Source: Zancudomyces culisetae HAW-14-8 (lineage: Eukaryota; Fungi; Kickxellomycota). From it: a stretch of DNA of 64,000 bases. A model generated the notes under the pieces. That model was not told where the DNA came from, did no database searches, and was given only the letters and a program-made list of their open reading frames with translations. The stretch spans positions 1,420,059 through 1,484,058 of the forward strand of contig JBNJNM010000010.1 in NCBI GenBank assembly GCA_052426225.1. Direction: 5' to 3'. Below are positions 1-64,000 of this stretch, one piece after another. The position numbers and the translations under genes are program-made. Every line of letters starts with the position of its first letter. Position 1 is the stretch's first letter.

Positions 1-698
1 TTAGTGACGAAAATATAACAGCGGCTAATACACAAACCCCAACAACCCAGAAAAACCATTTGCTATACAATCAAAGCACACCATTCAACAGGCACTGCAG
101 CAATAGTACGATATCTGCCACTTTTGACGACTGTGTTTGTATATCCCGCATAAGCAGTCAACCTGAAACCTCAAACTCGACAAGCACGACAAACTTGGTT
201 GCTACTATTTTAGGTTTAGCTGTTGTGGCAACACTTCCGACACTTTTGTTTTGTCTCTATCTCTACAACAGCGATATGTCGGCGACAGATGTGGTAGTCT
301 CGATATTATCCCCAGTCTACAATCTGCTGTACATTTTTGTGCGTCATGCCAAAAAGCTGCTGTTACAAATATTGCTACATTTATTCGATACTATCTTTGG
401 CAAGTTTATTGATGTATATGTAAATGTAACAAACGACAATACTACCCAAAGCTTGGGTGGAGATTCTACAGCCAATCCTTCATTTAAAGCATTGGACTAT
501 TACTCTTATTGTTCAAACATACTGCTATCTCTACTTGGAACCACTACAAACTCCACTAGCACACTTGATGCAAATGGAAATGCAAGTGTTGATGGCATTT
601 CTTCGTTTATGTTCTTGCTTTCTTGGATCTTTTTGTTTAGATTGCTTTTTTGTATATTAGTTTTCCATTTTTTATTTAGATCATTACTACCTCTTTAA
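1..698 (+). CDS. 3' part of a hypothetical membrane protein (frame open from the window start; Ser/Thr-rich linkers, 2-3 hydrophobic segments)
   Basis: Frame open from position 3 to the TAA at 698. Hydrophobic stretches LVATILGLAVVATLPTLLFCLYLY and FMFLLSWIFLFRLLFCILVFHFLF. No family recognised. Confidence 0.55.
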   Translation, partial: SDENITAANTQTPTTQKNHLLYNQSTPFNRHCSNSTISATFDDCVCISRISSQPETSNSTSTTNLVATILGLAVVATLPTLLFCLYLYNSDMSATDVVVSILSPVYNLLYIFVRHAKKLLLQILLHLFDTIFGKFIDVYVNVTNDNTTQSLGGDSTANPSFKALDYYSYCSNILLSLLGTTTNSTSTLDANGNASVDGISSFMFLLSWIFLFRLLFCILVFHFLFRSLLPL

Positions 699-799
699 AA
701 CTAAATAATAAAATACTACCAAGGGAATAAGGAGGATTTGGCAAAGAAAAATAAAAGATTGCTCTTGTCCAACAAAATCGATTTTAATTCTACAGCCAA

Positions 800-3352
800 T
801 CACTCTGCCTCTTCTGAAATTAACCCCTCATACTCCAAGTCTGCAAACTCTGTCCATGGATTACGTCTATTCTCCAGAAACTTGATTCTTAACTCTACGA
901 TTTCTTTGACTGTCAGCTTGCTTTTCTTTATGTTTTTTTGCGAAAAGTCGCTATTTTTTTGGTTTGTTTTTCCATGATCATGGTCAGTACCATTCTCATT
1001 GTCACTACTGCTGTCACCACCATTTGTGTTATACGCCGCAAGCTTCAGCGCCATAAACTTTGCCAACTGTTTGTGTAACGCACTGGCGCGGTTCTCATGC
1101 TCATAAAACCGATACAAGTTAATAAATGCATCAAAGAAAATAGGCCTCAGATCATATTTAAGTTTCTTGATGTCGCTTACAGTTACCTTCCCTATCTCCT
1201 TTGGTCTGACCATATCTATCAGCTGACATGTAATATCTGCCAGCGTTATCTTCTCACCGTTGTTATCTATTTCCATTTTCTGACATATTTCTTCGTAGAA
1301 ATACTCCAACTCATAAAGGCTAAGAATTCCATCTTCATCCAAATCAAGTATCCGAAACCAATACCCCACTGCCGTCTCACTTCCTTTGTCGATTTCTGCA
1401 ACCAAAAACCAAACAAAATCACCGTAGTCCATCGCCTTTTTCTTATGCCTTTTCTCTCCACCATCGCCCTCTACAACCAAACTTGCTTTTGGCTTTCCTT
1501 TACCATTCAGTATACGCGATATCACCCGTTTCGGTAATGCTCCATCAAAGTACCTTTTCAGGTTTTTGCCGCAAATATAACCATCCTTGTCTTCATCCAA
1601 TTCATAAAAACTACAAAATATAACGTAAAAGTGTTTGTACGAAAATACACTGGGATGCTCTACATTTACATCGATGCCTAAATCCTCTATCCCCTTTAAT
1701 ATTTTTAACATATTGACTTTCTTGTATTGTCTATACCCCATCTTGTCCCCTATATAACTATTTGCCTCGTAAAATATCCGCTCTATTATCGTTTCGCAGA
1801 ATTTCTCTTCAAATACTGCGTGACCTTCCAGAAATTTAAGTTCGGTATGGTTCTCTATTACATCATACACTATATCTCTCAGATCTGCCCTTTTTGCATA
1901 CCCCTTGTCTCTGCTTATTATATCAAACAGTATTTTTTCCCTATCATCCTCATGTTTAACCCTTAGCTTCCGCCAATATCTATTTTATCTCAATTTTCTT
2001 AATAAATAATTCCTTAAAATAAATGGTGACACCTAATCGTATGAATGTTGCTCTACCTGCTAAACTCTAGAAATCCATTATGCACCTCTTTGTTGTTGTC
2101 GCTACCCCATCCAAGCTCTCTCATCTTTTTGTACATTATTTTGTTACAATATCTCGGCATTCCCAAGATCTTTGTCACATTGACAAACTCTTTTTCTTCA
2201 ATCCCGAAACTCTCTTGCTCTTCAAAATAGTCCTGCATTCCCCGCTATATTATTTACGCTCTCTTAATATTTTGCTTTTCTTACGCCTGTAATCTTATTA
2301 TGAAAATGTTATACATATGACAAGTAAATGTTTGTTTTTTCTTACCATTTCCATTTCTATCTCCCTTTCAAGGACAGTCTCCCCTGTTGTACCGGTATCC
2401 GCATAAGAACCCTCAACCACTATTTAAAATAAAGTGAGTTGAATTCCTGTCTCTTGTAAAAGTAAACTAAATATCTGAAATTTATCCAATGACTATGATT
2501 TCTTTTACCCCTTCTTTGGGTAAAGCAAATATACATTATGACTTTGTCAAGTATGCAAAGTATTTTTACCTGTGCTTTCCGTTGACATTCGCTGCTTTTT
2601 TTTTCTACTTTCCGCTTTTAGAGCCTCAAAATCAAAATTGAAAACAAGATCTTCACCTCTTATTTCCTTCTTATCCACTCTTGCCATACTCTCCATCTCA
2701 CTAAACTCTTCAGATATTCTATCCAATACTTCACAGTCATTTTTAGCCCTTGACCGATTTATTAACGGCGATAACATCACCAAGTCTAGATTCATTTATG
2801 AAAAGGTATTGCTTTTATTCTTTGTATCACTACATTACTTCCCTTCGTCCTTTCCCCGCCATTTTATGTGCCCACACAGCAACAAGCAGACATATAATAA
2901 AGTATTAGTACAATAGAATCGTATATATTACCTTTCGTTAGCTCATCCTTGATTCTGTTAACCTTATTTGAAAGCCCTTCAAGCTTGCCTTTGTTTACAA
3001 GTGGGCTAAGAGGTGGAAACGTGTCGTTTGCAGAAACAGGCGAGCCAAAGATTACTTTCTTTTTGATGCTTTTGCTCGCTTTGGCCGATCTCTCTATTTC
3101 TGTACTCAACCCTTCAAGCAACCGCTGCCCAGAGACCTTGGATTGCGGTGACCACCTATTCCCTACCTCGCACAATTCATCCACCACGAGCTCCTTAACA
3201 CCTTCTTCCATTTCTGACTCTAATTTCGTCAGTTTTTTACTCGATTTGTCGGGTGTTTGTGGTGGGTCCACCTCCCCCCTGCTTGCTTCAATTGATGAAT
3301 TATCTATCTTTAACATTTGTCCGTCACAAAGTGTTTCCCTGTATACTTCCAA
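800..3352 (-). CDS. Protein phosphatase 2A regulatory subunit B'' (PR72/PR130-like, EF-hand), multi-exon; 5' end approximate
   Basis: Motifs HFYVIFCSFYELDEDKDG, MDYGDFVWFLVAEIDK and YWFRILDLDEDGILSLYELEYFY match the B'' family. ORF pieces join through GT-AG introns; those at ~2931-2786 and 2056-1980 restore the frame. Confidence 0.85.
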
Positions 3353-4309
3353 ATGGTTGATATCTGCGTGGTAACTAGAATCCTTGCAGTTGTTTCTAAC
3401 TTGGTGGTATTACAGTTTTATGTTTGCTGCTTGCAGGTTATGAAAATAGTATATGATAGTATCTTATATTATTGATTTATACAGCACATTGAATAGTAAA
3501 AGAATAAATCCCGTAATATCATGCTAAATAACTAAATATTTGTTTGTCTTTGCTTATTAAATGCTTAATGTAAACAAAATCAGAAAAAGCATTTCAAAAA
3601 ATTTTTTTGTCCAACAATTAGCTATTGTTTGCGCCTATACAACCGGAAATAAAAACCATAATCAAGTGGATTAAGCTCGTTTTTTTTTCTTATTGCAACC
3701 ATTTTTTGACCAATAAATACAAAAACCCACCAAAAAAAAATCTCTGGCATCCTCACATTCTGTAACATCACTGCCATCAGCTCAATATTAAACCAAGCAA
3801 GCGTTTCCAATCCCAGTGAGGTCCGCATAGCTCTAACCCAACACTTTTGCTTGTACATGTTCCTCATGCTTTGCAAAACAAAGCAGGAACCAAGTAAGTA
3901 AAACCAACCAGGTCTCACGTTTCTAGCCATATTTCTGAACACATCCTCCTAGTATTTGGGTTCATGGCTACAATATGTACTGGTAGCGTTGTAAACGGCC
4001 ATCAGTGTTGCCCATTTTTTTCTCTTACAACACCTGAGTCCACTTTCATGGTTGTAAGGCTAAATACTCGATACTGGTATATGACCACTTGTCAAAAGTG
4101 CAATCATAAAGAGCATTCCAGCTCAGATATACGCATATTATTTTTGAATGCTTTCACCCATTCCCTTCTCCTTGTATTTCGTTTTCACACAAACACAATT
4201 TTAATAGGATACTTCTATTGTAAATACACATATATATAAAATATAATACACCATCTATTCTACTGCAGATTCATTCCTTTCGCACCTCAAAAATCAACTA
4301 AAACATATA

Positions 4310-4904
4310 TCAATTCGGTTTGATTAGCATCCGCAAGTGGGTATCAAACATTTCGGATTTGATTGGCATCTCTGGCGTATGAAACGGATTTTTCAGCACG
4401 TAGTCACTGTAAATCTCGTAAACTTTTTTGAGTACAACATCTACATGATTCTGGTCGGGATCTGAAACAACAATAAACATCACGCCTATTTATGTGCAAT
4501 AGAAGAACGTTTGGTATTATGCCAGCTTACATTAATTATGACACTTTTCATCTCTTTGTGAACGATGGTATTCTCATCTTCATCTTTTTTTCTGTACACC
4601 TGAGACCATAACACCCTTCTTCAGCTACTAAAACCTGAATATAGAAAGAAAAAAAAACAAGCATACCTGTTGGTGTCTGGTAGCAATGCATATTTATGTT
4701 ATCTGTCTCAATTAGTTCTATCCCGGATGATGCAATGTTCTCTCCAGCATGTGGAGAAATCCTCGAAGCGATTGCATATATTCCATGAAAGGTTCCTGCC
4801 ATAATCAGATACTCGTTTGAATTCAGTTTCGCCAGCCCTTCGTTGTAGGTTTTGTTGTAAATCAGACCCCCGGCCTTGTTTATTATAAACAGGGAATAAA
4901 TCAT
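4310..4904 (-). CDS. TRS23: TRAPP complex subunit Trs23/TRAPPC4 (sybindin family), 2 exons (4904-4667, 4485-4310)
   Basis: MIYSLFIINKAGGLIY...NEYLIMAGTFHGI...CYQTPTG splices to VMFIVVSD...YEIYSDYVLKNPFHTPEMPIKSEMFD. Intron 4666-4486 (GTATGC...TAG). Confidence 0.93.
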
Positions 4905-5194
4905 TTTTCTGTTACTTTTCTTTGAGTTCGGCTGTCCTCTCTGTAAAGAGATAATATATTTAATCTGTTGAGTTGAAACAAAAAAAATGAACAAGGAGGG
5001 TCTAAAGTAGCAACACAACAATTAAAATAAGTTATGAAAATTTGCCAATTATGTAAAACCCCAGACCAAACAGAAAGCAAGGCCAAACCCAAATGCTGGC
5101 AAAATAAATTCTGAACTGTTTAATTATCTCTTTTTTGGATTGCTTTTAGCATTGAAGTTGAATTCCAGCCATTAAATGCAACAAAAATACAAGA

Positions 5195-5548
5195 ATGACT
5201 TCAGAGGATTCCAACAGTAGTAAAGAAAAAACTGACGGGCTGGGAGATGATAGTCCCCTTGACTCACTTGAAATTGGAAACATGCGCTTGACTGAGTTTT
5301 TGGACGAAATAAAATCAAACATTGACAACATAACCCTTGGCTCCGAAAATCTTGTGCCCAGCCAGCAACAGGATTCTGTAAATGGAGCCGAAAAATCTGA
5401 CATTGCATCTCTGTACTCGAGTATTTCAAAAACCGAACAGGCAATGGATCATGTTGAATCTCGGCTGGACACGATCTTGAAAATGCTTGATGACGTGATT
5501 AATGAAGCTAAACCTGAAAATAACGCAGATTCGACCAACATCGAATAG
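5195..5548 (+). CDS. Small acidic coiled-coil protein (weak resemblance to the UPF0184/bublin family)
   Basis: 117-aa ATG ORF divergent from TRS23, with C-terminal heptads SISKTEQAMDHVESRLDTILKMLDDVI. Confidence 0.55.
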   Translation: MTSEDSNSSKEKTDGLGDDSPLDSLEIGNMRLTEFLDEIKSNIDNITLGSENLVPSQQQDSVNGAEKSDIASLYSSISKTEQAMDHVESRLDTILKMLDDVINEAKPENNADSTNIE

Positions 5549-5938
5549 TTTTAAACTTTTTTTATCAATATACAGAGGAATCATTTAGCTGCATATACAA
5601 CGTAGTGTAAACGGTAGCCAAAATGTTAACAGCGTGGTCAGAGGTACGAAAAAAAAAGTGTACCGCTAGTGATTGGAAGTTTCGCTTTTAGCCTTACATA
5701 TAATGTTTTTGGCCTCCTGTATTGTAAAACAAATTGTACATAGGTTTTTATTAATAATACTATAACAAACTATTTAACTCTTATAAAGAAGTAATATTCG
5801 AAACCAAGTGATCTTGCAATTTGAATTGTTTTTGTTATTTAGGGAGTTGTGTTAAATAGTTTGTAGACACAGTTGCAACGTGTTTAGGAAAAAAAGTTAT
5901 GAGTGGCGGAAACAAGAATTTCTCTCGTTTTCAAATAT

Positions 5939-7047
5939 ATCAGTCGAAGCTCGCTAACCACAAAATTTCCATAAACACAGAGAGTAACTCCAAAGCTCCT
6001 ACAGCTATACCACACGATACGCCAGCAGTAAACATTGCGCACCTATTCAAAATAATACATTGTTGATGTCATTTAATGTATTGAATTAATATGTTTCCTA
6101 ATCTCCAATAAACCATATAATAAATATTGTAATCAAGATTTACCATCCGCCATAACCCTTGACAGTCTTAAATGCACATTCGACAACCAGTATCGAGACT
6201 GCACACATTCCGGCCCAGAGGAGCACCAATATGACATTTATTCCTATAGTTTGTCTCTTGTAGCCAGACGTTGCCCTATCATACGATTTCTTAGACATTA
6301 TTTTAAATATCACCCGGAAAGAAGCGATTAATGACACAGACGCAATCACAGCCATTGGTATTTGACCAGCAACATAGTTGTTAGGTCTAGTATTAGATAC
6401 CTATAGAGTTTGGCAATATCAGCAGTGTTAGTAGTAGTGATAGCAATATTTTTAATAAGTGCAAATAAAATCATGGTATAAAACGGAAAATTCATCAATA
6501 CTAGTCTTTTGATTTGGAGTGTTAGATATCGCTGTCTTAACGACGTCACTATTTTTACACTTTTAAAAAAACGACTGCTGATACGTGTACTTACGCTATT
6601 TGAACCGAAAGTGAATCCCAAACATGCAATACAGAGAAGTACAATCAACACCTTGAACAGCAGCAAATAAAATCGAACTTTGCGTCGTTTTGCTCCCTTT
6701 TCTTGTAGTGTAGCTTTAGATGAGTTGACCTCTACCGTCCCAAGTACGTGGCTTTGCGTACCAGAGCCGCCATGTTTTTCACTTGTAGCTCCACTCTTTC
6801 CGCTTTTTACGGTGCTGGCTTTCATCGATTCACTGTCCGTAGCCCGTCTATCCACATGTACGCTAGCTGGCGTGGAAATAGCAGCATCATCCGTTCCTAC
6901 TACAATACTCGTATACTGTTCCGATATCTCAGCAGACCGCATCTCACTATTAGCTGAAGTGTCAACACCTGTGTCATACGCCGATTGTGGTGGATTTGCC
7001 TTCCCCTTTTTGCTTTTTCTCCCCATTATTTTTCTAATAAATTTCAT
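5939..7047 (-). CDS. Multi-pass membrane protein, MARVEL-like C-terminal region, multi-exon; boundaries approximate
   Basis: Ser/Lys-rich N-terminus, then hydrophobic segments in successive exons (FYLLLFKVLIVLLCIACLGFTF; INVILVLLWAGMCAVSILVV; CAMFTAGVSCGIAVGALELLSVFMEILWL), separated by GT-AG introns. Confidence 0.55.
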
Positions 7048-8985
7048 TTTTAAAATCAGATGAGCGTCAAGGAGTTTAGTAGACGTTTGTTAATACTTAA
7101 ATATCACAATTAGATATAATCTTTTTCTGAATTATCAATAGAGCAAAGAAAATAATAAAATAGCCTAGTAATTGATAATCTTCAACACTTTTGAAAACGA
7201 GGTAATTATTGAAAAGGATATTAAAAAAAAGCACAAAGCAATTTTATAAGATTTAAAATGATGTCTTTGAATACAAACACAATACATGCAGTGCTTAACC
7301 AAGGCATTGGAGCCACCTACTCCCTTGTTCATTTAGTACTTAACGCATACTTACTCTGTTTATCGTTTTCTAGTTATCGAAATATGTTCGTCTTGAAGTT
7401 GTTTGTCTAAACAAACTTTGTTTGAAAGAGGTATTATTTGTATATCAAGTATATTAGGGTAAATATTTAACAGTACTAGTAAATAAAAGGTTTATTATCT
7501 GGTCTACTATATGGTCCGTAATAGGAGTGTCTCTATTACATACCAAACTCTTATCTTAGCTTTTTGTGTTTGTTTTTTTATGACTCTAAGATAGTTGAGC
7601 TATTGATTGGACTTTTTGTATATACATTGGATTAGTTATATATCTTTATATTAAGTTGTATTATATCAGAAAAATAAGAACACCAAACTAGAAACATTAA
7701 ATATAGTGCTACCCCCCGATATTTATATCTCACAATGACACTTGTTACACACAACTGTGTTTGGCAAACACATTCTTAACGTATCTGCTTTTATTTATCG
7801 TCTTGGTTGAATAAAAGACTGCAGCAACTAACAAAAGCTGTAAACAACACATTTTTACTTGTCAGTATTTGCTATCAAATAACCATTTGTGCGCTAATCC
7901 ACTCTGTCCACTGAGCTTGTTGGGTTTTTTTAATATCATTTCTGTCTGAGCCATTACCTACAAATCACAAAAACATTATCAAATCCAATTCTTTTACAAA
8001 CAGAATTGGAGTTTTAAAGTCATTATTATTTAACACCAGCTTTTATATATTTAATTTGGATCGCACAACCAATTGCACTAACATAAAATTAGCATCAAAC
8101 GCAAGTCAGTATTAATTTTATCTACGACTCCTCAGCTTGGATGAGGATGTGCCTCTAAAAATACTTTGCTCATGTATCACTAGACCAATCACGCCCAAGT
8201 GCTCTAAATACCTGAGGTGCGCTTGATCTAATTTTGCTAATCACCCATCCTATATATATTTGAGATTTGAGGTGTGTTTTGTTCAACTAAAATAACACAT
8301 TTTCTGCACCGCTCCCTCAATCCGATTAATAGGCAGTCATTTTTCAAATTATTTAGTTTTTTCAGAGTTTGCAACAAGAGTCAATAATATCCTGTCCTTT
8401 AAATACCATTTACGGAATTTGGTGAAGTGCTTGATCTAGAAAAAGGAATGCCCCATAAAAACCATTGAAGGATAATAACCAATATTAAGTAACTCAGATT
8501 CTACTTATTTTCGTGAGGAATACAAAATGTATAACAAAGTTTTAAACTGCACATTCACACATAGCTTTTAGACGATAAATATATGATCGAATACAAGACC
8601 AAGTTTAAAGGTGACTGCACATTGGGTTTCTTTTAAAGTTTGGTGACTCTATCAAAAAAAACCCCTGTGTTAGTAATACAAGGTTATCCACTGGGGATTT
8701 ACTGATACCATACCACCCGAGATTTATTGTATGGACTATTTATTTATATTTTAACTCGCTTCTCCTCACCCTTTCCCCGTTCTAAAAAAATCTACTCACA
8801 ACTTTAAAGCCTCCCCAGAAATCATTTTGGGTTATAGTAAAAATCGGTCAGACCATTGAAAAACTATACACAAATTATGGTGTTAAATATGGAGAAATGT
8901 CTGGGTGTGATCTTTCTTAAAAAAAAGAAAAAAGAAAGAAAAGAAAAGAAAAGGGTAGGTGTTAACCTGGCTAAATGAGCTGTCC

Positions 8986-9897
8986 CTAATACATGTCACA
9001 GAATGATTTGATTTTTTCGGCTGCAGTCTTGAGTTTTTCGGTTTCCTCCTCGTTTAGTCGAAGTGGAAGTGGAGATGCACCATGCGCTCCTACAATTGCA
9101 GGAACCGACAAGTAACAGTCATACTCCTCAACGTAGTTACATACAGGATATACTTTACTTTCGTCACCCAAAATACTTCTAGCAATGTGGGCTACATGCA
9201 AACCGACTCCGTAATATGTGGAGCCCTTGGCCTCGATAATTGAATAGGCTTTGCGGCTGACTTCTTTCTCAAGTTTTTGTAAATCTACACCTTTTAGCTT
9301 TGGGTGTCCCAGTAATGGTGTTCCACCAACAGATGAGATGGACCAGCCAACAAACTGTGAATCTCCGTGTTCACCTAAAGTTCCGGAGTGAATCGAGCTC
9401 GGTGAGATTCCTAGTATTCTTGACAGCTCGTTTCTCAGTCGTCCAGAATCCAAAAAGGTACCGGAACCTATGACTTGATTTTTTGGTAATCCGGACGTTT
9501 TTTGGGAAATGGCGGTCAAAATGTCAACAGGGTTTGATACCATTAAAATCACAGCGCTGCTCTTTATTGGCTGCATTTTTTCCATAATCGAGTTGATGAT
9601 AGTATAGTTTCTTCCTATAAGCTCAGAGCGTGGCTCGTTTGGTCTCTGACGGGCTCCTGCAGTTATTATGATGACGTCACATTGGCCTGCCTCTTGAAAA
9701 GTTCCAGCGGCACATGTAGCTGGTGATAGGAATGCTGCGTCGTTGATATCTAGTGCTTGTCCTCTGGCCAAATCTTCATCAACGTCCACAATCAAAATAC
9801 TCACAGGAAACTTCATTGTAACTAGAGAAAAGGCTGTTGCTGAACCTACATTACCTCCTCCTCCTATAACTGCTACCTTTGGAGTTGTTAGCGGCAT
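8986..9897 (-). CDS. ldh: NAD-dependent L-lactate dehydrogenase (LDH/MDH family), intronless
   Basis: Rossmann VAVIGGGGNVG, TAGARQRP (Gln at the substrate-specificity position indicates LDH), SNPVD, GSGTFLDSGR, GEHGDSQ, KGSTYYG. Confidence 0.92.
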   Translation of the reverse strand: MPLTTPKVAVIGGGGNVGSATAFSLVTMKFPVSILIVDVDEDLARGQALDINDAAFLSPATCAAGTFQEAGQCDVIIITAGARQRPNEPRSELIGRNYTIINSIMEKMQPIKSSAVILMVSNPVDILTAISQKTSGLPKNQVIGSGTFLDSGRLRNELSRILGISPSSIHSGTLGEHGDSQFVGWSISSVGGTPLLGHPKLKGVDLQKLEKEVSRKAYSIIEAKGSTYYGVGLHVAHIARSILGDESKVYPVCNYVEEYDCYLSVPAIVGAHGASPLPLRLNEEETEKLKTAAEKIKSFCDMY

Positions 9898-10442
9898 TTT
9901 CGAATTGTTATATATATTTTGCTGTTATCCTTACTGACGTTAAAAAATGGTAACGGCAGTGCGTGTGTGTGTTTTTGTAAAGTATATATCTAGCTGTAAA
10001 GAGAAAAAGAAAAAGAATGCATCCTTGCGTTTCGAGCAGGTTTTATACCTTTTTCTGGCCAACCGACTTTTCACTTTTTTTTTCCGGCGCTTTCTGCGAC
10101 CATCGTGATATTTTTGAGCGCCCTTCCTGGCTCGGTCCATAAAATGGAATTTAAAAACTGTGGTGTGATTTGTTTCATGTATTCAAATTTGGGATTGAGA
10201 AGCCAACAAACATTCGAGGATATTTTTTCATTTTGCAACAAATCGGGTTCGTTGGGGAATGCATGCCACTTTTATTTTGGAATGTTAATCTCGAATAGTT
10301 TTACAAAGTTGAAATGCAAATGCACCGAAAAATACATCGATTTCTAGCATATAAAAATAACAGGTGTAAAAAAAATCGATAGTAAAACTTTGCCACAAAG
10401 GCGTGAATAAAAATAAATGCATGGTGAATTAATCGATACAGG

Positions 10443-13400
10443 TTAGGGAGTACTGCTTAGTAGAGGGAATGCCAACGTATGACCTGTACCCATCGGATCA
10501 AGGTAATGGTTATTTCTGGAAATATCAAAGTTGCTGAACTGATTAATATCGGGGTTGGGAATACTAGAGAATGGCGGTGCAGAGCACGAAACACCATTTT
10601 TATAATTGTTAGAGGAATCGTGACCAGGGGTATAAACTGGAAGGATAGAGTTTATGTCAATACTGGAGCGGGATGTATTGGAATGAACGCCGTTTCCTAC
10701 ATCAAGGTCGTCGGTAGTGGCGTGAAGGTCTGCATGACTTTTATCTAGAGTATTGATAGGTGGGATGGGAAAATTGTAAACGCTATCCAGGGTCACATTG
10801 CCGAACCTCATAAAGCTTGCTGAATCGTCGCTGGAATGAGTGAGTACATCACTCCTATTATTTTCATCAAGAGTGAAGTTTTTCGTTTGCAGTTGGATAG
10901 ATGATACACTTAAACGGATCTCTCTGTTTGGAAGGTAAACGTGTGTATGTGTATGTGTATCCGCGTTTTTGGTGGGATTTGTTGAGGGAATGAGTGTGCT
11001 TTGATCAAAAACAGCAGTTTTCTCATCAGCTATTCTAGAATGGTCCGTCTTAACAAAAGAGCTCAGTTCATGGTCAAAATCTTTGGATTCATTAACACCG
11101 CTATATGATGGTGTTACTGAGCTTTGTTTGACTGAAGATGAAATCAGATCAGGGTTGGTTTGGTAGTTATCAACGCCTATTTTTTGGCTGCCCACTATTA
11201 TGCTCAGCCCCGCTGGCGCTTTTTTAGATTTGGGGGAGGCTGATGCTGAGGGATTTTTAAAATTCATGCGCTGGGATGGAGAGGTAATGTTTTCCATGTT
11301 GTTGCCGGCTTTGGCACCAAGAAGGTGTGTTTTTAGTCCACCAACAGGATTTTTGTCGTCAAGTTCAAGGGTGGTATTTTTGGTAGCTTCGAGTGCGCTA
11401 TTATCAAGGATTGCTATCTTAATACTGTTATTGGTGGACGGGAAAGGCTGAATAAGTGCCTTAGAACTGGGGAAATATTTCCCAACACGACTGCCAGAAG
11501 AGTTCAAGCTAGTTGATCCAGCAGAACCGGGGTTTGATATTAGTTTTTGTTTGGATTTACCATTTAGCTTGAACGCTGGAGGATCCAAAAGAGTTATATG
11601 ATCTAGGTTATATTTAGTTTCGTTATCATGAATTAAGCGTTGAGCAATAGTAGAGTCTTCTTTTTTTGAGGCTTGAGATGATTTATGTGAAAAGAAGTAT
11701 TTCAGATAGCTGTCCATGGACATAGAAAGGAAGTCGCGTATATTTACATCAGTGCGGGCTGATGCAGTCGTACTGTTGGAAACAGTGGCAATACCCTGCC
11801 GGCGTGAAGTGTTGTTAACAGCGTGATGGTTGAGCTGGAGGATTTTCAACTCCATGGCTATCTCCAGTAGGCCTACCATTATCCAAACCAAATTGTTGGA
11901 ATCTGGCGGAAATACGTTGCTTCTTAGCCGATTCCATTGAGTGACCATCTTTTTCTGCTCAGTAGAAAGATTGAGTATATCTAGTTGGGGGTATTTTAGG
12001 TCATCAGTACTCTTTAAATTGTATAAAATGGCTTTGTAGCAAAACAAAAACTGGTCCAGGGACTGTACAACGCCCATTCTCTGTTTTCTAAACGTACTGA
12101 CTATGGAAAACAGTGGATCATAATTGCCTTGAACGACAGGCGTTTCATCCTTTTTGAGTAAAAGCGCGGTATCAACTGCTGCAAAGACGCCTGACCTCCC
12201 GCAACCTGCTGAGCAGTGAACAACAATTGGGTGTGTTTTCGAGTCATTTTCAGCCGAAACCACGCCTTGGTCCTGGTAGCTGGTACTTGCCATGTTTGCT
12301 AAACTAATGGTGCGAACTAAACCTCTTGGAGTGTCGGGAGTAGAGTTATCTTTCCAAGCCAGATATTGTATCTGAGTAACCACCCGTGCCTTACCCGTAA
12401 CGCGGCCGTTGATGCTGGCTCTGATTCTAAACATTCTTGTAACTATTTCTTTGCAGTTGCAGTCATCAGCTGCTGCTTCCATCCTGACGGATATAACACA
12501 ATCTGAGTCTCGAGTTCTAAATCGATGCCACACACCTACGGCTGCAGGCCAATATGCATAGCATTTCTCCACACCGTTCTCAGTCAACTCGCCCAACATT
12601 ACTATTACATTTACATTTTGTTCCCATATCATCTGCCAGAAATCAGGTGTTGTACTTTGTAGTGGCCCCTGCGTCAGTATATATTGAGGTCCATCTTCCA
12701 TGCCCACAAAATTCGCGTTAATATAATCATTGCTCTCTTTGTTTGTGCTGGACACGTGCAGTTTAACTCTAGAACTGTCATATGGTAGAACATTTGGATA
12801 TCTATTTTGCCCAATTCTCATATATCCACTGTTGAAGCTATATGAGCAATCATCCTTGTCAGTGCCTTCTCTTATTTTAACTATTCTGGCTCGTTCTGAA
12901 ATAGTTAGTTTATCAAAATAAGTTGCAGCCACTCCCATGTCGCCTATTTTCTCTTTGCTTCTCTCCTCCAGCCAGCTTGGAATTGTTATCCCTGCCTCTG
13001 TCTCATTGACTTTCAACACGTAGCAAAGAGATTTTGCGTTCTCGTAGAACTTTTTGTATCCTCCCTCTAATGTATATATTGTAAAACCTCTCAACTGATC
13101 TCTGCATATTGCTGCAGCCTTCCATGCACTCCCAGAGTTGTCATCATCATAAATCACTATTTTTTCCACTAGACCTCCCACTGCGTTGATATACTCTTCT
13201 ATAAGCTGCGAAATCCCTTTCCTTACCGTCTGGCCCAGAATTTTCCTTGCGCCTCTATCACAAGCTTTTAGCTGTTCTAAACTAATAGCGTTTAAAACAT
13301 GACTTTTGGTATACTGTTGGATGTTCCTAGTGTCAATTACGAGCAATGAGTCCAGTCTTTCGCGAACAAGTTTTTCTAGTTCTTCAACTTCCATTTTTCC

Positions 13401-14030
13401 CGCTTTTGCTGACCTATTTATCCTGAGAGAGTATAGCCGCTTGCTTTTACTGCCACTCATTGACTTTTTAAATTCTTTTTTATAACTTTTTTTTGCCTTA
13501 ACTTTTGATCCCGATCTTGAGCATGACTTGTCTTTTGGTTGGTCTTGCACAAATCTATCATTGTACTGCAAGCCCTGCTCTACGTCCACCAAAAGCCGTT
13601 TTGAGACACCTCCCCTACTCGTTGAACACTGGGTGTCATCGCTTTGAGAATTATCGCTAGGTTGCCCTTCATGAGAATTTTCTCGTTTGTTATTCTGAAA
13701 AAAGGACTTCCTGGTTTTTTTGTCGTGTACCAACCCTAGCTTTTTATAACCAGAGTCCACATATCTACCGAGCGTCTCCCAAGCACTACTTTCGTTACCA
13801 TCTACCAATGTTATACTTTCCCATTTGTATAGCCCTTTGCTTGCAATAGATATCTTTTCGTCATCAAACATATCTACCTTGTATGGCATAATCACATACT
13901 CATTCTCAGTGATATATCCATCTCTTTCCCAGGATGGGACTTCAACTATTTGTGTTTTTTGTGGCTTTGCATTCCTCTTTCCTTCTTTTTTTCCCTTTTT
14001 AAAGTTAAAAATCTTTTTCAGGTTGTTCAT
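10443..14030 (-). CDS. Classical protein tyrosine phosphatase with N-terminal rhodanese-like domain (Ptp2/Ptp3/Pyp1-like)
   Basis: Rhodanese LVIDTR...SHVLNAI...LEGGY. PTP motifs NRYPNVLPYD, DYINAN, YILTQGPL, DFWQMIWEQ, VHCSAGCGRSG and Q-loop VQSLDQF. Confidence 0.92.
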   Translation of the reverse strand: MNNLKKIFNFKKGKKEGKRNAKPQKTQIVEVPSWERDGYITENEYVIMPYKVDMFDDEKISIASKGLYKWESITLVDGNESSAWETLGRYVDSGYKKLGLVHDKKTRKSFFQNNKRENSHEGQPSDNSQSDDTQCSTSRGGVSKRLLVDVEQGLQYNDRFVQDQPKDKSCSRSGSKVKAKKSYKKEFKKSMSGSKSKRLYSLRINRSAKAGKMEVEELEKLVRERLDSLLVIDTRNIQQYTKSHVLNAISLEQLKACDRGARKILGQTVRKGISQLIEEYINAVGGLVEKIVIYDDDNSGSAWKAAAICRDQLRGFTIYTLEGGYKKFYENAKSLCYVLKVNETEAGITIPSWLEERSKEKIGDMGVAATYFDKLTISERARIVKIREGTDKDDCSYSFNSGYMRIGQNRYPNVLPYDSSRVKLHVSSTNKESNDYINANFVGMEDGPQYILTQGPLQSTTPDFWQMIWEQNVNVIVMLGELTENGVEKCYAYWPAAVGVWHRFRTRDSDCVISVRMEAAADDCNCKEIVTRMFRIRASINGRVTGKARVVTQIQYLAWKDNSTPDTPRGLVRTISLANMASTSYQDQGVVSAENDSKTHPIVVHCSAGCGRSGVFAAVDTALLLKKDETPVVQGNYDPLFSIVSTFRKQRMGVVQSLDQFLFCYKAILYNLKSTDDLKYPQLDILNLSTEQKKMVTQWNRLRSNVFPPDSNNLVWIMVGLLEIAMELKILQLNHHAVNNTSRRQGIATVSNSTTASARTDVNIRDFLSMSMDSYLKYFFSHKSSQASKKEDSTIAQRLIHDNETKYNLDHITLLDPPAFKLNGKSKQKLISNPGSAGSTSLNSSGSRVGKYFPSSKALIQPFPSTNNSIKIAILDNSALEATKNTTLELDDKNPVGGLKTHLLGAKAGNNMENITSPSQRMNFKNPSASASPKSKKAPAGLSIIVGSQKIGVDNYQTNPDLISSSVKQSSVTPSYSGVNESKDFDHELSSFVKTDHSRIADEKTAVFDQSTLIPSTNPTKNADTHTHTHVYLPNREIRLSVSSIQLQTKNFTLDENNRSDVLTHSSDDSASFMRFGNVTLDSVYNFPIPPINTLDKSHADLHATTDDLDVGNGVHSNTSRSSIDINSILPVYTPGHDSSNNYKNGVSCSAPPFSSIPNPDINQFSNFDISRNNHYLDPMGTGHTLAFPLLSSTP

Positions 14031-14214
14031 GATAGCTATTTATTAGCAGTAGTATTGTAACAAGCAATATGGTTGTTGTAAGACTGTCGCTGTCTTCTTG
14101 GGGTATATGCTAGTTTATATTGGTGGTAAACTTTTTTTGCTTTTATTTTGTTCACACGCCTTAGCAGGGTATTTGTATATATTTGTGTTTATTTTTGTGT
14201 TTATATACACAGAA

Positions 14215-14330
14215 TGTTAGTGCTAGTGCTAGTGCTAATGTTAGTGTATATATATATGTGTGTGTGTATCTGTATATCCGTATATTTGTATGTATGTGTA
14301 TGTGTATGTGTATGTGTTTATATATCTGTT
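14215..14330. repeat. Imperfect microsatellite tract (GTGCTA, GT, GTATGT units)
   Basis: Visible runs such as gtgctagtgctagtgcta and tgtatgtgtatgtgtatgtg. Confidence 0.75.
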
Positions 14331-16638
14331 TGTGTTTTTTTTTTGATATTTTATTCTAGCGATGCTCGTGTTTGCACGGATTATCTCTGATGCTGCTGAC
14401 AATATTATTATAAAAGCAGGTTTACTTGGCTTCAAAGGGTATAAATCGTAATTGTTCAAAGTTCTCTCACAATTTTTTTTTGTTATTTTCGAAACAGTAT
14501 GTGCCCCTCAATAGCAAAGTATGCCTTATTTAATACAGGTGAGTAGTTGTAAATAATTGATATCTTAGGTTTTTTCTCTTGTATCTAGAATGTTTGCTAA
14601 GATGCAAATGTTTTTTGCATGTGGTATATTAGTACTTATGCTCCGACAAACCAACTTTTTTGCGATAAAACTTTTTTCCATTTTTGCAAATAGAGCCTTT
14701 TTTATACACTTTGTAGGTTGTACCTCCAAAAATCGCTTTTATTTTGCTCTTTCAAGTTCGTAGCTCGTTGTAACGCCGATTTGAAATTCGCTATAGCATC
14801 AAACCGCTTTATTCGCTTTTCTGTTCGTTTAAACCTTGTCACTTGTGGTCAGTTTCACGACTTGGAGGTAATTGGACGAATTTGTGTATTAGCCTGTTTG
14901 GTATAAAATCTATTATGTAATTCTAGCGTTTCTATATATAATACAAGAAATGTTAGCTTGCTGTTTTTACTTTTTTGGCTTTATTGATCAAAACAAAATG
15001 GCAATGCCAGACGCCAGTTGTTTTCTTTATGTAATACCATTGGCTTCTTTTGATAAATCAAATATTTTATCATCGAACTTGGTTTTTAAGATCCTCCCCG
15101 GTTTCTATTTTTACTACACTAACAATAAAGGGTGCAATTACTAGCATAAATAAACATACCAAATCGACATCGAAGGTCACAGTTGTATCAATGACACATG
15201 GTCATTTTGTATCCCTCTTCAGTATGAATGCAGGTTAATCGGTAGCGTCGCACATTCATGAAGTGACAAATCCCCTAAGCCAAATCAACACCTTTACAAA
15301 GAATCAAAATATTCCAAATGGATGGCCCTTTTCTACTAAGCTTTGTAATTGTGATTCAATGTTTGTTTTTCTTTTTTTCAATATACTTTGTATAAACAAA
15401 ACTTTTCGCCCACAAATGAACCTTTAGGCCAATATGCGACAATTTCTTATTTTAGACATATTAGTCTCTAAAGTGTGAAAACATATTAGTTCAGCCAAAA
15501 TCAGTTCTTTGTCCTAAACAAAATTTAAAATTTTTTCTATTTTGTAATTTCTGTGCAATTTAAAGTTTTTCCATAGATTTTTTTTACAACATTTTAGTCC
15601 CAAGTAATACTAATTAAGGATCGTCAATTAAAATGCTTGTTATCAAGAAGAGTAAAATTTAATCAAGTACACAATAACTCTAATTTACATAAACCCTCTA
15701 TGTTTATGTTTACTCGTTAGCAAATAATTGCTAATATATATAATACGTTTTATAACCAGCTCTGGCCTGGCCACTCGTTGCAATTGGACAAAGTTTACTA
15801 GGATTAACATTAATTCACCCAGTATCAAGCTGGAAATCTAGCTCAATAAAAAGCAATAGACAATTAGGCTTTCTTATATAATGAAACCTACTCATCCTCT
15901 TTCTTCCTCCCCAACAAAATAAAAAACGTGAACCAACAAGAAACTGGCAGGTGGTGGATATGTAGATGAATGAAAATACTCATCGAGTGCCAAAAAATAG
16001 GGGGAATACATCAACACACTAGAACTTTCCACCTTCTACCTCCCCCTCCCCCTCGCTTTGGGTTTTTGAAACTAAAAATATGCAAACACGTCAGCATATA
16101 TGGCAATACAGAAGGGGGTCAGCTACACTTATTTCATCAACAAGGCACATTTTTTCTTTGTTTTTAGAACTGTAGTTTCCACTACACCCATTTTACCTTC
16201 CACTTTCTACAAACCAACACATATACAAATTTCAATAACCCTAGATATTTCGGCAACTTCTGACAAACGGAAGTTTGAGCATTTTCGTATATACTTTCCA
16301 GAAAACAAAAGTTCCCTTCTACATTGCTACTAAAGTTGGTTGATAACAACATAAGCAGTTCGCAACATTGTACAGTCATGCATTAATTAGATTGGGAACT
16401 TTGTACTGGGTTAAATGGGTCTGATTTGTAATATAGATGTAGTTGAGCTAGATGGTTGATATGAGGAAGTTGTGACAGCTTAGGCTTGGTTTCACAACTA
16501 AAAATGTGGGAAATACACTGGCTTCAACACAACGATGTCTGACAATTACTAAGCTTTATTCACAAGTTTTTTATACTTTTTATCTCTTTATTTTATTTTT
16601 TCATCCAAAGGTTTAAGGAATAGCAAAAGCTAGTAGAA

Positions 16639-17711
16639 CTACTTCAATAGTTTGAAAACATTGACTTTGTCCAAAACCCAAAATAAGGAATTATACATAC
16701 AATACTTGATAAAGTTATACAGCTCTGTGACTCCGGGAATATATACCCTTCGCAGAAATATCGTGAAAACAGTGAGGCAAAAAAAACCAAACGCAAATAT
16801 TATTACTAGTCTGTCCTTTCTATCCATATTTTCCAGCTCTGTCAACAAGTCCTTGGCATTCTTGAGAAGAAATTCAATGTTTTGATGCTGTTTTTGTCCC
16901 AATCCTAGCAGATGCGAGGACTCAGACAACATGTTGAGGTTGGTGACGCTGTTATCTATCGATTGACTCATTAGTTGTGTAGTCTCTAGCAGTGCTTGAG
17001 TCGCTTCCTGTGCCGCATCCACTACTCCATTGTCGGTTCTATAATTGATTTTATCATATTATCTTTTACCATGTGGTTTGATTTATTCCGCCTTCTTTTC
17101 GTCTGCTAAGCATTGTAAAAAAGAAAAACCTCGAAAAAAATCTTACCTAGCCTTTCTTTTTCTTAGTTCACTTGGTGTAATTGCACCTGACAGCAACATT
17201 TCTCGCTCACGTTGATTTTGTCTGAATTTGTTCACTTTTATCTGTAACTGTGCCTCCTTATATTCTCTGCGCAAGCTAGATTGTAAAATCCACACAGTAC
17301 TGTTAATAAAGCATAAAAACGATATAAAACTTGTATACTAAAATGTATTTTGTACCATATTACCTTTTCAATGCTCGTTTTTTTTCTTCAATAAATTCGT
17401 ATTCATTGCTCGATTTGTCTAGCTTGTTCTCCAGATCCCACTCTAAATTCTATATTAAAACAATCCATTACCCACAAAAAAATTAGAGTATAATGCTAGA
17501 CAAAAATGAAAGAGTATAGCATTAAGCTTTTCCTATCCCTGGGTATACAAGTTACCTCGATGGCTTCTTCAAATGCACTAATCTGCTCCCGACAATCACC
17601 TGACAAATCCCTTTTTTCATCCTCAGTTCCTGCAAATTCGTATAGTTCAGCTACTAGGCTTCGTGCCTGGTTCTCTCGTTCGTTCACTATCCCGTAAATT
17701 TGTGCAGGCAT
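16639..17711 (-). CDS. SEC20: SNARE Sec20/BNIP1-like protein, multi-exon
   Basis: C-terminal SNARE-like coil (ATQALLETTQLMSQSIDNS...LSESS...AKDLLTELENMDRKDR) plus TM (LVIIFAFGFFCLTVFTIFLRR). Middle exon carries REMLLSGA...ELRKRK. Several GT-AG introns. Confidence 0.8.
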
Positions 17712-19323
17712 CCTTAAAGCGAGTTCATTCGTGTTGTATGTTATATTTGGTGTAAAACGAGTTGTTATTTTGCCGTGTGCCAATTAGTTTTTTACCTTTT
17801 TTTTCATTTTGGTTAGTTTCTGAGATTTAAGTGGTGCGCTTTTACCTATAAAATTCGAAAATTAATACCTTGAACTTTTTCAGTACAATTGGACATCGTG
17901 TATTGGGTTCAAAGTATGTGAAATAATAATTCCTCCAATGTGTACATATATGCACACACATAATAGCTCAATTTGGTAGTGGCACCCAAATATCTGGATC
18001 AGGAATTATAAAAGTAGAGATATTAGAGAGATGTAGAGTAACAAACATTTCTGACCACCGTGTTATCATCCCATACTTGCTAAAATGGTAAGAATCACAG
18101 GTTCCTTTATTTGCTTTTTATGTTTAGCAGAAATCTTCTTTTCCTTTTCCTTTTTTCTCCTCTTCTTTTCAAAGATTGATATAAATAATGGTATAAAACC
18201 CTTTTTATACAAAATGCCGATTAGTTTCACTTTTATTTTTACCTTCATAACTTTTTGAATTGTGTAGCAAAAGTCAAGATCCTGAAATGATTATAATGAT
18301 ATTACTGAACGATGTACATAGCTTTTTAGTTGTACAATAATACTGCTCCAGGAACTATGGAACAGATACTCAAATCTCAAGAGAATTCATTTAATCTTAT
18401 CCCTTTTTTTTTGTTGGATGAACTTATTAACTAAATACTACAGAATCACTCTACCCTCGTGTCTACTTTGACTATTTAGCTCTCTATTGATGTACTCTGT
18501 ACGTATAATACTTGAAGATAACATAAAAGAGTGAGGCTCTCTTTTTCACGGGTTGCCCAACTCCAATAAATATCTGAGGATCAAAGAAAGGATGTTTAAT
18601 TGCTACGAGAACGTGTTGTTAGCAGTGTGATCGAATTGGCTTGTTTTATCTGACTGCTTTCTTTTTCGTGAGTACGTTGGTCAACCAGTTGTTATCTTTT
18701 CTTGACAATAAACACGAAAAACAGGATGAATGACTTATCCTATGTAAACCACCAAAATAATATATTGGATACAGACTATTCTGGTTTTTAATCTATCACC
18801 CAACCAATCCTAAACGTGAAGAAAGTGTGAAAATGTATTGGCTTTGGTAGTTGGATGGTTTTGGTAACATCAACATTGAAAGTACATAAATTCCTGCAAA
18901 ATCCAAAACGAACATTTTTACCCACATTCGCTTTTTTTTTACCTGCAAGATTGGGGACTTTTCCTTGAACCATCCCACTAATGTAAACCGCTTATTTGTT
19001 AAAGCGTATCTCCTTCCAGAAATTTGGTTAATCACAGATCCAATTTGTCTGCGCTTTGTTGGGCAGGATTATGTACAGTAGCTGCATGAAACATTTCCAT
19101 TCGAAAAAAATTTTTGTGTTGATTTTAAATTGGTCCATACACTTCAACCAGCAACAATTGTGCAAATCTGTGTATTTGTAAGATCCCATTTATTCGTATA
19201 GTCCAAAAGAAAACAAAAAGAAAAAGTGGTTAAAAGCCTTTAAATCGAATATCGAATATCGAATATCGGATATCGTTAATCTTTTAACTTTACTTTCAGG
19301 AGTTTACAACCAAACAAGCACAA

Positions 19324-20642
19324 ATGTTCAGACTAGCCTTTCTTGAGTAAGTAAAAAATTACAGCCTATAAGGTCTCTAAAACGACACTAGAACATTCGA
19401 TTACTACAATCACTAGATCAGAGGGATTCACAAATTTCTTCCTGGCGGTAGGAATTTTCGTATCCTCCTACTATATTTTCAGAGTATTTTTCATGTTTGT
19501 GGACTTGTTTATAAGTCCAAGCAAAAAGGTAAAGAAATAAAATCCAAAATAGTAATTAACATCCTTAAAGACGTATTACAGATGGTTATTGGTGGGGAGA
19601 AAGATCAGCTGAAAGAATCACGAATTAATTTAACTTTGCGAAATTTCTTTATAGCTTTCAGCCTTAGGTGCAGGAAAAGGAGCCTGGGCAAGTAAGTAGC
19701 CTTTTTTTGTAGTATGAATAGACCTGTTTTTTTATTTTAAAAAAATACAACAACCGTGTATCCTTGACACAAACATAACAACAACAACAACAACATTTAT
19801 ATTTAAACTAAATAGTTGTCACTGGATCTACAGACGGAATTGGTAAAGGTTTTGCAGAGGAATTGGCAAGAAACAAAGTGAATTTGGTCTTGATATCCAG
19901 ATCACAAGATAAATTGGATGCCGTGGCAAAAGAAATTAAGAATGAAAGCAAGGTCCAAGTAAAGACCATCAGAGTCGACTTTGCAAACGCAACCAAGGAA
20001 GATTACGAAAGGGTCAAAAGAGAAATCCAGCCATTGAATGTTACCATGTTGTTCAACAACGCAGGAGTAAGCCACGAGTACCCCAAGGAGTTCGAAATCG
20101 AAGATGATGAACGTAACCGACAAATTTTGGAGGTCAATGTAAACGCTCTCACCAAAATGTCCAGACTCGTCGCCGAGAAATTTAAGGCTCAGAAGAACGG
20201 ATTGATCGTCAACACAGGTTCATTCAGTGCTTTGGTACCTTCACCATTTTTGGCATTCTACAGTGGATCCAAATCGTTTGTCCAGGCATACAGTCAGGCT
20301 ATTGGTGCCGAATTGGAGCCATTTAATGTGTCTGTTATTTATCTAAACACATACTTTGTCTGCTCCAAGTTGTCAAAGGTCAGAAAGAGCAACTTCTTCA
20401 CCCCAACACCAGAACAATACGCTAAACAGGTTCTTTACAGACTCGGAAGTCACTGTGGTTCAGTCCAACCATTTGTCAGTGTTCCTCACGTCGGACATGC
20501 CATAGCCAACTTTGCCATTGAAAATATTCTTAACAGAAGGTTCTGGATCAGTTATTCTTACAGAACTCATACTGATATCAAGAGAAGAGCTTTGGCCAAA
20601 CAAAAGAGGTTGGCTGATGAGGCTTCTAAAAAATCCAAATAA
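19324..20642 (+). CDS. IFA38: Very-long-chain 3-oxoacyl-CoA reductase (KAR/Ifa38/17beta-HSD12 type SDR), 4 exons
   Basis: Spliced N-terminus gives GAWA-IVTGSTDGIGKGFAEELA, then NNAGVSH, YSGSK catalytic motif and YFVCSKLSKVRK. Three short 5' exons with GTAAGT/GTAAAG donors. Confidence 0.88.
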
Positions 20643-21008
20643 CTCATTTTTGTCACTCAATAACTTTAGTTTTCCACCATTTTCTCATTTCTGATATATA
20701 GGATGTTTTTTCCAAATTGAAATAAATGCGGATATAGGTGGGATAAACGAGTTGACAACACCAGTCTTAGGCTTCCGTTTTCTTTGTTTATTTTCATGAT
20801 ATTGCAAGCTGAAGAAGGATGCTTTTGTATGTTTATGAAAGTTTCAATACATTTAAGTTTAACCGGGTTATGGAGTGTAAAGTAAAAAAAAAAGAGGGGA
20901 AGATAAATGTATGGAACGTTGATATGGAATGGAGGCTAATTAAAAACTAAATATCCTTTCCAATGTGATAAAGTTAAATCCATGTAAATATAGAATAGAA
21001 TCAGCTGC

Positions 21009-21754
21009 TTATTTGGTGTAGATCATTCGGAGCTTGTCTGGATTGTATACAAAGTTCTGCTTGTAAGTTTTTACTTTGAATTTGGGTGAAGTTGGTTGTT
21101 TAACGCTATATTCTAAACCGTGTCTGGTCGCATAGTCAATAGCCTGTTGCAGAGTAAAGAATCTTAATTTTACAGCCTGCATATTATCGCTGGTACCTTG
21201 CCATCCAATCAACTGATTCTCCCAACGGTGACCCTTTGCTAGAGTGGAAAAATCAATGGTCCAATATTTGGTGTTGTTTTTGCCGCTTTGCATTGTGTTG
21301 TAGCATGGCTGGTAAATATATACGGAGTTTTTGATTGCCTTTTCTATTGAGAGTGCATAGTTTGATTTATGAAATATGGAATTTGGCGGATAATAGTATT
21401 TCTAGATTGAAGGAAAAAAAATAACTCGGATTCTAAATCCAGATTTTATAAATTCAAAAAAATAAACTAGGCTAAATTTGCATTTTATGTTGTGTTCCTT
21501 GATTAGTTATCGGGGGATAAACACACACATATATATGCATATATATGTATGTATATGTATAAATTGTTATTGGACATACCTGGAATTCCGTTAATCACAT
21601 CGTGTTCGGCTTCGTTGAGTTCGGAGTATTGGCTAGAGTAGACTGGTTTGATTCCGGTACTTACGACCTTTGCGGTTTCGGCAACAGCTCCTTTGGTGCT
21701 GTAAACTCTAGAAAACCCCTGGCTCAAGACTCGTAGTGATCTTTTCGAAAACAT
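21009..21754 (-). CDS. NDUFS4: Complex I accessory subunit NDUFS4 (18 kDa/AQDQ), 2 exons
   Basis: Mitochondrial-type presequence MFSKRSLRVLSQGFSR; MQSGKNNTKYW, RWENQLIGWQGTSD, F...AIDYA...G...Y.V and YKQNF motifs. Confidence 0.9.
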
Positions 21755-22910
21755 TATTATTATTATTATTACTTTTTGGAATTGCGAGTAAAACACTAAA
21801 GGTTTTATAGTCAGAAAAAAAAAAGAGTACTAGGATTTCAAATTATATTTTTATTATTCCCTTTTAATAAAATCTAACATAAAAATAAAAAATAAAGACA
21901 TAAAAAAATAAAAATGAGATTGAAAAACTCCCCCAGAGTGGTTACTTGGTACAAATTTCAAAATCAGTTTTCTTTTACCACCCTCCTCCCCACTCCTATC
22001 ATCCCCCCCCACCAAACTACCAGTGTTTTGTCACAAAATTTTTTTTTCTGTTTTGCTAGTTGAATTTATTGATAAATTCAAATGCGTTTTATTGATAACA
22101 AATATTCCGCCTCGCAAATAGTTTTAATCTAATATTGCTAAAAATACAAAAGCACAAAAAACAATAAAAACACTCATAAATTCAAGGTTTGTACTTGGTG
22201 GTAGTATATGTGCCTCAGACGTATGTAGCACAAACTAATCACACAAAGTCCATAGTAGAATACTCGACACTTTGGTGTAATGAGAACGGGGTGGTAATAA
22301 AGAGGGACTAGATATACTTGTATATCTTTTCATAACTGTAGTAGACCCTCCTCTTGTTCTTCTTCCTTCTCACCTCACCTCTCCCCTTACTATCCCCCCT
22401 TACTATCCTCCCTCTCTATTCTCCTCTTCACCCCCACTCTTTTTTTTTCCATTGACTTTTTTATTCCGCTATTGTAAGTATTGTATAGCAAAATGGACAA
22501 TTCATTTCCGTATTTTCCCTTTAAAATTATGTCAAGTTTTCCAAATTCAAAATAAAATAAAAAATGAATGAGTCGCAAATGAAACTAGCCCACTTGCCAC
22601 TTGTAACGTTTTTATTTCCATTTGTTCAACCATTAATAATTTTGCAGGGGGGCGGGTGGGGGAAGGGAGGCGAGCGGAGGGAGAGGAAAACAATTACATT
22701 GAAAGCAACAAACATAAAGTAACAAAACTAAAACTAAAACTAAAACTAAAAATGTAAAATGTAAATATAATTAAAGAAAATATAAACGTGTTCTTTAAAA
22801 GCATATTATTACATTATAAAAATTCAAATTCAATAATAATAAAAAAAGAAAGACTTAATAATCGTAAACAAAACTTGTAAACTAGTTTATTAAAATAGTT
22901 GTTTTGCATT

Positions 22911-23779
22911 ATGGATAATCAGGACGCTATAGAATTCACGGTTGGCAAAATTGATGCCGGAATGGTAATTACATGGATAATAATAAGATTTATGAATAAT
23001 TTACAATACTACTTGTTCTTTACGGCGTAAAAGCAGTACAAGTATTGGTAAACTTTTTTTTTAATAAAGAAAACAGAGTAGCAAAGAGAGAGTATTAAAA
23101 GTTATATTATATGTATGTAAATGAAATAGGCCGTACTATTGACACAGGATAACCAGGTCATTGAATTTCCATCCGTTCTATTACCAGAACAAGTGGTTTC
23201 TGGCAGTATTGTAAAAATCCAGGTAGAACGAGATGAAGTTACTGAGGTACGAAAAAAGAAGGAGTTTTCAGACCTGCAATCGTTTATACAGACCAAGTAC
23301 GGACTCCGCGAGCCATCACCGCCAGTGCTGAAAATATCCTCGGTGACACAAACGTCGGTGGTGTTGGAATTTGATCCACTTGTACTTAATAACTGTGATT
23401 ACTATGGGGCAGAAATCATACGTGACAACCAAAAGCTTAATGTAACAATAGCTTCAGAAGGGATTTTTAGTGATAGTAGGGGTACAGAGGGTGAGGCTAC
23501 CACAAAAACAACAACAGCAGCAGCAGCAGTGACAGGGGAAGCGGTAGAAATAAATGAAGCGAGCCAAAAACTCAACAGACAAAAAGTGGATGATAATCTG
23601 CGAAAAATCAAGATTAGTGGACTGATAGTTCACCACAAGTACGAATTTTATATGCGGATCCATACGTCGAATGGGATTTATGAGTCGAACAGGCTGGATG
23701 TAGAAACACACAAGCTTGATGATCTGACGGGGATTTATGTATGTTTTGGGAGGTTTACAGATTCAAGCAATGTTGGAGC

Positions 23780-23812
<33 letters not shown>

Positions 23813-24140
23813 GGTGGAAGAAACCAATGATGAAGACGAGGATATACAAGGAGAGCGAAGAGATGAAGATAAAGAGAAAGACACGGAGGCAGATGTGGAG
23901 GTAGAGGTGGAGGACGAATCACAAACACTAAAGGAACTGATCCAAGTTGTTGAACGGATTGGTGCAAAGTGGACCAATAAGGTGACGGTTGACGTGACAC
24001 ATTTTGTGTGTCAAGTTCCAGTTGGACCTGAGTATGAAAAGGCGTTGGGACTGAATATTCCGGTGGTAAAACCTGAATGGCTAACAGCATCTGAACAGGA
24101 CAAGAAGCTACAACCAGCGTTGAGTTATTACTTGTCATGA
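22911..24140 (+). CDS. CHS5: Exomer component Chs5 (Chs5_N, FN3, BRCT), 2 exons
   Basis: Exon 1 MDNQDAIEFTVGKIDAGM splices to AVLLTQDNQVIEFPSVLLP...GSIV. FN3 VTQTSVVLEF; THKLDDLTGIYVCFG; BRCT VTHFVC...IPVVKPEWL. Confidence 0.92.
23780..23812 (+). repeat. (CAA)n microsatellite encoding poly-Gln in CHS5
   Basis: caacaacaa run in frame. Confidence 0.85.
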
Positions 24141-24442
24141 TATGTTTAATTGTGTGGGAAGGAGGAGAGAGAGAAAAAGAAAGAGAAAGAGAAAGAGAGA
24201 GAGAGAATGAAAGTAAAGCGGTTGTGATAACAGGGGGGAGTGGTGGGGGGATAAATACTTGGGGACATCTCTTTATTTATTATAATTTTGCTATTATAGC
24301 TATTCATTTTGGTAATTTTACAATAACAGTTATATACAAATATATTTGATGCATGGAGACACAAGATATAAAAGATGATGAAGAAAGAAAAAAGAGAAGT
24401 AATAATACAACAATGAGGTATATTATGCCTAAGAAACCAGTT

Positions 24443-24530
24443 TTAAGGTTCTATAATTTTGGAAAATTTGTAGAGCTTTGTTTCTAAATCAAAGTTTGAA
24501 GCAGAAACAGAGCCAGAGCCAGAACCGGAT

Positions 24531-24564
<34 letters not shown>

Positions 24565-27500
24565 TCAGTTGAGCATGGGTTGTGGAGGAATCCGAGCGAG
24601 GTTTTGAGTAGTTTGAAGGATAAAGGAGATCGCAAGGATCTAAATTATGTGGAAAAGCAAAGGCTCTAGCGTTGGGAGTGGATGAAAAAGTATTGGAAGA
24701 AATAGTGGAATTGAAAGGAGAAAGATTAGAAAGGTTTAAGTTTAGGTTCAGATTTAGGTTCATGCTTGAGTCGCTAAGTCTGATATTAGAGTTTGGGGTT
24801 GGATTTGGATTTGGATTTGGGTTTGAGTTTGAGTTTGAGTTTGAGTTTGAGTTAGAATTAAAGTTGAGATTAAGTTTTGGATTGGGACTGGGACTGGAAC
24901 TAGAGCTGGAGACATACGATGATGTGGAAGAAAACGAAGAGGTCTGGGATCGTTTCTGGTGAGAAATGGAGGCAGAATGGGGAGCAGATACGGAATCAAT
25001 GTACCTGAGACACTGAGCCTGGGGAGTGAGGCAAGTGCTGTCACGTGAAGGTACAGAGGACAACTGCAAAGAAATAGCAGAAGCCACATTGTTTATCTGG
25101 TTAGAGAGAGCAAGAGCGAGCTGAGGATCAGTATCAAAGTCATAAGACATACGCTGAACGCATTGAAGAGTAAAAAGAATCTTGGAAATGATGCGGAACT
25201 TGTGCATATTGATGAGAGGAGGACAAGAGCGATCGGATTCGACTAATTCAATGGCACCAGAAAACGACAGTCTGGGCTGCAGCGACCCATTCAGGTAATT
25301 TGGGCCAGCGTCATCAGCAAAGAGGATGTCGCGTTTATGGATGGCGAGCAGAGGAACAGCCGGAAACTGGGCTTCTGGCTGCGAATAGTCGCTCATTCCA
25401 TCAATGTTTCTACGGTATTTGTAGTTCTGGACACTCGGGCATGGGTTGCGCAACAGCTTTGCACGGTTAAAACTGTTTATTGTTGTTGGCGTCACATCTG
25501 GTGAAAGTTTTTCATATGTAGAATCAGGATCCTTTTCGGTTGCAAAGCTGTCTTGTAGAGTAGCAGGTTTTGTAGATGTCGACATAAACTCGTCATCCGC
25601 TGTAGAATCACGGAAATAGTGTTTGGCAAGATTAGACAGTGACGCTTTGCTAAAAAGTTTTTCTCGTGGCTGCGACGTGTTTTGCGTCGTGTTTTGCGAC
25701 GAAATCTTGCTAAACGAAAGATTGAAAATTGACTTCTTTTTGCGGATAGGCCGCGCTGCAAATGTAGAAAGACTTCTGGCTCTCGACGACTCGCTGCTTT
25801 CGGCAACAAACTTGTTGTTGAGCGCATACTCGTAGTCTGGTCCCTCTACTCCATCTATAGCAGCCTGCAGCGACTCTCTATACATCTTGTGGTTGTGACT
25901 AGAGTGGATTGCAAACAGAATTTTTTCCAACATTTTGGAATAAATCGAAGGAACCAACGACCAGGTAAACTTGAGCCGGCGCACCGCAGAGTGTGAAAGT
26001 CCCGATGCTATTTCAAGCGTGCCTGTATAATTTCGAAGTGCCAAACAATAATGCGCTATATGAATAAACTGCGCTATTGTGTTTGCCCGCTGATGCTCTG
26101 TAGGCTCACATAATATCCGATGCACCACCCAGTAAACTGTGTGGTTAAACCATTGTGACATTTCTGCCAGCTTTTCATCTCCTTCTCCTCCTCCCTCCAT
26201 ATTGCGAAACCAGCGAGTAATGTCGCTTACATTGATCTGGCAAAACATCTTGTGCTCAATTAATGTTAGCTGTCGTGCCAGCTCCACTGCCTCAAACCCA
26301 TTCAGATTTAAAATGTCCAGGTTGTAAAGCGAGCTGCCTCGATCCTTCTTTCCCTTTTTTGGCTCCACTAGTGTCAAGTTGGTTGAGTCTTCAAACTTTA
26401 AACTATCTATCAGCCCCTTAACCATCACTTTTTCTTCCTTTTCTGCTGCGCTTCGCAGTCGCCTTAACACCGAATCCACAAATCGAACCTCCCTTCCCAT
26501 ATTTCTAAGTAGCTCTTCAAGCAGCTCTCTAACCCCGTTTCCTGCTCCAAAATCCTCCGTATGTTTATCCATCCAGTACTTTATCATATTCAGTACCCGA
26601 AGCTGTATTACCCTATCATCTCCCTCCACCACCTTACTTTCTCTTATTCTTTCGCGGCTATTCATGTATCGAACTATCAGCATCTTCAGCAAATCTTTTC
26701 CTGTAAAAAAAAACCTATATGTACTAAGAAACATATCCAGCTGTCTTCTATTCTCCAACCCTCTTTTATCTGTAAGACAATTAACCAATGCCCACAAACT
26801 CATTGCCTTTGAATTGCTAAATAACGTTTCCGTGTAGTCCATTGCCGCTCTTCCATTTGCCCCCCTTTCATTTACCATCAACCCCGCCAAGATAATCTCT
26901 CCTGATAAACTATCTTCATTCAATGGCCACTTTATCCTACCACTAATTTCCCCATCACTCTGGCTTCTACTTTTCCTGACCAACCCCATAAGCCTACACA
27001 GCTTTTCACTTATTTCTGTATACACCCTACCTCCCCTATGCACCGACACTTCTATCTCCTTTATTTCCTCTACTTTACTTTTACAGCTACTTTTTCTCTC
27101 TTCTGTTCTTCCCCTATTCTTTTTTAACTCTCTCTCTTCCTTACTCCACCTCTCTTGGTTTACCTGGTTACTATTACCAATAGTATTTACTATTTCTCTC
27201 TCTTTTAAACGGGGGAATTGGAACAACTGGCTACTCTTCTTCTTTCCTAGTTTTTTAGTTTCCGGTTCTACAATTTTTGTAGGAATCGAAAATGCTGACA
27301 TATTACTCAGACTCTTGATATCTACCCTTATTCCTGCCGAATCACGCCTATCACCTTCCTCATAGTATACTACATCTTCACCACGGCCACCCATGCTTTC
27401 ATTCGCTAGGTTTACCGTGCTTGTCCCCATTTTCCCCTGTTTTGTTGGTGTAACATACCCGTTATTTTTGGATTCGGCACCATTCCTTCGCAACGTTGGT

Positions 27501-27829
27501 TTCATTAAATAATGGCTAGGCGACCCAGGTGTTGGCGACTTTTTTGTTTCAATCCTGTTATTACTCGTCATTCTAGGACTCTCTCTTTTAATACTGGTGG
27601 TTACTGCTCGCTGTAAAAACATATTAATCTCCTTGTCCTTTTTGTTTACTTCTGAAAGCAGTGTTTTGTATTTCGGCCTACCATCTTGCGTATATTGCAC
27701 CATATAGTCGTCAAGTTCTAGCCTGGAATCCACTCGTCTCACATTTTTGCTTGTTTCTGCTTCTTGTGAATATCTTGTCCAGCTCTCTCTTTCCTTTGCG
27801 TATTCTTTACTCCTTTCCGTATTATACAT
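24443..27829 (-). CDS. Ras guanine-nucleotide exchange factor (RasGEF_N/REM plus CDC25 domain)
   Basis: REM FLSTYRFFFT...LRVLNMIKYWM. CDC25 ELARQLTLIEHKMF, WFNHTVYWV, LRNYTG...SGLSHSAVRRLKFTW, and LINMHKFR. Confidence 0.9.
24500..24905. repeat. Coding hexamer microsatellites (GAACCA, TTTGAG, TTTGGA, TTTAGG) in the RasGEF tail
   Basis: Encode GS, NS, NP and NL dipeptide runs on the minus strand. Confidence 0.85.
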
Positions 27830-30593
27830 CCTTTTTGTTTTAATATTTGTTGTTGTTACCGTTCCTAGTATTACATTAATATTGCTTCTATTTATTCACA
27901 AACCTCCCTAAACTATTCTTTTTGGTGGAACTAAGGGGCAGTTTGTAAGTCAAGATACTTCGATATGATATTGGTTTGTCTTTTAGTTTTCTACAGCTCT
28001 ATTATTTTAGCTGTGGTCCTCCTCATCCAGTATATCTGTATAGTACCACTAAATTAATTGAACTGTTTCTATTGGTGTCGATATTAGCAGTAAGTATAAT
28101 ATTAACAACTATTGATGCTTCTTTTTTTTCCCTCTTGTGTATATTTGTTCCTATGCGTTCTTTTAATACAATCCTTCTATTCCCCCTTGGTGATGCATTA
28201 CTATGTGTATTATGTTTTGTGTATTATGTTTATTGAAACGTTTTAAAAGTTAAAAAATAAAAAGTGTAAAGTATAATGTATAATGTATCGTTTTTTGAAT
28301 GCGTATAAAAGAGTATTGGAAATGCAACTAAATCTACATCTATTATCATCGTATTTTGGAGATTATAGTTGCATAGTTCAACCTTTTTCTATCAGATCCT
28401 AACTTCAAATGGTAAATTCAAAAAAATCCCTTAATCAACCTCAATTTTGCAAAAGAATTTGCATGAGTGTATGTCTGAATGTGTGTCTATTACCATAGAA
28501 GGGCTGAGGATGGAATAAGGGATAATAAAGGATTATCCTGTTTAAAAAAAACTGATTCTTTAATTATTTGTCTATTTTTCTTTTTTTTTCTTTTAAATTA
28601 TTATGAGGCTTTAATTTTTAATTTTTAATTTTTAATTTTTTTATACAAAATAATCCTTCTTTTTTGCTACCTTTAATGTACTTTTAAAGTTGTAGTGCGA
28701 GTAGAATTAGGGGAAAAAAGGAGAGGGAGAGTGTGAGTGTGAGTGAGGGCTTTATGACTTTTCCTGCTTTTTGATTCGGTTCTGTCTTTTTTTGAATGGG
28801 CCTTTTTTGGAAGCTTAACAATATTTACTTGTATAGAGAATAAAGAAAAAAAATGAACATAATATTGAATATGGCCCACCATTTTTCACTAAACCACATT
28901 CAGGTTTTTTTTTTGTCTTTTTTTTTTGTCTTTTTGTTCTAGAAAAATGATGTTAAAAAGCCTTTGTCATAATTAATTTTTATAACTCTAAGCAATTTGC
29001 TCCAATTTACAAAAAGGATTTACTTGATTTATCTATTTCCAATAATTTATTATTTAATCACGCAAAACAAAAAAAGAGAGAAACAAATAAAAGCATGTTT
29101 ATGGAATTTAACGATACATTACTAGTTTTTTTGTAAAATGACTGAAAGGAGTTACAGTAAATCCATTATCTACATGTAAATTAATTCTTGTTTTGCTTAA
29201 TCGTCAAATCATCAGGAACTTGGGCATTTAAAATCCTTGGCCTAGACACACTTGAATCGCATTTTTGAATAGAATGGTGGTTTGAGTAGAATGTCGGGAT
29301 ACTTTCATTGTAAATGTTGTTGGTTCTAAAGACAGTTTTAAGTAATGCTAAAACCACAAAAACCACCATTGCCAGTATCACTATCAGTATCAGTACCAGT
29401 ATCGGTGTCATTACCATCATTACCACCATAATTATGGATAATCATAGTTTCTGGTGAAGGTAAAATCACCAAACCAAGCGCAATTACATTTTATAAATTT
29501 GCATCCAATGAAGTTATGACCTATACTTTGTCGTCTTTTACTCTCTCTTCCATTCTATCCCGGTTTTGGCACCCATTCTATATTACCATCAAGTATATTT
29601 TCTCTACTATTTTTTTTCATTTATCCACCTAACTACGCACCTTCAGCAACAATAATAATAAAAATTATATAAAAAAATGAACGAATAGTTGCAAGTGCAA
29701 TTATGTTTTCTGTAATAAATTAAACTATCCAAACATTCTTTGTAATTAAATTAGTAAAGTGTAACTGTACCAAAGTGTCAAAATTAAATCTTTACACCAC
29801 ATATAGTAAAACAACTTCACAACTCCAAGCACCTTGTACATGTAGCTCGTTCTGTATACCATAGCGATATAATCATTAAACTTTTAGCGTAATAGTGTGT
29901 AACACATCATAAAACGCTGATATTGGTACATTTTCCGTAATGGAAAAACTAACCAACATGCTCATTACACGTATTTTTTCTTGGTAAATAAACTATATTG
30001 TTTTAGCTGTATTTACTTAATATAACATAGCCTGATTTTTAAGCTGAGCTATACACATTTATTTTGTACTTTCATGATGACAAACCTAGTCGGAAAAAAA
30101 AGTTTTGAATTAAATGGTTTTGGAATGTAATTAAAAAAAAATTTTTTTTTAGAAAAACAAACTTTGTATATCAGTTTAATGTTCAAATGGGAGTTTGTAA
30201 GAGTAAATACATGTAGATTACTGGTCGCGTTAATTCTTTTTTTTTCCTTCTTCCACCAACTCCATTTTATTTAAAATTCATGATTGAACCCTATTCAAAA
30301 TTAAAAAAAAGAAACCTTTGTGTTTAGACCTTGATATCTACGACTCTAGTTACAAATTCATACTGCAACAATCTATTACTTTGCTATTCATACTTATGTT
30401 TAACGCTTTGTATGTCTAGTAAACCAGAATCTAATGGGTATCCAATTTTCCAAAATTCACGCTGTCTTTACCAGAAAAAACGATCACTTTTTAATCATAA
30501 ACAGTTTGTATATATTAGTAGCCATTAAAATAGTATTGAAAAAAAAAAGAACACCCCTCCTCCGCCCACCAATCGTCATCCTTTGCGTTTTGT

Positions 30594-30685
30594 ATATTGT
30601 CCATTGTTCATTGTCTATTGTTCATTGTTCATTGTTCATTGTCCATATGTCCATATGTCCATTGTCTATTGTCTATTGTCTATTT
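30594..30685. repeat. Imperfect 7-mer tandem repeat (ATTGTYC / ATTGTCT)
   Basis: attgtccattgttcattgtctattgttcattgttc... about 13 units. Confidence 0.8.
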
Positions 30686-33600
30686 GCTCTCCTTATCTCG
30701 TAAAACGTACAGTTGAGCATCTGTATAAAGTTCACACAAAAGAAGAGGGGAAGGATGTGTAGTTCCGAGTGAATGAGTATCGAACCAGTAGGTATAATCA
30801 AGTAAGCGTGATATGTAAATTTGCTATTGAATGCTATGGTGCTTTTATTTTATGCTTTTCATGATTTACAAAGTGAACCATCAAATCTCTGGAAAAAAGT
30901 ATAAAGAAAAATGCCAAATCAACTCATAAAGAAGTTGGGAAAAGCGTAACTTTCAGACTTCATTGTCCGAATCGGTACCAATTTGTGCTTGAAAAGTAAG
31001 AATAAAAATAGAACTTGTTTTGTGTGTAGATGCGGGTATACTCGTCTATATATTTGGTATAATTTACATAATTATATTTATTTATAGTTTTGGTAAGCTT
31101 TAGCACTGCGAGCCTTTGCAAAATATGCAAAAATGAAACAAAAAAAAAGAGAACCACCACCAAACGTGCTTTAACGACTCGATTCGATTCGCCTCTGGTT
31201 TTCAACTTATTTTATCTTGTTCCACCATGCTTTCCGAGTCAAAGGTGTACTAGTGCGAGTACTTTTCATACCTAAAGGCACGACTTGTAGCTTGTGTAGT
31301 GGCTATACATGTGATTTTCCATTAATAGAATCGATGTACATTAGATTTAATTGTATTTTTTTTTGGAAAAATAAGAAGCTAGCTCAAAAACTGTATAGTT
31401 TGGTAATACTAACTTTAGTACTAACACATTTCATGTCATAAGTTAAATACGTGTACCCTCAAGATAAATGTGTAGTTGTATGAGTGCACAGCTTGTGTTT
31501 TATCACATTCATTAAACCTCATATCCTTAACTTCATCCAATCAATAAAAAAGTAAATTGTAAAATGTGAACAAAAGTAAGAGGTAGGTTTATCCAGTGAT
31601 AGGCGGATAATTAAACATAGTTACGATTTTTTTGATTTTCCAGTGTTCGTTGCTTACTAACCCTCCAAAAAACCAAGTGTTGATCAATAAATATAACGAG
31701 CCAGAATACACATGAAAAATGCGTGTGAATTCATAGCTTTATCGCAAGAAACACCACACTATGCCGTTTTTTATTTTCAAATGGGAAATTGACTTTTAAT
31801 GGACTAAAAATATGTATTGGGATAAGGAATGCAAATGTGGGTCGAGAAAACTAGTAAGGGGTTTACGGATATTGGGTTATGATACTACCAATTTTTACAG
31901 TGCGTTTCAAACTTTCGCTTTAAACTACCGGTCAGTTGGGGATTACCCGAGGTAGGATATATTATGGTTAATAATCTACATTTTTTTTGCGCAAAAAGCT
32001 GTTTGATTTTATTTGCATGTGTATTTTTTGTAGGGGATGATCTAAAATGGCAATTCACAAAAGATATAAGAAAGCTCCGAAAGAAAACAAACACTGAGAT
32101 AAAAACATTTGAAACTTGGGAGTAATTATTAGAGAATTGTCAAGATCCAGGCATTTCCTATGGTGGTCAACCAAAACCCCCTATTCGGAAAAGCCAATTA
32201 AAGGTAAACAAAAAATTTATTCCCAAATCGATATTTCTTTGTGTCTGTTTCAGATAGAAAAATGCCTGCTTATAGGCTGGATTTGAGAATCAGAATAATA
32301 ATTTACAAAGCATAGCAGGAAAAAGATGGCGTCTGTATAGTCCGGTGGTCTGAATTCAGTTTGTTCATGTTATTTTCCGATTTGATTTATTTGGTGGGAA
32401 GTTACCGGTCCCATAAAATCAAGTCTAGTCTTTCCTTTTTAGGTATTTGTGCTCCTGGTTGTTTTATTTTCTCAAACACAATCTCTTCCATTGTTTAGCA
32501 AAGGGCTCCCAAAAAAATCGTACCTGCTATACTCATAAAGCTAATTAAAAAATCAATTAATGTGGCAGAGCTGGTTAAAAGCAAACGGCAGAATCTTTAT
32601 CCGACACTTGTTTTTGATAGTCCATGTATGATTCAGATACCCTTTGTATGGATGAGAATGGTAAAAAGAAGAAGAGATACGTTTTGCTGATTAAATAAAT
32701 TAAACAATATAACCTTACACTTTCAATCAATGCAAACTAAAGCACTTTACAGTTTGTATACACAGAGCATTTTCTTAGTTATTCGTTGGCGGCTGTGTAT
32801 ATATTGTGTTCATATAATGAATCAATTGCTTAGAAATAACGCACTTTGGGATTATTCAATTTAGGTATAGAGCTTGAATTAGTTTCCATATTTGGTCATT
32901 AAACGCCAATTTATAAGCAGCGTTCGGAAAAAAAAGCAGGTTATTTACAAATTATTGGATCATGCGATTCGATTATTAGCTTCGTCATCTTTTTTGTTTT
33001 AAAAAGACGAGATAAGTGCCGATAGTGATGGGTTACTTTAGCAAGAATTGTTCATCAGTTCACAAATAAAAGAATAAATTGAAAGAGTTGTGATTTGTCA
33101 GTTCTTGTTACCATCTCTATTTCTGTGAAAAAAGAAGTGCCTAGGTTTACATTGCGTTTCATAATGGGAAGATGCTTTGGTTGAAAACATGTTATTGCGA
33201 ATGATTTAAAATATCCAAACTACAGAGCAAAAAGGAAAAAAAAAAGGTATTTTCTGGCATTGGTAGCAAGCAGTAAAAAAATGTTACTGGCTTGCTATCA
33301 AGTTTGTAAAAATACTATTACCTAAATCGCCATGTTATTTTGATAAATATGAACTAAAAAAAGTTGTAATTGAAAATGCTGAAAAATACTGGCGAATAAA
33401 CAAGTAGAGCCACCTGGCTTGAAAAAAAAACTAAAAAAGCTGAATGGATTGGCTAAAGGTTTTTCGGAGACAAACCAAAGTGCTTGTTAACAGGTAAAAG
33501 TCTTACTCCCACAACATCACCTTGAAATCACCAGGATTACAGTTTCAAAAAAAATTTTGTAAAGAAATCTCCAGTCCCAAACTGCAATTTAATAGGAAAG

Positions 33601-33702
33601 AAAAAAAAAGTTAAAAGCGCAGACTCGGTACCTCAAAATCCCGTTTTCCGGTTCTTTCAGTTAATAGAAAGGTTTCCTAAAGTGAAAAACAATACAAATA
33701 AA

Positions 33703-36030
33703 ATGTCAGGACAAGATGAATACGAACAGGTAGATGCCTATGGGGAAAGAGGTAGTGATTATGATATCGATGAGAATAGCTCCAATTCTCTGGATTCAGA
33801 GCAATCAGAAACAGAAACCACTGTAAAGCTGATGCATGCTTGTGATGTCTGCAGAAAGAAAAAGGTCAAGTGTGATGGAAATAAGCCAACCTGCTCAAGT
33901 TGTTTGAGAGTGGGAGTGGATTGCGTATATAGCCCACTCATTAGAAAGAAGAAAGTCAGAAAGAGTGCGATTCAAAAAATCGAAGGAAGACTTGAATCAG
34001 TGGAGCAAATTTTGGTGGATTTGGCAACAGCAGTTGAATCAGGCTATGGCAACGAGAGAGATAGAGATGACGATAGAGAGCTAGCTTTGGAAAGAAGGGA
34101 GAATGGAGAGGTGTCATTTACTAAGGGTAGATTTGTTTCGATTGAAATGTTAAGCAACGAATTTATCGAGCAGGTAATTTATAAAGTGGCAGCTTCAATG
34201 CCACTTTTCACATGTTCGTTCAGGATTCCGCATACACTAAAACTGCTCAAGAAAAAGGAGCTTCCAGACTACTTTATATACTCAATATTGGCGCTTGGTA
34301 TCAAGTTCATGGATGCCGCACAAACAGAGGCAGCACCAATTGAAGACTCAGTATTTGCCAGCCAGGCTGCAAAAAAAATAGTAGAGTTGCTTGAAGAACC
34401 AGATGTCGATTATATTCAAGCATCTGTGTATGTAGCTATGTACTACTGGGGACTGGGTAATAATGAGTCAGCAATGGTATTCTCTGGAATAGCCATGCGA
34501 GGTGCTGAAAAACTTCGATTGTACCAGATTGACGAACATTACTGTGGTTTCAAGCGAGTGTACAAATCAGACCAGGAAGATAGAGAACTGAAAAGGCGAC
34601 TGTGGTGGATGTGCTACGTATTAGACCGATCTATGATGCTTAACAGTGCCTTGCCACCCTCGGTTCCGGATGAAGACTGTGTTGTAAATCTTCCCACAAA
34701 CGACTATACATGGGTGTACACTGATGATGAGCTTGATGCAGGAATGAGGGAGGATGAAATCATCACAGAAAGCTCAAGAATAGCTATAGGTAACACTAGA
34801 GCAGTTCCGGATACAACCTGGATACTCTGTAAAATGTATTCCAAGCTCGGAGAAATAAGCCAGTTTGTTAATAGGCGTAGAAATAACTATGAAGATTTGG
34901 ACTTCTACAGCATTGAAGATCCAGACATTGTTCCTAATAGCACCACTTTCTTTGCGTTGGCAAATGACCTGGGTAATCTTAAGAGTGAATTGATTGAGAA
35001 ATACGGACTTGTCTCTCCAAAAGAGTTTTCCGCACAAGGAGGAAGTAATACTGCAATGGTTACAGCACTCAAAACTGCTGCTGGAAACTACTTTACACTT
35101 CATGCTCTCTATGAGACAGCTAAAATAGTACTTTTCAAATCAGAGCTTGTTAGATACCCTCACGAAACAATCACTCCAGATCGTGTGATAGCCGCAAAGC
35201 AGATCTGTATTGAGGCTTCAATGCGTCTTTGCGATCTTTTGGTGTGGGCCACTGAAAAAATCCCTGCAGAACTTTGGGATTGCCAGACATCCTACTGGGC
35301 TTTTACTGCTGGTACTATTCTCGTGAACTGTCAATCTTTGCACGACCATCCGCTAGCCAGCAGTTTCAAGAAGAATCTCCAAGTAATTACAGACGTATTT
35401 AGCGCACAAGGAAAATATTATCCCGTGTCAATTACCTACTTCAAGGTCTTACAAGAGCTCACCAAAAAGAGAGTTGTTCAGTTTAGAACAAAGTCTTTGC
35501 CAGAAGCTCACTACAGGCTAACGAGCTCGGATACCATGCCTTGGCTAGTATTCTCCGCATCTTCCTTTGAGTACTTTGTATCTGGTGATGAAGATATTGC
35601 CGATTTGATTGAATATGACAACAATATCAGATACCATCTTTCTGATGAGCAGGCCAATTCCAACGAGCCCCCTTCTTCAACTCAACAAGAAAATCTCACT
35701 GTAGGCTCGCATTCAGCCGAAGAACTGAGCATGCTAACCCAGATGTTATATAAATCAGATAAACAGCTTCTTATTGATACTACCGAGCCAACCTATGAAT
35801 CTCCATCTGTTCCCGCTTCCGTTCAATCTGACGAAACCACTAGTGGCGTCGGTCACTTTTCGGCAATAAACAACTCGACGACAAAGACTTCTGACTCTTC
35901 TAGCGCTACTGTTGGCTTTTCTTCTACCAGTAACGCAGCAGATTTTCAATCTGTTCCTTCAGTAACTGCTTTGAATTCGCTTTCTGATGTCACACGCTTA
36001 TCTTCAGATTCTAAAAAACCAATGATATAA
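33703..36030 (+). CDS. Zn(II)2Cys6 fungal transcription factor with middle homology region
   Basis: ACDVCRKKKVKCDGNKPTCSSCLRVGVDCVY; MHR motif RELKRRLWWMCYVLDR. First ATG at 33703. Confidence 0.93.
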   Translation: MSGQDEYEQVDAYGERGSDYDIDENSSNSLDSEQSETETTVKLMHACDVCRKKKVKCDGNKPTCSSCLRVGVDCVYSPLIRKKKVRKSAIQKIEGRLESVEQILVDLATAVESGYGNERDRDDDRELALERRENGEVSFTKGRFVSIEMLSNEFIEQVIYKVAASMPLFTCSFRIPHTLKLLKKKELPDYFIYSILALGIKFMDAAQTEAAPIEDSVFASQAAKKIVELLEEPDVDYIQASVYVAMYYWGLGNNESAMVFSGIAMRGAEKLRLYQIDEHYCGFKRVYKSDQEDRELKRRLWWMCYVLDRSMMLNSALPPSVPDEDCVVNLPTNDYTWVYTDDELDAGMREDEIITESSRIAIGNTRAVPDTTWILCKMYSKLGEISQFVNRRRNNYEDLDFYSIEDPDIVPNSTTFFALANDLGNLKSELIEKYGLVSPKEFSAQGGSNTAMVTALKTAAGNYFTLHALYETAKIVLFKSELVRYPHETITPDRVIAAKQICIEASMRLCDLLVWATEKIPAELWDCQTSYWAFTAGTILVNCQSLHDHPLASSFKKNLQVITDVFSAQGKYYPVSITYFKVLQELTKKRVVQFRTKSLPEAHYRLTSSDTMPWLVFSASSFEYFVSGDEDIADLIEYDNNIRYHLSDEQANSNEPPSSTQQENLTVGSHSAEELSMLTQMLYKSDKQLLIDTTEPTYESPSVPASVQSDETTSGVGHFSAINNSTTKTSDSSSATVGFSSTSNAADFQSVPSVTALNSLSDVTRLSSDSKKPMI

Positions 36031-37390
36031 CTTTCGCGTACCCTTATACTCTGAAAATGAGTTTTTAATCTGATATCAATAGTAATATTTTCTGTTTTTG
36101 TATTTCGCTCTTTATATTACCAAATATAAACCCAATAAACTAAGTGTTATTTATACCATTAAAAATCTGGAAACTACAGAAATATAAACCATTCCTAAGT
36201 ATGGTTGTATAATTTCGATGAGATGGGTCATTAGTGTTTTTACTCTAATGGAACTAGTTTGAACATTATGTTACTTTGACTACTCGTTCTTAAATCTTGA
36301 TTTGAATGACGTGTTAATGCATCTTAGTTGGGGTGAATGAAGCCTTGTCCCAGCCTTCCGGATATTTAACTCTAAGCATGGAAATAAATACCCACAACAA
36401 CCATAACATATTCCTGAATACTAGCTACCAATTTGCGAAAATGGGGGTTGTATATAGTATATAAAAATAAGTAGAATGTCAGACAACTTTGAGGTAACGC
36501 TCGATGGGCATGAAATTCTTTAAGGTATGGAGGGAGATTGGGAATTTGAATTATAAAGGATTTTTTACTAAATTTGCTGTTAAATATATATAGGTAAACC
36601 AGTTATCTAATTATAGAATGTGAGAGATAAAACAGTAAAAAGTTAATACTGGCACATAATATTAACCTCAGAACAATCGAATTATAATGATACTTTAAAA
36701 ACTATAGATTAATAAAGTTTTTACTAATAGGTAAATTAGGGAGGAAAAATATTTATGCTTAATTACAAATTAAAGGTTTAGAATATTTAGTAAAGGTTCA
36801 TTTAAACATACATTCTTAAACAAAAAGAAAAAAATCTAAGATACAATTCAAACGACTTTTAATGCAAAGAGTTACAGTATTGGGAACAGACGCCTAAGAA
36901 AGGTTTGTAAGTTTATAACTATATAATAAGTATCAGTCACAAAAGTAATATATATTCGAATTAAAAACGAATGAAGATAGGAATTGGTAGGGTAATATTT
37001 GAATATTATTGACTTGCTTATATTTGGTAAGATTACTACAATTGAAGTAGTTATGTTGGAACAGCACTGATGTCTCAATTATATCAGGTCAGGATCACCT
37101 ATTATTTTCGTTTATCCAGACCTTTTATAATCGATTTAAAAATATTATACGCTATTAAATTATGATAAACTAAGAACCACAAGTAAAACCTATGCATATA
37201 GAACAAGTGCCATAATATTATATTCAATTAAGAATGACTGTTTTTTTCTATAACTCATTTCCTACTTACTTTTATATTAAGTTGGTCAATCTAATGTCCT
37301 ACTTTCCAAATAATAATTTCCTATTGTAATAATTGTAGATATTATAATTTATCTGATATATTTTTTCAGCTAATGTGATGGCTGAGTTTT

Positions 37391-37751
37391 GTATAGCATT
37401 GGGATGTCAGTTATACTCAGGTCGCGGATCACTTTACTGGTTCTGATTACCGTATTTCGAATGTTTTTAATATCTTTTATTATTGTTATATTATTATTAT
37501 AACACTAAGTAAACTATATCAGTATCAAGTGCTATTTGCTATTAATAAGAGTTAAAGCCGTATATGCAAAGTATTTTCTGTTAAGAAAGGCCAAAGATGC
37601 TATTTTCGTTGTCCACTCTCGTATTTTCACTTTGTTATTCACTTTACTATCTTAGATCGTTTGTGCTATATATTCCGCTTGCTCTCATTGGTAGTTTAAT
37701 CTGCTAAGGAATCGCAATTGATTCGCTAGTTAAAAGTATGTAGCCGTTATA
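37391..37751 (+). repeat. Outer repeat, left main copy (inverted relative to 53243-53608); degenerate tandem copy at ~37020-37330
   Basis: For example gttatactcaggtcgcggatcact vs revcomp gttatactcaggtctcggatcact, and cactttactatcttagatcgttt...cgcttgctctcattggtagtt shared with the right copy. Confidence 0.85.
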
Positions 37752-37868
37752 CTGCACTATATTAGTTTCGTTATGGTTTCATTGGATGATTTATTAGCCC
37801 CTGAAACGCACTTGATTCGCTCGCAAAAAAATAAATCTGATCATCTGTAGTTAAAAATTAAAAGATAT

Positions 37869-37942
37869 TGCTCTGTACAGGGATCGAACCTGTGACCTTG
37901 GCGTTATTAGCACCACGCTCTAACCAGCTGAGCTAACAGAGC
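37869..37942 (-). tRNA. tRNA-Ile (anticodon AAT)
   Basis: GCTCTGT acceptor stem, D-arm TAGCTCAGCTGGTTAGAGC, anticodon loop CT-AAT-AA in a TGGTG/CGCCA stem, T-loop GGTTCGATCC. Confidence 0.95.
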
Positions 37943-37950
37943 TGTTGTTG

Positions 37951-38157
37951 TGTTGTATAATTACATGTTTAACGTCCTACTGAGTAATATAATTACCCAG
38001 TATTATACAGGACGGGACTTTTATTATTATATATTAGGTCTATAATTATTGTGGGAGAAAAAGACAATTTATTAATTAATTCAAAACTAGACTATTTAAT
38101 GCATAAAATAATACTGATTAAATTAACCAATAAAATACAAGGAAATACAGGTATATA
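37951..38157 (+). repeat. Inner inverted repeat, left arm (~207 bp)
   Basis: Reverse complement of 41048-41253, with about 7 substitutions and 1 indel by eye. Confidence 0.92.
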
Positions 38158-41047
38158 ATTCCACTATATAACAGTTGTATTAGATTCAATTAATTATGAA
38201 TTCTAACTGGTTCTACTAGAGGGGTGGTATCACTAGACTGGGTTTAACCCTTTTCACTAGTTACCACTTTCTAGTCATACATATAAATGGAACCGGAACA
38301 TTTATATGGGTCAAAATTTGACAATTTATTTAAGATTCAAAATAATAATTTCTTAAATACTAAATTTTACTAGAAAAACTAATAAAATTACTAACTATAA
38401 AATTAACCAATAGTATGCAAACATTCTATTTTGCATACAACAGTTGTGTTATATTTTTTATGTACTATCTGATCAGTACGTTTGAGTAGCCTGCTGTTTA
38501 ATTCAGCTACTTCTGGTTCCGGTTGTGTAGCTAGTATCTTAACCGTGTATGCTTGTTTATGTTTTAATTATTATATTTATACTTAGATACTTATACTATT
38601 AATCTTGATTTGTTTATTTACGATAGTGTTATTAGGTAATGAGAGTAAAACTAATAGTTATTGATTATGTAAAAAAAGTTAGATTCAAAAAACTAATTAT
38701 ATCTGTTGTTTTTTCTCTGCACCTTTGTGCCATTTTTTTTGATATTAAATACTAAATAATTAAAAATAAAAATAAACTATTGATAGGTGTTCGATTGGAT
38801 AAAAAAAAACCTTTCGGAAAAAAATCCAACACGAACATTTCGCTATATGACAGTTGTGTCGTGAATTTAAATCATTTCAATTTATATTTTTTTCCAATGG
38901 GTTTTTAATAAATTGCAAAGATGGTTAAATTAAATTCACGTAACATCCTTGTAAATCTGAGAATCACACTGTCATAGATGAGTCATGGGAATCATCTATA
39001 AATGATTTACAACATCTTTTCCCATTCAACAAGGGGAAACCCCCTGTTTCAATAATATTATTATAATTCATATTTCACATGTTTAAAACAGTTATAACTT
39101 TATAATTAAATTTATTATAGTAGTAGTTCGTTAGACCCAAAAAATTATATAAGGGCAAATAATTTCTATCTAGTTTTCGATATGACTTTAGCAAATAAAA
39201 ATATAAAACTATAATATTCACACGACAGTGTTGTCGTATTAGTTTTTATATTATATGTATGGGCACTTTTTCCCACTGGGTTTTTCCCATACATTTGTTT
39301 AATTTTTAGTATTAATATCATTTAATTTTATTAACGCATTTATATGTTTCAAAATAAATCTGTGTAATTTATCATGCGGATAAATTACACCAAACCACGT
39401 GTGTTAACACGGGGTAACGATGCTGTTTTGAGTGAACTGTTAACATGATAAGATATGTAGGGGTAGAAAAGATAATCAACGCATCAATTAATAAAACATG
39501 TTTGAACAACAGAAGAACATGTTAGTGATTTCAAAACAATGTTGACATACAGAAAAACTATATAAATCCAACTTTTCTTCACTTTTTTAAAGGAAGCATC
39601 GAACTAATATTTAACTATCTGATTACTTTAATATATAATAAAACTTAATAAATAAATAATCACTAGTATACAAATAACCTAAATATTACAGTGTGTTGTA
39701 ATTAAGATTGCAGAAATTATCTGAGAGATTTTCTGCAACTAAACCTACATAAAGTTCTGCTAATAGAGGGGGATTGTTACTGGAATTAGTTTTACTTTAT
39801 TTAACCAGTCAACCCTACCTTTATAGCTTTTATTTAATTTAGTTTTATGTATTTATTACTTCAATAAATGCGATAAAACTGGGTACAATTACGCCCAACT
39901 CCTAAAATTTGGTGTGCAAAACAATTAATTTTGGTCCAAAAATTAGACTCTGATACCTTTCTGATACCCTTTGAAAATTGTGTTACGCTTCACTACCTAT
40001 GTATTTTTTTGGTTTTAGGTAGGTTTTTGCTCAAATCACAAATTTCAATTTTATAGAGTAAAATCAAGTATTTTAGAGCAAATTTGTATTTTATTTATGA
40101 ATAACTTTTAAAAATAAAAAGATAAAACCACCAAACTTGTGGTGGGGTTACTAGTAATATACTAGTACCTGACTAGCTATTTTATTAGAACTTTATATAA
40201 TAGAAACTTAAAATAAAAAAATTAAAACTGAATATTTCTCCGACATTTGGGTGATAATTTCACCCTAGTAATCCCAGATTACTAGCTCGAACACCCGAGA
40301 TAACGGTGGTTATTCGGTGTTTGAGAAGCTGTATGCTGTTCATCCAATAGTTTAGCTTGGATGGAACTAAGCATACAACAGTGTTTGTCAGATACTAACG
40401 TTTTTATGCAAGTATCTCTTATATTTTATACTACTATGCTAAATATAAAACTATGTTATTCTATTTTTAAATAATACTATGTTCTATTTCAGACCTAAGT
40501 TGTATATCTTTTTATTCCTAAATTAACTATTTATTGTGTAACTTTTATAAAAAACTAACTAAAAAACTCTTATATAAGATCTACTAAAAAATTATATCAA
40601 AAAACGAAATGTTATTAGAAAAAATCACTAGGATAAAAAAACTAATGCATTTCGGATTCGTAACCAGTTACGAATCGATTGTCAATTTGCTATATGACAA
40701 TTTTGTCTAAAATTAGTAGCATCTTATTGTATATGCACTTTTTCCCAATTGGTTTTTCCTCATACAACGTTTATTAGTTTATTATTAGTCTATTTATAGT
40801 ATTTAAACAATCAGAGACATACACCTACTGATTATTTAGTTAAGAATTGCAACAATATCATAAGGACATGGTTGCAATTGTCTTTCATAGCAGCTAATAG
40901 CTACACCACGTTGTAAACAACCAACGTGGAAAGTTAATCCTAGTACATATTTCTACCTATGAGTATAAAAATCATATCAGAGAATCTAAATAAAAAATCA
41001 TCAGGTAGTTTAATAAAAACACACTAAAATTTATTTTATAGTAGAAA

Positions 41048-41253
41048 TATATACCTGTATTTTCTTGTATTTTATTGGTTAATTTAATTAGTAATATTTT
41101 ATGCATTAAATAGTCTAGTTTTGATTAATTAATAAATTGTCTTTTTCTCCCAAAATAATTATAAACCTAATATATAATAACAAAAGTCCCGTCCTGTATA
41201 ATACTGGGTAATTATATTACTCAGTAGGACGTTAAACATGTATTTATACAACA
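41048..41253 (-). repeat. Inner inverted repeat, right arm (~206 bp)
   Basis: tatatacctgtatt...gtcccgtcctgtataatactgggtaattatattactcagtaggacgttaaacatg is the reverse complement of the left arm. Confidence 0.92.
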
Positions 41254-43574
41254 TATTTAATTGTATGTTGCCATGTTTAAGGTCCCATTTAGTGTTTTTT
41301 ACACCAAATAACACACGGGACGGGTCATTTTACTTACCTTTTATCTATATGCTGCGAATAATATATAGAAAATTATGATTTTGAAAAAGAGGACATTTAT
41401 TTAGTTTACCAAACTTTTCAATTTTATACAATAAAATCTACAAAAAATCTAACTAAAAATTACTAAACACAACTAACCAATGGATATGTTTCGCCTAGTG
41501 TAGGCATACAACAGTCGTAAATTAGAGTTTATTAAGTATAATACATACAGAATTTAGGCAGCGGTTTGATAATTGATACGAGAATCATTGGACGAGTTCA
41601 GACAACAGTTGTCATTTCAGTATCAATTTTTACATAGTTTATATTTACACCTTTTATTTATTTTCTTTATAAATACGACGACAAGGAATTCATTGAATCG
41701 TGTCGGAATAATATCTTTATTCTATATCCTTTATTTATAATTTTATGCTAAATTAAGGTTTAATATTACCAAAATTAATGCTTAGAAAAGTCCTGGACCA
41801 ATTAATAACCAGTAATAAAAACTAGTTTTAGTGTATAAAGTCTTGTACTGTACTTCACTTAATTGAGTTAATATAATGTATTATTACTCGACTATTTTTT
41901 TTAGGAATTTCAATTTATATAAATATTTATAGTATTTTTCATTTATACGTTTATTGTAGTAATAACATTCTGTTCTTTACATTTCCATTGATATTAAAAT
42001 TTGCAAGATAGTAGATTATTTAATTTATCATTTTTTTACTATTTTTACTCAATAAAAATTAGGATATTAACTCCATTTTCCAAATTAAGAAGTTAAACAC
42101 TAACTACTTACTAACTTAAAATACATTATATTTTACAGATCCTATAATTATTAGATTTGAATTTATTGTATATTTCTTTTATATTTTAATTTTTCTCATA
42201 ATTATGGATATATCATAGGCCGTTTAATTTGAATATAATATAGATATTTTTTATTCATATAGATTTCTATTAATATAATGAGATAAAATTACATTAGAAA
42301 TTATTTATGAATTAACTTGTGTTTGTTTAGACAATACCAATAATAATGATCTAACTATTTGTAAAAAAACATATTGTATAAATTTTACAACTAATAAAAT
42401 AATATCATCATAAAAAATGTGATTACTAAACTCTACAGTTATTAGGAAAGATTAATTTATATTTTGCTAATTTGTAACTTTTGAATTTTAACCAAATCTT
42501 ACTGTATCTGCTGCCATTGTAAAATCACAAGAACAGGTTATACACCTGTTATTATGCTATTAAAGTTTAGCCAATTTATATTTGTGGAGCTTTGTACACA
42601 TCTTATTACCATAAACCACTTAAACGAAGATCAAAATAACAATATTTATACTGAAATTTGCTTACGGATAAACCAATTGTATACAGTAGCCATATCATGG
42701 CTACAACATTTTTTTATAAAATTGTATTTATAAGTATATGTATTATCCATTAAGATTGTTTAGTATTATTTAGTCATTTTTTATCGTTAAATAATGGTAT
42801 AAAAGCTATAATCTGCTAAAAACTAAAGCGTCACAACAGAATAGATCACATGATTTTTTAATTTCATTCAGCTACTCTGTATTAGCATAAAAACTAACCA
42901 AATTAATATGTTGGAGCGACTTGGGAAACATCCCATAGCTGCAATATAAACTCAACCACCCCTTGAAATACATGCAAAACATCATTGCTTATAAAAATAA
43001 AAATGACCAGTCTTCTGCGGATTAGGGTTTGGCAATAAGAAGATATTTTCATTCGCCTATTATTTTGATTTAGATCTAAACTCAAAAGTTTTCCAGTTAC
43101 TATTTCTATATTCATAAAAATGTATACTGTGTTATTACTGTTTGATTACGCTATCACATTTGTAATTGCAATCAATACCATTGGAGATTCGTTATACAAC
43201 TGAATAGATTAATAAGCAAATAATCGTAGTTTATCAATTTCTGATTATATTCTTGCCAGGTTTTGCGGTAGAAAAGAAAAAAATGCAAATGATCTAAGTG
43301 GAATGGGATATACCAAATCAAATAGATCTATTACCATTTTTTTTTTTGCATTTAGTACTAAAAAAAACTATTTAAACGCCAATTTATTTCAAACAGAAAG
43401 TTGTAATTAGTATAAATATTACTTTTTTTTAAGATTTTATACTCTGTTTTTAATTACTGGTACAATAAAATATCATATAATATAAAGCAAAGACACAATT
43501 CTAAACCCTAAATCGACTATTGAAGATTGAAAAACAATATTCTGATATAAAAATACTAAGTTTAAACACAAATC

Positions 43575-44537
43575 ATGACTTCAAAATATTTATACAAGGG
43601 CGAAACCGGAATAAACTTCCCAAATGTAAAGTTTATTGTAACAGGGCAATATAAAAATCTACAATTGAATAATGACAAATTTAGTTTAAATGATGAACAT
43701 ACATATAACATAACACTATTTTACTTGGAAGAAACTGTGCCTGAATCATACCCTGATTCTAGTGCTTATTTCAAATATTATTGTAAATATCTATCAAATG
43801 TAAATAATAAATTATCATTATCACATGATAAGAAAAATGCGATATATATCGAGGGGTCAACTTGTAATGATTTATTGCAAGACGATTCGAGTGATATGTT
43901 GGTGAGTAGAGAAGAAAAATATCATCAAATATTCAATATAAGACATGGTGACCTGTATATGGATATGAATTTAAACTTTACCCCCGACAAAGATAGCGCA
44001 GTTAGTTTACAGATATATGCTGAATCAAACTTCACTCATCAAATGAAAGATAACCAATCAGTACCGGCAAAATTTGATGATAAGTATATCACGGCTAACG
44101 GCGTAAATATGTTAAACGACAGCGTGTACTTTATTTTACCGAAATTGGACGCAGAAACCTCTCTTGATTCTTATTTTTTAGAATCCGAATATTCAGATAT
44201 TACTGGCCATAGGGGACGTAAAGATTTTTTAGTTAGCGAAAAATTATATGCTGAAGGAGTTTACTTGAAATTTGAAATGATAAATGGTATATATTATTTA
44301 TTAATTAATGGGTATTATCTAGGCACTACAGCGGATAAGGAAATGCTTGTTTTATACTCAAATGTTAATAAAAATAACATAAAATTGATACTCACAGGTA
44401 TTAAAAGTATGTATTATATAATGGATTATGACGAAGAATATTTCTATGAATATTTTAATGGGAAATATTGCGCTTCTGAATTTTTCAATACAAAAAATAA
44501 CAACAGTGCATCCATATTCCAGTTTATTTCCATTTGA
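43575..44537 (+). CDS. Orphan intronless 320-aa protein, predicted tandem beta-trefoil-like; no signal peptide
   Basis: Long ATG-initiated ORF in very AT-rich DNA where random ORFs are short. Six ~40-50 aa pseudo-repeats of type [FY]xxxxG/KxYLx...LxL...AxxF. Confidence 0.7.
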   Translation: MTSKYLYKGETGINFPNVKFIVTGQYKNLQLNNDKFSLNDEHTYNITLFYLEETVPESYPDSSAYFKYYCKYLSNVNNKLSLSHDKKNAIYIEGSTCNDLLQDDSSDMLVSREEKYHQIFNIRHGDLYMDMNLNFTPDKDSAVSLQIYAESNFTHQMKDNQSVPAKFDDKYITANGVNMLNDSVYFILPKLDAETSLDSYFLESEYSDITGHRGRKDFLVSEKLYAEGVYLKFEMINGIYYLLINGYYLGTTADKEMLVLYSNVNKNNIKLILTGIKSMYYIMDYDEEYFYEYFNGKYCASEFFNTKNNNSASIFQFISI

Positions 44538-45019
44538 AATAGCTTTAATAGTGCTTTTTTACATTTATTTTAATTTCTAATAACCTTTCTGCGTTTGGTG
44601 TGTTTAACTCTGTAATACTTTCTTACTCAATATACAACTTTGTTCTGAAAAAGCGGTCATTTCTCACTTTGTCATTTACGAATACATTTTTCTTTCTCTA
44701 CTTTTACTTTACTATATAATTTTCTATTAAATACGATTAGAATAAATCATCATTTCTATTTTATAGTCATTGATTCACTGTCTTTTTTTAATTTTACTTG
44801 TATTTACTTTAATATCATTTTTAACATATAACTCTGTCGGATCGGAATTGTTAAACTTTTAAGCTAATCAAATCTGCGATTACACATCTCTTTGCATAAA
44901 ATTCTAATAAAACCGATACCTATAATGCTGATTATTTTGTATTCAATTGATATTCTTTATTATTAAAATAAAATACAAGATATATGAAAGTTTAGAATCA
45001 CTATCATATATATAAGTAG

Positions 45020-45800
45020 CTGATGTTACCGATAAACCATTATAATGGGAAGCCTATTGATGTTAGCTATAAGATTAGATCTGGTACTACTGCTAATAAA
45101 GACAAAGGATACCTTAAGTTTGTTTACTAATTTATTATAACTATCTTTTTTACTAACATAATTTTTTAGCTATCTTCTACTATCTGCTTACCTGGCTATC
45201 TAATGAATTACTACGACTAGTTATTAAAAAATTAAATGCCAATACAAATGGCAATGGTATGATTTTTATTTTTGAACTCAAAGCTTTATTTTTTCTAAAT
45301 ACATTATATAATTTATATTATTAGCCTATTCACAACCTTTATAGCTATTAAAGATATTTCCTTACCTAATAACTATTATCACGACTTTAAATAAAGTTAG
45401 TTTGAGAAAAGTGAAAATTTGAAAATATACAAGTATTTCAGTTGACACCTTCGCTTAATTAACATCATTCATTCATTTTTATATACTTGTGATTTTGTTA
45501 TACTTACAATAGCTTTTATATACGTACTAACTTCTCTTTTAGCCAACACTCACACTATTTATTTAACATACCAACTAAAGAATATATTGAAAAACTAACT
45601 ATCTAGTAATGTCTCTAGCTGAAGTTTATTGTTTTTTTGAATTAGACGATAACATATTTTATTTAATGGTTAATTTAGATAATTATGATATTATCATACA
45701 TAATAATAATCAAAGAATTTACCAACACTAATGTTTTTTGATTGATTAAAATGAGCGCAATTGAGTACATTAGATTGTTAAAATAGTAGTATAAAGTAGT
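45020..45800 (+). pseudogene. Possible decayed multi-exon gene
   Basis: Intron-like units 45118-45169 (GTTTGT...TACTAAC...TAG), ~45257-45324 (GTATGA...TAG) and a third ending TACTAACTTCTCTTTTAG at ~45542. Spliced frames hit stops. Confidence 0.3.
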
Positions 45801-46505
45801 AAGTCTATAATTTTAGGTTAAAAACCGTCTGCAATCACTTTAAATTGTTAAGGTATTAAATTAACAAATTCATGTAATTATACGTTAAAAAACTAATAGC
45901 TATTATTAGCGATGAGTATTTGAATAAGTTTCGATTACTATAACATATTTTCTGGGTGCTAATCGTATTTGAGCATGTATTAATTTTGTGAAGTTTCATT
46001 TCAATCAGATACAAAAGTTGTGTCTTGTATAAACATTTCCGTCATAAATCCGCAAAATATATCAAAGTTTAAATTATATTTTTAAAGTATTGAAGGTAAA
46101 TAATGTATAATACCAGCTAAACATTGATACATACAATTGTATTGATTAAATCTTGGAAACTAATGGCTATAATGATTTTAATTAGCTAATCAATAATACA
46201 ATGATTCATAAATACAGTAAATAGAATTAGTTATAAAAGTATTATTTCCAAACTTTACATGCTGAATGATTAGCGAACCAATAAGTACGGTAAATAGATT
46301 ATAATATTGCAAAGTATTGTATACGAATATTAAACCAAATATATATTCTTTGCTATGATTACATTTGAACGTGATAAAGTACAGATTCAGTCAGTTTTAC
46401 TCAGGCCATAGGTTATAATTTAGTTCTATTTCCGTATATAACTTTTGATACTAAAAAACAGTTTTTATGCTATAAAGATTATAAATATTGATAATTGCAA
46501 ACTAC

Positions 46506-47251
46506 TGTCGGGTGAGGTTGGGTGCAGCCTCATCCTTTGTCGGGTTTTTCAATTGTAAAAAAACATGATCCATAATATCAGCAAATGGGTCACGTGATTC
46601 TTTGGGATCCACTTCCATAGAAGTGGCTCCCGAACGGTCACTATCAGATGAGTATCTGCCCTCATCTTTTTCTGACTGGATCCATCTGGGTCTAAATTTA
46701 CTCATGAAACCTGACATTCTTTATGTGAGATTTTAATAGCTTCTAATATGTCAAAACTTAATATTCATTAACTAGCCGTAGCACTATTCCTAATAAACTT
46801 CTTAATTATCCTAAACCTGGATTTTAATTCTGAATTGATATTTATTTATCTTACTTTCCTTTTTCTTATTAAAACTATCAAAAGAGCTGAGGAATCCTCA
46901 TCGAGTCTTCCTTCGCTTATATATATACTATTTTATTTAACCTAATAAAAGCTAATTCAAATAACCTATGTTTCTATTGTATATACTGAGTTGTATCGTG
47001 TGTTATCGTTGTTACTTCGTTTTCGTTTTCATATTGTTCCTATATTTGAATGTTGATTTCCTATAATCTTTTTAATTGTATTTTTCGTTTTATAATTTTT
47101 TTTGTGTTATTATATATATTTTCAAAAAAAATAATTATCATAGTATTTTCAGTGATCAACTTTTAATAGAATGTTAGTTGATTGTTTATGTAGTAAATTA
47201 AATAATTGTTAGAAAATGTGAATTCCGATCGACATCGGAATACACACGACA
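46506..47251 (-). repeat. 3' LTR
   Basis: Same length as, and apparently identical to, 51801-52546. Confidence 0.95.
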
Positions 47252-47263
47252 TCCCCCTCCTTA
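47252..47263 (-). other. Polypurine tract
   Basis: Minus strand AAGGAGGGGGA directly abuts the 3' LTR start TGTCGTG. Confidence 0.9.
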
Positions 47264-47281
47264 AGCTTGAATCGTCCCGAT

Positions 47282-50200
47282 TCATTGACTTGCTATACTT
47301 CGTATAGTCGATCTTGATCGTGCCTTTCGTATTTTTGTAATTTCCTTTCTTGGTTGCATGTATTTAACGAGCCTATCCACATGTACTGTGTCCAAATTGC
47401 CATCGCTGTCTGATATTTCAAAAATTCCGTGTTTTAAAATTTTTGTAATTCTGTATGGGCCAGTATTGCGCTCGTCAAAAATGCCTTGAATATCCTTATT
47501 GCTTCTAAGTACTTTTTCGCCTAATACAAATTCTCTTTGTCTTATGTTTTTGTTGTACCTATTTTCGTCCTGTAATTTAATTTTATTTCCGATCTCGAAC
47601 GCTCGCTTTCTATATCCTTGTAGTTTGTTAATAAATACTCCGTACTGGGTTATATTATTTACTAGATTATTAATATTCATCCTATGTTCCCATATCGCTG
47701 GTGTGAGTAACCTTTGTCCGTATAATATTTCCGCTGGGCTTCTACCTAGTGATCTGTGGTAACTCGTGCGCATTGATAACAACGCACGCCAAATGTATAT
47801 GTCCCAGGTTTTTGGTTTGCTTAGAACATATTTCCGAAGTAGTTGTTTAAGTGTTTGGATAGTTCTCTCTGTTTGTCCATTCGCTTGAGGTCTATAGGCT
47901 ACTATATGATTATGATTAATTCCCAAGAATTGGTTAAATAAACTACACTTTTCATTTGTAAAGTGGGTACCTCTGTCTGTAATAAGTTTTTCGGGTACGC
48001 CATATTTAGATACTATTTCTTCGGCAATAACTGCACATGTGGTATTTCCATCTGCTTTGACTGTAGGAATGGCTATAGGCCATTTCGTAAAGTAATCTAC
48101 GGCAACGTAGATGTACTTATTTCCAGCCTCAGTTACTTCCAAAGGGCCTGCCACGTCGATGCCCCAAATTTGAAATGGACGTGTAGCTTTAATTGAGTGT
48201 AAAGGCTCACTCTTTCTTTCTATATAGTTGCTCCTTTGGCAACGCTCACAGTTCCTAATAATTTTTTTAATTAATTTTCCAGTGTTCGGTGCGTAGTAGT
48301 TATCTTTCAGATAACTACGTGTACCTTCTAGGCCTCGGTGCTGCTCTTGGTGGATTCTTTTAATTAACTCTTCTATCCCACTTGGTTTGGGAAACTCCTT
48401 CCATTTATCTCCATCTTTTTTAAATATTATATCGTTATTTAGTGAATACTTATCTTTCACTTTATTTTCTTGCCTCGTTATTTTGCCTTTTAATTTTTCA
48501 TACCTCTCATCACTAATGTATAATACTTCTTCTTCCTGTATTGCTATCTTTTCATCCCAAGGAAAACGGCTCAAATGATCAGCTGGATTTTTCAAACCGT
48601 CTCGATGTATGACTTCGAAGTCATAATGCCGTAGCTTGGTTACCCAGCGTCCTAGCCTTCCTTTTCCAGGTGTATTTTTAAACAAGTTTACCAACGCTTG
48701 ATGGTCAGTAATAACTGTAAACTTCTTACCATATAGAAAATAGTGGAATTGGTCGATTGCCCATACAATCGCCAATCCCTCCAAATGCGTTATAGCATAA
48801 TTTTGTTCCGCTGGTGCTAGAGTGCGTGATGCATATGCAATAACCTGATCCTTTCCCTCTTTACCTTGTGCTAGTATGGCACCTAATCCTACTGTACTCG
48901 CATCTGTTATCAAGGTAAACGGCTGATCCCATTGTGGATACCTTAATATTGGTTCGTTTATTAGTTTTTCTTTTAATACTTCAAACGCTTCTGAACATTT
49001 TATATCCCAATTGAACTTAACGTCCTTCTTTAATAGTCCGGATATAGGAGCTGCTATTGTGCTAAAACCTTGGATAAACTTTCGATAATAGCCGACTGTT
49101 CCCAAGAAACTTCTGATTCCATGTTTATCTGTTGGTGGTTGTAACTTCTGTACTGCGTTGATCTTGTCTGGGTCCGGTTTCAATCCATCAGCAGATATTA
49201 CATGGCCTAGATATTTCAACTCCTTGTACCCTAACCTTGACTTTTTGCTGTTTAGTTTGATTTTTGCTTCATGTAAACACTTTAATACTTCCTGTATATG
49301 GTCAATATGCTCTTCCCAAGTGTGACTATAGATGATGATATCATCAATATACACCATCACAAACTTCCATAATAACTGCTCCAAAACCTTTTCCATCATA
49401 CGCTGAAACAATGCTGGCGCATTGGTGAGACCGAATGGAAGTACTGTAAATTGGTAGAGTCCTAAGCCTGGCCCTGGAGAAAATGCAGTGATTTCCTGGC
49501 TCGCCTCATCAAGTGGAACCTGCCAGTATCCACTTAGCGCGTCCAAAGATGTAAAGTAAACTGCTCCTTTTAATCGACTCAAGATTTCGTCCATATGGGG
49601 CAATGGATAAGAATCTGTTTTAGTTATTTGGTTTATTTTTCGAAAATCAACGCATATACGTTTTCCTCCATCTTTCTTATTCACCACCACCATTGGTGAG
49701 GAATACGGTGACTTTGATTTAATGATGACTTTTTGCTCTTCCATCTCCTTTAGCTGCGTCAATACCTCTTTCTGTAACTGATGTGCCAGTTTGTATGGCT
49801 TTTGGCGAATTGGGTGTGGTTCTAGCAATTCAATCTTTTCTGGCTCTACGTCCGCGGCATATAGTTCTTCTAACTTTTCGGCGAACATGTCTTGATTTTC
49901 ATTTACTATCAGCTCCAATTTATTTCTCTGACTGCTGTTTAATTTTTCATTTATCATGGTATCTTTTTCCGTTTCAGTTAGCATTACATTTGATTCAGAT
50001 TTCTTGCTATAGACCATTTGAATGGGTACGTAGTGTTCTTGATTATTTATTTTTACACTCATACTTGGAGGTGACATTTTAATATTTGTAGATAGCTGTG
50101 TCATTAGGTTCAATCCTAAAAGCAATAAATCCTTCCTTCCTTGATTGATAATCCTAAAATCTGTTGTGCACTTAAATGTATTAAATTCTAATACAACTGC

Positions 50201-52012
50201 TTTTGCTTCTTCTGTAATGTATTTCTCTCCTGATACACTAACAATATTTCTATTTCCTTGTTCTAAGGGTCCAATTTTTAATTCTTCCGCTAACTGTTTA
50301 CTCATTACGTTAACAGCTGCACCACTATCGCACTGAAATTTTACTTCATGTCCGTTTATTTTAACTGGCCCTACCATCGCTATAGCATGGTCCTCTTGAT
50401 TATTTTTTTCTTGGTTTAAATTTTTTGATTTTTTTGAATTTTCAATTTTTTTGGTTTCGATATCTTTATCTAATATAGTAACTAAATTAACTCCAGTATA
50501 TGGAGGTTGCTTATGAGTTTTTTTTGGAGCGGGTGAAGCGGTAGTCATTCTGACTTCAGGTATTTGTCTCGGTAATCTGCAACTAGTTGCATAATGCCCT
50601 CTCTGTTTACAGTTCCAGCAAACTATATCTCTGTTAATTTTAGCATTAAAATTTTTCTGGTGACCTTGGAATCTTCTTGGCTTGCTTTGGTATGAACTTT
50701 CTTCATTATCCTTCAACTCTGGGATTCCTAATTCCTTTTTGTAGTTTTTCACAAAGTTGCTAGGTTCTCTAGCAACACGATTTGGTCTTAAGGTATTCAA
50801 TTGCTTCTCTGCGGGTCTTCGCATTGCATTTATTTTCAACTGTTCGTTTTCTCTTGTACTCAGCATATCAATGATATCTGATAGTTCAAAATCTTTTTTC
50901 ATAGATATAAACTGGCGGTCCATTGAATTCAACATATAGTATGCCTTATTTTTCATTTCTCTCTTGCTTCTGATATCTAATATTTCAAATAGAGTCATCA
51001 GTTCTCCAAAACTTTCCACTGTATCCTTTGCGTACAAGTTGTAATTATTCAATCTCATTTCAGCTTTGTATACCCGTTCACTGTTATTGAAATATAATAA
51101 AAAGTGTTTGCAAAATTTTGCATAATCAGTATGTATTCTTCTTAAATAGTTAAATTTCTTTTTAGCTCCGGGTCCTATAAAAATCTCCATAACATTTAAT
51201 AAATCCTCTGTGGTTACCCCTGTAGCGTATGCTTCAATGTGTCGATTAAACTGATTCAAAAATCTTTGTGGTGTGTCATCTGAATCGTTATTAAATTCCA
51301 CTGGTTTTGGAAACATAATTTTTGATCGCTCCTCTATTCTCTCCTCTGTTAGTCCTGAGTTTATACGATCAATTCTTCTTTGTAACTCTTCTTTATCAGA
51401 TGATACTCCTAATAAGGTTGCTCCCAAGAAAGGGTTATCATTTGATACTGGAGGTAATTTTTGGCTGGTGCTAGCTTCGCTGTGGATGTTATGATCATCT
51501 ACATCCTCTTCACCTTGAAGAACTTCAAAACTTTCCTTCGGGGTTTGAAAAGTTTCTCTAGCCACAAAATTTGGTATTACTCCTCCAAACATTGAATTCC
51601 ACGACTTGATACTGCAGCTGCTACTTGTAGGGCTGATCTTCTGCACTTGCTCTTGGCAGCCTTTCTCCTCATATGTTTCGGTCTTCTGATATTGCATGAA
51701 CTTTGATACTGGGTTTAAAGTTCTCAGAGTGGGCGCACTCTGTTCTCTCGGTTCCATCTTTGGATGATCAACAAAATTGACCATCCTGTCGCTGACGCCA
51801 TGTCGGGTGAGGTTGGGTGCAGCCTCATCCTTTGTCGGGTTTTTCAATTGTAAAAAAACATGATCCATAATATCAGCAAATGGGTCACGTGATTCTTTGG
51901 GATCCACTTCCATAGAAGTGGCTCCCGAACGGTCACTATCAGATGAGTATCTGCCCTCATCTTTTTCTGACTGGATCCATCTGGGTCTAAATTTACTCAT
52001 GAAACCTGACAT
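47282..52012 (-). CDS. Gag-Pol polyprotein, single uninterrupted ORF (1576 aa)
   Basis: Zn knuckle CWNCKQRGHYATSC; protease CDSGA; RT LPFGLTNAP/YIDD; RNase H TDAS...EGLAIV...TDH; integrase HHCC, GIDVAGP, TDRG, NGQTER; GPY motif. Confidence 0.96.
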   Translation of the reverse strand: MSGFMSKFRPRWIQSEKDEGRYSSDSDRSGATSMEVDPKESRDPFADIMDHVFLQLKNPTKDEAAPNLTRHGVSDRMVNFVDHPKMEPREQSAPTLRTLNPVSKFMQYQKTETYEEKGCQEQVQKISPTSSSCSIKSWNSMFGGVIPNFVARETFQTPKESFEVLQGEEDVDDHNIHSEASTSQKLPPVSNDNPFLGATLLGVSSDKEELQRRIDRINSGLTEERIEERSKIMFPKPVEFNNDSDDTPQRFLNQFNRHIEAYATGVTTEDLLNVMEIFIGPGAKKKFNYLRRIHTDYAKFCKHFLLYFNNSERVYKAEMRLNNYNLYAKDTVESFGELMTLFEILDIRSKREMKNKAYYMLNSMDRQFISMKKDFELSDIIDMLSTRENEQLKINAMRRPAEKQLNTLRPNRVAREPSNFVKNYKKELGIPELKDNEESSYQSKPRRFQGHQKNFNAKINRDIVCWNCKQRGHYATSCRLPRQIPEVRMTTASPAPKKTHKQPPYTGVNLVTILDKDIETKKIENSKKSKNLNQEKNNQEDHAIAMVGPVKINGHEVKFQCDSGAAVNVMSKQLAEELKIGPLEQGNRNIVSVSGEKYITEEAKAVVLEFNTFKCTTDFRIINQGRKDLLLLGLNLMTQLSTNIKMSPPSMSVKINNQEHYVPIQMVYSKKSESNVMLTETEKDTMINEKLNSSQRNKLELIVNENQDMFAEKLEELYAADVEPEKIELLEPHPIRQKPYKLAHQLQKEVLTQLKEMEEQKVIIKSKSPYSSPMVVVNKKDGGKRICVDFRKINQITKTDSYPLPHMDEILSRLKGAVYFTSLDALSGYWQVPLDEASQEITAFSPGPGLGLYQFTVLPFGLTNAPALFQRMMEKVLEQLLWKFVMVYIDDIIIYSHTWEEHIDHIQEVLKCLHEAKIKLNSKKSRLGYKELKYLGHVISADGLKPDPDKINAVQKLQPPTDKHGIRSFLGTVGYYRKFIQGFSTIAAPISGLLKKDVKFNWDIKCSEAFEVLKEKLINEPILRYPQWDQPFTLITDASTVGLGAILAQGKEGKDQVIAYASRTLAPAEQNYAITHLEGLAIVWAIDQFHYFLYGKKFTVITDHQALVNLFKNTPGKGRLGRWVTKLRHYDFEVIHRDGLKNPADHLSRFPWDEKIAIQEEEVLYISDERYEKLKGKITRQENKVKDKYSLNNDIIFKKDGDKWKEFPKPSGIEELIKRIHQEQHRGLEGTRSYLKDNYYAPNTGKLIKKIIRNCERCQRSNYIERKSEPLHSIKATRPFQIWGIDVAGPLEVTEAGNKYIYVAVDYFTKWPIAIPTVKADGNTTCAVIAEEIVSKYGVPEKLITDRGTHFTNEKCSLFNQFLGINHNHIVAYRPQANGQTERTIQTLKQLLRKYVLSKPKTWDIYIWRALLSMRTSYHRSLGRSPAEILYGQRLLTPAIWEHRMNINNLVNNITQYGVFINKLQGYRKRAFEIGNKIKLQDENRYNKNIRQREFVLGEKVLRSNKDIQGIFDERNTGPYRITKILKHGIFEISDSDGNLDTVHVDRLVKYMQPRKEITKIRKARSRSTIRSIASQ
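51783..51800 (-). other. Primer binding site, probably for a tRNA-Ser
   Basis: TGGCGTCAGCGACAGGAT directly follows the 5' LTR and is complementary to ...ATCCTGTCGCTGACG-CCA. The G discriminator and GACG end are typical of tRNA-Ser. Confidence 0.75.
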
Positions 52013-52546
52013 TCTTTATGTGAGATTTTAATAGCTTCTAATATGTCAAAACTTAATATTCATTAACTAGCCGTAGCACTATTCCTAATAAACTTCTTAA
52101 TTATCCTAAACCTGGATTTTAATTCTGAATTGATATTTATTTATCTTACTTTCCTTTTTCTTATTAAAACTATCAAAAGAGCTGAGGAATCCTCATCGAG
52201 TCTTCCTTCGCTTATATATATACTATTTTATTTAACCTAATAAAAGCTAATTCAAATAACCTATGTTTCTATTGTATATACTGAGTTGTATCGTGTGTTA
52301 TCGTTGTTACTTCGTTTTCGTTTTCATATTGTTCCTATATTTGAATGTTGATTTCCTATAATCTTTTTAATTGTATTTTTCGTTTTATAATTTTTTTTGT
52401 GTTATTATATATATTTTCAAAAAAAATAATTATCATAGTATTTTCAGTGATCAACTTTTAATAGAATGTTAGTTGATTGTTTATGTAGTAAATTAAATAA
52501 TTGTTAGAAAATGTGAATTCCGATCGACATCGGAATACACACGACA
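51801..52546 (-). repeat. 5' LTR (contains the gag start codon at 52012)
   Basis: Direct repeat of 46506-47251. Confidence 0.95.
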
Positions 52547-53242
52547 CTACATAATTATCACAAAATATTAGTAAATTAATTATTATACGTAAATTAAGAA
52601 ATAAAATACTAATTATCCACTGAGTGTTATCAATATAATTCACTATTGACTGCAGTTCAGAATTAACAAATTAGCATGCTAAGTATTACAGATTATTAAA
52701 GTCTCTCGTTGGTAGTCATAATCTGCTATGAATCGAGTTTATTTGTAGCAAACAGGGTGTAACCGTTAATTACACTATCAATTTAAAATTCGATGACAAA
52801 TATATGATCTGTAAAAAAATTCAATAAAAAATACTCATGTTATATAATAATTTATAACCTTTTTGTTAGATAATCAATTATAATTCAGAATAGATTAACG
52901 CTACCAATCAAAGGAAACGGGAGCTATAATTAATATAATCTTTGTTAGTATAATGAATGGCAGAGCGATAAGTACAAAAAAATAATTATTGATATTTTAA
53001 CGATATACTTCACATTACGTATTTTAATGAATTGTGAGTAGTTACAATACTTATTAATTATCGTGTCCACTTTGCGTTTAGAACAAATAATAAAAATAAT
53101 AAAAGTAGTTTTAATAATCAAGAAAAATATACAGAACTAGTATAGAAATGCAAGCCACGAAAAGATGACAAATCCAGTGCTAAGCTATGCTAAAAAAATT
53201 ACCTCTGAACAAAATATCAATAATTATATGAACATCTTGTAT

Positions 53243-53608
53243 TATAACCAATACATTCTTTTTGTAGTGAATCAATTCGATTCCTTAGTAGAATATAACT
53301 ACCAATGAGAGCAAGCGTGATAAATAGTAAAAACGATCTAAGATAGTAAAGTGAATAACAAAGCGAATATAACGAGAGCGGACAACGAAAACAGTTTTTT
53401 TTTCTTTTCTTAACAGTTAATACTTTACATATACGTCTTTAATTCTTATTAATAGCAAATAGCACTTGATATTGATATAGTTTACTTGTTGTTTTATTAT
53501 TATTATAACAATAATAAAAGATATTAAAACATTCCTATTACAGCAATGAGAACCATTGAAGTGATCCGAGACCTGAGTATAACCGACATTACCAGTGTTA
53601 AACTATAC
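53243..53608 (-). repeat. Outer repeat, right main copy; degenerate tandem copy at ~52890-53235
   Basis: Inverted match to 37391-37751. Tandem copy shown by ccagtgctaagctatgctaaaaaaattacctctgaacaaaatatcaat (~53174) vs ccagtgttaaactatactaaaaaattaccattgaacaaaatatcaat (~53592), and ctaccaatcaaaggaaacggga vs ctaccaatgagagcaagcgtga. Confidence 0.85.
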
Positions 53609-53679
53609 TAAAAAATTACCATTGAACAAAATATCAATTAACTTTTAAATATCTAAAATAAACAAAAAATGCAAAATAG

Positions 53680-53753
53680 TGATTTCTGCCGGACTCGAAC
53701 CGGCGACCGTCTGTGTGTTAGACAGACGTGATAACCATCTACACCAAGAAATC
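53680..53753 (-). tRNA. tRNA-Val (anticodon AAC)
   Basis: GATTTCT acceptor stem, TGGTGTAGATGGTTATCAC, anticodon loop CT-AAC-AC in a TCTGT/ACAGA stem, GGTTCGAGTCC. Confidence 0.95.
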
Positions 53754-56700
53754 ACATTTTTTAAACAACTTTTATTATTATATATTATTAACCCTTTAGG
53801 TATTAGTTTTTCACCATTAGGTTTTCTAGTTTATAAAGAATTGAATACAAAGTGAATAAAAAACTATCATTATGACAAAAAACTAAACGGAGAATAAATT
53901 TATTAATCTGATATTGTACAACTGAGTAGAGCTATTAAGTAGAAATCAACTACATTGTCGACGCATATATAATCCGCACGACAATTTTTTGTTTATTTAT
54001 TTTACAACTTTAATATTTTACTACATATTTTATACAATTTAGGGATTTACCATAACAATCGTTGAACAATCTACAGATTCGCTTCGTCTATTGTTTATTA
54101 TATTGTTTAATTTAGTATAATAAGCTAGTTTTTATTATTTTTTTTACTTTTTATAGCGAAAGGGAAAATGGTATATAAAAACACCAATTTCCAAAATAAG
54201 GAAAAGTTGTACTTTTCCGACCTTCTAATCCACAAAAAATAAAATATTTTATAATACTAAAAATAACTAAGAATTTATGTAGTTGATTTTTTAAGTATGA
54301 CAAGCTTTGTCGTGTAGTGAAAATACTTGAGGTCCTACTTGGTAACTTTCGCTCAAAGTACTATGCGGGATGGGCTATCTTCTATTAACTATAACATATT
54401 ATAATATATTTTCTAACTTAAAAGTATCTTTATTTACAACAATCATAGTTATCAACTTGATAAGATCACTTTAAATATTTAACTTGTAGTTGATTTAGTA
54501 TATTCACTTAGCTTAATTATAGAGCATCAGTATTTTATCACTTAAACTTTACTCCTAATGAACATTAAATAATTCTCATATTTTTTGAATCAATCTGGCG
54601 TTTGATTCAATTTTTTTTATCGATAATATAACAAACAAAGTATATCGATATATTTACTTAATATGAATATGATATTTTGCCTTTAGTATGATCCAAAATT
54701 CACTACTATTGCTCACAATTTTTACTATAAATTTTTTCTATAAATTTTTTCTTTTATTACAATATTAACATTATATTTAAATACATATAATGACGATTTT
54801 GTTGTTATAATTAATAATATGTAATTATCCTTTAAAATCTCTTTAAAAAATAATCAACGATTCTAGTAAATAAAAATCTAATTAAAATATTCATTTTGAC
54901 ACACATTTCTCACGTTTTGTTTGTTCATCGTTTCTATTGCATAAATACAAAACTATGAAAATTTGTCAAGCAAAAGCCTATCAATCATAATTTAAATCTA
55001 ATGTTCATTGTACTTCTAATAACATATCCCCAAACTCCAGTTAGATCATGTGTTCCGATATCCTCAGCTCTCCTTTGTCCCACTTTAGTATGCTGTCAAT
55101 CTCGGGTAAAATATATATAATGTGATATTAGGGTTTCAGGTTATGTTATTGCCAGATTGTAGTGTTCTTATCGACTTTTCATAACATATACTTCTTTATT
55201 AATTCTAAAATACGTTGTAAACGTTTTTCCATTTGTAAACTAATAATAATCTCGATTGTCATTTATTCTCTTGTTATATTTAGTACACATCAAACTTGCG
55301 TTATGAAAAACATAAATTTAATAATTGGGAATCAAATAAATACTGACTAAATTGTTTACGAGATACATGGTTTAATTGGGAGAATTTCTACAATATATTA
55401 TTAATATTTTAGATAGAATTATCTGGTATTAGCTTGGTTATAGCTAATCAAATCTACGTTATAATTAATATTTATTAAAAATACGTACCTAGTAGATATT
55501 TGGCAATGTCTATTCCTCTATACACTTGTAAATTAGATTAGAAATAGTATAAGTCGTTTACATAAACTGAGTGCACTATTTAATAGTTGTGACTTTTCTA
55601 ATATTTACCAAATACTAACCTAATAATATTATCGTCATATTCGTAATCTGGTATTATAACATATTCATGCTTGCAAAAAAGTAAAAGTTAGTGGTTATAG
55701 CAATTATATTGTACTGAGAACATTTTACTATATTTTAGAATTTTATATAATTAAATAGTGCGTTATCTGCCATATTGCTATAATTATAATTCTTGATGTT
55801 TTAATCCACAAATTAAATTACAACTCTATTTAAATAGCCACAAGAATATAATTTAGGACCTGTGCACATTTTAAACAGCACATTGCAATTTATTGAATTA
55901 AAAGGTTAAGGTTGAAAGTTAATAATTGAATTTATATCATATCAACTGTAGATATGTAAAGTCTAGACTATCAGAAATTCTCAATTAATATCAGAACTCT
56001 ATAACATTAATAATTATTTATAGAATATTTAGTTTAAATTGCATTTTATTAATTTTTCTATATACATAGTACTCATAGTTTGTATAATCTCCAATACTCC
56101 GATTGATACGGCAGTCTTGTGAGTAATATAGGTTTGAATTTAATTAACTAGTAATTTTTGTCTATTTGATGATTTTCTATAAACACTTTATAACCAAGCA
56201 TTGTGATTATAGGCAAATGCCAATTACCTAGTCACACTAACTAGAGTATGATGTTATTAACTTTAAGGTATAAAAGTTTTACTGGAAACAATAGTTGCTA
56301 TGTATTTTTTTGTATGTTCATTCATTGTTGATTAGCACCAGTAAAAAAATTGCTAATTAATACCTGAATTTTCAGATATAACCAAAAATGTAGTAAATCA
56401 TACGTTTTTAGACACTATAGCGTCTAGAATGTATAGTTGTTACATTTGTATTTTTCCATAGGGTTGATTCGAGCCAAACCAAATGGCAATGCTAAATACA
56501 GAAAATAGACTTTCAAGAGTCTAGTTGCGATTATCCCACCAATTCCCTGAATATTTTAGCCGCAAGTTGCTAGTGATAATCTCGATTAGGTTGGGCATGC
56601 TGTACTAGTAAATGTTTAAAGATTCTAAATCTGCAAACTCAGCCAATCTAGACTTAATCAGATAAAAAGCGTGGTTTTCTATTAGGCGCTTCCAGCATAG

Positions 56701-57372
56701 TAATGTATATTTGAGTAGTAATAACATTGTGGAAACTAACTGTAATTGTTGTAAGCTAGTATGATCGAAGATTTGAAACAATTTTAATCTTACAAATATA
56801 GAGGTTCATATGAACCTCTATACTAGTTCCTCATAAATAACTATTTAACAATACAGTAAACATAGACCAAGGAAACAATCAAAAATAGTACTACATGCGA
56901 ATGGCCCGACACACAAAATAGTGATTTGACCTAAACTCAACTCAGTTCAGCTTCAATAGACTAGTCTTATTATATTCTTTTATTTATGGTATACAGTTTG
57001 TGAAAATATTTCAAAAAAGTAGGGTGGAATACGATATATACACTTGTATTAAGCGAAGTTACAGAAGCGGTCAAAGCTGGGATCACAAAAATAGTAGTAA
57101 GTTTTGGTAGATAGGGGGAATAAGAGTTGGAGGTGTCGAGTAATAAAAAAACCAGATCCACAAAATTGGATAACTAGACTAGAATTAGAAATTATTTGTG
57201 GTTTAGATAAAATAAAAATCAAGTAAAAATATTGACTGGGTCAGTTCCAAAAGTATTACACTAAGCGTGATTAATACCTTTGGATTTAACTATATGAAAG
57301 ACATGGTTTAGGTTGATGTATTTATCCGAAATCAAAATTTTCTTTCATTTGCTTTGACGACGTTTGAAATTC

Positions 57373-57999
57373 TTATGGGCCTCCTCCACTTCCGCCATCA
57401 CCTCCTCCACTTCCACCATCACCTCCTCCACTTCCACCATCACTTCCACCATCACCTCCACCATCACTTCCACCATCACTTCCACCATCACCTCCTCCAT
57501 CACTTCCGCCATCACCTCCTCCACTTCCACCATCACCTCCTCCACTTCCACCATCACTTCCACCATCACCTCCACCATCACTTCCACCATCACCTCCTCC
57601 ATCACTTCCGCCATCACCTCCTCCACTTCCACCATCACCTCCACCATCACCTCCTCCACCTGTAGTAGTGGTAGTAGTGCTAGTAGTAGTGGTAGTGGTA
57701 GTAGGTTGTGGATTCTCCGTTGTGGTATCTATAGATGTGTACATTTTATATCCAGCTCCACTTCCGTTTGAGTAATTTGCATTGTCATTGTATTGTGACT
57801 GCGAATGCACACCATATCCATTATTTCCGACATCGCGCATTTTGTAATGGTTGTATCCAGCACTACCACGTCTTTTGAGTTGCGCACCAAAGTTGTGAGC
57901 TCCATTTATTTCACCTGGGATGTGCATGCTATTTGCGCAAGCAATATAGAACAATGTGGTTATAACCAACTTTCCGATTGTCAATTTTAATACTGCCAT
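57373..57999 (-). CDS. Secreted glycine-rich repeat protein
   Basis: Signal-peptide-like N-terminus (MAVLKLTIGKLVITTLFYIACANS), dibasic KRR, poly-Thr, then ~95 aa of GGGD/GGSD/GGS repeats. Confidence 0.8.
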   Translation of the reverse strand: MAVLKLTIGKLVITTLFYIACANSMHIPGEINGAHNFGAQLKRRGSAGYNHYKMRDVGNNGYGVHSQSQYNDNANYSNGSGAGYKMYTSIDTTTENPQPTTTTTTTSTTTTTTGGGGDGGGDGGSGGGDGGSDGGGDGGSDGGGDGGSDGGSGGGDGGSGGGDGGSDGGGDGGSDGGSDGGGDGGSDGGSGGGDGGSGGGDGGSGGGP

Positions 58000-59172
58000 C
58001 TTTTGTTATTTCGTTTATTAAGTTTGTTATACAGTTTACACTAGCTTACAAAACAGTTGAGAGCGAGTAAACATGTCAGTGAGAAGCTGAAAGTACGGGT
58101 ATTTATACATATTTTTAGATATTGGCTGAAATACTATATCGGCACTAATAGAGTGATATAACACTATTAGCTTGTACCATTTGTAGCTCTATCCATCTTT
58201 CTCATGGCTATGCTGCGGCTACTCATCATCCATCACAGTATGACACATATTTACAGATACTTGTTTCTCAAACTATCATGTTCAAGAATGTTGGCAGTGC
58301 AATGGGCTGAGGTCTTCAACTGGCGGTACATATGAACATTTATTCATTTTATGACGCTCTAAACAAACTTGTGATTGATGACCATCTGATTCAAAGCTAC
58401 ACAGAAGCAGATATAGTTGTGTGAATCACCGTTATTATGTAATGTGATTTAAAACTTGAAGGTAAATGGCGTTCGGATGTTTAAAATCATGAGAGTCGAG
58501 GTGTGAAGAGCAGATATTACTACTCCATCTTCAGTGGCGTTTCTACGATTGTTTAAATGACTAATTCAGAAGACGTTCGATTCATTATTATTATTCTTAC
58601 TTCTGTTTTTTTAAAAGTTATTAGTTTCCGGTGTTAAATACATGTTGAGCTATATTCACGGTTATTGTAGAAATTAACAGAAAAGCATCAGGTTGCAAAA
58701 TTTGATAAGCCAAGTCTAGGCACGACAGAGCTCAAAATCAACTGTTTTACACAATGTATTCTTGAAACTAGCAAAAGTCAAGCTGCAAATTCCAGTATTC
58801 AATGGTTGTATTATTGCGATAATCCTGGTGAATATTAAACAATGTATCGAGAGGGTTTTTTTCATTTCAATGTTTTTACTATATTCACTTGGGATGTTTG
58901 TTTGATTTTACTACAAGTAATGGAAACTAGTATTCACATTATTGATACCATGGTAATTATTATGCAAAATTGTCATTGACTCCAAAGTATTGGATATCGG
59001 AATATAACGCGGATAAAGTTGTGTATTGTTTAAATGCCTATAAATTGTTTTCTTTTTCGGTAGCATTTATTGAGAAATGTGGTTTTTCCCATCTCATAAA
59101 CTCAAATTTTATATTTTAGCATTTTTATTATAGACTGAATATTGAGAAATTAAAACAAACAAAGCTAGGACT

Positions 59173-60412
59173 TTAAAGTTTGGGGGCAAAGGAAGCACCG
59201 CCATCAACAACAATCACAGCTCCACAGACATAGTTTGATGCCTTTGATGACAAGTATATGCATACTGCTGCCATGTCTGATGGAATTCCTATTCTCCCAG
59301 TTGGAATGCCTTTTACCAACTCACTACCAAACTTTTTAAGTGTGTCTGCCATCATTTTGGATTCAAATGCGCCAGGTGCAACTGCATTTACAAGAATATT
59401 GCGAGGTGCTAGGAAGTTGGCCATCCCCCGTGTCATATGGTGGAGCCCAGCCTTGGATGCACCGTATGCGTATGTCTCATGTCTCGAGACTCCGATTCCA
59501 TCAATTGACCCAATGTTTATTATTCTAGATGGATCATCCTTGGTCGCTTTTTTCTCCAGAAGTGGTGTCAGCCTATAATGTTACATGATTTACAAAATAA
59601 ATTAGACAGTTTGTTTTAGTTATGGCGTCTCGTAGTTTTGGCCACATATCCTTGTAATTGTATGTAAAACCTAGACAGATTCTTACCCTTGTGAAAGATA
59701 AAAAATATGTGTTAGATTCAGGTTCAACACCTTTTCGAAACCTGACTCTGGGTACTGGCTAAATGGAGCTGCCCAGTTAGCACCTGCATTGTTAATCACC
59801 ACATCAATTCCTTCTGGTTCTCTTTTTTCCATTTCTGAGATGAGGTGCTTGATTCCCTGCTTTTTAGACAAATCGGCTGGAACCGAAATACACGTCCCTG
59901 GACCAACTTTTGTAAGCGACTCAGCTACTTTGTCACACACATCGGCACTTCGGCTGCTAATATATACTTTTGCACCATTTGAAACAAAGCCCTAAAAATG
60001 TAGGTGTTTATATTTATTCACCATTTTGTTGCAAAAACTTGTGTATACGAGCACACAATACTCAAAGAGCAGGTTAGGTTTGACAGAATATCCAGCAAAA
60101 AGTTCAAATACAGAAAAGTCAAATACTTTGTTATATTTTCAGCTGTAACTTACCTCGGCTATCATAAGTCCGATACTAAAAACGTAAAAGAGTTGTAAAT
60201 TAGTTTAAATCGTAGCTACAGTGCTATATTCGCATATTTATTTGCCTGTTCTTGTATTGTTTAATGGGTAACCAATTTATAGCATATTGCAATTTCATAG
60301 TGAAAAAATGTTAAGTACCACAGAATACTTACCCACGCGAGCCACCAGTAACCAGCACAACTTTTCCTTTAACGCCAAAAAGATTGTTTACGTTCATAGC
60401 AGAAGCAGCCAT
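59173..60412 (-). CDS. Classical short-chain dehydrogenase/reductase (RhlG-like), 4 exons including a 22-nt microexon (60175-60154)
   Basis: Spliced VLVTGGSRG-IGLMIAE-GFVSNGAKVYISSR; NNAGANW; YGASKAG; VNAVAPG; VDGG. Ends in APKL, a PTS1-like variant. Confidence 0.9.
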
Positions 60413-60570
60413 TGTAACTAAGGTTGAGTTTGAGTTGGAATAGTTTTTCGATCTAACACGCTATCTATTGCAAGTTATTGAACCTTAAATAAGAACGAAT
60501 ACAAGATTCAAGAGTGAAGAGTCGGGCAGAGGTTAAGTTTAAATACTTTTATTTTCATGCATAAACACAA

Positions 60571-60618
60571 AACATGAAATCGGCTCCAGAACATGAAATT
60601 GGCTCCAGAACATGAAAT
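60571..60618. repeat. 19-bp tandem repeat x2.5 (AACATGAAATYGGCTCCAG) upstream of the SDR gene
   Basis: Seen directly. Confidence 0.8.
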
Positions 60619-61565
60619 AATTATTTTTTTCACGAGTATTTCCGAAACAAAAATTAACGAAAAAAAATGCCGATTTTGTATTGTGTGTATCCATTCATTT
60701 AGTTAGGGGTATGTGGAAGTACAATTCGCTCTTATCAATCTTCTAAATCAATGATGTTTGACACTCCACGTTCACAATTTTGAAGCAATATTCATATTTA
60801 CCTACTAGCACAAGATTACTAAAGGTCAATTTATTCATTGTTCGTGTACTGCTGCTTCATAGATTAAACATGTCAGCTCTTTGCTCAATAAATACTCCAA
60901 CTCAAAGAAAAAACAAACATGTACAAAATACTCGTACGTGAATGGTTCTGCAGTGGAGTGTGTTCCAAATACAGAAATATCACTTTATTGCCAACTTTTA
61001 TATTCAATGATTCTTCTCAATTACAGCGACTGTGTTTTTTTCTGACTGCTTGTCAAAAGTATATCAATTAAAGTACATACAAGCCAACTAGATAGCTGTA
61101 CACATTGCTTAGCAGTTGAAAATATCCCACTGGAAGCAATGAATCTGAAAAGTGTTAAGTTCAAACCATACTGAGCTTTTAAGCTTATTTCATGGTTTGT
61201 ACACTATTGAGTATACTCACCAGTATCAAAGCTAGACAAAAAGACGATATACATAGCTCAGCTCAGGCTGGTCTAGTAGCAGGTTAGTTGAGCAAGTTTC
61301 AAAGATATCATATAATGGGTCTTATTTAGAACTAAGATTTGCCACAAATTGGGATATGTTAATTCGTGCATTTTCACTTTTTGTCCGTAAATTATTGTGA
61401 TTTTTGACTTTTCACTATTTTTATTGGAGCAATTATAACTCGATATTTAATTTATCATACATATTGATACAATTCGCTTTGTAAATATATAGAATATGTA
61501 AGAGTACCAGATAACTTTTGAGCTTCAAACGTTAAGGATCAAATAATATTTAGAAAATCGAGAGT

Positions 61566-62532
61566 ATGGATTTGGATCATCTTGAAGATTTGATTGAAAA
61601 GGTAAAAACTTGATATATAATTTATTGTTCTGATGAGAAACTAGTTTTTGGTATTCAGTGGTAATTGGGGGATTCTAAATTTAGGTTCGTACCATAAGGT
61701 ATAAAATGGTGAATTTATCCAGCGAAATTTCTGGATATGAGGGAAACAACAACAGTAAGCTGTTTAATTCATAATATAAGTCTTCTACTCCCCAAACACT
61801 GTTGATATTATGATGGGTATAAACGCTTTTATTTTGTACTAAGTTGACAAAGCACATTTAATAAACATAGGGATCCAGACCTTGGAGGATATTGAGAATA
61901 ATTCTGTTGATATTTATAATGCAATAAGCGAAATTACTAAAAAATTAGCGGAGCACAATCAGAGTATAGCAGGGTCGAACCTGATACCAAAAAAATCGAC
62001 AAAGAGTGATGCAAGTGAAAAAGACATTGGGGAAAAACAAAGAGCACAGAAACTTCTAGCGCTAAAAAAGATGGCGTCAGAATTGCTTGATCAGGAGCGT
62101 GAACAATTCTACAGGAATGAGCTTGTGGAAAAGCTAAAAGGGGTTCAAAAAGAGATCAAGGAATTCGGATTGAAGATATACTTGAAGGATGAAGAGATCA
62201 GGATCAAAATTGGGCATATTTTTATTGTCAGAGTGATACTAGAAGAGAGCAAGAACACCAAAATCAGGGCAGTCAAGGCTGATATACTTTATAAGCGTGG
62301 TACGCGGGTATACAAAGTTATGGAAAGGCTTATACAAGAGAGGTTCTGTTTTGTCGGAAAGTATGATATTGTAGGATTTATAAAATGGCTACAGGGATAT
62401 TCTGGTGTGTTTTCGAAAAAGTGCCAGGTGTGTAGGAAGGTATTCAAATATCAATACGAACTCAATACATTTATTCCGGCAGTGGTCGTTGGAGCAGAGG
62501 AGGGGGTTTATTTACACACAGATTGCGTCTAG
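61566..62532 (+). CDS. MED27: Mediator subunit Med27-like, 3 exons (61566-61601, ~61685-61754, 61871-62532)
   Basis: C-terminal FIKWLQGYSGVFSKKCQVCRK...P...LHTDC fits the Med27 C-C-H-C zinc motif. The three exons splice in frame. Confidence 0.75.
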
Positions 62533-63353
62533 TGAATACCTATCTCTTGTTTTATCAAGTAATGGGGAGTAATTTTAATGCTAATACTCTATAAATATGT
62601 AAATTTGGTACTTTGTATTCATGAAAACCATTAGTGAGCTTGGTATCCCAAAAAATGAAACTGGTTGTGCTTAACTATTCGATTTTGTATACTTTTGATA
62701 GTTTTTTTGAACCACTGTTTTATATATTTGCAGGCTCTAGTAATAAAGGATCGTTGGGCAAATATAATGGTTAACAAGATATGCTTTTTTAAGTAATGTG
62801 TGCTCATTCAGGAAAAGAAATACGGGATGAATAGATCTTTTATCAAATCTATTGAATCATTCAAATATCAACTAATCCACTACCTAATGTTAAACCTCAT
62901 AACTAAAGGTATCATTTTCAAATTACTATAGCCAAACAAAACACGAATTAATGCCACAAGTTTACCATAATATATCCGTTCTAGAGTTTCAAACCTGGCA
63001 AACTTGGTTTCGTTGATAGGTGATCCCTAAGTATTTGAAAAATTTATACCTTCAAACCTGCAGTCACGTATGTCTAATTTTAAAATTTTTATACTAGTAC
63101 TTTCATTATTGTACGCAACAGCATTAGCAAAATACACGATTACTTTTTCTGTCTCTTAATGGTCGCCAAATACTAAAAATATTTTTGATTTTTATTTGTG
63201 TTTGAAATTAAACATCTAAAATAACTACTTTTGAAACAAGGAATAAAAACCAAATTTATATAAAAAAAATAGAGTTAGTAGCAATAGAAGGACATAAAAA
63301 ACAAAAGTATATAAAGTTTTAAACTAATATATAGAAAGAGCTAACAGACAGTA

Positions 63354-64000
63354 ATGGTGAGAGGGTTTGAGGAAAAGGTAAAGAAATATGAAGTAAGTGA
63401 GAAAACTCTCAAAGAATTGGAGGCCAAATTAATCGAAGCCAAAGCACAAGGTACGCAGAAACCAAGTAGGTTTAAACAAGATGTGGTACAACGATACCTG
63501 GAGGAAAAAGTAAAGCTACAGGAGATTTTTGAGGAAATTGTATTGGGATGGCCAGAAAGGCATGATGTGGGTGAATTTACTGGGCGATTTTGGTATGCAG
63601 GGGTATATGAAGGGATAGAACTTTATCGTAAACTTAAATTGGGCCCTGAGAATGAAAAATACTTGAAACCGGAGGAGCAAAAAAATCAGAAAAAGAGTAT
63701 GGAGAAAAGGAGAATCGAAGAGGAGCTGTTACTCGAGAGACAGATTAATTTAGGAGTAGGATTCTTTAATAGAATGATTAGAAATATAGACACGAGAATA
63801 GAGGGTAGAAAATACTACGAGCCGAATTTGTATTTGCTCAAAGGTAGTGAAGGAAATGATGCTATTTTGGGTCTAGTAAAACTTCTTAGTATTTGTTATA
63901 TCTTTTTGGGGGATTTGGAGAGATACAGAGTGAGGTATTTGGCTTTAAATCAGCCAAAAGGCGAGGATTTGTGGGCTATAGCAAAACAAATGTACATTAA
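63354..64000 (+). CDS. Est1/Ebs1/SMG5-7 family protein, 5' part (runs off the window)
   Basis: Open frame MVRGFEEK... with FW...Y..IE.YRK and CYIFLGDLERYR...A..MY, the EST1 TPR signature. Not in the ORF track because there is no stop within the window. Confidence 0.75.
   Translation, partial: MVRGFEEKVKKYEVSEKTLKELEAKLIEAKAQGTQKPSRFKQDVVQRYLEEKVKLQEIFEEIVLGWPERHDVGEFTGRFWYAGVYEGIELYRKLKLGPENEKYLKPEEQKNQKKSMEKRRIEEELLLERQINLGVGFFNRMIRNIDTRIEGRKYYEPNLYLLKGSEGNDAILGLVKLLSICYIFLGDLERYRVRYLALNQPKGEDLWAIAKQMYI

Follow-up and report, generated by a model that had tools for sequence, protein, structure and literature searches.

The gene-poor stretch near the end of contig C10 of Zancudomyces culisetae is, with a probability of about 0.8, an AT-rich intergenic region in which position-specific LTR retrotransposons of the Ty3/gypsy type land at two tRNA genes. 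The argument draws on the family membership of the repeats, their positions relative to tRNA genes, insertion polymorphism between copies of the region and the domain content of the elements. The symmetric, tRNA-bounded architecture that a preliminary description had seen here is no designed structure; both repeat families that compose it are dispersed tRNA-homing LTRs of the Ty3/gypsy type. The window is the whole stretch of DNA analysed (64,000 nucleotides). Its end is also the end of contig C10, 6.7 kb past the island, and no telomere repeat was found there. The host is a mosquito-gut fungus; the product of one of the flanking genes shows 99% identity to a protein of Z. culisetae.

Composition of the island and its two tRNA modules

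The GC content of the island is 0.290, versus 0.366 in the remainder of the window. It is 0.23-0.31 at 36-47 kb and 52-57 kb, with 0.33-0.46 in the flanks. The AT-rich, gene-poor stretch described earlier is therefore real (29% GC against 37%). A Zn2Cys6 transcription factor gene forms its left border, and between this gene and position 57345 a single ORF of at least 100 aa was found besides the retroelement ORF. Of the island, 54% can be recognised as retroelement sequence. The features are as follows.

33682-36030, plus strand: Zn2Cys6 fungal transcription factor gene (Pfam Zn_clus and Fungal_trans)
37323-37756, plus strand: solo LTR of the 420-bp family (nhmmer E 1.9e-127), 112 bp past the tRNA-Ile 3' end
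37774-37829: 56-bp fragment of the 420-bp family
37869-37942, minus strand: tRNA-Ile (AAU), anchor of module 1 (ARAGORN; Rfam RF00005, 65.7 bits)
37951-41513: stack of about ten solo LTRs of several families, its near end 8 bp upstream of tRNA-Ile
41579-41901: old remnant resembling an LTR, at the distal end of the stack (77% to L027:8681-9000, 72% to a C6 copy)
41237-61338: segment present three times in the assembly (megablast, 96.7-99.5% identity)
43575-44537, plus strand: lineage-restricted 320-aa ORF without a Pfam family
46506-52546, minus strand: full-length Ty3/gypsy retrotransposon with one long ORF, 746-bp LTRs 100% identical and a 4-bp target duplication, CTAC
52857-53656, minus strand: two stacked LTRs of the 420-bp family, 3' of tRNA-Val
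52857-53185, minus strand: the degenerate LTR of these two (nhmmer E 2.2e-10)
53238-53656, minus strand: the complete LTR (nhmmer E 8e-94), 22 bp from tRNA-Val
53679-53753, minus strand: tRNA-Val (AAC), anchor of module 2 (ARAGORN; Rfam, 62.2 bits)
53754-54440: upstream LTR stack remnants at tRNA-Val, dispersed fragments of 72-93% identity
54441-57344: low-copy AT-rich DNA, 27% GC, restricted to the three copies of the region

Both tRNA genes named in the preliminary description were recovered by ARAGORN and Rfam. Because both lie on the minus strand, one and the same module (downstream LTR, tRNA, upstream LTR stack) is seen twice, and the supposed symmetry is a tandem repeat of this module rather than a mirror image.

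Two further structures proposed earlier were not confirmed. The second hairpin-rich tract at 53754-57300 contains 2 stems versus 1.5 expected and is not enriched, while the pseudogene-like remnant at 44538-46505 does not resemble retroelement pol and has no ORF longer than 52 aa. Low-copy DNA accounts for about 9.7 kb of the island; its GC content is 24-28%, compared with 31-34% in ORF-free stretches elsewhere in the window. Its part at 54441-57344 showed no similarity to retroelements. This low-copy DNA is left unexplained by the small element library and counts against the explanation preferred here; it is probably ordinary or anciently decayed intergenic sequence.

LTR families downstream and upstream of tRNA genes

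The outer repeats, described earlier as two copies on each side, belong to a family with LTRs of 420 bp. The doubling holds on the right, where a complete and a degenerate copy are stacked, and fails on the left, where one copy is accompanied by the 56-bp fragment. The copies at 37323-37756 and 53238-53656 are inverted relative to each other and about 82% identical. The family has at least 66 genomic matches on 12 contigs, occurs in either orientation and has TG...CA termini. A tRNA gene is in view at 31 copies, some of them at loci picked for another family, and all 31 lie on its 3' side, the nearest copy at 9-202 bp and the others stacked outward. A full-length element of this family (C6:972038-977907, L027:1538-7407) encodes PR-RT-RH-IN. 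Its integrase C-terminus gave no Pfam match to Chromo, even at E up to 1.

A comparable habit is known from Dictyostelium, where Skipper-2 sits 7-136 bp downstream of tRNA genes (PMC5006619). The 420-bp family, which forms stacks, resembles Skipper-2 (an LTR element) and TRE3 (a non-LTR element) in its position downstream of tRNA genes. However, all Skipper elements carry a chromodomain; Pfam found none in the 420-bp family, which is therefore described as Skipper-2-like in behaviour, not classed as a member. Since its host is a fungus, the downstream habit most likely arose independently of that in Dictyostelium.

The opposite side of tRNA-Ile is occupied by the stack at 37951-41513, in which the following units can be distinguished.

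37951-38171 and, inverted, 41034-41253: pair of 221-bp LTRs, 95% identical
39694-40380: LTR of about 690 bp
41261-41513: LTR of the 252-bp family
Junctions near 38446, 38852, 39229, 39690, 40381 and 40700: further stack units

The first pair corresponds to the inverted repeat previously given as 207 bp long; the repeat is present, its length being 221 bp at 95% identity. The sequence enclosed by it (38172-41033) had been described as a hairpin-rich core, and this is borne out: perfect stems of 9 bp or more number 9, compared with 1.1 +/- 1.1 in shuffled sequence. The core is made up of solo LTRs, about ten of them, in a stack. Each piece of the stack is 91-99% identical to dispersed copies (91-98% for the pieces of the core), and LTR-LTR junctions of the form ACA-N4/5-TGT are found at the unit borders. 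Direct pairs of the ~690-bp LTR located 5.7-6.1 kb apart elsewhere mark full-length elements. The 221-bp family has at least 41 copies with 95-100% identity. At five loci, with tRNA-Ile, -Tyr, -Arg, -Leu and -Ser, it is found on the upstream side at a distance of 6-9 bp; in the window the distance is 8 bp. With tRNA-Val added, LTRs were found at this distance upstream of six kinds of tRNA gene at independent loci. The 221-bp and the 420-bp families are both dispersed, with dozens of copies over at least 12 contigs.

In the two C6 copies of the region, tRNA-Val is preceded at a distance of 8 bp by a 5.25-kb element (C6:1535859-1541107) that has Ty3/gypsy domains and 336-bp LTRs 99.4% identical to each other. 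This element is missing from the window. In the left arm of the C6 duplication, it retains an uninterrupted 1522-aa ORF with gag, PR, RT, RH and IN. The upstream families thus include a member with all the marks of autonomy: LTRs, TG..CA ends and the order PR-RT-RNaseH-IN. Mini-elements of about 1 kb with the structure LTR-spacer-LTR are common as well.

These positions show how the island probably formed. Families with LTRs of 221, 252, 336 and ~690 bp would insert at the RNA polymerase III start site, 6-9 bp before the mature 5' end of the tRNA. Every new arrival would shove the older copies outward, and most would collapse to solo LTRs. Outward stacking of this kind probably produced the 3.6-kb hairpin-rich core bounded by inverted repeats, its end repeats being two LTRs of the same family that landed in opposite orientation. 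The 420-bp-LTR family would insert, in either orientation, 9-202 bp away on the 3' side of tRNA genes and so give rise to the outer repeats. By analogy with Ty3 and the Dictyostelium elements, the integrase is probably tethered to the polymerase III machinery.

The closest likeness to the upstream families is Ty3 of Saccharomyces cerevisiae with its sigma solo LTRs, a Ty3/gypsy element inserted upstream of tRNAs within bases of the polymerase III start. Like Ty3, the elements described here leave short target duplications and solo LTRs behind; at many different tRNAs they lie 6-9 bp away from the mature 5' end. Unlike Ty3, many families (221, 252, 336 and ~690 bp) share one site and form ordered stacks of up to ten units, the ~1-kb mini-elements are common, and the host belongs to the Kickxellomycotina, a group of fungi distant from the yeasts.

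The element at 46506-52546, with the domain order PR-RT-RNaseH-IN, belongs to a third family. The identity of its LTRs agrees with the young Ty3 described earlier. It was found only in the window copy; C6:1542320-1542324 is the empty site with a single CTAC. One other full-length copy (C9:747588-753630) and at least 30 solo LTRs were found. This untargeted Ty3/gypsy element probably landed between the two modules very recently. Pfam searches found no chromodomain in any of the three element families examined.

Copies of the region on contig C6

A copy that is about 99% identical across all 64 kb of the window is located on contig C6. It lacks both the 3.3-kb repeat-bounded segment 37954-41260 and the Ty3/gypsy element, and a different stack of about 2.05 kb is found at its tRNA-Ile site. 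The distal, oldest stack unit is shared between the copies and the proximal units are copy-specific. Stacks differ between C10 and C6 at tRNA-Ile, tRNA-Val and tRNA-Lys, the last being a second tRNA locus with such differences. The LTR-like remnant 41579-41901 is common to all three copies of the region.

The copies of the triplicated segment on C6 form the arms of an inverted duplication, the right arm at 1547576-1527008 and the left arm, inverted with respect to it, at 1459429-1494155. The arms measure 20-35 kb and the spacer 33 kb. The spacer has a GC content of 0.34-0.44 and carries long ORFs, including one of 4230 aa; it is therefore not an AT-rich core. The intact orphan ORF noted earlier inside the island corresponds to the 320-aa ORF, which is intact in the window and in the left arm of C6 and frameshifted in the right arm. 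A paralog with 74% nucleotide identity is located at C15:565242-566216. The product possibly has a beta-trefoil fold.

The island had also been interpreted as a possible tRNA-anchored mobile island. In favour of this, tRNA genes and repeats appear as its bounds and a part of it is present three times in the assembly. That it moves or is lost as one 21-kb unit is nevertheless highly improbable. The copies are collinear with long ordinary flanking gene stretches, and they differ only by insertions of single retroelements, each with a target duplication of its own, so the island grows element by element rather than moving as a unit. The left border of the triplicated segment lies inside the LTR stacks and its other end 4 kb past the island, among normal genes; this fits ectopic LTR recombination and not excision and integration. 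The island was not present or absent as a whole unit, and neither an island-level integrase nor terminal direct repeats were found in it. The extra insertions of the sister copy, like the repeat families and the core, are tRNA-targeted LTR material, and the tRNA-associated sink that the preliminary description had offered as another option is the right reading.

Centromeric and heterochromatic readings

The architecture had led to the proposal of a centromere. The AT-rich, retroelement- and tRNA-laden DNA and the inverted duplication on C6 would then be a kinetochore-forming region or its immediate flank, similar to those of S. pombe or Candida tropicalis; this is very unlikely, though with circumstances in its favour. 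C6 is a telomere-to-telomere contig of 2.92 Mb, and the region at 1.527-1.550 Mb is near its middle, adjoining a retroelement block of at least 94 kb (C6:1.40-1.494 Mb). The arms of 20-35 kb surround the spacer, contig C10 with the second copy breaks 2.7 kb into that spacer, and no centromere has been mapped so far in the lineage. As in the centromeres of S. pombe, Candida tropicalis and Komagataella, the DNA is AT-rich with inverted repeats and edge tRNAs, and a large inverted duplication surrounds a unique spacer on C6.

The comparison fails in its details. Every architectural element cited for a centromere is a dispersed tRNA-targeted LTR: the small inverted repeat consists of two such LTRs and, together with the core, is missing from the nearly identical C6 copy, which removes the basis of the proposal. 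Unlike in the three yeasts, the spacer of the large inverted repeat is gene-bearing with normal GC, and comparable clusters occur many times per chromosome. No chromosome-specific inverted repeat was found that encloses a conserved, non-coding AT-rich core at the locus. Inside the island lie an intact ORF and two tRNA genes that are presumably active. Nested LTR retrotransposons in gene-poor DNA also recall centromeres of the Cryptococcus and Debaryomyces type, but there such clusters occur once per chromosome as the largest ORF-free regions, whereas here they are numerous and follow tRNA genes.

The abundance of similar clusters bears on the same point. The region C6:1.40-1.59 Mb alone holds 8 tRNAs together with at least 11 intervals that carry pol, and further retroelement clusters were found on C6 at 1.70-1.75, 1.90-1.93, 2.10-2.15, 2.33, 2.73 and 2.87-2.91 Mb. 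Candidate RT sequences, at least 605 of them, are distributed along the chromosomes. Several retroelement/tRNA clusters on one chromosome, instead of one region per chromosome, are the outcome that the preliminary description had itself named as incompatible with a centromere. As tRNA-homing pile-ups recur at many sites of the genome, the apparent symmetry is no sign of one.

The island may, with a low but slightly better chance, be a heterochromatin island, in which nested retroelements nucleate a silenced domain with tRNA genes as barriers and no centromere activity. AT-rich, poor in genes and rich in retroelements, the domain has a tRNA gene near each end, and tRNA genes are known barrier elements in yeasts. 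The intact ORF and the retroelement with an uninterrupted ORF inside the domain, as well as the missing chromodomain in all three element families examined, argue against silencing. This reading is compatible with a tRNA-seeded retrotransposon nest and would make of it a functionally relevant chromatin structure.

The position near the middle of C6, in one arm of the inverted duplication, the block of at least 94 kb, the end of C10 near the island and the low-GC, low-copy DNA leave room for a pericentromeric setting of the nest. There is a small chance that mid-C6 as a whole (the island arm, the inverted duplication and the retroelement/tRNA block) is the centromere of that chromosome. If so, it would be the first centromere for Zoopagomycota and would be built from tRNA-targeted retroelement stacks; C10, a 1.4-Mb near-identical copy of the right arm, would then end where it does because an arm-level duplication broke at the centromere.

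Composition and layout of the AT-rich island

The GC content of the island, an AT-rich and gene-poor stretch of about 21 kb (window positions 36100-57300), is 0.290 compared with 0.366 over the window's first 36 kb. In 1-kb bins, GC is 0.23-0.31 at 36-47 kb and 52-57 kb, and 0.33-0.39 within the retroelement. The fall in GC and ORFs reported in the preliminary description is thus borne out, and the two tRNA genes, the inverted repeat, the inverted outer repeat and the young Ty3 named there were all found in the island.

Features of the island (window positions; C6 is another contig of the assembly)
37323-37756 and 53238-53656: 'outer' repeats of the 420-bp family, inverted, 82% identity
37869-37942, minus strand: tRNA-Ile gene
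37951-38171 and 41034-41253: arms of the 221-bp inverted repeat, 95% identity
38172-41033: core, with a solo LTR of ~690 bp from an abundant family (its direct pairs 5.7-6.1 kb apart are full-length elements), four other pieces 91-98% identical to dispersed copies, and ACA-N4/5-TGT junctions at the unit borders
41261-41513: LTR of a 252-bp family, after the core
41579-41901: older LTR unit
43575-44537: ORF of 320 aa, with copies at C6:1461760-1462722 and C6:1544288-1545249
46506-52546: young Ty3/gypsy element with identical 746-bp LTRs, a CTAC target duplication and PR-RT-RNaseH-IN domains
53679-53753, minus strand: tRNA-Val gene

The claimed symmetry of the layout did not hold. As the minus strand carries both tRNA genes, there is no mirror symmetry, and one module (3' LTRs, tRNA, 5' stack of solo LTRs) occurs twice in the same direction. 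The hairpin-richness was reproduced for the core (9 vs 1.1 +/- 1.1 in shuffles) and not for the second tract (2 vs 1.5), and no substantiation was obtained for a 'pseudogene-like remnant'; overall, the earlier observation was partly confirmed. In 38172-41033, perfect stem-loops (at least 9 bp) occur at about eight times their frequency in shuffles and are located within the LTR units of the stack. These LTR families may include a conserved hairpin with a functional role.

Recognisable retroelement sequence accounts for 54% of the island. The remaining ~9.7 kb is low-copy DNA with a GC of 24-28%, compared with 31-34% in other ORF-free stretches. In these low-copy parts, sensitive blastn revealed a single additional old LTR unit and tblastn found no retroelement pol remnants; no RNA genes besides tRNA-Ile and tRNA-Val were found in the island. 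The lineage-restricted 320-aa ORF lies within the low-copy DNA. It is intact in the window and in one C6 copy (two non-synonymous differences), and the other C6 copy carries a 1-bp deletion. The ORF has no Pfam family and has a paralog at C15:565242-566216 with a nucleotide identity of 74%; weak hints from a language model suggest that it may adopt a ricin-type beta-trefoil fold. AT-only runs were rejected as a genome-wide marker because long W-runs are no commoner in the island than in its flanks. The 'Gly-rich' gene at the right border is an ORF of 208 aa (57373-57999) with no Pfam family, and repeats with a 9-12 bp period occupy 57359-57688.

[quoted passage not shown]

The 221-bp repeat is present in at least 41 copies of 95-100% identity. 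At five different tRNAs it lies 6-9 bp upstream of the mature 5' end. It frequently forms direct pairs spaced 785 bp, which constitute 1-kb mini-elements. Since the 2.9-kb core is a mosaic of dispersed LTRs, what had been described as 'IR / hairpin-rich core / IR' amounts to about ten solo LTRs stacked upstream of tRNA-Ile, of which units 1 and 9 happen to be oppositely oriented members of one family.

LTR-spacer-LTR elements of ~1 kb, too short to code, are common beside tRNA genes. Pairs of the 221-bp LTR have a start-to-start distance of 785 bp at four fetched loci (L001, L002, L003 and L004), and pairs of the 252-bp LTR one of ~734 bp (C6:1398277/1399011 and C21:1075705/1076439). These elements resemble non-autonomous, TRIM-like passengers of the tRNA-targeting families.

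Matches to the 420-bp repeat number at least 66 and are spread over 12 contigs. Ten loci of this repeat and ten of the 221-bp repeat were fetched regardless of tRNAs, and a tRNA gene was present at nine of the ten 420-bp loci. An LTR-only profile HMM of the family, used solely for detection and not as a consensus or repaired element, found 33 copies in all fetched sequence. For 31 of these a tRNA gene was in view, and every one of the 31 is on the 3' side of the tRNA, the nearest copies lying 9-202 bp from its 3' end, with further copies stacked outward. The copies occur in both orientations, and the tRNAs concerned are of at least nine species. The termini are TG...CA. A full-length element of this family, located 25 bp downstream of a tRNA-Asn gene, encodes PR, RT, RNase H and integrase and contains two in-frame stops. 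A chromodomain was absent from the polyproteins of all three element families examined. The 420-bp family therefore resembles Dictyostelium Skipper-2 in its behaviour, being positioned 3' of tRNA genes, but is not a member of the Skipper-2 family.

Sister copies on C6 and large duplications

The whole window is ~99% identical to C6:1587421-1524346 in reverse orientation, with 99.5-99.96% identity in genes and 98.6-99.7% in non-coding DNA. The differences between the two copies are almost confined to tRNA-adjacent sites. The C6 copy lacks the 3.3-kb repeat-bounded stack and has there a ~2-kb stack of other LTR families. It also lacks the Ty3, the empty site showing CTAC only once, and carries an element of 5.25 kb whose 336-bp LTRs are 99.4% identical and which ends 8 bp upstream of tRNA-Val. 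Both copies have the distal, oldest stack unit and each has proximal units of its own, the pattern to be expected if newcomers insert next to the tRNA. At a tRNA-Lys locus (C10:870 kb vs C6:2151 kb), the flanks likewise match and the stacks differ.

With two copies that are ~99% identical, the locus provides a natural before/after record, in which the turnover of the stacks is faster than the divergence of the surrounding DNA. A mobile island had been proposed; this reading is not supported, as the comparison of the copies rules out movement of the island as one unit. By the same comparison, the most centromere-like feature of the preliminary description is a recent, dispensable accretion. The copies of a tyrosine-phosphatase gene flanking the island (window 10443-14030 and C6:1573381-1576974) differ in 1 of 1195 residues. 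The NCBI Z. culisetae protein, with 99% identity, differs from each by 10-11 residues; this older reference either comes from another strain or rests on a different gene model.

The contig of the window, C10, is 1,484,058 bp long, so the window (C10:1420059-1484058) stops at the contig end, where the sequence is coding-like and not telomeric. C6 has telomere repeats at both ends, regular CCCTAA at the left (L028, C6:1-3000) and irregular, G-rich repeats of mixed TAGGGG/TTGGGG/TGGGG at the right (L029, C6:2919670-2922669). The assembly comprises 25 contigs totalling 27.09 Mb. Within it, C10 (1.48 Mb) appears to duplicate the right half of the telomere-to-telomere C6 almost identically and in reverse. 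The two contigs match at three anchors, between which we infer collinearity.

Anchors between C10 and C6
C10:1-466 (contig start): C6:2919675-2920138, 93.5% identity
C10:869200-871200 (L020, C10:871 kb): C6:2151.3 kb, 97% identity
the window: C6:1587-1524 kb, ~99% identity

The segment C6:1514001-1520000 is single-copy in the assembly. A second copy fits the published increase in duplicated BUSCOs (6.2% vs 1.5-1.8%), and C10 may represent a second homologue, a disomy or an arm duplication.

C6 itself contains a large inverted duplication (loci L035-L039 and L021-L023), and window 41237-61338 is the counterpart of one arm; identity is 96.7-99.5%.

Arms of the inverted duplication
C6:1459429-1494155: left arm, ~35 kb, enlarged by additional elements
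C6:1547576-1527008: right arm, ~20 kb

The 33-kb spacer between the arms is gene-bearing; its ORFs are long and its GC is normal. The duplicated segment has its left border inside LTR stacks at tRNA-Phe and tRNA-Ile, which suggests an origin by ectopic LTR recombination. The left part of the window is nearer to the left arm and its right part to the right arm; this mosaic relation suggests gene conversion among the three copies. In the left arm, a tandem pair of 336-bp-LTR elements (99.98% identical, the middle LTR common to both; L037, C6:1470398-1480557) lies upstream of tRNA-Val, each with an uninterrupted 1522-aa ORF. The large duplications affect the reading of the published assembly.

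Frequency of such islands and tRNA targeting

The centromere reading was based on architecture. Repeat, tRNA and RT coordinates, together with 190 kb of contiguous C6, indicate many such islands per chromosome. The preliminary description had named this outcome as refuting a centromere, and it removes the argument from architecture. In C6:1.40-1.59 Mb there are eight tRNA genes, together with 11 or more intervals bearing pol, six of the tRNAs and ten of the intervals being in 1.40-1.494 Mb, along with further AT-rich tracts such as 15 kb at 1.404-1.419 Mb. The best 150 of at least 605 reverse-transcriptase candidates in the genome are scattered along C6, where clusters occur at 1.70-1.75, 1.90-1.93, 2.10-2.15, 2.33, 2.73 and 2.87-2.91 Mb; tRNA genes are distributed over all large contigs. 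The inverted duplication is near the middle of the 2.92-Mb C6, and C10 stops 2.7 kb into the spacer, which would be compatible with a pericentromeric neighbourhood but is no proof of one. In the publication of the PacBio-HiFi assembly of this gut fungus, a member of the Harpellales, no centromeres are reported (PMC12611240). The centromere reading is not supported, and it is very improbable that the island functions as a centromere; the alternative of a tRNA-associated sink is correct. Since AT-richness, inverted repeats, tRNAs and retroelements result here from ordinary tRNA-targeted retrotransposition, this combination is useless for calling centromeres, and a tempting false positive is removed for this genome.

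Beyond the observed positions, families, insertion polymorphisms and domain content, a mechanism can be proposed by analogy. The target site of the upstream families resembles that of yeast Ty3, which is upstream of tRNA genes. By analogy with Ty3, DGLT-A, TRE5, Skipper-2 and TRE3, integrases of the upstream group would be tethered to the polymerase III initiation complex. The 420-bp family may recognise some feature on the tRNA 3' side, as judged from Ty3 and the Dictyostelium elements. In Dictyostelium, elements targeting sites upstream of tRNA genes and sites downstream of them (DGLT-A, TRE5, Skipper-2 and TRE3) are paired in one host (PMC5006619), and Z. culisetae is similar in this respect.

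The phenomenon is known biology, tRNA-targeted LTR retrotransposition, unpublished for this lineage; the published assembly came without an analysis of tRNA-linked elements (PMC12611240). The statistics of the 3'-of-tRNA family, the inter-copy comparison dating the stack and the large duplications are new. One early-diverging fungus hosts upstream-targeting families together with a downstream-targeting family.

Follow-up and report, generated by a model that had tools for sequence, protein, structure and literature searches.

In the window analysed here, a stretch of 64,000 nucleotides of the insect-gut fungus Zancudomyces culisetae HAW-14-8, eleven solo LTRs belonging to 10 families are stacked one after another at positions 37951-41893, and the first of them begins 8 nt away from the 5' end of a tRNA-Ile gene, on its upstream side (Table 1). 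A sequence-only reading of this DNA had described the region as an array of one diverged unit of 220-270 bp, ending at 41750. The motifs that it quoted as unit heads do lie within 1 nt of 37964, 38243 and 41272, the reverse copy ending at 41240 is present (arms 96% and 93%), and its stems stand at 38280, 38413, 39708, 40265, 40655 and 40906. The array, however, runs on to 41893, only 4 of the 11 units are 220-270 bp long (the remaining ones measure 314-687 bp), and a single repeated unit is ruled out, since the units are unrelated except for U1/U9, the only full-length similarity (95%), and an 87-bp patch shared by U5 and U8. Likewise, the hairpin near 40331, offered as a unit example, sits in the 687-bp unit, without the AAYTAACCAAT flank. 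Tandem repeats were absent from the region but for two weak short ones. The organising feature of the array is the tRNA gene beside it, which had been overlooked.

Table 1. The tRNA gene and the LTR units stacked upstream of it, in window positions.
Feature	Positions	Strand	Remarks
tRNA-Ile(AAT) gene, insertion target	37869..37942	(-)	ARAGORN, Rfam; 5' end 8 nt from first LTR
U1, 223-bp solo LTR of ~1.0-kb TRIM	37951..38173	(-)	GTTG at both sides
U2, 265-bp solo LTR, layout like U1/U10	38178..38442	(-), strand from layout	GTTG at both sides
U3, 406-bp solo LTR	38447..38852	(-), strand inferred from hairpin	ENE-like hairpin ~38785-38830
U4, 371-bp solo LTR, opposite orientation	38857..39227	(+)	weak ENE-like hairpin ~38875-38915
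U5, 459-bp solo LTR, opposite orientation	39232..39690	(+)	clear ENE-like hairpin 39255-39294; GTGT at both sides
U6, 687-bp solo LTR, Ty3/gypsy family with 1513-aa frame	39694..40380	(-)	
U7, 314-bp solo LTR, family with 1486-aa frame	40386..40699	(-)	ENE-like hairpin ~40605-40655
U8, ~324-bp decayed solo LTR	40704..41027	(+), strand inferred	ENE-like motif ~40728-40765
U9, second U1-family LTR	41032..41253	(+)	inverted relative to U1, 95% identical
U10, ~255-bp solo LTR of second ~1.0-kb TRIM	41259..41513	(-)	bulged stem-loop 41274-41328
U11, ~380-bp decayed LTR, outermost	41514..41893	(.)	first bases hit by U10 insertion

Neighbouring units are separated by 3-5 nt, matching 4-bp target duplications, and the flanks that the units share are TG...CA integrase ends. 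These termini are intact in U1 and U3-U7 and mutated at one end in the stack copies of U2 and U8-U11, while other copies of U1/U9, U2 and U10 have them intact. The flanking 4-mers match around U1, U2, U3 and U5, and are mismatched around U4 and U6-U11. The flanks formerly regarded as constant are thus LTR termini plus target duplication; indeed, the GT reported as invariant after ...ACAACA varies in other copies and belongs to the duplication. Ends of MITE, Helitron or piggyBac type, which had been named as an identity that would tell against the array, are ruled out by the TG...CA ends with variable 4-bp duplications. Stacked transposon ends, one of the options raised at that time, were right in kind: the units are solo LTRs, derived from Ty3/gypsy elements and from TRIMs.

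Direct pairs around an internal region were found for U1, U3-U8 and U10. By their pair spacing, six units are LTRs of Ty3/gypsy elements of 5-6 kb, four of them with a demonstrated PBS, PPT or integrase, and two of the three unit types of 220-270 bp are probably LTRs of TRIMs of about 1 kb. At the right copy, U6 has both PBS and PPT (in L002-L017), U1 and U10 have the PBS, and U4 and U5 the PPT. Single pairs represent U3 (5014 bp apart, on C13) and U8 (4899 bp), the start of the latter being related to U5 (76% over 87 bp); a polypurine tract precedes the second copy in the U4 pair (4903 bp) and in U5, which has at least five pairs (4990-4994 bp). An integrase lies between the paired copies of U6 (5.7 kb apart) and U7 (about 4860 bp), whose parents are known from the integrase end only. 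In the U1 family, with 40 full-length copies, the PBS adjoins the 5' LTR in all four pairs (784-785 bp apart), as it does in two of the three U10 pairs (734 bp apart); the probable assignment of both families to TRIMs follows from element lengths of about 1008 and 990 bp, the paired LTRs and the PBS. Examples of the U1 and U10 pairs lie at C6:1289909-1290915 and C21:1075705-1076690. Among the 35 matches to U2 no regular pair spacing and no parent element were found. U11 is 76% identical to a stack unit in L034 and is followed by a T run resembling the sequence upstream of empty tRNA genes; in L018, GTCG flanks U10 on both sides. A gypsy element at 46506-52546 was ruled out as the parent of every unit, and is not tRNA-adjacent either.

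Five full-length tRNA-adjacent elements have the order gag-PR-RT-RH-IN. The Ty3/gypsy elements carry gag-pol in a single open frame and a GPY/F motif, gave no chromodomain match, and have Ty3 Gag-Pol as their best PDB sequence match (E 4e-109). A tree of the elements, which has no Ty3 row, shows a Harpellales group only. Moreover, matching 4-mers surround 5 of 7 full-length or tandem elements, with one further match in an A run.

The search for further units that the sequence-only reading had proposed found them at other tRNA genes in different orders, no two loci having the same one. An LTR starts within 9 nt of the tRNA at 11 of the 20 tRNA loci examined, and the insertion offset is 3-9 nt from the mature 5' end at about 20 loci. 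In addition, 17 of 55 tRNA loci (hand count) have, on the strand of the tRNA, an integrase core at a distance of 0.95-1.7 kb upstream, against 0.18 expected; no tRNA was found on the Smittium contigs L042 and L043, both of which are short. The families U1, U6, U7 and U10 mostly share the direction of the tRNA and U4 and U5 point away from it, with exceptions such as U9; a stack lying wholly on the tRNA's strand is ruled out, as the PPT of U4 and U5 lies at the opposite end. Identity to the nearest copy drops with distance from the tRNA (rho -0.92, p 1.6e-4, from rounded best matches among 40 scored candidates and confounded by family activity), and the stack therefore grows at its tRNA side.

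Taken together, we have little doubt that the stack is made of solo LTRs left by Ty3/gypsy elements and TRIMs that were targeted upstream of a tRNA gene and accumulated on the tRNA side. As genomic copies show, a Ty3/gypsy clade, together with small, presumably non-coding TRIMs that would use its enzymes, integrates 3-9 nt upstream of mature tRNA 5' ends and generates a 4-bp target duplication. In the mechanism we propose, LTR-LTR recombination would then reduce each insertion to a solo LTR, in line with established retroelement biology; the genome contains complete elements as well as solo LTRs. With its promoter inside the gene, the tRNA would remain a target, and a new element would land on the tRNA side of the previous LTR, in some cases cutting into the first bases of that LTR, and push older ones outward, a reading supported by the identity gradient. 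The unmatched duplications, and the distal 1.1 kb of the stack, 95% identical to a tRNA-Phe locus on another contig, imply that later recombination or duplication edited this record.

The most likely targeting mechanism, as in Ty3, is that integrase is tethered to the Pol III initiation complex (TFIIIB/TFIIIC). That integrase instead reads DNA, in the form of a GT-rich word at the LTR end or the tRNA leader, would suit the GTTG/GTGT-like spacers of the stack and the insertions that clip into the previous LTR, but we hold this to be very unlikely: the duplicated 4-mers vary from locus to locus without constraint (ACAA, CACT, CCAA, ACTG and CAAT) while the tRNA offset stays at 3-9 nt, at L027 one element has inserted between two tRNA genes spaced by 6-7 nt, upstream of the second one, and the identity gradient places new insertions at the tRNA side only.

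The hairpin density reported for the region proved to be well above that of dinucleotide-shuffled sequence, with 13 perfect stems (at least 8 bp, at least 2 GC, loop up to 30) in 3943 bp against 1.3 +/- 1.2 (maximum 4) in 20 shuffles; five control regions had 0-1.0 per kb. The stems are concentrated at the ends of the LTRs, and for several of them the fold is better on the RNA strand of the element, which gives partial support to the selection on ssDNA or RNA structure suggested before. We read the hairpins as cis-acting RNA elements that belonged to the parent retroelements. In this context, five LTRs have, at the start of their U3 region, ENE-like U-rich internal loops that are probable poly(A) clamps: those in units U3 and U5 were recovered by a strict scan that gave 0 matches in 40 kb of controls, those in units U4, U7 and U8 were recognised by eye, and for units U4, U5 and U7 the strand of the loop agrees with PPT or integrase. 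Unit U6 has a long hairpin at its U3 start (40325-40380). In the TRIM LTRs, a bulged stem-loop beside the PBS, predicted in U1 at 37967-38020 near the U5 end of the LTR, is a probable packaging or priming signal.

The persistence of these hairpins, and the retroelement clusters linked to tRNA genes that mark centromeres in S. japonicus (PMC4600332), might also suggest a domesticated stack, either a structured non-coding RNA cluster, as the sequence-only reading had contemplated, or an element of chromatin or of the centromere that serves the host. We give this marginally less credit still than DNA-sequence targeting, since Rfam matched the tRNA only over the region (gathering threshold and E<=5), the termini of outer units decay, unit order is different at every locus, and the parent elements explain the hairpins. 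An integron-like or shufflon-like cassette array, with a site-specific recombinase acting on single-stranded hairpins, would accommodate units in different orders at many loci and a hairpin density ten times chance, yet it has practically no chance of being correct, as a scan of ten large ORFs of the window found no recombinase, the 4-bp duplications flanking units are the mark of a DDE integrase, and units elsewhere form the two ends of reverse-transcriptase elements with PBS and PPT, this idea being refuted for U1, U4-U7 and U10 by PBS, PPT or enclosed integrase.

Insertion of retroelements upstream of tRNA genes is a known strategy and not a new class of system. We found no literature report of tRNA-targeted LTR retrotransposons in Zoopagomycota, and the genome paper mentions neither LTR nor tRNA; the present reading of retroelement stacking extends position-specific tRNA targeting to this group and lets each stack be read as an ordered account of the families active at one site. 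Furthermore, how a Ty3-type integrase reads the Pol III complex could be approached by comparing these sister families, which have an integrase tail motif in common and opposite orientation biases. It is conceivable, although on balance doubtful, that the Harpellales clade acquired a Pol III tether of its own, in the form of a short motif that follows GPY/F at the C-terminal end of integrase and sets the 3-9 nt offset, with family-specific cDNA/integrase features fixing opposite orientations at the same site and a conserved bulged RNA stem-loop of the TRIMs acting in packaging or priming; if true, tRNA targeting would have arisen here independently, together with a natural orientation switch.

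Among known systems, Ty3 of Saccharomyces cerevisiae resembles these elements in its Ty3/gypsy domain order and GPY/F motif, with no chromodomain match here, in its fixed short distance upstream of tRNA genes, and in the solo LTRs left behind. Ty3 makes a 5-bp target duplication, compared with 4 bp here. Its offset is about 15 nt (PMC5006619), against 3-9 nt from the mature 5' end in our elements, which differ further in the single open frame, in about ten families plus TRIMs at one site, and in stacks of 11. Tj1 of Schizosaccharomyces japonicus also inserts upstream of Pol III genes with an orientation bias relative to the tRNA (PMC4600332), but with a 5-bp rather than a 4-bp duplication and always in the tRNA's direction, whereas both directions occur among the families described here. 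DGLT-A of dictyostelids shares the single gag-pol frame, the lack of a chromodomain and the solo LTRs upstream of tRNA genes (PMC5006619), although it inserts 13-33 bp upstream; in dictyostelids an offset of 2-6 bp is known only for the non-LTR element Dp_NLTR-A. ENEs, for which a strong association with plant and fungal LTR retrotransposons is reported (PMC12501189), are similar in their lower stem, two U runs and short upper stem on the element strand, and in lying within the LTR portion destined for the 3' UTR, while the upper stems here are short (2-4 bp) and the triple helix is putative. Finally, the parents of U1 and U10, elements of about 1.0 kb with two short LTRs and a PBS, share these features with TRIMs as defined (PMC4558846), and differ from them in taking the target upstream of tRNA genes.

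Zancudomyces culisetae is an insect-gut fungus with a published HiFi assembly (PMC12611240). Its genome has 150 or more integrase cores, and a polyprotein encoded in it matches a known Z. culisetae protein at 99% identity; the window also encodes fungal genes, a Zn2Cys6 factor and CHS5. Beginning 8 nt upstream of the 5' end of a tRNA-Ile(AAT) gene, we identified a stack of 11 segments of 222-687 bp (U1 to U11, numbered outward from the tRNA), mostly with TG...CA ends and with 3-5 nt between neighbours. The sequence-only reading had described one diverged unit of 220-270 bp with constant flanks and variable but pairing hairpins. Its quoted motifs and stems are all present where it placed them, but the single unit gave way on unit-versus-unit comparison, which found no kinship beyond U1 and U9 (95% identical, inverted relative to each other) and an 87-bp patch shared by U5 and U8. 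The genome search that it had proposed did return further units, each segment recurring individually and in changed order at other loci.

Features of the window and of loci compared with it
Feature	Location	Strand	Basis or remark
LTR family downstream of tRNA genes	37322-37756; 53237-53660		~430 bp, TGTAATA...TACTACA
tRNA-Ile(AAT) gene	37869-37942	minus	tRNA prediction and Rfam
LTR stack, U1-U11	37951-41893
Hairpin at the end of the LTR U5 region, this U6 copy	39694-39745		unlike other copies; looks like a small inversion of the hairpin
U10, U11 and 450 bp of flank	41241-42344		matches L018 2590-3692 (tRNA-Phe stack, contig C6)
320-aa ORF just past the stack	43575-44537		no Pfam match
Full-length Ty3/gypsy element	46506-52546		identical 746-bp LTRs, CTAC duplication
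Region of tRNA-Val	53754-54450		tRNA 5' end without intact LTR
Decayed copy, third short-LTR family	~54310-54410		near tRNA-Val
Tandem 2.9-kb element	L035 2363-8924		3 nt upstream of tRNA-Thr; 840-aa gag-protease frame
Smittium culicis related element	L041 5525-6673		followed by assembly gap and Pro-Val-Glu-Met tRNA cluster, same strand

Elsewhere in the genome, the units occur as pairs. U6 pairs lie 5.7 kb apart and enclose a 1513-aa integrase-bearing frame, with a primer binding site (PBS) at one side of the internal region and a polypurine tract at the other, and U7 pairs (~4860 bp apart) enclose a 1486-aa frame. At least five pairs were found for U5 (4990-4994 bp apart) and one each for U3, U4, and U8 (4.9-5.0 kb), with a polypurine tract just before the second copy in U4 and U5. 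Four loci have U1 in pairs spaced 784-785 bp, and three have U10 in pairs spaced 734 bp; a genome scan for the PBS plus LTR start gave six matches, every one at the 5' LTR of a U1 or U10 pair, and none in control sequence. Judged by size, LTR pairs, and PBS, both units appear to be LTRs of ~1-kb elements resembling miniature terminal-repeat retrotransposons (TRIMs). No parent element was found among the 35 genome matches of U2, and U11 is similar to a unit in another stack.

Full-length tRNA-adjacent elements have the Ty3/gypsy domain order, no chromodomain match, and Ty3 Gag-Pol as best PDB match; in an integrase tree with several inner forks open and no Ty3 row, they group within a Harpellales set with Smittium culicis elements. 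A motif following GPY/F (M-I/V-P-E/D-V/I, then L-R and F/Y-R/K) is present in all seven tRNA-adjacent integrases and absent from the window's non-tRNA-adjacent element, and may reflect kinship alone. In one gapped case, a Smittium element bearing it is followed by a 416-N gap and tRNA-Pro on the same strand. The window's own full-length element, whose 1576-aa frame begins inside the LTR, lies away from any tRNA 5' end.

An LTR starts at most 9 nt from the mature tRNA 5' end in 11 of 20 tRNA loci, fetched by order of Rfam score, with offsets of 3-9 nt, mostly 6-8 (about 20 loci). By hand count, 17 of 55 tRNA loci have a same-strand integrase core 0.95-1.7 kb upstream (0.18 expected). Since the 4-bp target duplications flanking full-length elements vary in sequence, the insertion site is set by position rather than sequence. 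Many tRNA genes stand head to tail in twos (Thr-Thr, Leu-Ala) that leave a spacer of just 3-6 nt (L027, L031-L034, L036, L037, L006), and elements insert into these spacers; at L027 one lies within the spacer, upstream of the second gene. The tandem 2.9-kb element, for which a domain search gave neither reverse transcriptase nor integrase match, is a non-autonomous coding element sharing the upstream-tRNA target. At 11 or more loci the ~430-bp family is found on the downstream side of a tRNA gene, ~20-240 bp from it and in either orientation, mainly where upstream stacks also occur; its copies are 72-83% identical, a PBS adjoins its LTR at L034, and its placement resembles Skipper-2/TRE3.

Each new element would insert between the tRNA and the preceding LTR, duplicating four bases, and LTR-LTR recombination would afterwards leave a solo LTR; by analogy with Ty3 (PMC5911963), the integrase is probably tethered to TFIIIB or TFIIIC. 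Such insertion would be expected to leave 4-nt spacers and an age order. Indeed, the spacers GTTG (three times) and GTGT were observed, and identity to the nearest other copy declines from ~100% at U1 to 93% at U10 (rho -0.92, on rounded values of best matches from 40 candidates that were scored). U10 inserted into the first bases of U11, since GTCG stands on both sides in L018. The record is not pristine. Flanking duplications are mismatched for U4 and for U6-U11, and over its distal 1.1 kb the stack is 95% identical to the tRNA-Phe stack on another contig, so that stacks have their distal parts duplicated or exchanged from one tRNA locus to another. Orientation bias depends on family; U6 runs the same way as the tRNA at each of the seven tRNA-adjacent loci fetched, U5 opposes it at loci seen, and U9 is the U1 family inverted.

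Hairpins exceed expectation in the stack, with 13 perfect stems (≥8 bp) against 1.3 ± 1.2 in shuffles, and 3.3 per kb against 0-1.0 in control regions. Within the supposed constant flank, ATAYAACA holds as the LTR terminus, whereas the trailing GT is target duplication and differs in other copies; AAYTAACCAAT might conceivably be a CCAAT box in the LTR U3 region. In 17 LTR families, the 70 nt at either end show stronger folding than controls, at mean z of -1.7 and -1.6 vs -0.16 (p 2.6e-4). The proposal of variable but pairing stems finds support in a bulged stem-loop ~15-20 nt from the PBS in three short-LTR families. Its outer stem is conserved, 7 nt bulge out, and its inner stem differs in sequence between families and still pairs; on the element strand, it includes G-U pairs, and the loop of one family reads GAAA. 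That strand folds 3-4.6 kcal/mol better for U1, for U10, and for the U6 hairpin. Furthermore, hairpins resembling poly(A) triple-helix elements (ENEs), which plant and fungal LTR retrotransposons are known to carry (PMC12501189), lie near the start of the LTR U3 region in stack units U3, U4, U5, U7, and U8, their strand being consistent with the polypurine tract or integrase wherever these are known; units U3 and U5 passed a strict scan that had no matches in 40 kb of controls.

In brief, the stack is a real feature of a kind already known, in a new host group; no paper on such tRNA targeting in Harpellales was found. It works in the same way as Ty3, Tj1, and DGLT-A (PMC5006619, PMC4600332, PMC5911963), and is set apart from them by a shorter offset, a duplication of 4 bp, how many families take part, the TRIMs carried as passengers, and orientation biases that oppose each other.
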